Positions 1-64,000 of a DNA stretch of 64,000 nt are shown here, one piece after another. Under the pieces are notes generated by a model. The model was not told the DNA's origin. It saw nothing but the letters and a program-made list of their open reading frames with translations, and ran no database searches. Numbering within the stretch: position 1 is the stretch's first letter; the number at the start of each line of letters is the position of its first letter. Source of the DNA: Octopus vulgaris (Eukaryota); the NCBI GenBank assembly GCA_951406725.2, contig OX597824.1, positions 67,146,001 through 67,210,000 of the forward strand. The letters run 5' to 3'. The position numbers were made by a program, and so were the translations under genes.

Positions 1-960
1 TAAAAAAAAGCAGATTAAAGTAAACAAATAAATATAAATATTAAGATTTTCATAGAGAGTATAGAAGGAGTTTTCACCAGTTGATTTTGTCAAATAGGTA
101 TGTGCTATGGGTGTTCAGATTGGTTTTACACTAAAACTCTGGCTTGAACTGCAACTGAAAAATGTGGTTTTAAGACTGCCTGTCAAAAGTGGCTAGAAGT
201 GGTTTCTCCTTGAGCAAATAGATATAGATTAAAGTAAAAAATGAAAAGCAAAACATTTGGCATCACTTGAAAACATCTAAATTAAGATTTTCATCTATTT
301 TATATGTATAAATATATGCATGTATGTATATCATCATCATTTAACATCCACTTTCCATGCTAGAGTCATGGGTCATGGGTGTATATGTGTTCATTTATAT
401 GCATATGTATGCTTATATATGTGTGCATGTATACATATGTTTGTTCATATATGTATGAATGTATACATATGCATGCATTTTAAGCAAGATAGTATTTCCT
501 CATGGCTAGACATGTTTTCACAGAATATTGGAAATGGATAACATTGGTTGTTTGGCAGTGATATTCATTTACAACCATTACATGCTGTCAAAACAAGAAG
601 ACACAAACACACACATCACATGATGGGCTTCTTTCAGTTTCTGTCTATCAAATTTACTAACAAGGTTTTGGTCAGCCTGGGGCTATAATTTAAGATACTT
701 GTCCAATGTGCCTTCCAGTGGAACTGAACCTGAAATCATATGGTTGGGAAGCAAACCACTCAACCACTAAGCCATGCCTATGTTTATAATAATAATTAAA
801 TAGCTGTCAGTCATCACTCACAGGGAGTAGGGAAAATGGTTTGATAACTTGTACCATGCTTTTATTGTTTTAGATGGTTATGTAGTCACATGCAAACACA
901 GACATCCTTTATGAGCACTTTTACCCTTGATGCAGATACATCTATGTTGTAAAAACTGCA

Positions 961-1017
<57 letters not shown>

Positions 1018-1954
1018 GGAGAGAGAGAGAGAATGAGAGAGGGAGAGAGACAGAGAGAGACAGAGAGGAGTGCACCAACACCCAAATGATACTCATTTAG
1101 TGCTGAGTAGATTGGAGCAAAGTGAAATGAAGTGCCTTACTCAAGGACATGATTTCCTTCAACTATGGTTTACAGAAGCTCAGTATTGACAGAACTCTGC
1201 CATCCAAATCAAGGGAAATCTGCAAAAGAAAAATTTCTCAAGTGAAACTGGTCAAACCATCATTGGCATGTCTGGACAATTAAAACTTCATTTCCATAGA
1301 CATCCTGTCCAGGAATTAATCTCATGATATTATGAGCTGAACATCCTAGCCATTATGCCACAAAGCTCTCTATTTACAACAACATAGAATTATTTAAGAA
1401 TATTCTTTAGGTATCTCTTTGAAATGATTCTTGTAAGTGAAAATACTTTAGCATTCAGATTACTCTGTCAAGTGCAATGCTTATTTATTCACATTGTTTT
1501 GAATTAATCATGCATTATGTTTGTAACTCTGAGATTTCAACGATGCAATTGTTTATTTTTAGAATAACATAATAGATTAGGTGTGAGAGGCTTGATCTGG
1601 CCTGTTTGAACATAAAGCAGATAAAATATATGGGTTGGATCCATCTGGTTTAACAGCAAAATAGATAAATTCAGTTTTGTTTCCACAGAAAGTTCTGAAC
1701 CACAATTTTTTGCTAAACTCACCAAAGGGTTTTGGGGTGGAGCTAGCAAAATTTTAAAGAAGGGTGGCTGGCAAATTTTTCATTCAATTTCTAATTAGAT
1801 TTCTTTTCAACCTGACACTAATGAGAACCCTTACTTTCCATTTGTGTTTTTCTTCAAATCTGATTGTTAAATTGCTTTTTCTTTATTTATTCTCTTTGTC
1901 TTTTTCTTGTTTTTTTTGTTTTTTTTTTGAGAAAGCAAATGAAAACAATTGTAG

Positions 1955-2270
1955 CAATGGTAGCAGCGATGATGGTGGTGGTGAGGATAATGATGGCGGT
2001 AGTGATGAAGATGATGATGGTAGTGGTGGTGATGATGATGATGGTGGTGATGATAATGATGGTAGTAGTGATGATGGTGAAGATGATGATGGTTGTGATA
2101 ATGATGGTGATAGTAGTGGTAGTGATGATGGTGATGAAGATAATGATGATAGTAGGAATGATGATGATGATGTTTAAGGTGACAGAAGTTGGTGGTGGTG
2201 ATTGATAAGGGTTTTGATGAAGGTGGGGATGAGATGAGTGATGGTAGTAGTGATGATATGATAATGATGA
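1955..2270. repeat. Degenerate (GAT/GGT)n trinucleotide tract (similar tract at 3530-3800)
   Basis: Directly visible. Confidence 0.9.
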
Positions 2271-2447
2271 TGCAATTAGAGAGATCTTTTTTGTTAAAAA
2301 ATATTTAAAGAAGTAAAACTTTAGTAAAAATAAAATTGAATAAAACAATAAGAGCAAGAATTTTAATGAATGCTCAATTTATTCTCCTTAAAATAAATGT
2401 AATTAGGCTAATAATAATTAATAATAATAATAATAATTATAATAATA

Positions 2448-3004
2448 ATTCTTTCTACTAATGGCACAAGGCCCGAAATTTTTGTGGGGAGGGGACCAGT
2501 CGATTACATTGACCCCAGTGATTCACTGGTACTTAATTTATTGACCCCGAAAGACAAAGTCGACCTCAGCGGAATTTGAACTCAGAATGTATTGGCAGAT
2601 GAAATACCACTAAGTATTTTGTCTGGTGTGCTAACAATTCTGTCAGCTCTCTGCCTTAATAATAATAATAATAATAATTCTTTCTACTAAAGGCACAAGG
2701 CCTGAAATTTGGTAGGAGGGGACAAATCAATTACATTGACCCCAGCATTTCACTGGTACTTAATTTATCGATCTCGATAGAATGAAAGGCAAAGTTGACC
2801 ACGACAGAATAATAATAATCCTTTCTACTAAAGGCATAAGGCTTGAAATTTTGGGGAAGGGGATTAGTCGATTATATAGACCCCCAAAAGGATGAAAGGC
2901 AAAGTTGACCTCAGCGGAATTTGAACCCAGAACGTAAAGATGGATGAAATGCCACTAAGCATTTTGTCCAGTGCACTAACAATTCTGCCAGCTTGCCACC
3001 TTAA

Positions 3005-3035
<31 letters not shown>

Positions 3036-3246
3036 CTTTTCTGTTAAAGGCATAAGGCCTAAAATTTGGAGAAGGGGACTATTTGGTTATATCAATTCCA
3101 ATGTTCCACTGGTACTTATTTCATCAACCCTGAAAGGACAAACGGCAAAGTCGACGAGTGGAATTTAGACTCAGAACATGAAGACAGATAAAATACCGCT
3201 AAGCATTTTCCTTGGCATGCTAACAATTCTATCACCTTGCAGCCTT
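2448..3246 (-). mobile_element. Tandem cluster of 4-5 SINE copies (family B, Meta-domain-like) with (TAA)n tails
   Basis: Repeated ctttctactaaaggcacaaggcc...gaaaggcaaagtcgacctc...gaatttgaac. Confidence 0.8.
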
Positions 3247-5375
3247 AATAATGATAAAAATAATAAGAGTAATAATAAAAATTCTTTCAATAATAATAAC
3301 GATAATGATTACTTATGTTGGAACAGGACCATAAATTTGTTGTGAAGGGAGAAGGGTGAATAGAATTGATTAAATTAACCCAGTTCATATTTATTTTATT
3401 ATTTCTTATTGGGATCAAAGTCAAAATCGACCTCAGCAATATTTGAACTTAGAATGAAAGATGAAACTAAATACTGCAAGAAATTTAGTTTGGTGCCCCA
3501 CTGTTACTGCCATTTCCGAGACTGAATAAGGATGATGATGAAGAAAATGAGGAAGAGAGTAATGGTGAGAAAGGGATGGGAGGTGTGGTGATGAAGGAGA
3601 TGATGATGTAGAGAAGAGGAGGAAGGAAAGGAAAGGCATTCATGGTGATGACAGTAGAGGGAGCAGCAGTGGTGATGGTGGTGGGTGATGATGATGATGA
3701 TGATGCTGACAATACTGATGACAATGATAATGAGGATGATGATGATGATGATAATAATGGTGATGGTAGTGGCAACAGTTGTGATGATGATGATGCTGAT
3801 AAGAAAGTCATATTTGATGGGCTTCTTTTAGTTTCTATCTACCACATCCACTCACAAGACTTTGCTTGATCTGAGGCTATAGTAGAAGACTTCTTGCCCA
3901 AGATGCCACACAGTTGGACTGAATCAGAAACCATGTGTCTGGGAAGCAGACTGTGGAAGAAAAATAAGAGACCAGAAGAGAGAGCAAGTAATGTCATGAA
4001 GAGACGGATGTGGGAGGAAATGATGTTGTCAAGAAGTGGCAGGGTCAAAATGACCTCTTTCTTATGGGGTCTGTGGCGAGGGCAAGATGTGTGTTGGGAA
4101 CCCTCATATAGTAGTAGTCCTTTCTGGCCAGTGGTTAGAGAGAGCTTACATGTGGATACAACTGTGAAGTCTTGGTTTCCTGTTATCCAATGCTTGGAGG
4201 GATTATTGCTGATTGCAACCTGAAGTAAGAGCAACCTTTATTTTGTGCCTTACACCAACACAGACTTCTTACCACACATCCATGCCTGCATCTCTACATT
4301 ATTATTTTTTTCTCAAAAGTTATAGATCTCTTACTATTGTTTATACTTAGATCAGCCCTGCTTGAGAAGAACAGTAATCAAAGGTTGTGTTTCTAGGATT
4401 TAGCAACTGAAGTTCTTTTAATAAACCTTAGTAATTCAAATGGTGCATGCACAACAATTAGAATCCTAACAATGTTTGTGCTCATACTTAATATGTTCTA
4501 GCAGATTTGAACATGAATATTTGATCAATGCTTGTTTGTCATTAGAGAATGCCTTCTCTCTTGAGATGACATGTTCATAACACACAATTCACTAGTTAGT
4601 GTATGGGGACTTCAAGACTTGCTGGTGATTTGAATTTATTGTCTGCCACCTCAGTCAAAGCTTCTCTGCTGGACTGGTGAATCTAACAATATAAGCTCTT
4701 GTTTCAAGAAATCAGCAAACAATTATTCATTAATGCACTATAATGTTTGCTAAACTGCTTAATAACTCATAGGTTGCACACAGAAAAACAAGATTCCAAA
4801 CAGTAATGGTATACATTCTGGAAAATTCAAATGTAATGATCTGATCACTGTTATTAGAGAAAACTTCCAGGGTCTATATAAAATTTTGAATAGTAAATTG
4901 GGGATTCACAAAAATGCTGCTTTAAATGTATATATTGCTATGTATTGCAAGAAACATTTTACATAGTTCAACCTATACAAGTTAATGTGTGGAAAACAAA
5001 ATCTTGAAAGAGGTTTCTATAAAACTAGTTTTTAAACATTGAATAGCTATGGGGGTCCACCAGAATAAAATAGTAATCAAAGGGGTTCATAGATAGAGAA
5101 TAGTTGAGAACCTCTACTTTAGATGATGTGTGTTCATAATACACGATTTACTGATGTAAGGAGACACTATGATGTTTTGACCTTATTGAGTGTCTCCTCA
5201 GTCAAAGCTATCCCACTGGATCAATAAATGTAATAAGAGCAATCAGATTTTCACATTCAAATTTACCAAAACATTGGTTTCAAATTTTGGCACAAGGCCA
5301 GCAAACTATAGGTCTAGATTGACAAAAGCCTTGGAAGTGGATTTAGCAAACTGAAATTGTGTATATATATATTTA

Positions 5376-5893
5376 CTGTAAATCCTCGAGTATAGTCCAC
5401 CCTTGAGTATAATATGCAGGGAATTTTTAGGGGGCTGTACTTCTGAAAAACCTAAACCTTGTGTATAATACGCACCCACTCTCTAACTTGAGTCGTCTGT
5501 AATTAAGCCAGCAGCACCTAGTTGAACAAATACTTGCACGCATGTGTAATACAATAATGGTGATGTTCTTAACTGTTATATGGGAATGTAAATGTTTGCA
5601 AATTGTTTTTGTTACGTTATTCTGTGTTCTGAATACTTTTATTTTAATAAATGTTGCTTACTGCAAGTTATGGATGATTCTTTTATGACTTCATTGCTTT
5701 CAGGCTTAGCTTAAGGTATTTTTGCACCCGACATCACAAAATGCATCTCAATAAACATTGCCGGACAGCAAATAGAGACTCGGACATTGCTTAGAAAATA
5801 TTTTTCATTTTTAACCTTGTATATAGTATGCACTAGTGATTTTGACCTTTAAATTTTGGGAAACGAATGCGGATTATACTTGAGGATTTATGG
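5376..5893. mobile_element. Tc1/mariner-pogo-type MITE
   Basis: TIRs ctgtaaatcctcgagtata / tatacttgaggatttatgg, each flanked by TA. Confidence 0.75.
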
Positions 5894-8229
5894 TATGTAG
5901 ACGGCTGGTCAGAGTGATCATGACAAACAACCTTATAAATATATTACTGTTCTAATATGCTTCTTTTCCAGATATATGAACTATTGATAGTATATATATA
6001 TATATATGTATGTATATATGTGTGTATATGTATATGTGTATGCGTATGCATGAGTTTGTGTCTGCTTGTCTTGATATCACATCATAAATGTAAACTAGTT
6101 ACTGTCATATAAGTGGTGTCCTTTATTTCCAATCTTCCATGGAAACATCTGGTCATGGGGAAATACTACTTTGCTTGAAAACATATGAAGTTTTGGTGAC
6201 AAGGGCATCCAGTTGTAGGAAATCCATCTCAATGAATACCTTGTGATCCAGGCAAGCATGGAACAGTGGACATTAAAACAATGATGATGATGCTAAAACT
6301 GTAGTCTGTTTGCTTGATTGCATTTGTAAACCTATAAATCAAAGGTCAAGCCTGGACGTATTGCATCATGCTGATTAAGCCTGAAAATTAAATTAAAGCC
6401 ACTTCATATTTCAACTTCTTTTTTTATAGCTTATAAGCCATTTTGATATCAACTCACCTGAAAATGATTCGGGTTTTATGAAACAAAATTTTTATTTTAA
6501 AATAATCTAAATTAAAACCCATCTCCAAAATTTCATGTTAATTTATGTACCAAACACCAGCTTATGCTGATATGCTTCAACACACAAATTCGCAAAGAAT
6601 CTTGCAAACCAAATAAATTCTTGATTATTTTCAAAATTAATTGAAACAGAATTTCATCAGAAATATGACAACAAAAGGATAAAGTGATCTAAATTAAAAC
6701 TTTACATCAAAACTCCAGGACTTTTTTTTTAAGATGTGGTACTTATACTATTGGCTTCTTTTGCTGAACTGCCAAGTTAGTTACGGGGACACAAACAAAC
6801 ACCAATTGTCAAGCAATGGTGGGGGTGGGGGAGGAGACAAACTACAGACACCACCTGTGTTGGTGGCATGTAATAAGCACCATTCAAGTGTGGGTCAATG
6901 CCAGTGCCACCTGACTGGCAGCACATAAAAAATACCATCCGAACATGGTCGATGCCAGTGCTCTCATGCTGGTGGCACATAAAAAACACCATCCAAATGT
7001 GGTCAATGCCAGTGGCATGTAAAAAGCACCCACTACACTTTTGGAGTGGTTGGCATTAGGAAGGGCGTCCAACTGTAGAAACCTTGCCAGATCAGATTGG
7101 AGCCTGGTGTGGCCTGCTGGCTTGCCATCCTTGGTCAAACTGTCCAACTCATGCCAGCCTGGAAAATGTACATTAAATGATGATGATGATATATATATAT
7201 ATGATGGGCTTAATTTGGTTTTGTCTCCCAAATCCACTTACAATGCTTTAGTTAGCCCGAGGCTATAATAGAAGACACTTGCCCAAGATACCACGCAATG
7301 GGACTGAACCCAAAACAATGTGGTTGGGAAGCATGCTTCTTACTATGCACCCACATTCTGATTAAACCTGAAAATAACATTAAGGCTACTTCTGTTAGTG
7401 CAATACTCAGCCGCATACATGTTAATTTAATGACTAGATTAGTTCAGTTAATTGAACAACTGGAAAGCTTATCATGGAAACTAACTGAGATGCATCAGGT
7501 TATTCCTATTTTTTTCCCTTTGATATTGACAAGATAACATAATTGCTGAGTGGCAACCAGTTACCTAGGGCAGGCTGGTCTTGTTGAACACATACCTCCC
7601 CTACAAAAAATAAAATAGAAACACAAAGGTTTTGAGAATATAGATTACAAGGACACGAACTTATATTGAGTGTGAACCATATCGTTTAATATGAGTTTCT
7701 GAATTCATGTTAGGTTTGCCCAGGATTTTTCCAAAGTAACCACTGACTGTTTCTTTTATGACCCCTTGTGATCCAATCACAACTGGTATTGTTTCTGTCT
7801 TCAGGTGCCACATCCTACTTATTTCAATTTCTAGATCTTTATACTTATCAACACTGCTGTATCACTTTTGACAAGCACCCAGTATTTCTGTGTCACAAGA
7901 TGTATGCAACGTACATTACAAACTTGTATTATATACATAGATGATAAGGTGATGAGCTGGCAGAATCATTTAGCTCATCAGGCAAAATGCTTAGCGGCAT
8001 TTAGTCTGTCTTATGTCCTGCGTTCAAAATCCACTGAGGTCGATTTTGCTTTTCATCCTTTTAGGGTTGATGTAATCGACTTGCCCCATTCCCCAAAATT
8101 GCTGGCCTTGTGTCAAAATTTGAAATCATCATAGACATAGATATTTCTATATACATCTACGTATACAGGCAGATATCTATCAATGTATACACACACTATG
8201 AGTGTGAATAATATAACATACTCAGCATA

Positions 8230-8475
8230 AGAGGAGTCCGATGTAGTATGCAAAAAAAAAAGACCGCATTTGTATGGACATATGACGCATATGGGTGAAG
8301 TCAGCTTTTATAAACAAGTGCCAATCAATGTGGCTGGATCTAATGGAAGGAGACCCAGGAAGTCACGAGACAAGGTGGTGATAGATGACCTCAAGACCTT
8401 GAATCTCACAAAGGTGATGACAAAGGGCTGGAATGACTGACGATAGATGGTTCCCAAGAAGACTCACCTACCTTG
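8230..8475 (+). mobile_element. RTE-type LINE 3' remnant
   Basis: Decayed 'R..LYGHMTHM' and 'GRRPRKS..VV.DDLKTL' motifs typical of RTE ORF C-termini. Confidence 0.5.
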
Positions 8476-11400
8476 ACAAAATTGACCTCTGGAAGAACTG
8501 TATGTATATATGCACAAACTCATTGTAAATCCCTTGCTCGAACTACTCCTCAAGACACCCGTCATCATTACTTCAGCTTTCCTTTAATACCTAAAACCAT
8601 TTCACTAGTTAGCCACAAATATTCTCTCCACCTACATTACATTGATTCATTCTTCCTCACTGAAACCTAATTCTCTCTCATTATACACTATACCTGCATC
8701 TCTTTCTCACCACCTATTCCTGCAGCTACCCCAGCCAATATTATCTCTCTTTCATCCTCCTCTCTGACAACTGTGTTATTGTTACAATCTTGCTGCTCTC
8801 ATCCACCATCAATTCATTGCAGAAAAAGTTCAGCATTTTTTTCTCAATAAAATAGTATTTAACTATTAATGGTGAGACACATATTTTCTTGGTAAACTTT
8901 CCTTTAATCCTTTTCTGCATCCCTTTATCTTTCCTAACACTATCTCCCACCCCTTCCTATATCCTATCCTAATCCTTAATTGTTGCCTGCCTCGTCTCCC
9001 ATACACTCTTGAAATCCCACCCACCCATGCTCCAAGTACTTCTGTCCTCATTAACTTCTACTAAGCTCATAACTTGAAGAGCCACCTGGACACCTCCTCA
9101 CCACTATCACACTGCAACTCTTTATCAATCATTCTCACCTAAATGCGAGTAGCTACATAGTTTTTCTACACAAAAACGGTTGCGCACCTTCCTTTCTCTC
9201 TTCCCTTAACCCCTCATCCACCCATCCCTCCCCTACCAGCATTAAGCTGACCATCCCATGGAGGGTTGTGGTCTTGCAAGCTGCATGCTGATCTCACTTG
9301 TGCTAGTGGCATGAAGAAACCACCATGTACATATTACAAATTGGTTGGTGTTAGGAAGGGCATAAAACTGTAGACAACGTGCCAAAGCAAACACTGGAGC
9401 ACAATGTAGTGCTTGGGCTCATCAGATCCTGTCAAACTGTCCAACCATTATCAGCATGGAACATGGACATTAAATGACAATGATGAGAGATAAGCAAGCA
9501 GAGAGAGAGAAATAGACAGATACACACACACATATATATTCCCATGTGTACTTACAATTGTAGAATCTCTAAATTCTAATAAAGATTCTAATAAAATTCA
9601 AAGATTTTTTTGAAAAAATATACATTTTCTTCATTTCATCTCAATGACACTGTTTTGACTTTAGACATTTTGCCTGAGCACCTTTCAAAAATTCACAGCA
9701 CCATATGTAGACTTAAGAGCTACGCATTCCAATGAAATCTTTGTGGAACCTCACCACTGTCTCATCATCTTGACATCTGCTAGGCTTTTGTATCTAAGAC
9801 CTAGGGATCATTTATATAGATTGAGTAATGTAAATTATACAACAGGAAGAGGAAAGGAACTTAGAGAGAGGAGTCTCCATTCCATCACATAGATCATATT
9901 TCAACTTCTTTTTTTATAGTTTATTAACTCTTTTGATATAAACTCACCTGGAAATGACCCTGGTTTTATGAAACAAAATTTCATTATCATCATTTAACAT
10001 CTGTGTCCATGGGTTGGACAGTTTGATTAGGGCTGGTAAGCTGAGGGCTGCACCAGACTCCAGTCTGATTTGACATGGTTTCCATAGCTGGATGATCTTC
10101 TTAATGCCAACCACTTTGAAACTTCATTTTAAAATAATCTAAATTAAAACCTACCACCAAAATTTCATGTTAATTTATGTTCCAAACACCAGCTTATACT
10201 GACGAAGAGATTTTAATAAATTCTTGATTATTTTCAAAATTAATTGAAACAAAGTTTCATCAGAAATATGATAACAGAATAATAAATTGATCTAAATTAA
10301 AACTTTACATCAACATTTCCTTTTAATTTATGTTCCATACCCCAGCTTCATGAAAAAAATTAATTGAAACAGTCAGTTTTGTTACCAGAAATGTGGTAAC
10401 AAAAAGGTTGGGAAGAAGAATAGGTGCCAGGATTTTATTTCATGGGCACTGAGCATGGTGATAATAAAGAAAGTAATATAAATCATAAAGAGTTGTCCTG
10501 AAACCAAAAGACCAGCAATAGAATCGGCACTGCTAAAAGTATGCAGGGTTAAATAATAGTGTTAAACCAGGTGTCGAGGTTTAAGAATTAGGCAGTGTAG
10601 AACAATGGCCACTAGTTCACACACACAGACAATATTTCAGAATTCAGGGATGCATGCAAAAATAAAAAAAAAGGAGAAAGTTGAAAGTGTTCATAGTAGA
10701 AAGATATAATGTGGGAGTAAAAATTCTTTTACACAAACACAAGAAGCAAAGAAAAATAATTATGAACAGTATTGTTGCTGCTGTATGCTATTGCCTTAAC
10801 TTAAAGGAAGGTATTGGAAGCCTGAACTTCAGATGATCCAAATGATATAAAGATCTCTGGATATCTGAATGGGCGGAATTCTGGTTTAATTAACCCTTAT
10901 AACCCCTCATAACATTTTTATTTTTTGTAATTTTCAGAAAATCTTGGTGAATTTGTGTTCTACACATGAGAATTCATATAATGCAAAAAAGTGTGATTTA
11001 AGGGTTATTTAGCTCTTATTTTTAGGCACATCTCAGGACCACCTGATACCTTTCTCATTTCTTTGTCACTCTGACATATTGATGTTTTTCAATATCTTTC
11101 TCCCCTGTTATTCATCACCGTTTAACATCTGCTTTCCATGCTAGCATGGGTTGGACGATTTGACTGAGGTCTGGTGTACCAGATGGCTGCACCAGGCTCC
11201 AATCTGATCTGGCAGAGTTTCTACAGCTGGATGCCCTTCCTAATGCCAACCACTCCGAGAGTGTAGTGGGTGCTTTTATGTGTCACCGGCATGAAGGCCA
11301 GTCAGGTGGTACTAGCAATGGCCACACTCAAATGGTGCTTTTTATGTGCCACCTGCACAGGAGCCAGTCCAGCGGCACTAGCAACGACCCTGCTCGAATG

Positions 11401-13646
11401 TTTTTTCATGTGCCACCAGCACAAGTGCCTGGTCTATTGCTAGAATTTAAACAAAAAGTCCAGACTGTCCTTATCTGAAACTCTGATAAAAAAAAAAATT
11501 TTTTTCCATAATCATATGAATTCCTGCATGTAGAACACAAATATGCATAAATTTTCTAAGAATTTCAAAGGAAAAATGTTACAAAGAGTTATAAGGGGTG
11601 TGCAAAGCAGATTTCCACCTCTGAATGAATACTATGTTTCTTGGTTATTAGCTGCAAAGGAAAATGAAGACAAATAACTTGGAGTGAGCACTGCAAGAGC
11701 TTGAAACATTTGTCAATCATTCATTGTTCTTGTTGTTTACAATGTAATCACACTACAGTTATCTATTCAAAGCTGTAACCACACTGCAGTATCTATTAAA
11801 GCTGTAGTTATACTACAGTATTTATTCAATCCTGTAACCAAAGTATTTCTTTTAGAGCCAAATACACAAAACCATAAGTGCCAAGTTATGTAGTTCAACA
11901 CTGGTGTCAGGTTACAAACAATAAAACTATCAGCTAGGACAATCTCAGCTATGACCTTTAAAAATATATTCTTTTATTATTTCATTGGTTTTAGTCATTA
12001 AGCTGTGGTGGCCATGCTTGGGCATCACCTTGAAGGGTGTTGTCAGTTATATCAGCTTCAGTACTTGACTGATATTTATTTTCATTGGCCATGGAATACT
12101 GAAAGGTAAAGTTGGCCCAAGCAGGATATCAACTCAGAGCTCAGATATTGTGAAACAGAACAAGGTATTTTGTCCAATGCTCTACTGGGTGTCCCATCCA
12201 CAAAAAAGAAACAAAGAAAAAGAAGAAAAACAAAAAAGACATGATTCACAAGGGGTCTGAAAGAAAATGCAATAATACCATCATTAGAAGTTGTTAAAAA
12301 GCGTAATATTATTTTTGATAAAAATGAAAGACAACTTTCAACACAGCATATAATTAGTTATTGCTATGAGTAAGTAAAAAATGAATGTATTTCTGTGTAG
12401 GAACTGTATCTGTATATCATTTAAGACTTATTTTATCTGTGTCTGTATGTAGTACTCACAACATATATGTCTATGCAAATGTACATGTGTGTGTATATAT
12501 GTGCAAGTGTGTGTGTGTGTAAAACAGCTGGCAGTGACGGTTTCTTGGCCTGTGACAATTCCCTCCAACCAAAAGCTATATTCACTGACCAACAGTAGGA
12601 GCTACAAAATAGCTTATTTTATTTTATTTTATATTGTATTACTGAACAACAACGATCGAAATGTTTGGTTCATTGTATTTCTGCTGACAAGTAACAAGGG
12701 AGATTTTGTAACTCAATGCAAAACAAATATTTCAAATTTTTTTTTCACTGATACACATTGGCATAAAATATACTTGCATAAACATACTCACACATATACA
12801 CATACATATACACACACACAAATGGAGGACTTCCACACAGTCTCCATCTACCAAATTCCACAAAGAGGTTATTAGTCAACCCAAGACCATGGTAGGAGGC
12901 ACTTGTCCAAGGTGTCATGCAGTGGGAACAGACCCAGAAGTACATGGTTGCAAAGCAAATTTTTTAAGCACAGCCATGCCTGCTGGTTACAGTTATATAA
13001 TTAAAACATTATCTGTTTTTATATCTACAGTTTTGGAAGTACAGCATCATGTCTGATGGTTGTACTGGACAGTAATGTTATCTGATGGCTTAAGCAAGCA
13101 ATGACATTCTGTTTGATGACCAAACTGACCAATGATGTCATAAGCCTACCTACTGGCCAAAATAACAGATACTTCTGCTTGTCTAATGACAAAACTAACA
13201 GGTGAGATGTTGTCATGTCTTATGTTAGACTGACCATCAACACTGACAGTGAGAGAGACAACCAAGAAAAAAAAAACTATGTTTGTTGTTGAAACAATAC
13301 AGTACTGTCACATGATATTTCCAAAAGCCATGTCTCACATGCATTGAAAGACCAACACACATATTTTTGTCATCATAACTACTTCTGCATAAATACCTCC
13401 ATCACCATTATGTTTTGAATAACCAGCTCTATAAATACATTGTGAATTCAATAGATTTTTCTGTTTTCTTTCTTTCCATGCTTCCACCCCCCACTTCATA
13501 GTTGTTCTTTTTCCCTTCTGCCATTTATTTTTCAATAGAACCAAATAAATTTTGCTGTTACAGTAGCATATCTTTTACTTTATTTTTTTCCTTGTTTTTA
13601 TCTGCACAACTTCTTGCATTGTTTGCTACCTGTCTCACAGTTGGTG

Positions 13647-14258
13647 TTATAACAAAATATCGAAAATAAATTTGAGAACATAAATAAAGAGAGCCCAGAT
13701 GAAGGACTCTACATCTTCTTCCTCCTTTTCCCATCTTTCATAACCATCATTGTCATGTTGTGTGTCTCTGATTTTTTGAGTTTTTGGCTGTGAATCTTCT
13801 GACCGGGAAGGATTCGGGTTGAAGTCCTCTGGTTCATACTCAGGAGGAACATAGCGTTCCTTAGCAGCCATTCTCTCATATTCATCTGGCTCATCGTTGT
13901 CAGTTAAATGAATAAAGGTCAGTTCATAGTGAGACTTTTCCATCAAAGGATAACCAAATACTCCGATGCTGACTGGCCGTTTGAATCGTGCTGGTATGTC
14001 CACTGATTCTTGACCACAAGTGGCTGAGTAGAGCTCAAAGTTGTCAGGGTTTGGCTTGGTTGTTTTGTCTGAAACATACAGGTCAGTATCCCCTGCCAGA
14101 GAGACAAGCAACACTCGGATCCGCCCCGACCATTTCATGTGGTGGTATGTGAGGTTTTTGCCTCCAACAGTTCCTTTTAACTTGTACAGCAGGTGCTCCC
14201 CGTTGGCACATGGTAACTTCACAGAGAGGATTAGCAATAAAATTATCAGGAATTTCAT
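13647..14258 (-). CDS. C6orf120: UPF0669 protein, C6orf120 homolog (~203 aa, single coding exon; N-terminal signal peptide, hydrophobic C-terminus)
   Basis: Uninterrupted ORF from ATG at 14258 (MKFLIILLLILSVKLPCANG, signal-peptide-like). Motifs GTVGGKNLTY, SLAGDTDLYVS, FELYSATCGQESVDIPARFKRPVSIGVFGYP and the terminal FIWALFIYVLKFIFDILL match my recollection of the UPF0669 family. A polypyrimidine tract plus AG acceptor (cttttttgtttcttctccag) sits at 14321-14340 on the minus strand. Confidence 0.9.
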   Translation of the reverse strand: MKFLIILLLILSVKLPCANGEHLLYKLKGTVGGKNLTYHHMKWSGRIRVLLVSLAGDTDLYVSDKTTKPNPDNFELYSATCGQESVDIPARFKRPVSIGVFGYPLMEKSHYELTFIHLTDNDEPDEYERMAAKERYVPPEYEPEDFNPNPSRSEDSQPKTQKIRDTQHDNDGYERWEKEEEDVESFIWALFIYVLKFIFDILL

Positions 14259-14320
14259 TCGGTCTGGCCACCACCAGTCAAATATGTACTGGGTTGGCTG
14301 TGGGAACAACAACAGGCAAT

Positions 14321-14345
14321 CTGGAGAAGAAACAAAAAAGTTTTT
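14321..14345 (-). other. 3' splice acceptor of the C6orf120 coding exon (implies an upstream non-coding exon)
   Basis: The minus strand reads ...cttttttgtttcttctccAG|attgcc, 62 nt upstream of the ATG. Confidence 0.75.
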
Positions 14346-15107
14346 TTTAACAATTTACCAAAAAAAAAAGGACAGAATATAAAAAGAAAAGCAAAAACAC
14401 ACTTTTTTTTTAGATTTACAAATATTCATCATCCTTATCATTGTTTCAATATCCACTTTTCACACAGATTTTCTACAGCTGGATGCTCTTCCAGTTACAA
14501 ACACTCACCTGTTCTCAAGTAAGGTAATATATTCTCCTTGTCCTTTGGACACAAACAGCACAATGACAAGACACTTTCATGGAAGATTGCAAATAAACAA
14601 CATCACTGGTATGATGATAACATTCATTTACAACTGGCACATGATGTCAAAACAAAAAGATAAGAACACACACACATACATTCTCCCTCCCTGTCTGTCT
14701 GTCTCTAACTTTCTCTCTCTATCTCTCACAAAAACACACAGGCCAAAAACTTCTTTCAGTTTCTGTAAAGCTAATTCATCCATAAGAATTTGATTGGACC
14801 AGAGCCATAACTAAATAGACTTGCCCAAAGTGTTACAGAGTGGGACCGAAACCATAACCAAATGGTCATGAAGCAAGCTTCTTAATTACACAGCCATATC
14901 TGCATCTACAATTAAAATAATCAATCTAAATATCAAGGTGGACCCTCAAGATATGAGAGTGGATAGAAGTGAGTAGAGAGCAGGAGAACAAGAAATGAGG
15001 ATGAGTAGAGGTTGCAAGAGTGTATGGGAGAATGAGAGACGGTTAGCCTCTGTACAGAACATAGAATTAACTGCCCTTGGTTCTGATATACAAATTCTCT
15101 GTTTTAA

Positions 15108-15328
15108 CCCTTTCGTTACTGTATTAATTTTAAGATGCTCTGTGTTTCTTTCAATTACTTTAAATATAACAAAGAATTTAGTAAAATAACTTAGTTAACA
15201 TTCAGCTAGTGTTACGAGCATAAATTGTGACTAAGGTTTGGTGGAAGATTTTAATTCAAAACTTATGAAAACAAGACATTTGTACTACAGAGACAGAGCC
15301 GGTTTCAGCCAGGTTGGTAACGAAAGGG
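15108..15328. mobile_element. piggyBac-like MITE
   Basis: TTAA|ccctttcgttac ... gtaacgaaaggg|TTAA. Confidence 0.85.
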
Positions 15329-17886
15329 TTAAAGAGACCTAAATTAAAAACCTTCCATCAAAATTTCATGTTAATATTTCAAACATCTGCTTAATAACAA
15401 CAAAGTTATATCAACCCTTTATATTTAAGATTACTCTGTCAAATGTAATACTCATTTATTCACACTGTTTTCAATTAATAATGCAGTATCTTGCAGCTTT
15501 GAGATTTCAATAATAATCTTTCTTTTATTTGTTTGTCATTTGACTGCAGCCATGCTGGGGCACTGCCTTGAAAGGTTTTAGTTAAACAAATCAACTCCAG
15601 GACTTACTTTTTAAAACCTAGTACTTATTCCATCAGCCTCTTTTGCCGAACTGATGTAAACACACCACCACCGGTTGTCAAGCGGTGGTGAGGTATGAAC
15701 ACAGAAATATATATATAAAGGGCTTCTTTCAGTTTCCGTCTACCAAATCCACTCACAAGGCTTTGGTCAGCCCGAGGCAACAGTAGAAGAGACTTTCCCA
15801 AGGTACCACACAATGGGTCTGAACTCAGAACCATGTGGTTGAGAAGCAAGCTTCTTACTACACAGCCATGCCTGCATTTATAATGCAATTTTTTTCTTTT
15901 TAGAATGTCACTGTAGATAGGTGTGAAAAATCAGACCAGGTCAGTTGGGATATAATACAGGTTGAACATTTGGGCCAGATATGGCCTGTTTAAATGCTAA
16001 ATGGTTAATAAGTTCTACATTATTTTCAAAATTAATTAAAACAAAGGCTGTGTATATTTTAACAGAAATATGGTAACAAAAGGGTTAAACTGATACTGGT
16101 TTGCCTGACTGAATATCCAGCCAATTACAATATATAGTTGAGTTGATAGGATACCAAACAATCAGTCAGTGGTACTTAGTTGATGGTAGTGGTGCTTGCT
16201 TAAGTACTGGATGGTATGGGCTGTTGACAATTAAATGTCTTAATTACAAATAAAGCATAGTAATTTTAGAATATGAACCTCTAATCCAATGGTCCCAAAC
16301 AGTGAAACATGCAGTATCTAGATTACACTAAGGATTTTTTAAATAATTTAGGATCTTAGAAAATCTATTGTAATATTTGAGCATCTCGTAGAACTGTCAT
16401 CCATAATTTTGTTATACATATAACAGAGGACCGAAAGATGATGAAGGAGATGACAGAGGCCTGAGAGATGTAGTGCAAGACCCGCCCACCACAACACAAT
16501 TGAAATCCTAAAACCAAGGTCTCACATAAAAGGCAGTGGTGCTAGTGCCACAAGGAAAGCACTGATGATGATGCCACGAAAAAAAGCACCTAGTGCATCC
16601 TGTAAAGTGGTTGGCATTAGGAAGAGCATCCAGCCATAGAAACCAAGCCAAAACAGACTGTGGACCCTGGCCTTGTCAGTTCCTGTCAAGCTGAACAACC
16701 CATGGAAAACGGATGTTAAATGTTGATAATGATGAAGATGAAATATGATTACTAAAACATGGTAAACAATATTTTTCTATATTTTTCTCTAAATTTTTAT
16801 CTTTACAACCTACTGTCTTTAATAACTATCCACATGAAGTGTGACAACATTTTGCTCTTGTCAACCCCACCAAACAGATTGAGAACCAAAGCGCTAACCC
16901 TTCAGCTGGTAGTTCAGCACCTTAACAACAATGTGGCAAGAAAAGGAACATTGCAAGACAAAGCAAAAAATAACTTACTATTTGACTTATTGATGTTCAT
17001 ATTTATTCTAATGTTGTGTGGCAGGACTCTGTACTTGAACAAATCATTTCCAACTTTGAGAAAATCTTAAAGAAATTAAATAATTCATGAATTAAATGGT
17101 TTGAGGGAAAGAGTAAAGACTGAGCATGTGATCAAATGTTCAAACCTTAATGATGGAGCCAGTATGTTAATGCTGTTTCTTTGCAAAACACACAGATATG
17201 ATGGTATGAGTTTGTCTGAACTAAAAGAAGCTCCACTTACCTATTTCATAGTAAAGTGGTCAGTGATAGGAACGTTATCCAGCTATATAAACCATAACTC
17301 ATATAAAAGCCAACTCAAAACAGCAGAAATAGACATTATGTAAATTAATTATCAACGCTGGTTGCCAGCAGCCCCACACCCGTTTCTATGCAAGATTAAT
17401 ATTTCCCCATTGCTGTATATGTTTCTCATAGATGTCTAGAAACAAAGAACATTGCTTGTATGATGTTGACATTCATTTACAATTGTCACATAATGTCAAG
17501 GTGACACTGAAACACACATAAAGAAGCATATACACAACAGGCTTCTTTTAGTTTCCATTAACCAAATCCAGTTGCAAGACTTTGGTTGGCCTGGGGCAAC
17601 AATACAACACACTTGCCCAAGGTACTATGCCGTAGGACCGAATTGAAAATCACGTAGTTGGGGTGCAAACAGCAATGATAGGTAGACAGGTTGGTGGATT
17701 GATGGATGGATAATAGATAGATGAGATGTACTTCCATACAATTTCCATCTATCACGCTTCATCCATAAGATATTGGTAACCCTGAAGAGGCTACAATAGA
17801 AAGCACTTGCCCAAAGTGCTGTACTAAAGGCTCAAATCTATGGTTTGTAAAGCGCATTTCTAGACCACATTGGCTATCTGAGCCTA

Positions 17887-18292
17887 TATATATATGAAAG
17901 AAGGTTTGAAAATGCAATTTTAAAGATGTTTATTCATTTGACTGGTTTCACTTTTTAGAAAAAGATTGTCAAAAGTAAAATGTAAAGCTTTGTAATGTTA
18001 AGTACTGGTTGTCACAAAATATTACAATACATATGTATATTCTTTGATAATAATAATAAAATGTCAAAAACAGTTTACAGAGAAATATCTTGAGAAAATA
18101 TTAACATTTTCTTATTATTATCAAAGAATATATATATGTATTGTAATATTTTGTGACAACCAGTACTTAACACAACAAAGCTTTTACAGAGCTTTACATT
18201 TTACTTTTGAGAATCTTTTTCTAAAAAAGTGAATTCGGTCAAGTGAATAAACATCTTTAAAATTGTATTTTCAAACCTTCTTTCATATATAT
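17887..18292. mobile_element. Foldback element with ~180-bp arms, in a (TA)n context, hammerhead-like motif in each arm
   Basis: The arms are near reverse complements (atatgaaagaaggtttgaaaat... / ...attttcaaaccttctttcatat). Minus strand 17937-17974 reads uu-UUGACAA-u-cuuuu(ucu)aaaag-u-GAAA-ccaGUC-aaa. Confidence 0.75.
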
Positions 18293-18333
18293 TTCCACTT
18301 GTGCGGTACCTTACAACTTCACTTTGTTTCATA

Positions 18334-18366
<33 letters not shown>

Positions 18367-19369
18367 GAGCCTGATGCAGTCCTTGGACACACTGGACCCT
18401 ATCAAACCTTCCAATCCATGCCAGCATGGAACATGGATGTTAAACAATGTAGCAACTCAAGAGTACCAGCAAAGGCTTTGCAATATGACACAGACAAAAT
18501 GGTATATTCAGATTCTTTATTATGCAATTATGAATAGCTGTTGGCATTCATATAACACTGCTGTTGTATGGGGAATCTGTACAACCCCGTGATTGGCTAA
18601 GTGAACTATACTAGTTAGTATAAATGAGCATGCACAGAACAGTCAGGGTATAGGTTATAGGAATTATTGAATAAAAAATCATAGAGTGCTTGTTGAAGAT
18701 ACACAGTTGGAGAGTAAAAGAGAACATCAGGAACGTTTGATATTATAACAGTTCAGATAAAACAGTGATGACGAGAAGTTGATATCAATTGCGCTTCTTC
18801 ATCCATCTCTCTCAAAAAAAATTATGTATTTATATTTACTTTCTAAAGCATGGCAAGATGGAGGTGAGGTGTATGGATAACTTTTGTTACTCGTCTAAAA
18901 TTTATCCTGCATCAATAAGTGTTGACATACACATAAAATTATTGCCCTTCACCAATTTTTTCAAAACATATTTACATTTTCTTTAACTTTAACATAATCA
19001 TGTATATTGGCATGGTAGGAGTGAAAAATGTCTGTGTACCATCCATGCCTTTTATGATATATAAAGAGAAGAGCAATGCATGCTTAACAAGTGTTTTGTT
19101 AGTTTCAAATACTGATGTGAACAGAAGCTTTACTATAGGCAAAAACAACCCACAAACCTCAATTACCAAGGTATTAGTGATGGAAAGAAGGTTGGAAGTT
19201 CTGTGACCACTGATGTGTATCCTGTACATTGTTTTGATAAATTGTGCAGTGATGCTCTCTCATCACATAAGACTAGGTACTTTCTTATAAAAAAAAATGC
19301 CTGCAGTGGGACAAATTTATACCACATTAGGCATAAGCTTGGATTTGGAAAATGGATACTGAAAGAAGC

Positions 19370-19396
<27 letters not shown>

Positions 19397-19400
<4 letters not shown>

Positions 19401-19650
19401 GTCATCCCATAATTTCTGTCCAAATTTTGAATAAAGAAAACAAGTGATCAAATGTTATATTTAATTGAAATTTAATCATTAATGTACTTTCCTTGATTAT
19501 CTACAACTTCCTTCCATCTATTTAGAAGCTTTATAATCCCATCAATGTAAAATTCTTTGCGTATCTTCCATTAATCAAATACCCAACAGACACTGAGAAA
19601 GTGAACATGCTTTACCAGTAAACTACCAGGTCTATACTATACGATTTATT
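19397..19650 (-). mobile_element. Deleted mariner element
   Basis: The minus strand encodes KEFYIDGIIKLLNRWKEVVDNQGKYIND (mariner C-terminus). Abuts (TA)n. Confidence 0.7.
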
Positions 19651-21751
19651 AAGTAATATATATATGTGTGTGTGTGTTCATATATGTGTGTGTGCATGTA
19701 TGTGCACGCAAGTGTGTATGTTAATCTCTCCTTGTCTTTATGATAGTCATAAACAAGTATCACCACCATACAAGTGATGTCATTCATTTCCGATCTTCCA
19801 TGTAAATACATCTAGCTATGGAGAAATATTACCTAACTTGGAAACAGATGTAGTTTGCCAGCAGAAAGGGCATCGGCCATAGAAAATCTGCCTCGACAAA
19901 TTTCCATCTGACCCATGCAAGCATGGAAAAATAGCCATTAAAACAATGATGATAAGTGTTGAGAGCAGAGCTGATGTGGTAGTGGACAACAAGGAGAGAG
20001 GTCAGCAGATTCTATATTCTGATGATTGGCACTGGATTTGTTATGTGGTCCAGACACTTAACCGAACGCAAGCATGAATGCTTAATTCAGAAGTCTGCTT
20101 TGTAGTTAAGTGGTTTCAAATTCTGTTATACTGCTTGGATAGGTCTTTTCTACTCCAGCCTCAGGCTAATGAACATCTTGATCAAATGTCTCCTACCACA
20201 ACCTCAGGGTGACCAACACCTTGAACAAGTGTTTTCTACTACTGCCAAGCAACAATGTTGAAAAGTGTCTAGCCCTAACCATAGCCTCAGGTTGACCAAC
20301 ACCTTAGACAAATGTCTCCTACCAGAGCCTCAGGCTCACCAAGCCTTATGAATGTGGTTTAGTAGATGGAAATTGTATAGAAGCTCATTGGAGAGGCCAT
20401 TTTTTAGTTTCCATGTGTTCCTTGTATGCTTTTTGTGGAGTCTACACTGTTGTAAATTTTGAAGCCAAGTCTTCTGTCTAAGGTTAACTTACATCAGTCT
20501 TAAAGGCCCTGAAAAAGAACTGAGATACTGGCTTTACTCCTTTGACTATGCCATTCAAATTAACCAGTAGGAAACCTTGTACAATATAAGCATCAATTAA
20601 CCAAAAGGAGTTCATAGAATGTTGTTATGCCTGATTACTGTGTACCTATTTCCTGAACAACAACACTTTCATATTTTTCTAAGTTGGACTGTTGTGTACC
20701 TACAGCCATCTTTGCCTTTCTCTATTCTTTCCTAAAGGACAAAAAAAGTAAAATGTTAGACTTTCCTCTGCTCACAGCAATCAAACTTACTGACATTATG
20801 TGACCTTTCTTTTGTATATCTAGAACTACATTATCCAATGTGTCAAGATACTAGAGTTTATTTTAGGGTGATTTGGCAACCATACAAAGTTACTTTCATT
20901 GCACATTTGTGTGTGCTGTTCATGAAAAGTATATGGATTTGCTTGGAAAAGAAAGGAAAAAAAGAGAAGCTCTGGTCATCAAAAAAAAAATTAAAAAATT
21001 AAAGACTAAAGGTTTTGTCAAATAACATTGTACTTACATGATCATCCAGTTTTACTGTAGTCTTGATATTTTCGTATATTTATAAGAATATTTGATTATA
21101 GTCACTTCCCTCATGCTAACAAATAAGACAAGTTGAAGTTCTTTCAGGTTAGATATTTTCTCAAATTACTCTGGAAAGATACAAGGCAAAGTTTAAAGCC
21201 ACAGCAGTATATGTGCAGTACATGTCTTCATTAATTTAGAATTTTATTTTAAAACAAGCATATTTACATTGTATTGTTTTACTTGGAGATGATCATATTT
21301 TGCCAATTAGATCATTCTCAAGTATAATAATATTTGTGTCAACTCAAGAATCTTGAAAAACAAATACATAAATGTAACATATTTACACTGGCTTACTAGA
21401 AATACCAGCCAATTCTTCAAATTACACCTTACCATCTGAGAGTAGACCTATGTTTTTTTTAGATAATGTAATCTTATATAGACTGGGATGTATACCAGTT
21501 GTGTGTCTTTAATAAGTCTGCTCAGTCAAGACTGACCTGGGGGCTAAACAACATGTTTATATCTACTAAGTTAATTACTTCAGTGGTGTAATATATAATT
21601 AATGTTGATTGTATTTCATCTAACCAATACCATGGTATGTATAAAAGAGGAGTGTTACTTGACATATGACAAATAATGTTCAGAATACACTTTGCCACTG
21701 TGGTTTAATATCAGATAACATTACATGGTTATATTAGCTATACTATATTAA

Positions 21752-21968
21752 CTCTTTAGTATTTAAACTGGACATATATAGCCCAAAATATTCTACCTGT
21801 TTTATGTTCAAACTGACCAGATGTGGCTTTTCACAACTATCTAACAGTCATTCCAAAACTAAACAGCCAAATTTGAATTCTTAAAGCTATGAGTTAAAGC
21901 ATGATTGATTCAAAACAATATGAATAAATAAGCATTACATTTGATAGAATAATCTGAATGCTAAAGGG
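21752..21968. mobile_element. piggyBac-like MITE, second family (siblings at ~1445-1650 and ~15413-16007)
   Basis: TTAA|ctctttagtatt ... aatgctaaaggg|TTAA. Confidence 0.65.
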
Positions 21969-22139
21969 TTAAAGATACCTAGGACTACATAATTCATGTT
22001 CTGTCCTTTTTTAAAACACTTCTGTTCACATATTTCTAATGAAATGCATTGCCTTTGTTTAAATTAATCTTGAAAATAAAGAATTTAGTGAAATAATTTT
22101 GTCATTAAGGTAATGTTTGAAACATAAATTAATACTCTT

Positions 22140-22487
22140 TTACTCTCTCTCTCTTTTACTTGTTTCACTGTGGTCATGCTGGAGCATCGCCTTTAGTCAA
22201 GCAAAGTGACCCCAGGACTTATTCTTTGTAAGCCGAGTACTTATTCTATCGGTCTCTTTTGCCGAACCGCTAAGTTATGGGGACGTAAACACACCAGCAT
22301 CGGTTGTCAGGTGATGTTGAGGTAACAAACACAGACACACAAACATATACACACACATACATATATAACTCACAAGGCTTTGGTTGGCCCGAGGCTATAG
22401 TAGAAGCCCAAGGTGCCACGCGATGGGACTGAACCCAGAACCATGTGGTTGATAAGCAAGCTACTTACCACACAGCCACTCCTACGT
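22140..22487 (-). mobile_element. Family-A tRNA-derived SINE (siblings at ~623-780, 15530-15873, 29420-29690, 40900-41290, 43730-43870, 61265-61390)
   Basis: Head tggctgtgtggtaag...ggttcagtccc...ccttgggcaagtgtcttctactatagcctcgggcc, and tail gccccagcatggccgcagtc. Confidence 0.85.
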
Positions 22488-23162
22488 CTATATAATGTGA
22501 AATTTTGATGAAAAGTTTTAATTTAAATCACTTTAAAACAGATTTTTATTATAAAAACCGAGGATAGTCTCAGCAGGGTTGGTAGCAAAAGGGTAAAGAT
22601 GACAGGTTATGATTTGAGAGATATTCGGTTGCTATTTCCAACAGAATAAGTGATCACACAGAGTTATACACGCTCATTTGTTGACTATAGGTTAAAAGTG
22701 TTCTGTTGAGGTATTCACAACAAGTGAGATAAGAGACATTTGAAAGACAATGGGAAAGCAAGCAAAAAAAAAAAAATACACATAAAATACTGACTATTGC
22801 TTAAGACAAGGTTTTTGGTGTTTAATGATATGGAAACATTAAATTCCCCAACACCCAGTAAATTATCCTCTGAGTAAAAGCATTTTCACAAACTGTTGAA
22901 ACAAATGAAACAAAACATTAATACAATTTTACCTTAACTTATCTATTAATAGTAAGAAAAAAAAATAAAGAAAAACACCAGTACAATCAACAATTGCTAT
23001 TATTTTTAGGATAATAGGGTGGTATTTAAGAAAGATTCAGTTACAATTTCTGGTTGAGTAAGAACATTGATAGCTCCTCTGTTGGCTCAACATTTTTGAC
23101 CTCTACTTACAAAACCCTCTCATTATCTCTATAAAACATACAGACCACCTCATATCTAGAGG

Positions 23163-23165
<3 letters not shown>

Positions 23166-23209
<44 letters not shown>

Positions 23210-23618
23210 TGTACAGTGCTCAGGTGCACTACAACTCATCTAAAGTGTATATATAATCAGGTGTAGTTTCGGCGGATTTCGGAAAGCATGAGGGCCTTAA
23301 AGGATGCAGTGTCATGGCAGTCAACAACTGACGCAGGCAGTTTATTCCATGCTTCAGTAACTCTGAGCGTGAAAAAATGTTTCCGAAAGTCATGGGAGCT
23401 GTGTTGTTTTCTGACTTTGTAGGCATGTCCACGTGTGGTAGACACATGGAGATCAAAAAGGTGTTCAGTGTTGTTGTTGGTGAGGTGGTTGATAACCTTG
23501 TGGGTGTTTACCAAGTCCGTCGCCAGACGCCGGAGCTTCAGTGAATCCATGCCCAGGGAAACAAGGCGCTCAGAATATGGTAGGTGTCTGATGGAGGGTA
23601 TGCGTTTGGTTGCACGTC
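23166..23618 (-). mobile_element. CR1-type LINE 3' end with (ATT)n tail
   Basis: SLKLRRLATDL...TRGHAYK...RKHFFTLRVTEAWNKLPASVV is a typical CR1 C-terminus. (TAA)n at 23166-23208. Confidence 0.85.
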
Positions 23619-23619
23619 T

Positions 23620-24270
23620 CTGGTATCATACACCTCACTACCATTCTCTAGATAGCTGCATAACAACTCCACTCTGCATAAATCAGTTCGAAACCTGGCT
23701 AGACAACAACAGACTTAAAGTTGCACCCACTGAATCTTCCTTATCAGCTATACAAGAGAACATCAAATACAACTGACCCTCACACTCAAAAGAAGATAAA
23801 AACTATAAGAGGTTACATACAACACCTCCAGTACATTCACAACGTGTATAATGCATAGTAAAATAAGCAAAACAATGCACAAATATACTTAGACATTACA
23901 AGTACTACATTCAGTAAAAAAATTAACCAATGCTACACAAACAATATAACATGAATGATAGCAATGATCTCCTTGGGCCCTCAGTTTCTTTACAATAAAC
24001 AAAAGAACCTACACTGTAACCAAGATAACATACTATACATTTTCACAGAGTATACATAAACCACTTATTCACTAGCTACAAAACAAAACTATTAAAAATG
24101 AAAGACCATCATGTATTTTCATGCAAGGCGCACATTTTGTTTCAAGAAGCTTCAACTGCAGTCCCTGTCATTCCATGAAAAACGACCACCAATCACATAC
24201 ATCATACCTCAGAGTTCAACTACATCTTCAAAACACTATCTTTCTCACTCAGAACAAAACATAAGAAATA
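23620..24270 (+). mobile_element. Highly decayed LINE RT remnant
   Basis: FETWLDNNRLKVAPTES resembles the post-YADD RT segment. A/C-rich composition. Confidence 0.4.
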
Positions 24271-25381
24271 TCCACCCAATGGCATCAAACACTATGCTGG
24301 GATGCACACCAGTGCAGAGGAACAGCAACTATTGCACTTGGAGTCCATTTTGTCTATCACTGTTGTAATTACAATCAAAATCTGCCAGTGGAGAGAAATA
24401 GGCTGGACAGTGGTGAGTACAACATGGTCAGACTGTCAGGTTTCACCCCATATGATCCGTCACTGTATTCTGGATTGTGCAGAACCCAAAATGCTGATAT
24501 GTTATAATTATAAGTCACACCTTGTCGCTCAGCCAGCTATCTGTATGTAATAGAACTGCTTGATTGGGGTTACTCTTGGATACCCAACAACAATAACTAC
24601 ACCATTCAACAAAGGAGTCTCTAGACTGTCACTCAATCTGGTAGAAATAGCAGCTAAATCACCCTCAAATCATACTTTACCATTTTAAAACAATTATACT
24701 GATACCATTTTAAAACAATTATACTGATGTGAAAATCATAGTTAAAATGCCTTTGATCATACAGCTGACTCAGGGCTAAATACCAACTGCAGCAATTACA
24801 ATAAACACATAGCCTCAATTAAAGACAAAAAATACTTCACTTTCTATAATGCCAGTCTACCCATAACTATTACAGCTGTACATCTACCCAAGAAACATTC
24901 TTTCAAACAGCTGAGGGGGGTACAGTTCAGAAAAAATGAAACCCCAGTAGTGGGTTTGAACCAATAATCTATAGGTCAGCAATAGAACATTGTAAACCAT
25001 TTAGGTGTAAAGGTAGCCAAGGACACAGTCTTTAGTTTGATAATATTGATAAAACTATAAATATAGAGTATACAGAGATATCAGAAATTAATCATCCGGT
25101 GGTATAGAATTAACAAGTACAATGACAGCAAATATTGAAACACACCACAGAAATATGATTTAACAACGTAGAAGAATGAAGCATAATATAGAAGGGCACA
25201 GAAGAATTTGATTTCAAAAATTGTTTTTATCCTGACTGTGTGGTAAAACAGCATTGAATTGAGTAAAGAAATTAAGAATCTGATTATTAAAGTAGAAAAA
25301 TTCTATTTGAATCTAATTAACAGACATGCTATGAACAGGTAACGTATTAGATACAGGATAGCATATTTTCTGTAGCTTTAA

Positions 25382-25790
25382 CCCTTTTGTTACCACATTG
25401 CAGGTGGCACATAAAAAGCACCCACTACACTCACGGAGTGGTTGGTGTTAGGAAGGGCATCCAACTGAAGAAACATTTCCAGATAAGACTGGAGCCTGGT
25501 GCAGCTTTCTGGCTTCCCAGATCCCCGGTCGAACCGTCCAACCCATGCTAGCATGGAGAACGGACGTTAAACGATGATGATGATGATGATTTCTGCTAAA
25601 ATACAGTCTTTGTTTCAATTAATTTTGGAAATAATCAAAAATTTAATTAAATAATTTTGTCATTAAGTTGGTATTTGAAACCTAAACTGACATGAAATGT
25701 AGATAGAAAGTTTAAATTAAGATCATTTTAAAACAGGGAGTTCGTATCATAAATCCAGGGTCAATTTCAAGCAGATTGGTATCAAAAGGG
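25382..25790. mobile_element. piggyBac-like MITE interrupted by a young SINE (25400-25590)
   Basis: ttaacccttttgttacc ... ggtatcaaaaggg. The insert ends in cggacgttaaac(gat)n. Confidence 0.65.
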
Positions 25791-26936
25791 TGGAGTGGGT
25801 TGTAGGAAAAAATCCCCAGATAATGTAGCTATAACGTAAAACTATATATATATATATCATCATCATCATATATATATATATCAATGTAAAATGATTTTTT
25901 TGTGTTAAACTACAATAGATTGTGTGGACTTTACAACTGATATATTTCAATTTTGACATAATTTACTAGGCGAATCCTCATCAGTAACTATGTCATAACA
26001 ATTAACATAATTTAAAGACAAATAACACGTGTCTCATCATTATATGTTATAATTTTACAAAATTCACCATGCAACTGCAGTTTCAGTTGGCAATAAGTGA
26101 AAAATGCCAAACCAATCTTCGAAATGCTAAAATTGTATTCGTAAATTATATAGGGTAGTGAATATTTTTAGAAATTTCACCACCAGTGGCCTAGCATGTA
26201 TAAAAAGTCAATAGACAACATATTCTCAATATAAAATAGTGTACATTTAAACACAAGAGAAAACTACCTTTAACAGGTAATGTTTACATGCTATATATAA
26301 AGATATATATGCGTGTGTGACTGGTAGTAGTAGGCTTGTTTCTAAATTCTGAAATATATACAACATAAATTTGACATATGATGAGGACTGCACAGCAGTT
26401 AAGCAGGCTGAATGCAATTTGAGACTCTGCTAATCCTACTCTAAGCAGAAGATCTATGACAATAGCTGTAAGAAAACTGAATAAACAGTGAGGCACAACT
26501 GGCATAAGCATGGCTGCGTGTGTGGTTAAGAAGTTCACATTCAAATCACATGGTTTCAGGTTCAGTCCTTTTTAGGGCCTCTAAGACAGGAGCAGAGAAA
26601 CAATGAAGCTATTCTCAGGCCAACAACATTGGTGTTATAATGGGCAACAGATTAAACCAGCTACCAATAACAGGAAAGGTCCCTTTGACAGTCTTCAAAT
26701 GGATTAATTACAACCTCTGAGGATGAGATCAATCTGAAGTTACTATAGTCAAACAGTGGGATCTTATTAAGTCCCCAGGCATGAGACAATGTGTTACCTC
26801 ATTTGTGTTGCCTTACAGAATAAATTTGTTAAAAAATCATTTTTGTTTGGGTTCATTCAATTGTGAATGTTAAAAGATATTTACCTCTTGGTATACCTAG
26901 AAACTTGTACTTTTCACACTCACTAAGGTAGGTTAT

Positions 26937-27279
26937 TCTGTTGTGTCTGGGGAGAGTAATTTTCTTTTTATGCCTTATAATTTAACACACACACCAGTAA
27001 AATTTCCACTTATTTCTTATTTTTATTTTCCTAAAATTTTCGTTGCATCTTGCAACCTTTTTGATAGTCTTGAAGACTACTAAAGACAACTGAAAACTAT
27101 TGAAAAGGTTGCAAGACGCAACGAAAATTTTAGGAAAATAAAAATAAGTGGAAATTTTACCGGTGAGTGTGTTAAATTATAAAGCACAAAAAGAAAATGA
27201 CTCTCCCCAGACACAACAGAATATGCTTCAACACACAAACTCGTATAAAGAATCTTGCAAACCAAATCCAAAAACGAAA
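26937..27279. mobile_element. Foldback Penelope-like (pLTR-type) non-autonomous element, 13-bp TSD
   Basis: TSD taaggtaggttat at 26924-26936 and 27280-27292. Inverted arms of ~130 bp (~26935-27069 and ~27095-27222), with the right arm extended by an unpaired tail. Confidence 0.8.
27097..27133 (+). ncRNA. Minimal hammerhead variant (U3-A8 core)
   Basis: cua-UUGAAAA-g-guugc(aagac)gcaac-GAAA-auuu-uag: stems I and II pair, and the C3-G8 pair is replaced by U3-A8. Confidence 0.55.
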
Positions 27280-27839
27280 TAAGGTAGGTTATATAAATGG
27301 TTAAGCAACAATGAAACAAATATATTCATTCAGCAAACTTTAACAAGTTTAGTGAATGAGTATGTGGGAAGGAAATTTTAAGTATTTATGCTGATCATAC
27401 CTAAAATCATAATTGCTATATTTATAGATGAGAAGTCTCACAACAATATGAAGGAATTACATAGTAACACAATTGTTTCTTAATACCAAAGAAATGTCTT
27501 TGTCAAGACTCTAGCAGACGCATACATAAAAAGAGAGAGGTTGTGGTCAAGGCTGTCTTAGCAGCATTATAAACACCCCTGGGCAGGCAAATCAATGCAT
27601 TGGGACCTATAGCATTTATTTATTGATAAAAAACCACAACAGACACACATAGATCATAATTGTAATCTATCAGACTTGTGGGGCCCCTACCATAAGACTG
27701 CAATGGATGTGGTGGTGTTTCTTTTTAGAGTCAATTCTGTCTATAAACAAATAAATATTCTATAAACTTTTAAAAACAAAACAATAACATAAGCCTTATT
27801 TATATAAAATAGTGTTGGTACAATTACTTATTTCTCACA

Positions 27840-28298
27840 TTATTTACATTTGATGGATATTTGTTCTCATCTTGTTTGTTGTTAATACAATGTCTCAGCT
27901 GATATACCCTCCAGCCTTCATCAGGTGTTCTCATTCCTAAGGTATTTTTCGATGTTGTTGTTGTTGTTATCATTATTATTATTATTCAAGTCACTGCCTG
28001 GAATCGAACTTGGAATTTTGGGGTTAGTAGCCTGCGCTCTTAACCACTACACCATATGCCCATGGTTAACAGTGCAGGCTACTAACCCCAAGATTCCGAG
28101 TTCAATTCCAGGCAGTGACCTGAATAATAATAATAACATCGAAAAATACCTTAGGAATGAGAACCCAGGTTCGAAATTTCCCCAAGACACCTGATGAAGG
28201 CTGGAAGGTATATCAGCTGAAACGTTGTATTAACAAACATGATAAGGATAAATATCCGTCAAATGTAAATAATTCCTTATCTCTTAAATATAGAACTG
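27840..28298. mobile_element. Foldback retroelement: two head-to-head copies of a tRNA-headed, hammerhead-bearing SINE-like unit, 15-bp TSD
   Basis: TSD tacttatttctcaca at 27825-27839 and 28299-28313. Inverted arms. A box TGGTGTAGTGG and B box GTTCGATTCC on the minus strand from 28061. CTGATGA..GAAACGTT at 28191-28226. Confidence 0.85.
28187..28230 (+). ncRNA. Minimal hammerhead ribozyme motif
   Basis: acac-CUGAUGA-a-ggcug(gaagguauau)cagcu-GAAA-cguu-guau: conserved core, stem II, palindromic AACGUU stem III, one mismatch in stem I. Confidence 0.7.
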
Positions 28299-28422
28299 TA
28301 CTTATTTCTCACACTATATATTTCAATTGTTGAGAGAAGTGACAGTGAAAGCAGGCCATCAACATGAGCAGCAGTCACTGTGTGTAGTAGAAGTAGATTA
28401 CAAAAGGATAATTTCATGTAAA

Positions 28423-29421
28423 CCAGGGACAAAAAACGGAATTTTGAAAGCCAACATTTCAGATTTTCACCAAATTTTGACCAGTTGTTCCTATCAGTAA
28501 GAATAGAAAAGTGCAAAATTTCAGCTCCACTCCCCCAACTCCCAACGGTTCAAAAGTTACGACAATTTGAATTTTGCCCCAATTCACCCATTTTTAGGCA
28601 AGCAGTGGCCATCTTGAATTTCAATGCCGCAACAAATAATGTAATAACTTTCAATCTACATGGACTATTTTTCTGAAAATTTGTACCTGACCATTTTTTT
28701 GAGTGCTGAGTCTGAATTTGTAGAGAAATGGTAAAATGCTTGTTTTCTTGAATCAAAATGAAAGCACTTCACTGTTTTCTCTCGACACTGCTGTGTACTC
28801 AAAGCCAAATTCCCAGAAGTGCCCAAATCCTACAGCTTCAAAACTTTTTGCACATAAACTGGACATGATCTTTTACTTGTGTGTGAAAAATCTCAATGGC
28901 ACTCTCAAGACATCAAAAGTTACAAACCACCAAGTCGAGCCGTTCACTTGATATTTTCCAACCACAATCATAGGAAACATGGTAGTCAGAAGAAATTGTT
29001 GGTACCTGTTTTCTTCAAATTCTGTTTTCACAATGGTCATATCAGTACACCTGATTTGGGCACTTCTGGGAATTTGGCTTTGAGTACACAGCAGTGTTGG
29101 GGAAAAACGGTGTAGTGTTTTCAATTTGATTCAAGAAAACAAGCACTCTACCATGAGAAATACTCTCTTTTCTGTTCAAATTCAGATGCAGGACCCAAAA
29201 ACAAACAAAAAAAGGGGGGCAGGTACAAATTTTCAGAAAAATAGTCCATGTGGATTGAAAGTTATTACATTATTTGTTGCGACATTGAAATTCAAGATAG
29301 CCACTGCTTGCCTAAAAATGGGTGATTTGGGCCAAATTTCAAATCGTCATAACTTTTGAACTGCTGGGAGTTGGGGCCTGAAATTTTGCATTTTTTCTGT
29401 TCTTACTGATAGGAACAACTG
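28423..29421. mobile_element. Large foldback DNA element with ~350-bp inverted arms
   Basis: 28482-28829 (cagttgttcctatcagtaagaa...cccagaagtgcccaaatc) is the diverged reverse complement of 29053-29421. Confidence 0.8.
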
Positions 29422-30003
29422 AAGGGTTTAATCAAACAAATCACTTCCAAGTACATTTTTTTTAAAAGCCTGGTCAATTTTACCAAACCCCTAAGTTATG
29501 GAGGCATAAACAAACCAACGCACACACACACAATAGGCTTCTTTCAATTTCTGTCTACTAAATGCGCACACAAGGTTTTGATCAGCCTGAGGTTATAGTA
29601 GAAGACATGTGCCCAAGGTGCCACTCAGTGAGCTGAATCTGGGACCATGTGGTTGAGAAGCAAACTTCTTACCACACAGACATGCCACTCTCTTGCTCTC
29701 TCTCTCTCTCTATATATATATATACACATATATACACACACACACACGTTTGTATGTTTAGTTTATATGCATGTTAATATTGATGAAACAGCTGTAAACA
29801 TGGAATAAAAATCTACTTTCACATCATTTCTCTTACCCATTATATGTATGTATACATATATATACACACACATATATGTATATATACATATATATATATA
29901 TACACACAGATGTGTATATACATACATATATATATATACACACATAAGTATATATACATACATATATATATACACACACATGTACATATACATACACACA
30001 TCT

Positions 30004-30060
<57 letters not shown>

Positions 30061-31859
30061 ACACACACATATATATATATATATATTGTTTACAAAATTT
30101 CTTCTATTTAAATGTGTGATAGGAGTTATTCATACTAACAACCCAAGTTAATAAAACATTATTCTAAGCAATCTACATTTATAGCAAGCGACTAAGTTCG
30201 AGTAAGCCCGAGCTATCATGACTACTCAATGTGGATAATTAATGACAATTAGTTCCATCTTTTTTCATTGTCATAATTCAAGGAGCCAAGTGACTTACAT
30301 TGGACCAGCAACTTTCCTGCAACCAAAAAATATTAAGGCAGGCAATAACAGAAGTAGTTAGACGAAAATATCAACGTATCTTTCCAGAGTTTTCTAATAT
30401 CTGTCGCTCGAAGTAACATTTCTCAAGAGTAAAGGAAAAGGTACTGAAGTAGGGACCCAAAATGTTAGAAATTGCAATTACATACATACATATACACAAA
30501 ACTTTTTGTGAACATGTTCCTGTTTCGTCACAAGTCACCACTAATTAAAAGCATTCCAGCAGTTCTAACTAGGACAGCATTATCCATTGTGTCCTTCCAA
30601 GTTTGTTTTAAAGACATTCGGGTGACACCTGAAGGAGATTAACTTCTATTCCAGGCATCCAGTACGGAAACTTTACTCCCTCGACAATTTCCAGTGCCCT
30701 CAAAAATTAAGAAATTGCTATTTACTGAACATAAAACTAGTTGTGTTAATAACCTAAGTGGTCAGTAGGTGAGAGATTTGACATTAACTATCATCTCCTT
30801 TTGTCCTGGAGCCGAGAAGAATTTGAAGGACCTCCCCGAAAACACTTGGCTGTGTGCCACGAAAGAAATGCGGTAAAATACACGATACTATGTAGAGTAA
30901 TTATGTTGTTAACCCGACAACCAGTCCAGCTGCTTAAGATTGTCACCATTTTTTTTTTATTACTTCTTTGAAAAATATCTTTTATCACTAATTATCATAA
31001 TTAACAAAGCTGTTGTTTAGCCCCAGGCTTCAAAAGCATTCCAGTTGTAAACGAACCAACCCATCTTTGAAAAAATGATGGACTACATTAACTATTGTGT
31101 CTTTTACTTAAGGTAGTAAGGATGTGATCTAAGGCAGATTTGGCTAGTATTCATAACAGATCGAGCAACCAGATAAAGACTGGCTCCTTCATTGGCTCGG
31201 ATAAAAAGTTTTCATACGCACACAAATAGTTATTTTCATTCCTTAGTTCTATATAGACTTTACTTGGCAATCTACAGCTACACTAGTGAGATAACTGACA
31301 TCGTCAACTGACTCGATCTAGTATATTACGGGTACTTGTTTCATAGCTCACTGTCTAACATACGCAGGGAAACGAAATGCAAATTCGGACCCAACGAAAT
31401 TAGAATTCAGTCTTTTTTAAACGACACAACTAAGAGAGAGGTAATTGAAACAGTGAAACGAAATCGCACTACAAATTTAATTACGATCAGTCTTGTCTTC
31501 ATAACCACTTATCCTTCTGGGAATTCATAAAACAAGTACCTGTAATTACACCTAATTATTCGATGAAATCAACTAAAACAAATACTTATTGAGTATAATG
31601 ATTACGTATGTACTTATTATTATTATGAAGTATAAATAAAAAAAGTATAGTTATCAACAATAAATAAATGGGTTAAGTTATATTTCGGTTCGAGTTATTT
31701 TTAAACAGTTTTAAGTTACATAGGTAACTAACACCATTAGACAATAGGCGACAAATACATCACTTAAGTATAATAAAATATTAAAATGAATATATACATT
31801 TAGTTGGATAAGTAGATTAGTAAATAAATAAATAAAATAATACATGGACATGAACAAAT

Positions 31860-32000
31860 TAACTCCCTGTTGACTTGTTACAATCGGAATGTGGTCACAA
31901 CTAAAGCTTGTAAGTACCTTGCATGTGGCGGTGTTGTGTACTACGTGATAAACACAGCGGCTGTGACGTCAGAAGTTTGTGTGTTCACTATCACTTAATT
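31860..32000 (-). promoter_or_regulatory. Candidate promoter / first-exon region for C6orf120, with a perfect CRE palindrome TGACGTCA (31964-31971)
   Basis: Non-repetitive, CpG-containing stretch near the edge of the CpG-depleted domain. Contains a CRE site and a possible minus-strand donor AAG|GTACTT at 31918/31917. Confidence 0.35.
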
Positions 32001-33451
32001 ATTTTTGTTATGAACTTGTTTGTGTTGATGCATGTATTTTTTTTACTGTTACTCCCGTTTTGTGAGACGTGTTTGACAGTAAATTCTTTGTCCATTTCTA
32101 TCTCCGTGAGTTAATGAATGATAGCTGCTCTGAAAGTTTGCCGATCGGTGATTGCATTCGTTCAGTAATCTTTATTATGCCTCTAAATCAGTTTATTATA
32201 TTACTTTTATTAGTTTAGACCAGGCACGGGCAACCTTTATCGAGAAATGGGCTGCATGTAACTTGACTAATCAATGGGCGGGCTGCACTACTACAAACAA
32301 TTTATAATTTTTCGTTGGGCGTGCTCTGCTGGAAGTATCGCGGGATTGCCCATCTTTGATTTAGACAGTCATTCACTTTCGCACTCCAAGTAGGCAACGC
32401 CGTTCCTAAAATGGGTTGCGTACTCCGAAAAGGAGAAAAGGAAGATAGAAAGGAAAATGGAAGTTGGAAAATGTTTTTCATACTCATATATTTGTTATGT
32501 TTGTTCATAGAGGTGACTTGTGACGAAACAGGAATATGTTCATAAGGTGTCTATTTTTCGCTTTAGGGACATATAAGAGCACATTTATAAATCCCTTAAA
32601 TGAAAGCCTACCCTTGCCGTATTATGCGTAAATTTAAGTATATACAGGATGGTCGCTAGAAAAGCGGAAAATTCGTGAAATTCCGAATTACATTTTCACA
32701 AGATGTATTTGAGGTAAACAATAAACATCAAATTTTCCGCGGCAAGCCCCCCCCCCCCCAAAAAAAAAAACCACACTTAAATTTTTTTTTTTCGCTACAG
32801 ACCCCCACCCTTATTTCCTTCATTTTTTACTTTTTTCTGAATTTTTTTTTCTCAAAATATGCGGAAAAATACGGAGATTATGATTCTGAAAAAAAATTTC
32901 CAAAAATTTTTGTAAATTTTTTTTTTAAGAATTTTTTTTTTCTAAATATGCGGAAAAATACGGACATTATGATTCGGACAAAAATTTCAAAACATTTCTG
33001 TAGTTACGGTTAGGGTTTTAGGGTTAGGGTTAGTGTTGGGAGAAAAAGTCAGAATTGAAGAATTAGGTGTGGGGATTTAACAATGCCTATTTTTGGCAAT
33101 TTTCCGGAACTTCCGTATCCGAAAACAGTGGTTTTTGGCCCCCCCCCAAAAAAATTTTAATAAACAAATTTGGGAGAAACACCGGGTATGCGTATTCTTT
33201 ACCTTCGCCTAAAATTTGTGTATGTGCAAGGTTTCCGTATCTTTTATTTTTCTAATTTATAACCCAAGGTCCTGTTGTTTTCCCGAGCACCTACCAATTT
33301 GCAACCAGTCACGTCATCTTTGACCAACGATCCTGTTCAAAACTTGATCAAATCAGCACTTCGAAACCCAGTGATTTTCCCACCCAAATGAATGCATTTG
33401 TAGCGAACTCTAGTGAACTTCCTCTCTCTGTCGTACATATAAATCCATACT

Positions 33452-33770
33452 GGATCTATTCAATTTGACGGACTGATTTTTTAATTAGTTTTTTTTTTTT
33501 AGCTAAACACTTCGGAACTTCAGATACTGGTAGAATGTGTCACATAGAACAGGGTTTACTCTTGACGTTTTTGACAAAATTTTGTATTTTAGAAGTTATT
33601 TCGTGTTAAAGTTGTCCTATTTGTGTATTAACTTCTAAAATACAAAATTTTGTAAAAATTAAGAAAAAACCCTGTTCTGTGTGACACATTCTAACAGTAT
33701 CCGAAGTTTCAAAATGTTTAGTAAAAAAAAAAATTAATTAAAAAATCCGTCTGTCAAATTGAATAGATCC
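33452..33770. mobile_element. Long-TIR MITE related to the 41377 element (Merlin-like)
   Basis: ggatctattcaatttgac ... gtcaaattgaatagatcc, arms of ~145 bp. Degenerate 8-bp TSD tccatact/taaatact. Shares atactggtagaatgtgt with the 41377 element. Confidence 0.75.
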
Positions 33771-34869
33771 TAAATACTTACGAACGTAGCAGGTAACAGC
33801 TAACCTTCGGCGCTGTTTTGTACCTCGTTGTATCTACCACTCTGATTGCTTGATATTAGCGCAATTTGTCTCTTACTCTATCGCGTGCCAGTAAGCAACC
33901 CAACCAATCACAGCCTCCAAATAAATCACATGAGACAGTCTTTTCTAAACTCCATTTGAACCTACTATTGACTATAAATGCTAACCTCCTTCTAGTCGCG
34001 GAGTCTGTTGGTTCCAGACTTAAAAGGCGTTGCAGATGTTTTTGTGTTGATGGTTTGAGATGGAATCGCGTGGTTATGGAGTGACTGTTTGTTGTACTTG
34101 TTGAGGGTTTCTCCGAGTGGGTGAGCCTGGGATTTGTTAACTTTGTTGAATTTTGATCTATTGCTGCTGTTTTTGCCTGTTATTGTATTTGTTCTCTTCC
34201 CCAACTGTGGGTGAGGTGGAGGAAGGAGGAGATGTGGAAGGTGAACCAGCTGGAAGTTGCGCATCAGCTACGAGTAGGGGAGTGTCGACCAGCGCTTTGG
34301 AGGCGCGTGAAGTTAAGATGAAACCCGGAAGGTGGAAGGAAAGTGGTAGGTTGGTGGAAGGGAAGGCAGCCAGTTTGGGGCTGGCTCCACCGCAGGAGTT
34401 GGCGAACAGCATGGCGGTGGGGAGCAGTGGTGTGCAGAACGTTGTCTGCGTCCTTTAGGAGGATGGAGGTGGCCCCAATAGAGACGGTGGAGGAGTGTCT
34501 CAGGGAAGTGGAGAGGCTTTTCACATTTTGTGCACGTGGAGGTAAGTGCGGAGCGGTGGAGGTGGGGTTTGGTGGGGAGGAAGACGTGATGAGCCGCGCC
34601 ACTGAGCCGATGGGAGTGGCGGAGTAGGTACTTCTGCCGACTTGTTGTGACAAGTGAGTGGTCAGGGTGGGGATTGGCAGGGTGTTACCGGAGATTGGGG
34701 AGGCGTGGCCGATGACAGCGGTTGTGTATAGTGTGGAGGAGGACGCAAAAGTTTTGAAGAGCAGAGGCGGCAGGGTGCCGAGCGGGGGAAGAGTGACGGA
34801 CTCAGTAGGTGGGGAGGATTGTACGGTGGCGGATGGAAGGGGGAGGCGGAAGGAGGGCGTGGACTCACC

Positions 34870-36580
34870 GCCGAGGAGTCCGTTAAATAACCGGTGGTGG
34901 AGAGCCTTCAAAAGAGTCATTCGACTTAAGACGACTAGATTTAGCAAGCAGTTAAGTATAGAGCAGACCAGAGTAGAAAGGGATTTAGTTAAGGCGTTAG
35001 AAGAGGCGCTGAGAATGGGCTCTGCATCCCAAGTTTTCGCAGCGAGATCGGCCTTGGACCGACACCTCAATGCCAAACACGAAGGCTAAAGTACGAGCAT
35101 TGGGTCGCGAGGGTATCAACGTTGCCGGGTGGGCTCGCCCGGTAGAAACCCAACGTGTTGTGGATGCTACGATAAGGTCTGTGGTTAATGAACATGGACA
35201 GGAAGAGATGTGCAAGGCCTTTCACGAGCACTTTTGCTGCGTTGTTCGGGAGGAGCGGGACGCTGGACCATGGAGATACCCTCCGGGATTTCCAGGAGAA
35301 ATCAGTCGGCTTGCAACTCGGCACATGGCGTGACAAGTTGATGCTTCCCAACAGCGTCGTCGGACGCTGGACGGAAGGCTCGGTTAAATTGCTCGGAATT
35401 CGGTTTGTACCAGATCTCTAAGTGGAGAAAAATTGGAGCGAGGTGACAAGCAAGATGACGGCCATAACCCAAACTTGGTCTGGGAGGACGTTATCTTTGC
35501 TAGGAAGGGCCGAGGTTGCACAGATCTTATAGCATCAGTGATAACCTACCGCCTAACCGTCGTGCCTTGCCCCGGTTTGTGGCTGACCAAGTTGGAAAGG
35601 ATCCTTTTCCGCTTTTTGTGGAAAGAGAAAACTCCACTTACGAGGCGCTCCATCTGCTGCTAGTAACCGTTAAGGGGTAGATTGGGGATGCCTTGGCTGA
35701 TGATGCTCAAGTTTGCGCTGTGGCTGAGAGACCTCTGGCGCTACCTGGATGGTTAGCAGGTGTGGTCACCGCATGCCAAGCAACTCTTTCCACATTTGAA
35801 GTCCCTCAGGGACTTAGGTACATGGATCAAGCGGAGACCTAGGATGGGAGAATGGCAGGAGTGCAGACAAGCACTAACTTAGTTCTCTCTCAAGAGCAAT
35901 ACCGACATCTAGGTTACCACTGCAGATTTTTATAGAGGGTTGGTAGAGTATGAATCCGACGACATCCTGAAGGAGACTCTAGGCTTCGATGAGGAGCAAC
36001 TGACCAGCCTGTTCGGACAGACATTCGAGTCGAGGTATCTGGATAACTTCCAGAAATCCCTGGTTTGGTTGTACTACCGATCGGCCTTACCGGTTCGAGA
36101 GAGGTTGTCTAGACACGGTTTTGACACTTCCCCCACATGCCCGAGGTGCGGGCGCGTCAGTGAAACTGTCACGCACGCCTTCGTATTCTGTGAGGAGTTG
36201 AGGAAGTTGATAACCTATGTCGAACAACTGATGTCGGATGCAGAAAGAGTACGGCTCTCGACTGAGTCCATGGTTAAGATCGTACCGTCTCCCTCCTTTA
36301 ACAAGGAAAAGAAGGCATCTTTTTTCTGCGTAGTAGCCATACTGAAAGACACAGTATGGATGACACGTGCGAAAGGGATTGAGACAGACCACTTTATCTC
36401 CAGACACGGGCTAGTAAGTTATTTTAACTTCCACCTGTTACGAAAGATCCGTCTGGAGAAAAGGTACCTGCCTCAGAGTGTGTACGGAAAAAGATGGAAG
36501 ACTGTGGTAAGGAAGTTGAGTGTGAACCGGACCGTGCAAGTGTAGCCGGTCAAAATGAAAAAGAAGGGGGAAAAAACCAC
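34870..36580 (+). mobile_element. Degenerate L1/Tx1-type LINE ORF2 with internal deletions
   Basis: WWRAFKRVIR..., LERILFRFLWK, and the C-terminal zinc-finger-like LPVRERL...CPRCGRVSETVTHAFVFC. Multiple stops; purine/A-rich tail. Confidence 0.8.
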
Positions 36581-37615
36581 TTAAATTCATAACGCTAAAA
36601 CCGGAAAAATACCACAAGGTATCCCACCCGACGTTCTCACAATTCTGCCGGCTAACTGTCTTAAACTGGTACTTTATTTGTCGATCCCGGAAGGACGAAA
36701 AGCTAAGTTGGCTCCAAGGGGAGTCGAAAGGTACGAACGAGAATAAACACTGCAAGGCATTTCATCCGTGGCTCTGTTGGCACTGTCAATTTGCCTGTGT
36801 TTTGCTTATTTATTTATTGCTTTCCAAACTTTGTGATCTACTTTGAGAAGAATTTGTTTCAACTCTCAAGTGCTCACACTGTTTAGTCCTTGCGGAATCG
36901 ACCAAGTTTCAGAGATACTGATTACTTTGTAAAATGACAGTCGGAATGGACACCGAAAGATTGAAACTCTTCAATCATATCATGATTTTTGACATAGGCA
37001 CACGGATCACAAATTTGGAGTAAGAAATGCGATCGATTTCTTTTATAAGTACAAAGCCTCAGCTTTGAAGCGATGGATATTGTTGATTAAACTGACCATA
37101 ATTCTTAACTGGTTATTTTTACCGGCCCTGGAAGAATGAAAAATTAATTAAGCCTCCAAGGATTAGAACTTAAAGCATAAAGAATCTAAAATAAGTACTG
37201 CAAGGAATTTTGTCCAACGCTCTACCGATTCTGCTATGAAAAAATAAGAATTAAAATCTATCGTAAAAAAACTGTATTTAGTTTTCTCTTTGATTTAATT
37301 ATGTTATCGAGTATATATTGTGTCCAGTTTTGCTTTGTGTCGTATGGTATAATCTCATCTTCCTTACATCCAAACTCAGCCATCACTATTTTCTGTTCCC
37401 ATTAGATTGTCTGACCACTGCTTAGTCGACACAACACTCACATTACAACTTCTTACTGCATTTCATTTCTCCCTGATCTCCAAACCTTCTGGTATTTCAA
37501 TTTAATTAACTGTTTGGAACTTTGCTGTGATAACCTTTCACAACAAATGTACTTCACACACACGCAACTCATCCGTGACAGCTATATGAAGAATAGACAT
37601 TAGTCATCTAAATAA

Positions 37616-38200
37616 GGCGGCGAGCTGGCAGAAACGTTAGCACGCCGGGCGAAATGCGTAGTCGCATTTCGTCTGCCGTTATGTTCTGAGTTCAAATTCC
37701 GCTGAGGTCGACTTTGCCTTTCATCCTTTCGAGGTCGATTAAATAAGTATCAGTTACGCACTGGAGTCGATATAATCGACTTAATCCGTTTGTCTGTCCT
37801 TGTTTGTCCTCTCTGTGTTTAGACCCTTGTGGGCAGTAAAGAAATAGGTATTTCGTCTGTTGCTACGTTTTGAGTTCAAATACCGCCGAGGTCAACTTTG
37901 CCTTTCATCCTTTTGGGGTCGATAAATTAAGTACCGGTGAAACACTGGGGTCGATGTAATTGACTATCCCCCTCCCCAAATTTCAGGTCTTGTACCTATA
38001 GTAGAAAGGATAGCACACCGTGTAGAATGCTTAGCGGTATTTCGTCCATCTTTACGTCCTGAATTCCAATTCCACCGAGGTCGACTTTGCCATTCGTCCT
38101 TTCGGGGTCAATAAAATAAGTACCAGTCGAGCACTGGCGTTGATGTAATTGATTTACTCCCCCGAAATTGTTGGCCTGGTGCCAAAATTTGAAAGCAATA
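37616..38200 (+). mobile_element. Three tandem family-B SINE copies
   Basis: ggcggcgagctggcagaa...gagttcaaattccgccgaggtcgactttgcctttcatcctttcggggtcgataaa. Confidence 0.85.
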
Positions 38201-38937
38201 TTATTCACCCAAATATGTCCCTTTACATTCCCCACATTATCTCAAATACTTCAAGTAGCAGCAATAGTTGTTATTTATCCCCAGCTCAATCCTGGCCGAA
38301 CGGGTTGTTACACATTCATATCTATGTGTATACGTAGGTATACGTGTGTAGAATACATCCCCACTTTTGGCACTATTTTGTTAGTAAACAGTACGAACTG
38401 TGTCTAAAGTATATATGTATTACTACGCTGAATGTTGACAGTTCGTGTAACAGGTAAAGTAAATAAACACCTAAAACAATAACAATGCCTTCATTTGAGT
38501 TGTCTATCATCCATCGAGAACGAAACTACACATAACACGGGTTTATGATCAAATACATTCATCTTATTCAGGTTGTTGTTTTTTTTTTACCTGTGTACAA
38601 GGAATCTCTCGATCACATTATCCAACGTCTCATTTTCTGATACGGTGGGGAGCAACCACTTAGAGTAGCTAGTTCGCAGCTATACAGGGATAATTAGTGC
38701 TTACAATACTCGAATGAAGTCATCTACCATCACAAGCACAAGAAGGCATTTACCCCAAACAGTAACGCTTAACAGATAACCACCAAGAAAGTAAAATGCG
38801 ACCTTTAAGCTCTCATGCCTCCCAGTTGCATCTTGGTGGATCCTCTGGTCTTTTGCTAAGAGGATTTCCGCTAACTTTTCAAAATCCTCCACCCGCTGTT
38901 TGTCAATCAATATTCAGCCTATATGTAGTACTCTCAA

Positions 38938-39166
38938 GGCGGCGAGCTGGCAGAATCATTAGCACGCCGGGCGAAATGCGTAACCGTATTTCGTTTGCCG
39001 TTACGTTCTGAGTTCAAATTCCGCCGAGGTCGACTACGCCTTTCATCCTTTCGGGGTCGATAAATTAAGTACCAGTTTCGCACTGGGGTCGATATAATCG
39101 AATTAACCCCTTTGTCTGTCTTTGCTTGTCCCCTCTATGTTTAGCCCGTTGTGGGCAATAAAGAAA
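38938..39166 (+). mobile_element. Near-intact family-B SINE
   Basis: Same head (A and B boxes) and core as the 37616 copy. Confidence 0.85.
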
Positions 39167-41376
39167 TATATATGTAGAACTCTCGCTGCTAAAATACTCG
39201 AGCTTATTTCTTCTTTTTTTTTTCTTCTCGCAACTCTAACACACAAAATTCCTCCCGAATAACTCTCCTTCTCCACTTCCACCTGTAGCGACACAAGCAG
39301 TCAGCGCCATATTGGATGAGATTAAAGATGGTTGCTGAGCGCAGCACACTTAACCTATCCTGTGAAACCTGTAAATAAACCAGTTGTAAATAGCATTTAT
39401 ACTTGAAGTCTTCTCTCTTCGCCTGCCGGAAGCCTGAACTACACGAAGAACAAAAAGATGATGGAAGACGGTGATATTCTTCCGATATCGTAAACCTTAC
39501 CTTCCATCATACACCAATCTCTTGATCACGTAGAGCCCTCAAATGTGAACTATTGTCTGATCACTGCCAGCGAACAAGGTATTCCCTGTATCCTTTTATT
39601 AGCTCCACACAATGCTCACTGCAACCAATCTTTCTCGCTCTCTTCCCTTCCTTCCTTCTCTCTCCCCAGATCTAGTCCATTCTATTGAAACGCATAAGAT
39701 ATTGTTGCAGTGATTCGAAACCTAACCACTAGATACTCGGCCAAACAACTCGAGTGAATCACTATAGTTTCACGTGATCGATCTATAAATCGACCAACTA
39801 ACGTGCGGATGTGAAATGATGTGGTTTTCTCTAATGTTCTAAAGTTTGCTTTCTTGTTTTTCATAATAATCGCTTTTGGTGCTCAATCAACTGCAGAGTG
39901 TTGAGGGCAGCTGACTTGTGCGCCTCCACTCTTGCCATGAAAACGGCCAATGGACCGCTAATAACACAGTTTGCCTCAGAGATTTGCGCAGACGACTTCG
40001 TGTACATTTGCATTGACCGCAATATGTTATACAAACCACTTTCTTTATTTTCAGAGCAGTTTTTGTCTCAGTCATATCCAGCAATTATTAATATTGTTCA
40101 TTGAAAAGAGCCAACACCAAATATCAATATGTCTGGCAATAAATATCAAGTTAAATGTTCGCGAGTTTGATTCAGTTATCATTGAAGCAGCCAACGAAAT
40201 ATGCCTTCACTGACCAGCTCAAGCTTATGCGATTGCAAGCCCCTCGTGACAACATAAAAGCACATCAATTATCGATATATAGCTTCCACTTCTATAATCT
40301 CAAAGGTGATGGAAATGGACGCAAACAATCACCTCTGTTAGTTATATGACTCTCTGTCTCTGCCTGTCTGTCTCTCTCCCCACTCTCTCTCTCATGACAA
40401 TCAGTAACTATAATAGCCTGCGATGAAGCTGGTGGCTTGCTTGCAGGTTTCGTTTCTTCTTTTACACTATGGTGACAACTCTGAAAATGTAGTCTTATTC
40501 GACACACTCAGAAAACCCATGGTCGAATCCAATGGAAAGATCCAGGGACTGTTGATAATGGTGTAATAATGGGGTGGCCAAAAGGGGACGATGGATGTAA
40601 AAACAACAAAATAATGGTTTAATTAGGTCAAGTTTTATTTGTAATATACTTTTCTTTTAAATTTGCTGGAGAAAATGGTCTATGTTTGTAGTGTTGAGGG
40701 GGAGAGGGGGCGCTAGGAATGTGGCGTGAGTATCATGGGGGCGGTAGCCTGAAAATGTTTGGGAATCACTAGTCTAATCGGTACTATCAGACTTAACGTA
40801 GGTGAGGCAATATATAAAATATATAGATTTTAGTGAACAAATACTCTATGGTTATTTCCTCTCCACTCATTCTGGGGAGGAAATGCCCGGATGAAACCTA
40901 GCCATGGCTGTGTTGTAAGAAGCTTGCTTCCCAACCACATGGTTCCGCGTTTAGTCCTATTACGTGACACTTCGGGCAAGTGTCTTCTACTATAGCCTCG
41001 GGCCAACCAAAGCTTTGTGAGTGGATTTGGTTGACGGAAGCTGAAAGACGCCCGTCGTATACATATAGCTGTGTTTGTATGTATCTGTGTTTGTCTCTAC
41101 CACCGTTTGACAACCGGTGTTGAAGTGTTTCTGTCCCCGTAACATAGCGGTTCGACAAAAGAGACCGATAGAATAAGTACTAGGCTTTTAAAAAATTAGA
41201 AAGTACTGGGATCAATTCGTTCAACTAAAAGACAAAAATTCTTCAAGGTGGTGCCCTAGCATCGCCGCAGTCTAATGCCTGAAACAAATAAAAGAAATTA
41301 TAAAAGATATAATAAAGTAGGGGTATGGCCTTGAGCTGAAGCAGCTCGTTTTGAAACCATGTGGTTTCGAGTTCAG

Positions 41377-41814
41377 GGATCTTTTCGGTTTGAACGGCAG
41401 TTTTTAACATAATTTCTAGGTAACTAAAAAATTTTAAACTTCGTATACTGGTAGAATGTGTTTATAAAACATCTTTTTCTCTTGGCTTTATTGAGAAAAT
41501 TCTATAGTTTGTAAGATATTTGTTGTTTTTTTTCTTCAATTTCTCAATTTCAACCAATCACTGACGTCTATTGATGTAAAAAACATTCTGTGCCGTATGA
41601 ATATGTCCCTCGTTTAAGAAACAGATTGGGTTTATTTACATTTGTGAAGAAAAAAAGATAACCTTCCCCCCACCCCTAGCTCTAACCTTAACCCTAACTA
41701 ACCCTAACCCTAAAACAGATTGAAATGCAATATATCGATACTAGGGTCATAATTATGGGTGACAATTTCATATGACACCGCTAGAAAAAACTGCCGTTCA
41801 AACCGAGAAGATCC
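41377..41814. mobile_element. Merlin-like MITE with 8-bp TSD, inserted in a SINE head; carries (CCCTAA)n-like repeats
   Basis: TSD gagttcag at 41369-41376 and 41815-41822. TIR ggatcttttcggtttgaacggcagttttt / aaaaactgccgttcaaaccgagaagatcc. GG..CC termini with an 8-bp TSD fit Merlin. Confidence 0.8.
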
Positions 41815-42049
41815 GAGTTCAGTCCTACCGCATGGTATTTTAGGCCAATGTCTTTCACACTCCCAGGTTGACCAATGCTTTGTATGGGAATTTGGTAGAG
41901 GGAAACTGTATGAAAGCTCACCGTGTCGCAGGCGTGCCTGTGTGGTAAGAAGCTTGCTTCCGGTATAGCGTTTTGTTTAGTTCGACTGTCTTTGTGAATA
42001 ACACACGTGTGTTTTAGTTGTCTTGGCGGTTCGATGTTTTTCCTCTTGG

Positions 42050-43512
42050 TTAATGGAGGGGCGTCGTATGATGAATTGTGAGGATTTAAATCATTCTTCT
42101 TCAGAATTTGTGTCGCGTGAGGAAGAAATGGTGAAATGTTTGAACAAGATTGACGCAGTAATAGAAACAAGGAATCACGCTGTAGCGGCAAAGGGAAAAA
42201 TTGAAGACATAAGTCTGGAAGAGCTGAGCAAGTTCAAGGAAATATTTAAAAGGGAAGGGAACGACTTGAAAGTGTTTCCCGCAAAACAAGTGTTAAAGGA
42301 TAAAAGGATAAGGAAGAGAGAACGATTGTTTACAGGACATATGTGGTGGCAACAAGAAAAATAGAAGTGGTGTCGGAGGCACAAGTTGAAAAGAAGTTGG
42401 GGCCAGTCTGGCAAGAGATATCCTACCTTGCCAGGGGAAGAAAGTATGGAACGGTGGAAATGCAGTTTCGGAGATAGCTACCGCCAGACTGCACTCAGCC
42501 ACACCATTAAAAACCGAAGAAGTGGTGCTTCTACTCGTATACCTTGGGAGACGTGCTTCCAGGGTTAGGGTAGAAGACATGCCACCAGAAGTGAATGTAA
42601 CCTGGCTGGTGGCTGCCATACTGCTAGGCATGGAAGAAACGGTGGTGGTCCTGCAGGTCACCAGAACACCCTATAGAAACTGGTAAGGGCAGAGTCTGGA
42701 CATAGTGGTACAGATTAACCCAGAAGATATTGAAAGTATGGTGGAGACAATCACGGTCGCAGACGTGACGCTGAAAGTCAGCGTGGAAGGGAGGATTCCG
42801 TGGTGCTATGAATGTGACCATTTATAGCACCACGGATTGTCCTCAACCACCTGTGAAGGCTAGGGAAAGGCAAGAGAGTGAGAAGATGGTTGATGCTCCA
42901 CTGCCCGTGGAGGCTGAGGAAAAGCGCGAGAAGGAGAGTGAAGCGGCACCACAGACAAAGACCAGTACCAGCGTCGAGGAAGAGGAGGTAAACACCAGCT
43001 GGGAAACGGCGGGAAAAAAGAGAAGGAAAAGGAGAAAGAGGACACACGTGGTAAAGGACGACCCCCCCCCCCCCCAAAAAAAAAAACCACACCCACTCGG
43101 CTCCCACCCACAGCCACTCTATCCCAACCACCCCCTACAGACACCAACCCTCCTATATACCCCGCCTGGCATAAACACAAACACAAACACACAGGAGCCC
43201 CAAATCTCCCCACCCCGGCCCATGGATAAATTTGTTATATTATATAACAGGAATAAAGAAGAACTTTGCAACGAGATAAAGACATGGGTCAAAGCAATAG
43301 AAGTGGACATAACAAGGGTAGGAGGGTTGCCCGAAGACGTTTTCTGTGCAGTGGTGGATCCGGAGTACCTCTCAAGATTAATAAATTACGAAGACACTGA
43401 TTTCGATTGGTGGGTTACAAAAATGGACCCCAGCAAAATACCTAAAAGGGTAAGTTATGCTTACATTTTAAAGGAACTGGACATAGACATTTTCCAAAAA
43501 AGTGGAAACTAG
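42050..43512 (+). mobile_element. Disrupted ORF1/gag-like region of a non-LTR (Tx1/L1-like) retroelement
   Basis: Fragments VRVEDMPPEV..WLVAAIL, LKVSVEGRIPWCYEC (start of a zinc knuckle) and a basic WETAGKKRRKR stretch. Stops and frameshifts present; no RT follows. Confidence 0.55.
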
Positions 43513-44688
43513 CTGTCACAAAGACATTATCAATGGTAGTTAATGTTTTTTAAAGAAAAGGTTGTATTAACAGGTTCAATGAAGTCGCTCGGAGGTGGGG
43601 CCGAATGGCTGCATTCCATTTTTTCATTATATTCAATTCATCTCTTCCATTCGTTTTGTTTTTTTGTCCTCACCTTGTGCTGTCGTCCCCTCTATGTATG
43701 GCCTTCGTGCCCAATTTCATGGAATAAAGAGGCTTGCTTCCCAGCCACACGGTTCCGGGTTCAGTCCAACTGCGTGGCACTTTGGGCAAGTGTCTTCTAC
43801 TTTAGTCTCGGGCCGACCAAAGCTTCGCAAGTGGATTTGGTCGACGGAAACTGAAAGAAGCCCGTCGTATATATATATCTTTTAAATGTGTTTACTTGAA
43901 ACGTTTTGAATATGCAAATAAAGCTCATATTCCATTATGCCACCACAGTCTAATGATGCTGACTGGTGAACCAGATTTTTGGGGATGCATCAAGCTGCAC
44001 CGATATAATGTAAGATAAATATAGTAATAATAACAATAATCCTTGGATAGGATTTATAAACATTTAGTGCATCGCTATGCACTTTTCCACAAATCACGTC
44101 TCTTAAAATCACTTTCCATATTCCTAGGATGATTACAGCATAGTCCGTAGTATCTGTGGTCATCAGATTGATCATCTTCATGGATTCATTTCTTCAGGCG
44201 AGATAACATTAATGGATGTTTAGCAGAAGGATGTTTATCTCTTTTGACCGTGGGCAACCCAATGCTCACGGATACTACGGACTACACGATAATCATCCCA
44301 GGAATACGGACTGTGATCTTAAGAGACATGTGATTTGTGGAAACGCTCGTAGTGATGCATTAAATGTTTATAAATTCCATCCAAGGATTATTGTTATTAT
44401 TACTATTTATATATATATGTGTGTGTCTGTGTGTCCCACTACCGCTTGACAACCAGTGTTGGTGTGTTTACGGCCCGTAAATTAGCGGTTCGGGTAAAGT
44501 AACTGATAGAATAAGTACTAGAATTTTAAAAAAATATTGAGGCCAACTAAAAATTCTTCAAGGCGGTGCCCCAGCATGGCCACAGTCTAAGAACTGAAAC
44601 TTCCCTTCTTTCCTGAGCGTCAAATAATACTTTAATTGTTCCACGTCCTCGCGTTGCTGTGTTTTTTTCTGTGTTTTCTTGTTTGGAT

Positions 44689-44731
<43 letters not shown>

Positions 44732-44737
44732 TTTACT

Positions 44738-44945
44738 TTATTTAAAGCAGCAGAAAATTCAACAAAACCTGTTACTCTGAGTTTCCCGTTGCCGTTCATC
44801 GGACAGTTCCGATGAACGGCAACGGGAAACTCAGAGTAACAGGTTTTGTTGAATTTTCTGCTGCTTTAAATAACGTATATTACTCTACCACTGGTATTTG
44901 AGTACTCTTTTTTTCCACTTTGTTTCACATTTATGTGTTTACTCC

Positions 44946-44948
<3 letters not shown>
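44738..44948. mobile_element. Perfect 66-bp-arm foldback with hammerhead motif plus a one-sided tail, between (TA)n tracts
   Basis: 44738-44803 is the exact reverse complement of 44808-44873 (loop cagt). Confidence 0.85.
44769..44806 (-). ncRNA. Minimal hammerhead variant (C4 core)
   Basis: cugu-CCGAUGA-a-cg(gcaa)cg-g-GAAA-cucagaGUA-acag: stem I cugu/acag, short GNRA-capped stem II. Confidence 0.6.
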
Positions 44949-45010
<62 letters not shown>

Positions 45011-45021
45011 TAGGCCTGATC

Positions 45022-45068
<47 letters not shown>

Positions 45069-45126
45069 TGTATGTATGTGTATGTATGCATGTATGTATG
45101 TATATATATGTACGTATGTATGTATG

Positions 45127-45162
<36 letters not shown>

Positions 45163-45166
<4 letters not shown>

Positions 45167-45438
45167 CTTCTCTTGCATTCTACTGTCTTTGAAAGAACTT
45201 TTTCTTCACCCATTCCCTTCCGGTCATTCAAAATGTGACTGCGTGTGTATCGTTGGCGATTTTTTTTCCTCCGTCTTTCCTTTCTCGGATCTTTCTTTTT
45301 CCTATGTTTCTGACGAAGAGCTCCGCTCGAAACGTTAAATCCTCCTTCTTTCTTTCCTTTCAATAGCGTCCAACAACACTATCCTTGTTCCACGTCCTCG
45401 CGTTGTTGTGTTTTCTCTTTGTGTTTTCATGTTTGGAT

Positions 45439-45442
<4 letters not shown>
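45163..45442 (+). mobile_element. Penelope-like pLTR-type element between (TA)n tracts (partial sibling at ~44601-44692)
   Basis: Contains a hammerhead. Its 3' part (ttgttccacgtcctcgcgttg...gtttggattaac-(TA)n) is repeated at 44637-44692. Confidence 0.7.
45307..45339 (+). ncRNA. Minimal hammerhead ribozyme motif
   Basis: uuu-CUGACGA-a-gagc(ucc)gcuc-GAAA-cguu-aaa: canonical core, all stems pair. Confidence 0.75.
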
Positions 45443-45503
<61 letters not shown>

Positions 45504-45967
45504 ATATGTATGTGTGCGCGCGCGCATGTCTTTTTGCTTGTCATTCCCGCTTTATGCAACCGTAATCCAATGATTGAAACAAATAAAATATACAATATTG
45601 AAGCATTTAGTGACAATATAAATCATTAGCTTAAATTCTGCCAAGAAAGGTAAGGGAAAAAAATTATTGCGCACCTTCCTTTTATTCGTACATGTTACGT
45701 TTTACTAAAACGTTTTATACCCGCTAGAAATAGATCGCTCTCTACTATTTTCAAACAGCGGCAAGGATCAAACACTAAAACTATTCCATCGAGAATAAAT
45801 CACCCTGTTTTAATAGATTTAGCAACTGGTGAATGGGGAAAATTTTGCAACATACTAGGAAATTTTGCAGCATACGAACTGATTCAGTATAAGAATTTTA
45901 TCTATTTTCAAGCCTTACCCCATCACTCTAAACAATTTTGGGATTAATGCCAGAGCTCCACAACTAT

Positions 45968-45986
45968 AGATATATGATAGATGGAC

Positions 45987-46061
<75 letters not shown>

Positions 46062-46644
46062 AAATACCGGGGCGATAAAAGGAGAGAAAAATAACGTGTG
46101 ATGGAAAAGAAGAGATAAAAAGCAAGGAATTGGTTTGGACTGAGAAAAATAGGCTAATCAATAGTCGTAACTTAGAGAATAGGAGATGGAAAGAAAGAAG
46201 GAATATTTTAAGGGAGAGGTGTGTAGAGTGAAAGAGTGAGAGAGAGAAAGAGAGAGAGAGAGGAGGATGAGAGAGAGGAGGATGAGAGAGAGAGAGAGAG
46301 AGAGGGGATGAGAGAGAGAGGATGATACATAGATAAGTTAGGGAGACAAGAAAAGGAAAATTGATTGATAGAAATATATAAATGGGAAATACAGAAAAGA
46401 ATACTCCCAAAGAGTGAATGAATGGGAGAGAGAAAGAGAGCGCAATTGTCAGTGAGAAAGGGGGAGAAGGAAAGGGGTGAGGGAGAGCCAGTAGAACGAA
46501 ATATTACAGAGAGAGGATGAAAGAATTTTAAGAGATTAATAAAGATTGGGAGATGAAGGGAAGTTGGGGGGGGGTCTAGTCGAATCAGAGGGAAATGAAT
46601 ATTGTAAAGCAAGAAAAAACGAAAGAGACATAAAGGATATTTGG

Positions 46645-46681
<37 letters not shown>

Positions 46682-46722
46682 TAGAGATAGACAGACAGCT
46701 AGATAGATAGATAGATAGATAA

Positions 46723-46760
<38 letters not shown>
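45968..46760. repeat. (GATA)n and (GA)n purine-rich simple-repeat region (also 47215-47320, 47675-47712, 961-1068)
   Basis: Directly visible. Confidence 0.9.
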
Positions 46761-46764
<4 letters not shown>

Positions 46765-47240
46765 GGAAGGGGGGAAGCGAAATATATCAGCATAAGATCA
46801 GCCCTGCTCCAACAGAATTGTGGTCAAAAGGTGGTCCAGCCTTGGCCATCTAGTCTTTGTATATGAAGGATTACAATATCCAAAATACCCTTCTTATTGT
46901 TGTTTAGCTCTGGGACAGTACTGGGCGAGCAAACCTATGATCAAAGGCGACCACCCGTTTTCTTTATTCTTGGCATACAGTTGGATTATATTATTACGTG
47001 TGCCCTTCTGTTTTTTAGGAGTGTGATTTGCGGAAGATTTGGTTGGTCTTTTTAGTTTGTCAAGTCGGTCGCTTAAAGATTTTTCCTTTTTGGTCAGAGT
47101 ATCTTTATATATATATAAAAAGAGTGTTATTTGAATGTGAATTGGCTTTTATGACTAGTAGGTCAAACGACCACGTAGGCTCGGGGATTTCACATATACA
47201 CACGCACACAAGCACAGATAGACAGACAGATAGGCAGATG

Positions 47241-47320
<80 letters not shown>

Positions 47321-47521
47321 TACTTGTATAGAGTGTAGATAGGCAGGGCAAAATCCCAGCTGTTTTTGTTACATTTGCTTATATAGCTATTACATGCATA
47401 CATACATACAGTATATATATGCATATATATATACATAAACATACATACAGTATATATATACATATATATATATATACATATATTTGTGTGTATATATAGG
47501 TATAATATGCATATAGTATAC

Positions 47522-47562
<41 letters not shown>

Positions 47563-47669
47563 TATATATATATATATACATACATACATACATAGATGTG
47601 TGTGTGAGTGTGTGTGAAGGAAGTAAAAGGAATTAGGTGTGTGCATTAAAAGATTAGAGAGTGAAAGAG

Positions 47670-47715
<46 letters not shown>

Positions 47716-49259
47716 GGATAATTAGATAGAGAGGAATTAGAAAGTGACATATGGGGTAGAGGAAAAAAAGAGATATAGTAAGATACAGGGAGTGACAGTG
47801 AGAGTGTGTAGAAAGGTGAAAGGGGATTGTTGAAAGACCAGAGAGTGATACAATACAGGCAAGATGGAGTCGTTGTGAGTGAACATGTGTCGTCGCTGCA
47901 TTAACATGGTGCAGTTGACAGTTCCCCTCGACCCGACTGGGATCATTTACAGGAGGAAAACAGATCATATATTTGGGAGGTGATTTAAAACTTTTATAGA
48001 GTCACAAGTTTATTTTTTGTGCGTACGCACGCACACACACGCACATAGATTACACATTCATGTCTATACACATCCTTTTTCTCTCATATACTCATTCATA
48101 CGTATATATATATGTGTGTGTAATATATGTATATGTGTATGTATATAAATATGTGTATTATGCGTGTGTATTTATATAAATATATGTATTATACGTGTCT
48201 ATGTATTTAAATATATGTATTATATATGTATATAAATATGCATGTATATTTATGTGTATGTGTGTAAATGTATATGTATGTATCTATCTATGTGTGTGTG
48301 TATATATATAATACTCGTATATATATATGTGTGCGTGTATGTATAATATACGCACATATATGCGTGTGTGTGTGTGTATGTATGTGAATATATGTAATTA
48401 TAGGTTATAGAATTGTCAAAAATTATTCAAGACGCCATTCGATGTTCGGTTATTTTCGGGGTGGACGAATTATGACTTTTATTTATTTTCTGACGGGTGG
48501 AAATTCCAAAACAAAATTTTTTTCTGACTGACGGGGGAAAAAAATTTACATATGAAGAAAATGGTTACAAGAAATAAATCAATATAATGTGTATTGAAAA
48601 GAAAACAACCAAACTTAGTTAAGTCAATGAAAATTTCTATAATTTGAAGTCCATTTCTGCAGACTTTCGAAGTAGAAACTTTAATGTATTTATATTTTCT
48701 GGAGGAATAGTATGCCTTTTATTTATGTATCGTATTTGAAAATATTTTATTTTCATCGATGCCAACGATTGACTAATCTATTTTCCTCCCTGCACTTAAC
48801 CCAAAAATATCCCGTCTAAATTCTTCCAGTCACTGAAGGGGTCTTGCAGGAGAAACACATGAAATAAAATATATTAAATAAAGATGGGTTTCGAAAATGT
48901 CTAAAAAAAAAATGCTGTCCTTTTTTTACCCCTTCCTACTCAAACTTCGCGTTTATTAGCAAAATATTAGCAAGTTTCTTAAGTCATGGGATATCTACAT
49001 TTATACAGAGACACTGTAAATAACAGAATTTCATTTATTCTCGGAAAGAGAAAATTCTATCATATTCGTATTATTAACATCACAATAAGACAGTAAGATA
49101 AAGAAAAGAGCGTGTGATTAAAACTAAATCATCATGTTCTCATTTAAATTTTTAATTTGGATCACACCCAAATCAACATATAGATTCAGGAATATATTAA
49201 CAAAACACACATATAAAACAACCAGATATAAAAGAGACACAAACGTATAAACAAAGCGA

Positions 49260-49752
49260 ATTCGCTGGTGGAATCGATGTTCGACGGGCGCAGTAGGTTC
49301 GTTGCGCTAATTCTGTATAAAATTTTTGTTTACAAACATGTCACGTTCAATGTTGAAAGAAGAAATAGATTGCGCTTTTTAATCGCGTGCCAAGTTGAAA
49401 TCCTGCTAGCAATTGATATTTATAACACTATTGATATGCTAGTTGTTGAATCGACTATACCTCTTGCCTATTAAAAGTAAAAGCAATATTAATATATATA
49501 TTTAAAAAAAGAAAAAAAAAAACGAAACAATTTAGCTCTTAATTTATTATACACCACAAACATCTGTAATACATCTCAAATATCATTACTCTGCAGTAAA
49601 TATTTACAAGGCGATCACCACTTCTGATTTTTAAATTAGCTGTTTATATAGAAAGAAAATTCCTTCATTTATAGACGTTTCTCCAGACTTCATTCTGTGA
49701 TGCGCCTAGACACATCAGCTGTTTTCTTGTGATCATTGAGTGTTTAGGTTCT
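49260..49752 (+). promoter_or_regulatory. Candidate promoter / 5'-UTR exon region of the plus-strand gene
   Basis: Locally CpG-rich unique sequence (49260-49390) at the right edge of the CpG-retaining domain. Possible small exon 49675-49752 (atttatAG ... GTATGT). Confidence 0.25.
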
Positions 49753-49755
49753 GTA

Positions 49756-49794
<39 letters not shown>

Positions 49795-49845
49795 GTGTAT
49801 GTATGTATGTATATATATATATATATATATATGTGTGTATGTATG

Positions 49846-49882
<37 letters not shown>

Positions 49883-49895
49883 ATATGTATGTATG

Positions 49896-49926
<31 letters not shown>

Positions 49927-49941
49927 GTGTATGTATGTATG

Positions 49942-49976
<35 letters not shown>

Positions 49977-50025
49977 GTGTATGTATATATATATATATAT
50001 GTATGTATGTGTATGTATGTGTATG

Positions 50026-50056
<31 letters not shown>

Positions 50057-50071
50057 GTATGTATGTGTATG

Positions 50072-50104
<33 letters not shown>

Positions 50105-50191
50105 ATGTATGTATATATGTATGTATGTATGTATATATATGTATGTATGTGTATGTATGTATGTATATATATATGTATGTATGTATGTATG

Positions 50192-50224
<33 letters not shown>

Positions 50225-50473
50225 ATGTGTATGTATGTATGTATGTATATATATATGTATGTATGTATGTATGTGTATGTATATATATATGTATGTATAT
50301 ATATATATATATGTATGTATGTATATATATATATATATATATATGTGTGTATGTATGTATGTGTATGTATATATATATATGTATGTATGTATGTATATAT
50401 ATATATATATATATATGTGTATGTATGTATGTGTATGTATATATATATATATATGTATGTATGTATGTGTATG

Positions 50474-50504
<31 letters not shown>

Positions 50505-50521
50505 GTGTATGTATGTGTATG

Positions 50522-50552
<31 letters not shown>

Positions 50553-50557
50553 GTATG

Positions 50558-50590
<33 letters not shown>

Positions 50591-50595
50591 GTATG

Positions 50596-50626
<31 letters not shown>

Positions 50627-50631
50627 GTATG

Positions 50632-50664
<33 letters not shown>

Positions 50665-50709
50665 GTATGTATATATATATATATATGTGTGTATGTATGT
50701 ATGTGTATG

Positions 50710-50742
<33 letters not shown>

Positions 50743-50837
50743 GTATATGTATATATATATATATATATATGTATGTGTATGTATATATATATGTATGTAT
50801 GTGTATGTATATATATATATATATATATGTATGTGTA

Positions 50838-50886
<49 letters not shown>

Positions 50887-50959
50887 GTATGTATATATAT
50901 GTATATATATATATATGTATGTATGTATGTGTATGTGTATGTATGTATGTATGTGTATG

Positions 50960-50994
<35 letters not shown>

Positions 50995-51000
50995 GTGTAT

Positions 51001-51032
<32 letters not shown>

Positions 51033-51035
51033 ATG

Positions 51036-51068
<33 letters not shown>

Positions 51069-51075
51069 GTGTATG

Positions 51076-51110
<35 letters not shown>

Positions 51111-51115
51111 GTGTA

Positions 51116-51146
<31 letters not shown>

Positions 51147-51187
51147 GTATGTGTATATATATATATATATATGTATGTATGTGTATG

Positions 51188-51218
<31 letters not shown>

Positions 51219-51335
51219 GTATGTATATATGTATGTATGTATGTGTATGTATATATATATATATATGTATGTATGTGTATGTATATATATATATATATAT
51301 GTATGTATGTGTATGTATATATATACATGTATATA

Positions 51336-51370
<35 letters not shown>

Positions 51371-51529
51371 GTATGTATATATATATATATGTATGTATGT
51401 ATGTGTATGTATATATATATGTATGTATGTATGTATGTGTATGTATATATATATATATGTATGTATGTATGTGTATGTATATATATATATATGTATGTAT
51501 GTATGTGTATGTATATATGTGTATGTGTA

Positions 51530-51574
<45 letters not shown>

Positions 51575-51707
51575 GTATGTATATATATATATATATGTAT
51601 GTATGTGTATGTATATATATATATATATGTATGTATGTGTATGTATATATATATATATATGTATGTATGTGTATGTATATATATATATATATGTATGTAT
51701 GTGTATG

Positions 51708-51738
<31 letters not shown>

Positions 51739-51743
51739 GTATG

Positions 51744-51776
<33 letters not shown>

Positions 51777-51781
51777 GTATG

Positions 51782-51812
<31 letters not shown>

Positions 51813-51885
51813 GTATGTATATATATATATATATATGTATGTATGTGTATGTATGTATATATATATATATGTATGTATGTATGTG

Positions 51886-51930
<45 letters not shown>

Positions 51931-51969
51931 GTATGTATATATATATATATGTATGTATGTATGTGTATG

Positions 51970-52000
<31 letters not shown>

Positions 52001-52117
52001 GTGTATGTATATATATATATATGTATGTATGTATGTGTATGTATGTATATATATATATGTATGTATGTATGTGTATGTATGTATGTATATATATGTATGT
52101 ATGTATGTATGTGTATG

Positions 52118-52152
<35 letters not shown>

Positions 52153-52157
52153 GTATG

Positions 52158-52192
<35 letters not shown>

Positions 52193-52197
52193 GTATG

Positions 52198-52230
<33 letters not shown>

Positions 52231-52232
52231 GT

Positions 52233-52263
<31 letters not shown>

Positions 52264-52473
52264 TATGTATATATATATATATATATGTATGTATGTGTAT
52301 ATATATATATATATATGTATGTATGTGTATGTATATATATATATATATGTATGTATGTATGTGTATGTATATATATATATGTATGTATGTATGTGTATGT
52401 ATGTATGTATATATATATATGTATGTATGTATGTATATATATGTATGTATGTATGTATGTGTTTGTATGTATG

Positions 52474-52505
<32 letters not shown>

Positions 52506-52889
52506 CGTATGTGTATGTATATATATATATATATATATATAACTATATATGTATGTATGTACGTATGTATATATATATATATAACTATATATGTATGTAT
52601 GTACGTATGTGTATGTATATATATATATATAACTATATATATATGTATGTACGTATGTGTATGTATATATATATATATAACTATATATATATGTATGTAC
52701 GTATGTGTATGTATATATATATATATAACTATATATATATGTATGTACGTATGTGTATGTATATATATATATATAACTATATATATATGTATGTACGTAT
52801 GTGTATGTATATATATATATATAACTATATGTATGTGTATGTATGTATAAATATATATATACACACACACACACATATATATATACACA
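49753..52889. repeat. ~3.1-kb compound (TA)n/(TATG)n/(TG)n microsatellite
   Basis: Directly visible. Recurrent unit gtatgtatgtgtatgt(at)n. Confidence 0.98.
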
Positions 52890-53169
52890 CGGCTAAATTT
52901 ACGTGGTTTTTTGTCTCCCGTCAGGAACAGCTTGATGTTTTAATGAACAGTTGGTGGCATAGGAGAACACAAATATTAAAATTGTTGTTGAGAAAAAGTT
53001 AGCTCTCATGGTGGACTGGAAAACATGTGAATATTGATTTCAAGGCCAGCAATTTCAGGTGACAAAATAAGTCAATTACATCGAACCTAGTGTTCAACTG
53101 GTACTTATTTTATCAAACCTAAAAGGATGAAAAGTAAAGTCAACCCCAGCAGGATTTGAACTAAGAACG

Positions 53170-53605
53170 AGGGTTGCTGTTGAAAGGCCATATGTCTGGC
53201 AGTTAGGATTCGGTCCTAGCCATGCATTCAAAAAGAGTCATAAGTGGTTGTTGGAGTATTTCTACTACTTCATCAGCCCCAATTTCTGGCTTCCTAATTC
53301 CCCTGATTTTAATCCCTTGGATTACTTTATGTGGTTTGCAGTTGAGAAAGACACTAATTACTTTGCCTGCTACAACAAGGCCTAGCTGGTGGCCAAGATC
53401 ATGGAGGTGTCTAAAGATCTCCCCAAGAACATAGTGTGGAGCACATGTGCCAGGTTCCAAAGCCATCTTGAGGCTGTGATGGAAGTTGAGGGCAGTTGCT
53501 TTGTGTAAACTGCTGTCACCCAGTCATAATGCAGTCGATATTTTTGGATGGGATAATATATTTTCTTTTCCTTTTTATGCAAACTTTCAAATTTAGCCTG
53601 AACAC
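53170..53605 (+). mobile_element. Tc1/mariner-family transposase 3' remnant
   Basis: 53281-53334 translates as NFWLPNSPDFNPLDYFMW (SPDLNPLD catalytic-Asp motif). Confidence 0.7.
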
Positions 53606-53626
53606 GTGTGTGTGTGTATATATATA

Positions 53627-54033
53627 TCATTATCGTTTAACGCCTGCTTTCCATGCTAGCATGGGTTGGACGATTTTGACTGAGAACTTGCGAACCAGAT
53701 GGCTGCACCAGTCTCCAGTCTGGCAGAGTTTCTACAGCTGGATGCCCTTCCTAACGCCAACCACTCCGAGAGTGTAGTGGGTGCTTTTTACGTGCCACCG
53801 GCACAGGGGCCAGTCGGCCAGTACTGGCAATGACCTCGCTCGAATCTTTTTATACATGCCACAAGCACAGGTGCCAGTAAGACGATGCTGGTAACGATCA
53901 CGCTTGAATGGTGCCCTTTTATGTGCCACTGGCACGGAAGCCAGTTAGCCGCTCTGGCAATGATCACGCTTGGATGGTGCTCTTGGCACCCTACTAGCAC
54001 GGGCACAAGTGCCAGTAAGGAGACGCTGGTAAC
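53627..54033 (-). mobile_element. Family-C SINE with RTE-like tail and internal ~50-bp repeats (siblings at 6856-7190, 11113-11430, 58654-58978)
   Basis: (cat)n-cgtttaacg..ccatgctagcatgggttggacg...ctacagctggatgcccttcctaacgccaacc, and repeated gtgctttttacgtgccaccggcac. Confidence 0.85.
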
Positions 54034-54072
54034 GATATATAAATATGAGATTTTATAACTAGCGATTTTGCT

Positions 54073-54137
<65 letters not shown>

Positions 54138-54510
54138 ATATATGTGTGTGTATATATGTATGTATATATATGTGTGTGTATATATATATGTATGTATATA
54201 TATGTGTGTGTATATATATATGTATGTATATATATGTGTGTGTATATATATATGTATGTATATATATGTGTGTGTATATATGTATGTATATATATGTGTG
54301 TGTATATATATATGTATGTATATATACATGTGTGTGTATATATATATATATATGTATATATATATAAGTGTGTATATATGTGTATGTGTGTGTATATATA
54401 TATATATGTGTAAGTGTGTATGTATATGTATACATGTATATATATATGTATATGTATGTACATGTGTGTGTATATATATATGTGTGTGTGTGTATGTATA
54501 TATGTAGATA
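54073..54510. repeat. Compound (TA)n/(TG)n microsatellite (also 29840-30087, 44949-45162, 47395-47612)
   Basis: Directly visible. Confidence 0.95.
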
Positions 54511-54514
54511 TATG

Positions 54515-55082
54515 AATTGAATTTGATGTCACTATCCTCATTTGCACCTCTCGCCATGAGGTAGGTTCATCTGGGACTCTCAACAGGAAGAGGTCCAGTT
54601 TTGATTTGAAAACACCTATATCCACTTTGTGTAGGCCCCTCAGGCTCTTTGGGAGAATATTAAAAAGCTGTGGGCCCCTGAAACCCAGGCTGTTGCAGTA
54701 ATTGGCTCTGAAGCGTGATGGCATTGCTGGGAGATTTGGTACTGTGCAGTGTTGACCCATTCTGGCATTGGTGTAGCTTTCAGTGCCAAAATTTGACATA
54801 ATTCCTTCCATGATCTTCCAGATGTATATTACTGCATACCTCTCCTGCCTTCACTCCAGGGAGCTGTTTCAGCCTTTCCCAGTAGCTGAGCTGTAGCAAT
54901 GAGACGATCTTCTTTGTGAAGCTTCACTGGATTGCTTCAAGTTCTGCTGTTAATTTTACACTGTTCGGTGACCATGGCTGGGAGCAGTAATCCAGGTGGC
55001 TAAGGACAAATGTCCTTCAGAGGACCATCATCGTTTCCTTATCTCTGGTTCTGAATGTTCTTAGGATCCAGCCAGCCAGTCG
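54515..55082 (-). mobile_element. CR1-type LINE 3' fragment, opposite orientation to the adjacent copy
   Basis: The minus strand encodes [37 protein letters not shown], homologous to the 56930-57070 region. Confidence 0.85.
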
Positions 55083-55139
55083 ATAAAAAACTCAATAAAT
55101 TCATGTCAATAATGTGAGCCATATGCATTAAATATTTCC

Positions 55140-57110
55140 CTGAGAAAGGAGCCAATACACACAAAAACGTCATTCCCTGAGACAGGAAAATACTCATGCG
55201 GAGGAGAATAATGATCATTTAAACAAACACCTTAATGACAGTGTGAGATCCCATCTGACAAAGGAACTCTTTGTGATAGAAAATAAACTCAAAATCTCCC
55301 ATGAAAAAGAAAGAGAAACCTGAGCAGTTGAAAATATAAAAAGAAATCCTAAAGCCTTCTACACGTTGGCAAAGGAGTCTACGTCAGTACGCTATAAGAT
55401 AGAGCCACTATTTGGTAAAAATGACTCACTAACTGCAGACCCAAGGAAGATAAGTGAAGCACTAAATAAACAATTCTGAAGTGTTTTCACTTCTCCAATG
55501 GAAATATGCAAATAAACAAGCCAAAGGAGTTTTTCAATGTAATGAATCTATTTGGAAAAGAGGCAACAATCGATTACGTCAACATCACAGAAGAGGATGT
55601 AATATTGGTTATTGATGAGATGAGATCAAACGCAGCAACAGGCCCAGGTGGACTCCTGGCTCTTCTCTTAAAGACATGTAAAAAGGCTTTAGCAAAGCCA
55701 CTGCAGATACTCTTTCAGAGTTTCTTTGCATGTTGTAAACTCCCCAACATGCTAAAAGAGGGTATAATATGCCTCGTCTATAAAGGAAGGAGGAGAGCAG
55801 ATGCTAAAACCTACAGGTTCATCCCTCTGACCGCACTTGTTTGCAAGACAATGGAACACATTGTCAGAGAAAGGTTAATCATGTTCCTAGAAGAAAACAA
55901 CCTCACAAACAAGCAACCTGGCTTCCGTCCAGGAAAGAGCTGCCTCACACAGTTGCTGCAGCACTTTGACTGGGTACTGAAGCAATGGCTAAACCAGTCA
56001 GCTGTAGATGTGATATACCTCAACTTTGCCAAGGCCTTCGACAAGGTTGATCATGGCATGATATGCCACAAGCTGCGAAACCTTGGTGTTACCGGGAAAC
56101 TGGGTGAGTGGCCACATGATTTCCTGAAAGACAGGAGTCAGATAGTAGTAGCCAATGGTGCTCACCCCGAGGAGACACCAATTCTCAATGGAGTCCCACA
56201 GGGAACTGTACTGGGGCCACTACTATTTATGGTAGCCCTCTCAGACATGCCCTCCGTGGTACAGTCAGCCAATCTGACCAGTTATGCTGATGACACAAAA
56301 GTATTGCAGGCAGTTAGGAAGGACATCATAAAACTTCAGAAAGACCTGAACGAAGTCTTCTAATGGGCTAACAAAAATAACATGCAGTGCAATGCTATGA
56401 AATTTCAGGCACTCCACTATCAGTCCAACACCAGGCTAAAACCAGAATACACTGGACCAGAAGGTAATATGATCCCAGAGTCAGAGTTGGTGTGTGACCT
56501 GGGGGTTCACATGAGCAATGATGCAACATTCCATGTGCATATTACCAAGATTGCAACAATGTGCAAAAGAGTGGCTGGCTGGATTCTGAGGACATTCAGA
56601 ATCAGGAAAAGGGAGGCTCTGCTACTCCTATAGAAGACTTTTGTTCTCAGCTGCTTGGACTACTGCTCCCAACTATGGTCCCCAGAGAGTGTGGAACTTG
56701 AAGCAATCCAGCACCAGTACACAAAGAAGATTGACTCGATGCAAAAGATGGGCTACTGGGAGAGGCTAAGGGAGCTGAGTCTGTGTTCACTAGAGAGAAG
56801 ACAAGAAAGATATGTGGTGATATATATTTGGAGGGTTTTGCTCTCAATTTTGACAGCTATACCAATCCTCGAACTGGATGGCACTGCATCATACCAAAGC
56901 TCCTTTCTTACCTGTCTAGAATAAGGACACAGTACTGCAATAGTCTGGGTTTTAAGGGCCTGCAATTGTTCAACATCCTTCCAAGCAACCTTAGAGATCT
57001 ACATGGTATTGATGCGGAAGTTTTCAAGGAACGTCTGGACAGGTTCCTATCTGGTACCAGATGAACCCACAATGCAGCAAGAGATGCAAAGAAGAGCAGC
57101 TCTGTCCATC
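55140..57110 (+). mobile_element. Degenerate CR1/L2-type LINE ORF2 (reverse transcriptase), 5'-truncated
   Basis: ORF 55506-56363 contains QPGFRPGKSC, DVIYLNFAKAFDKVDH, GVPQGTVLGPLLF and YADDTK. It continues through stops and frameshifts to YCSQLWSP and LERRQERY. Confidence 0.9.
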
Positions 57111-57149
57111 TTGCTACTTCACCAAAAACAATATTAGAAACGTTTAAAT

Positions 57150-57530
57150 ATTTGTTGTGCAAGATTTTTTATGTCAAGTCGTGTGTTGAAACAGATATTG
57201 TTATATTTCGGAATGGTCATATTGCCAGTTTAGCCAATAAAAACACACGCACTATATATTTGGTGTTATTTTGCTTCAGTGATATTTATTTTTTACATTA
57301 ATCTTAATCTTATTTCGGCCAAAGTTCTTTCGCCACACTCCTGTGACCGCATCAGTGGTCCTTTGTTTTCTTCTTACTTATTTGTGTCTCTCCTTACTAA
57401 CCGTCAGCCATTACGATAGAGTAGTTGTATACTGTCAACTTAATGTGACAGTCCCATGAAGGGAATCACACCACTGCTATTTAGCCCTAGGAAGCATCGA
57501 CGCTTCCTGTTGGCCTTGACACATTTCCTG
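57150..57530 (-). mobile_element. Penelope-like terminal-repeat fragment with hammerhead
   Basis: Hammerhead fold at 57319-57358 followed by an AT-rich tail, lying immediately after a CR1 3' end. Confidence 0.5.
57319..57358 (-). ncRNA. Minimal hammerhead variant (CUGAUGC core)
   Basis: cca-CUGAUGC-g-gucaca(ggag)uguggc-GAAA-gaacuu-ugg. Confidence 0.55.
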
Positions 57531-58436
57531 TGTCCTTATGTTTACAAGGGAGAGACAAGCACCTCCACCCAGCTAAGCCTTACACACATGTGTGTATGTG
57601 TGTAAGTGAAAAATTTCGAGCTTCTGTGGGATTGTGCAAATGTCTGGTTTTGTGAGTGTATAATACATTTGTGTATGTCAGAGGACTAAGATATGTGGCA
57701 CATTGTTGTACTCAAGTAGACATGCCCACCACAACAGAATTGAGTTCTTAAAACCAAGGTGCCATCTAAAAAGCATTGGCGAGGGTGCTGGTGCCATCTA
57801 AAAAGCACCTAGTACACTCTGTGGAATGGTTGGTTTTAGGAAGGGTATCAGTCATAAAAACCAAGCCAAAACATTATGGAACCTGGTGTGACCCCTGGCC
57901 TCGCCAGTTCCTCTCAAGCCATCATGGAAAATGGACGTTAAATGTTGATAATGATGATAATAAACAAATACCAGCATATGAAATACCACACAACATAAAT
58001 TCTTGATTTATTAAAATTATTTCTGCCTTTAGAGGATGCCTCATAATTATTAAATAGCAATTCAGTCCAGCCCACATATGAGAAGGGGAGATAATCTCAC
58101 AAATCACGAATGCTCCAAAGTTAACATGCCATTCAAAAAAAAGGACAAGCTTATTGTCTGGAGATAAGAGAACAGTCATGGACATGTGTTTCCAGTAGCC
58201 AAGGGACTTTTAGAAAAAGAGTAGAAAACAATTATGGCCTTGATAGTTTGCATAATTTAAACAAAAATGGGCTAACAAAAATAACCCAGAATGGCCTGTA
58301 CACACATACTTATACAGATGTGCCTGTCTTTATGCATTTGTATGTATGCATATCTTTGAATCTCTTTTTTTTCTCTTTTTCACTAATACAGCACATTTCT
58401 GGATGACAAAGCAGACAATTAACACACGAATCAACC

Positions 58437-58493
58437 ATGACGGATACTGCCTGTCCATTGCTGACTATTCTAGATGAGAATGATCGAGATGTT
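58437..58493 (+). CDS. Putative first coding exon of an unidentified plus-strand gene (MTDTACPLLTILDENDRDV, phase 0)
   Basis: Strong acceptor (ttttttttctctttttcactaatacAG, ending 58391), Kozak-like ACCATGA, and a canonical GTAAGT donor at 58494. An in-frame stop upstream marks the 5' part of the exon as UTR. Product not recognised. Confidence 0.5.
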
Positions 58494-60021
58494 GTAAGTT
58501 TTCTTATTGTCACTTGTTTCAACCCTGCATTTCAAAGTGTGTGTTTATGTATCCTTTCACATCCTTCTATGCCCTACTCAGTTGAGGCATCTTGTCTTGC
58601 AAGTACTTGGTACCCTCACTTATGCTGGTGCCATAAAAAAAAATCACCAAATTATCATCATCATCGTTTAACGTCCGTTTTCCATGCTAGCATGGGTTGG
58701 ACGGTTCGACCGGGGTCTGGGAAGCCAGGAGGCTGCACCAGGCTCCAGTCTGATCTGGCAGTGTTTCTACAGCTGGATGCCCTTCCTAACGCCAACCACT
58801 CTGAGTGTAGTGGGTGCTTTTTATGTGCCACCGGCACAGGTGCCAGGGGAGGCTGGCAACGGCCACGATCGGTTGGTGCTTTTTATGTGCCACCGGCACG
58901 GAAGCCAGTCAAGGTGGCGCTGGCATCGGCCACGTACAGATGGTGCTTTTTACGTGCCACCAGCATAGGTGCCAGGGGAGTTGTTGGCATTAGGAATAGC
59001 ATCCAAAGCAGACACTGGTGCTTAATGCAAATCTCTGGCTCATTGGTTGCTGTTGAACTGTCCAGCCTATGCCAACATTGGAAAGAGACATTAATAATAA
59101 CGATTTATATGCATGGATGGGTGATTCTCTGTTAGTTTTAATAATGAAGTTTTGGTTATTCTCTCAACTGAATTACCTGCTCATTAAATTAGCCTGTAAG
59201 TGGCTGAGTATTCCACAGACATGTATTTTTAATACAATTCTCTTGCAGAACCAGTTTGAGAATTGCAATAAGGCTTTACATTCAAATTACAGGTACAATC
59301 TATCTGATGGACTTCTCTTTAGTTTCTGTCTATCTAATGTTACTCACAAGATATGGATTACCCTGATGCTAAAGAAAGTAACTTTTGCTTAAGATATATA
59401 TGTGTGTGTGTATTTACACACACATATACACACTTATATACATAGATGCATACATATAAATGTGTAAGGAATCCTAGCTTGTTAGGTTAAGGCTTCTAAT
59501 TTGGTTAGTTGAAGTTGTCTTGTTACCTTGGTGTAGTGACTGGCATGACTATCTGGCTTACAAGAGACACAAGGTTCAATTCCTAAGTGAGTGTAGTGTC
59601 AAACTTTTTTCCACCATCTGTATCAGATATATGTATATGTATACATATATATATATATATAATACCACACTTTGATAGAGTGTGGATTGAATCCCCTTTA
59701 ACACATTCATTTTATAATCAATGTATTCATCATATACATAACTTCTCACAAACATAATTATTTAATGTTTGAAGCAATATGAATAACGCAGCACAATGAT
59801 AACATATGATAGCCCCACCCCCTTTCCAGTAAAACATTCTCTGACTGATGTTAATGGCCAAAACTTCAGAGTCAGCTGTAATATCTTTACAATCAAGTAA
59901 CCACTTTGTCCCTGTCTATACACCCACACACTACCATTTCATCTAGAAGATATGGTCTGGAAATGGTGATGGTTCATGGAACTTTACTGTTGCAAAGAAA
60001 CTATGAAGAACTCATAGGGTA

Positions 60022-60908
60022 AAAAGAGCACTCAGAGAGTGCAAACCTCCACCAAGGCAACACCAATGTCCTGTCAACGATTATCTGGAGATGATTATTA
60101 AAATGAGAATATCTGAAATAAACTCAACCGCTCTCACAAATGAGAATACTAAAAATGAACCCAACTGCTCTCAAAAATTAAGTAAAAAGAACCGGAAGAA
60201 TAATCCAGAATCCTTGTCAGGTACCTGATCGATACCAATGGTAGTGATGCTGTGTGTGTGTCGATTGCAGTGTAAACAGGGACAGTTTTCTCTATGAAAG
60301 CCTTTTTTAGTCTATCCACTGATATAGTGTCTTATTGGTTTATAGTGAAAAATTTATCCATGCGTGAAAGAAAACGGAAAAGACCTGCATATGGGGCTGT
60401 TAACGGAGGTTTAACAACATTGTTGTGCACAAAAACATAGGTCCAAGAAATAAAGCTTCCTTCAAGGCAGAGCTAGAAATGCAATTGTCAAGTAGGTAAG
60501 AGGTTTTAAACAGGAGCAATATATTCAAAATTGGTAAAACTAAAAATTGTCAAGGATAATTTTAGTTTATTACTGTTACTGAATATGTTAGTGTTGTTTA
60601 ATTTCTGAGCAACGCCGCCATACATGGAGACCCTGAGCGTGCTTTCAAGGGAGATAATCAGAGAAAGACTTGAAAGTGAACGCAAGATCATAATACTTCA
60701 TGTAAAGTAAATGTAACAATTAATCCCGAATCCTTGTCCGGTATCAGATTGATCCCAAAATTGAATTAGTTTGTGCCAGTTACAAGGCCAAATATACCTG
60801 AAAGTTTCATCCGAATTCATCCAGCAGTTCTTGAGACATTTTGTTGTTAAACAAACAAACAAACATGACTGAGAACAAGACCTCCGCCTTCACTAAGGCG
60901 GAGGTAAT
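60022..60908. mobile_element. Unclassified non-autonomous element ending in an 11-bp hairpin, interrupted by the Gypsy fragment
   Basis: acctccgcctt-cact-aaggcggaggt at 60880-60905. Related motif aacctccaccaagg at ~60044. aatcc(a/c)gaatccttgtc occurs on both sides of the insert (~60202 and ~60722). Confidence 0.5.
60290..60690 (-). mobile_element. Gypsy-type integrase C-terminal (GPY/F) fragment
   Basis: The minus strand reads YVFVHNNVVKPPLTAPYAGLFRFLSRMDKFFTI...ISVDRLKKAF. Confidence 0.7.
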
Positions 60909-61737
60909 ACGACAAAAAAAACCTCGATAAAAATTATAAAACTTGAACACTTAAGTTTCTCTACAATGCACACACACACTCACACATAAAAGTACCAACA
61001 CAGTTTGGTCTTATCTAAATATATGAATATGGAAGTTGCATGTGATGTGTTCAATAGTTTTTGTCTTGCTGTGAAAATATAACCCATGGATAAATCACAG
61101 GAACTTCTCTGGTTATGATGCTGATACTATATGTTAAACTCGGTATCAAGTAGACCCAAATTCAAATAGGACTTGATTGTGATATGTGATAATAATGAAG
61201 TTATTCATCAGCTAAGTGATGTTTCAAACATCGAAATAATCCTATGGAACTGTAGTAATAAAGATGCTGTGTGGTTGAGAAGCTTGCTTTCCAACTTTGT
61301 GGTCTTTGGTTCAGTTCCACTGTGTAGCACATTGGGCAAGTGTCTCTTGCTATAGCTCCAGGCTGACCAAAGTCTTATCAACTCATGGTGGTCATAAGTA
61401 AGCATCACCATCATATAGGTGATGTTGTTTCTTTCCAGTCTTCTATGGAAATAAGGTCTGACTATGGGGAATATTACCTTGTCTGGAAATGGGTAAGGAT
61501 TGATAACTGGAAGGACATCGGGCTGCAGAAAATTTACCTCAAATTCTGTCTGATTCGTGCAAGCATAGAAAAGTGGATGTTAAAATGGAAAGGAGATGAT
61601 GCATAAAACATCTAAGAAACATATATCTATGACAATCGAGATCAATCAATGTTATAACATTGCAGTAAATCCAGTAAAGGATTTTTGCATGTATACACAT
61701 AATTGGCTAAAACAAATATTTAGAATACACATATACA

Positions 61738-61786
<49 letters not shown>

Positions 61787-61855
61787 ATATCCAACCTATG
61801 TTGGCATGGAACATTAAATGAAGATGATATATGCATATATATAATAATGATGATG

Positions 61856-61889
<34 letters not shown>

Positions 61890-61893
<4 letters not shown>

Positions 61894-62457
61894 TTGCGTC
61901 GGAAATTAATTAGCACTTCTCAAATTTCTACATTTTCTTACATTTTCTTAATTTAATTAACTTATTATCAGAAATGAACTCGTTTTTAATCAAAAATTTA
62001 TTAAAACATATCCCAGCACACCACATAATTGTTATTAATCGTGAAATTTAGTCAATATCTTGTTGCTCCTCCTTTGGCAGCAATGACAGCTGCTATGCGG
62101 GTCGGCATGCTGTCTATGAGTGCCTGCAGGTACTGTGCAGGGATGGCCCCTCATGCAGCAAGAAGTGCCCCAAACAGCTCGTGTTGGTTCCTGTATTGCT
62201 GCACATTCAAATCCCTACCCAATCGACTCCAGAGGTTCTCAGTAGGGTTCAGGTCAGGTGACTGGCCAGCACGTACTCCTCGCCACCAAAGAGGTATCCC
62301 GTACTATCTCAACGTATTTTGCTGCGTTGATGTTGCCTTCGACGGCATAGAGCCGCCCAACACCACTGTAGCTGAACGCCCCTCACACCATCAGACCACC
62401 CCCACCATGCTTCATGGTGAGCAAATCAAGGGTGCTAATTAATTTCTGACGGTAGTG
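61890..62457 (-). mobile_element. Internally deleted Tc1-like DNA transposon
   Basis: TIRs cacttgcgtcggaaattaattagcac / gtgctaattaatttctgacggtagtg in TA context. Minus-strand motifs KHGGGGLMV*GAFS and QSPDLNPTENLWSRLGR. Confidence 0.85.
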
Positions 62458-64000
62458 TATATCATCATCATCATTTGTTTTAGCATCCACTATCCCATGC
62501 TCTTCCTGTTGCCAGCTCTCACCTGTTTCCAAGTAAGGTAATATTTCCTCATGACTGGATAAGTTTTCACAGAAGATTGAAACGGCAGTTGTGATCTGTA
62601 AGTTGAATTATGTGATCTGGTTTTGATCCGTAGTTGAAAATATTTCAACTGTTTAATTGGAAGGAAGTTGAGACAGATCAGAAATAAATTTTAAGTAATT
62701 TTAAGATGTGTAACTCAATGAAACCTCACAATGGTGTAAAGATGTTGCAGATATGAAATATTTTGTAACCAACTGAACTGTAGGGAACATTGCAGATTTT
62801 GTTGAATATAGAGGAGGAAGTTAGCCTGGTGGTAAAATTGAACCCTGAACTGCAAGCTAACTGAACACTGATAGTACCATTTCTGTGGTGTTATTGATGT
62901 TTAAAGCCAATTTTTAAAAATTTATAAGTTAGTCACAAGAAGAAGAAATGTAGCTTTGTCCTTTGCAACTCCATCTAGATGGAACTGAATTTCTTTCATC
63001 TGAGAAATCTGGTGAGACAGAATATTTATTGAATATTGCTATCACTTCTATGAAGCAAGCTTCAGTAATGGATACATAAGTATACAAAACAGGAGCAAAT
63101 AACAGAGCTTCTTACTACGTATTTATGAACCCTTGTCTCCATAATAATACTAATGCTAAGAATGTATGTATGTTTTAACTTTTTTGTTTTTAAGTACAGT
63201 TGACTGGAATGTTACAGCAAATTATGGCTATGTATAGGCAGAAGCCAGAAGCATGACTATGTATAGGTACAGGCAATTGTGTATATCAGTGCAGGCAATA
63301 GCTATGTGGTTAAAAAGTTCGTTTTGGAACCAAGTGGTTAGGAGTTTGGTCTCATTACTTAAACATCAGCTGATGTTCTATAACTGTGAGTCAACCAGTG
63401 TCTTGTGAGTGAAATTCGTAGAAACTAAAGAAGCCTTGTGTGTGTGTTTCTACATGTGCCTTTGTGCATGAGTTCATATTTCTGCTTGGCACCACGTGTT
63501 TGCTGACTGTATATCAAATAGCAGCCTTGCTATAAATACAGATGGTGTTGTGTGCTTGCAGTCAACCTTGAAAGCATATTCAAACTTATTGACATGTCTT
63601 GATATGTTGCTCAATCTTTGTAAACAAAAACAGGCCCATAACTAATGCCTGAACTGTTGTTCAATAGACCAGGGAAAATATTACCTTGCTTGAAAATGTG
63701 TGATGGTTGGCAACAAGAAGGACATCTATTTGCAGAAAATCTACCTCAACAAATTCTGTCTGACCCATGCAAGTATGGAAAAGTGGGTGCTAAAATTATT
63801 ATAATGATGAATGCTCTTACCAGTTCAAGTCAATAATAATTATTCGATTTAAAGAATGATGAGAGGCACTCGCTATAACTGTTTTTTTTTTATTTTCAAT
63901 CACAGTGCAATTGGGATAAACATTTTCCAATGTATTTTTATGGTTCTAAGACAGTAGAGTGTAATACAAACGTGATTTGTAGTAAGTTGGAGCAATCATG

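Follow-up and report, generated by a model that had tools for sequence, protein, structure and literature searches.

The window analysed here is a stretch of 64,000 nucleotides from Octopus vulgaris (contig OX597824.1, positions 67,146,001 to 67,210,000), in which six short repeats contain sequences shaped like minimal hammerhead ribozymes. Repeats were detected by masked self-BLAST, the window also containing a TA/TATG array, and the six elements total about 3.3% of the window by the sum of their coordinates; in the O. vulgaris genome, 190 families of Penelope-like elements (PLEs) are annotated, which together make up 6.83% of its sequence. Seven open reading frames of the window were scanned, and the matches were to RVT_1 (one, at 55470-56360), zf-RVT and UPF0669 (one each). 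None of them is demonstrably of PLE origin, and among these seven frames no PLE reverse transcriptase or GIY-YIG frame is attached to any element. The results presented below support the view that the six repeats are retroelement-derived and carry real minimal hammerhead motifs, with putative cleavage in the source elements.

Elements, hammerhead-shaped motifs and associated features, in window coordinates
Feature	Position	Strand	Description
Element 1/2, fold-back insertion	17888-18345		arms 17888-18067 (-) and 18101-18292 (+); extension 18293-18345, right arm only, then (TA)n
Candidate 7-bp target duplication of element 1/2 (weak)	17879-17885 and 18366-18372
Site 1 motif	17937-17974	-	U3-A8 core, 2-pair stem I, stem II opening U-U, C17
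Site 2, incomplete mirror copy of site 1	18205-18242	+	A15.1 lost (GAAU)
Element 3	26924-27292		13-bp target duplication 26924-26936 and 27280-27292; arms 26934-27071 (-) and 27093-27223 (+); tail 27224-27281, right arm only
Decayed mirror copy of site 3	27031-27067	-	core altered at positions 4 and 5
Site 3 motif	27097-27133	+	U3-A8 core, 5-pair stem II opening G-C, palindromic AAAUUU; equals family majority
Element 4	27825-28313		15-bp target duplication 27825-27839 and 28299-28313; long arm 27839-28061 (-); inverted, 5'-shortened arm 28063-28273 (+); extension 28274-28298, inside duplication, right arm only
Mirror copy of site 4	27885-27928	-	four defects, all repaired by family-majority letters
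tRNA-like head of element 4	28000-28061	-	first base 28061; A box from eighth base (28054); B box from 28009
Site 4 motif	28187-28230	+	canonical core, AACGUU; C-A mismatch in stem I, G-U at 10.1-11.1
Element 5, near-perfect fold-back	44734-44947		arms 44734-44803 and 44808-44877; extension 44878-44947, right arm only; (TA)n on both sides
Site 5 motif	44769-44806	-	U4C core, 2-pair stem II, near-palindromic stem III (8/9), A17
Site 5 mirror copy	44808-44842	+	most of stem I missing
Element 6	45163-45442	+	flanked by TA-rich microsatellites; no inverted arm
Site 6 motif	45307-45339	+	canonical
Element 7	57140-57358	-	5' boundary not fixed; 3' end homologous to element 3 end and tail
Site 7 motif	57319-57358	-	A9C

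An earlier note on this DNA had listed seven hammerhead motifs and had proposed a comparison with dinucleotide-shuffled sequence. Hammerhead-shaped sequence is present at all seven positions, and a loose descriptor, widened post hoc to take in the noted motifs, matches exactly six of them in the 64-kb window compared to 1.59±1.27 matches in 300 local dinucleotide shuffles (3 of the 300 reach six). When at least nine stem pairs are required, the window retains six matches and the shuffles average 0.17 (maximum 2). Matches with the U3-A8 core number two in the window as opposed to 0.35 in the shuffles (11 of 300 reach two), and a tighter first descriptor recovered four of the seven motifs compared to 0.57 matches in 60 shuffles. 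A chance origin for the motif set as a whole is rejected. The seventh motif is another matter: the copy at 18205 reads UUGAGAA...GAAUUCGGUC, is without GAAA/A15.1 and consequently fails both descriptors. We regard it as a decayed mirror copy of site 1, which leaves six sites where the type I core and its stems I and II exceed chance expectation.

An extra base lies between positions 9 and 10.1 in every one of the six parses (a 5' offset of one base), and the G10.1-C11.1 pair is present at sites 3, 6 and 7 and absent from the copies at sites 1 and 5. The stems can be very short, with only two pairs in stem I at sites 1 and 4 and in stem II at site 5. Stem III had been described as mostly palindromic, which is true without exception at sites 3, 4 and 6 and nearly so at site 5 (at site 7 the count is 4/6); the sequence ACC[A/G]GU reported for sites 1/2, however, merges two copies and is palindromic only when both arms are combined. 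Folded as monomers, site 3 alone is better than its shuffles (z -2.55), the other five ranging from -1.24 to 0.79. Position 17 is U in four of the six motifs, and U at this position is the poorest cleavage base. The expectation that standard models would miss such motifs is borne out by Rfam, where no hammerhead or tRNA family was found at E<=10 over sites 3, 4, 6 and 7 in local scans confined to these sites, and where the best 150 of 222 whole-window matches comprise only microsatellite and hairpin look-alikes. Rfam-based annotation misses the motifs, and PLE ends may therefore be hidden among the octopus short repeats now classed as SINE, MITE or unknown. Scans with exact patterns for further copies returned none in metagenome contigs, GTDB genomes or viral contigs. 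Mirror copies of the motif at sites 3, 4 and 5 had been overlooked in the earlier note.

The structure of the insertions points to their origin. Four of the six elements are fold-backs in which each arm carries a motif pointing outward and an extension is confined to one arm, and for each of them the whole fold-back is predicted to form one long hairpin. The target duplications of elements 3 and 4 are long for chance repeats: in control placements on the microsatellite-masked window, 3 of 1500 reach 13 bp and 2 of 1500 reach 15 bp, compared to 245 of 1500 with repeats of at least 7 nt, the length of the candidate duplication at element 1/2. Elements 5 and 6 are flanked by TA arrays, and for element 7 a target duplication was sought and none found, an inverted arm being absent as well. 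The one-sided extensions, together with the 13–15-bp target duplications of two elements, correspond to the insertion anatomy of PLEs. Published PLE units (PMC3846280, PMC8557442, PMC11167929) likewise have 5'-truncated arms inverted head to head, a tail on one arm, a target duplication and AT-rich or (TA)n targets; they differ in that their extensions measure 30-40 nt compared to 25-70 nt here, in that no open reading frame is attached here, and in that the duplications of Adineta vaga PLEs are 8-10 bp rather than 13-15 bp. The fold-backs with a one-arm tail are thus likely dead leftovers of Penelope-type ends. In our assessment the six repeats are very probably truncated terminal repeats (pLTRs) of several Penelope-like families, inert stubs with minimal type I motifs near their 3' ends. 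The earlier note had taken all of the elements to be non-autonomous, whereas five of the six have the appearance of PLE ends that were 5'-truncated or folded back.

By analogy with published PLEs, the parent elements would themselves be PLEs whose protein cuts AT-rich DNA, with reverse transcription starting at a pair of neighbouring sites, roughly 40-150 nt downstream of the hammerhead. The tailed arm would derive from one cDNA and the inverted, shorter arm from the other, the two being joined head to head; a fold-back with a tail on one side and a target duplication would result. Cleavage in the source element would require dimerisation through the palindromic stem III or the aid of the element's protein. 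Inserted copies would decay over time, and a transcript spanning a fold-back would be expected to fold into a long hairpin, with both motifs buried in it.

The same palindromes could in principle be MITE-like or self-propagating fold-back units in which the motifs are incidental or are copied as a fixed double-ribozyme unit. The window does contain other inverted-repeat elements that have no motif match (33452-33770, 44015-44412 and 28482-29421), but one-sided tails, target duplications of 13-15 bp and unequal arm starts are not what such units would leave, the motif occurs without a palindrome at sites 6 and 7, and the inversion joints vary, variable junctions being already suggested by the family data. 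We therefore consider this explanation very improbable, and MITE identity is rejected for elements 3 and 4. Hardly any probability attaches to a further alternative, namely that the elements are non-LTR retrozymes which form small circular RNAs through double self-cleavage. It shares with our elements the type I topology, and an origin of retrozymes from PLE pLTRs has been proposed (10.64898/2026.07.22.740005); however, the window is without any head-to-tail unit bearing two same-strand motifs, and the motifs belong to the minimal PLE class, which PMC7229834 sets apart from retrozyme hammerheads. Within the window, the lack of same-strand tandem motif units leads us to reject retrozyme tandems. 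The likeness to retrozymes (PMC7229834; 10.64898/2026.07.22.740005) extends to their non-coding nature, type I hammerhead and proposed PLE dependence, and the difference lies in the absence of tandem monomers here and in motifs that are minimal rather than canonical.

Returning to the PLE ends themselves, we find that, contrary to the earlier claim about their flanks, the elements are not all unrelated. Sites 3 and 7 have similar 3' ends (72% over 74 nt), with an alignment score of 76 compared to 28±4 in shuffles (0 of 1000 reach it); the 3' ends of sites 1/2 and site 5 are weakly alike (2 of 1000 shuffles, 15 pairs tested). In a structure-based alignment of sites 3 and 7, which leaves site 7 with a spacer longer by about 50 nt, double changes appear at pair 3-8 (a U3-A8/C3-G8 swap), at one stem I pair and at two stem II pairs. 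Judged from their sequences, sites 3 and 7 are related families that differ by compensatory pairs, including the swap at 3-8.

Family data cover sites 3 and 4 and come from contigs of four runs with four organism labels. Both are very high-copy families, the summed depth over the two sites being 3e4-1.3e5 times that of unique flank, a ratio not to be read as copy number. In these contigs U3-A8 is the majority state of the site 3 family, so that U3-A8, put forward in the earlier note as a genuine variant, is upheld both by this majority and by the double change between sites 3 and 7. None of the 37 places of the site 3 motif has an alternative letter at 10% or more in the family, although mapping was at 80% likeness and divergent cores could be hidden. 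The claim that the core is better conserved than the flanks fares less clearly in this weak test, with 0/37 variable places in the motif compared to 15/148 in the flank (p=0.044), the difference fading to 0/37 compared to 12/148 (p=0.13) once three copy-private changes are removed. The family has two ends, 27224 and 27281, in all four runs and has opposite-strand joints at several different places, which is the expectation for independent fold-back events.

These comparisons bear on the unusual cores at sites 1/2 and 5 (U4C) and at site 7 (A9C), which might be chance look-alikes or damage acquired after insertion rather than selected variants. The loose descriptor yields 1.6 chance matches per window, the two arms of one element are not independent, and decay of copies is evident at site 4. 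Yet site 7 has its 3' end and paired stems in common with site 3, sites 1/2 and 5 lie in fold-backs extended on one side only, their distance from the end equalling that of the others, and U4C and U10.1-U11.1 are known in natural hammerheads (PMC3088659), which makes this explanation rather unlikely in our judgement. The decay at site 4 is itself informative: four of the five listed differences between its mirror copy and the family lie within the motif, and all four restore the motif. The family majority, over the body of the element, keeps stem I at 92-96%, the palindrome at 64-78%, GAAA at 99-100% and G10.1-C11.1 at 54-72%.

Element 4 stands apart in carrying a tRNA-like head, and it may be a new tRNA-promoter parasite of Penelope-type elements. 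We tentatively entertain the reading that it is a complete RNA polymerase III SINE, carried in trans by a PLE enzyme, rather than an autonomous PLE cut short, and that it is composed of the tRNA-like head, an AAT repeat, the hammerhead and a PLE-type 3' end, which would refine the best explanation for one family. Its long arm begins exactly seven bases ahead of an exact A box, matching tRNA numbering, an exact B box follows 45 nt on from the A box, and this is the sole exact pair in the window, where 0.245 would be expected anywhere. The head is present in both arms within one target duplication, and PLE ends are enough for an element to be mobilised in trans (PMC3846280). When spurious translations of element 4 were used in protein searches, one real copy was found, the spurious protein P0001, which covers the stretch from B box to motif and ends where the TGA of the core would stop it; the second frame gave nothing, and two further matches were discarded as chance, in repetitive proteins. 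On the other hand, the head has no Rfam tRNA match at E<=10 and no predicted cloverleaf, P0001 is a single record without the A box, and the head may have been captured once or may be part of the pLTR of an autonomous element. Element 4 has no T4 runs, as is the case for 3416 of 5000 shuffles and so not significant, and ARAGORN at a low threshold, with 177 hits, is uninformative about the head. Taken together, it is conceivable, if somewhat doubtful, that element 4 represents a very high copy octopus tRNA-headed polymerase III SINE mobilised by PLEs and not by LINEs, which would have kept the hammerhead, internal priming sites and the fold-back habit, while the C3-G8/U3-A8 swap and compensatory stems of the sister families would be signs that cleavage is selected for in the source elements. 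The schistosome SINE-like elements Sm-alpha and Sj-alpha (reviewed in PMC6765202) similarly combine a polymerase III promoter and a hammerhead in a short repeat, but they form tandems that release monomers, whereas element 4 occurs dispersed, as a fold-back whose motif is minimal and whose ends are of the PLE type. A SINE-PLE partnership was not found in print in literature searches; if element 4 is such a SINE, it would introduce a new class of autonomous partner for SINEs and its short natural sequence could serve as a template in the engineering of PLE-based insertion.

As a whole, the arrangement is largely real and largely known, and it extends a published pattern to octopus. The study of Cervera and de la Pena (2014, PMC4209133) describes minimal dimer-type hammerheads in PLE ends, with U3-A8 cores and opposite-strand pairs, and finds that these motifs run into the thousands in individual metazoan genomes (in Schistosoma mansoni about 1,300 have U3-A8); the large ribozyme population proposed in the earlier note is therefore no new discovery. 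Shared with those motifs, as described there, are the type I minimal fold, the extra base at 9/10.1, the palindromic stem III and U3-A8, the occurrence of many families per genome, mostly as single truncated copies, and the pairing of motifs on opposite strands at spacings of 100-700 bp. The octopus stems I and II fall short of the lengths reported for S. mansoni (4-5 and 7-8 bp), and the sections of PMC4209133 consulted contain no mention of U4C or A9C copies such as those found here. Our literature search found no paper on octopus families of PLE minimal hammerheads. U4C or A9C cores may already be among the dimeric PLE hammerhead variants that are the subject of Lunse et al. (2017).

The role of the hammerhead in PLEs is still open in the field: insertion in vitro proceeds without hammerhead cleavage, and no cleaved reads were found in lizard data (PMC11167929). 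The sister families of sites 3 and 7, with compensatory pairs in both core and stems, lend themselves to a natural test of whether cleavage is under selection. The element 6 family is represented a second time in the window, by a 3' fragment at 44608-44692 (84% over 86 nt).

The six repeats that carry hammerhead-shaped motifs in the window are very probably truncated ends of Penelope-like elements (PLEs) left as inert stubs. We refer to them by motif position as elements 1/2 (17937, minus strand, and 18205, plus strand), 3 (27097, +), 4 (28187, +), 5 (44769, -), 6 (45307, +) and 7 (57319, -); together they sum to ~2.1 kb, or 3.3% of the window. The observations established here are the motifs, their anatomy, the abundance of copies, the family states at two sites and the kinship between two families. 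What the earlier note saw holds in part, and so does its interpretation.

Four of the six elements are fold-backs, in which two inverted halves (arms) are joined head to head with an outward-pointing motif in each, and in all four the right arm outruns the stop of the left arm by 25–70 nt. Exact direct repeats bracket element 3 (13 bp) and element 4 (15 bp), lengths reached in 3 and 2, respectively, of 1500 masked control placements; a possible 7-bp repeat at element 1/2 is weak (245 of 1500), and a target duplication was sought at element 7 and not found. TA-rich microsatellites surround elements 5 and 6. The distance from the presumed cut site to the element end is 39–150 nt in the five elements measured. 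Excerpts of PMC3846280 and PMC8557442 describe PLEs as leaving truncated inverted copies with a tail at one side and target duplications, as biased to microsatellites and as mobilising in trans.

Coordinates of fold-back elements, the gene and retroelement remains
Feature	Position	Strand	Remarks
Element 1/2 fold-back	17888-18292		head-to-head arms
Element 3 fold-back	26934-27223		head-to-head arms
Element 4 fold-back	27839-28273		head-to-head arms
Element 5 fold-back	44734-44877		head-to-head arms
UPF0669 (C6orf120-like) gene	13650-14258	(-)	ORF 13647-14354, uninterrupted
Retroelement remains, GC-richer	34264-36545		zf-RVT at 35913-36542
Retroelement remains, GC-richer	55470-56363		RVT_1 at 55470-56360

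Hammerhead shapes are present at all seven coordinates reported in the earlier note, with some details wrong: the 18205 copy reads GAAU for GAAA and fails every descriptor, and the stem III given as ACC[A/G]GU is a composite of both arms of one element. A first descriptor matched 4 of the 7 sites versus 0.57 in 60 shuffles. A second, widened after the fact, matched exactly the other six with no extra matches, versus 1.59±1.27 in shuffles (n = 300; 3 of 300 reach 6), or 6 versus 0.17 when at least 9 stem pairs are required; U3-A8 matches number 2 versus 0.35. The motif number thus exceeds that of shuffled sequence, the comparison by which the earlier note proposed to judge it, and the set is above chance; a single loose-descriptor match among the six could be due to chance. 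In monomer folding site 3 alone of the six motifs is better than shuffles. At E<=10 none of the hammerhead families in Rfam matched sites 3, 4, 6 and 7, in line with the suggestion that standard models would partly miss such motifs.

According to excerpts of PMC4209133, minimal type I hammerheads sit in PLE terminal repeats (pLTRs), number in the thousands in a metazoan genome and spread over many families (~1,300 with U3-A8 in S. mansoni), have an extra base after position 9 and a palindromic stem III, occur in pairs on opposite strands 100–700 bp apart, and cleave not at all as monomers and weakly as dimers. U3-A8, U4C and U10.1-U11.1 occur naturally in hammerheads (PMC3088659); the window copies include U4C at site 5 and A9C at site 7. 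In O. vulgaris, PLEs account for 6.83% of the genome and fall into 190 families (PMC13282606, in whose supplement the word "hammerhead" does not appear).

The elements are not six unrelated ones, as had been supposed: elements 3 and 7 have similar 3' ends (72% over 74 nt; 0/1000 shuffles), and a weak likeness also links the 3' ends of 1/2 and 5 (2/1000; 15 pairs tested), the likeness being not significant in the remaining 13 pairs. Structure-based alignment of motifs 3 and 7 reveals double changes at the tertiary pair 3-8 (U-A versus the canonical C-G), at one pair of stem I and at two of stem II; a single further change is one-sided. These compensatory changes between kin motifs are stronger evidence for the proposed covariation than that offered before.

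Contigs from 4 of 24 listed runs (four organism labels) were aligned to 27060-28062 at 80% likeness, covering sites 3 and 4. Their summed depth over the two motifs is 3e4–1.3e5 times that of unique flank, which is not a copy number; a lower-copy repeat between the elements (27540-27670) reaches ~100 times. Across the 37 places of the site 3 motif all alternative letters stay below 10%, so U3-A8 is the family state in the contigs of these four runs. Downstream, 15 of 148 places are variable, which points weakly towards a core better conserved than the flank, the other comparison proposed in the earlier note (p=0.044; p=0.13 without three changes private to the window copy). Members of this family stop at one of two 3' ends, 27224 or 27281, and opposite-strand joints lie at several differing places among the 15 listed of 130. 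The tail segment between the two ends is also heavily covered, and a 47-nt remnant at 6570-6614 (+) is 91% similar to this tail only, as if just that segment had inserted. In the mirror copy of site 4, 4 of 5 listed differences fall within the motif, each restoring it, with restoring-letter shares of 92–96% (stem I), 64–78% (palindrome), 99–100% (GAAA) and 54–72% (G10.1-C11.1). The two lower shares fall at CpG positions and therefore reflect decay in many genomic copies; we infer a selected source with neutral copies.

Element 4 allows another reading, which we hold tentatively and somewhat below even chances, namely that it is a polymerase III-promoted tRNA-type SINE carried by PLE machinery. 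Its long arm starts at 28061 and opens with both promoter boxes in their tRNA positions, the exact A box seven bases on and the exact B box 45 nt after that; the pair is unique to element 4 in the window (0.245 expected anywhere). The opposite arm is broken off within the A box, and in another copy, a single unnamed spurious protein, the B-box region is joined to the motif. However, Rfam gave no tRNA match for this head (28000-28061, minus strand), its folding yields no cloverleaf, and the family-level contig mapping did not include it. The nearest known counterparts are the schistosome polymerase III hammerhead SINEs, which combine promoter and hammerhead; literature searches of article texts turned up no account of a tRNA SINE carried by a PLE, and supplements or repeat libraries may already contain the window families.

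For the stubs in the window, published PLEs suggest that the endonuclease would cut AT-rich DNA, reverse transcription would start from two sites 3' of the hammerhead, and early termination with head-to-head joining would produce the fold-backs. Excerpts of PMC11167929 explain the PLE tail by two internal priming sites and describe hammerhead cleavage as protein-assisted and dispensable for insertion. The source motif would cleave in dimeric form or aided by the protein of its own element, and a read-through transcript of a fold-back is predicted to bury both motifs in a single hairpin. No parent ORF was found among the 7 window ORFs scanned.

The window is repeat-rich eukaryotic DNA. A fragment at 21301-21375 (+) is old and shows 66% likeness over 88 nt to the 3' end of element 7, with no upstream motif match. 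The fold-back palindrome at 44015-44412, with a (TA)-rich end, a decayed core-like stretch per arm and no target duplication detected, is possibly a seventh, older PLE-type stub. A 320-bp palindrome (33452-33770) and a 940-bp element with ~350-bp inverted ends (28482-29421), both without motif match, are likely MITE-type DNA elements. Along its whole length the UPF0669 product is 100% identical to a protein predicted for Octopus vulgaris, which makes the host this species or a very near relative. A 3.1-kb TA/TATG microsatellite array (49750-52875) is the source of spurious 900–1000-codon ORFs and of many false microRNA matches in Rfam. Short interstitial TTAGGG-like repeats at 33003-33037 and 41674-41713, on opposite strands, flank a CpG-richer region.
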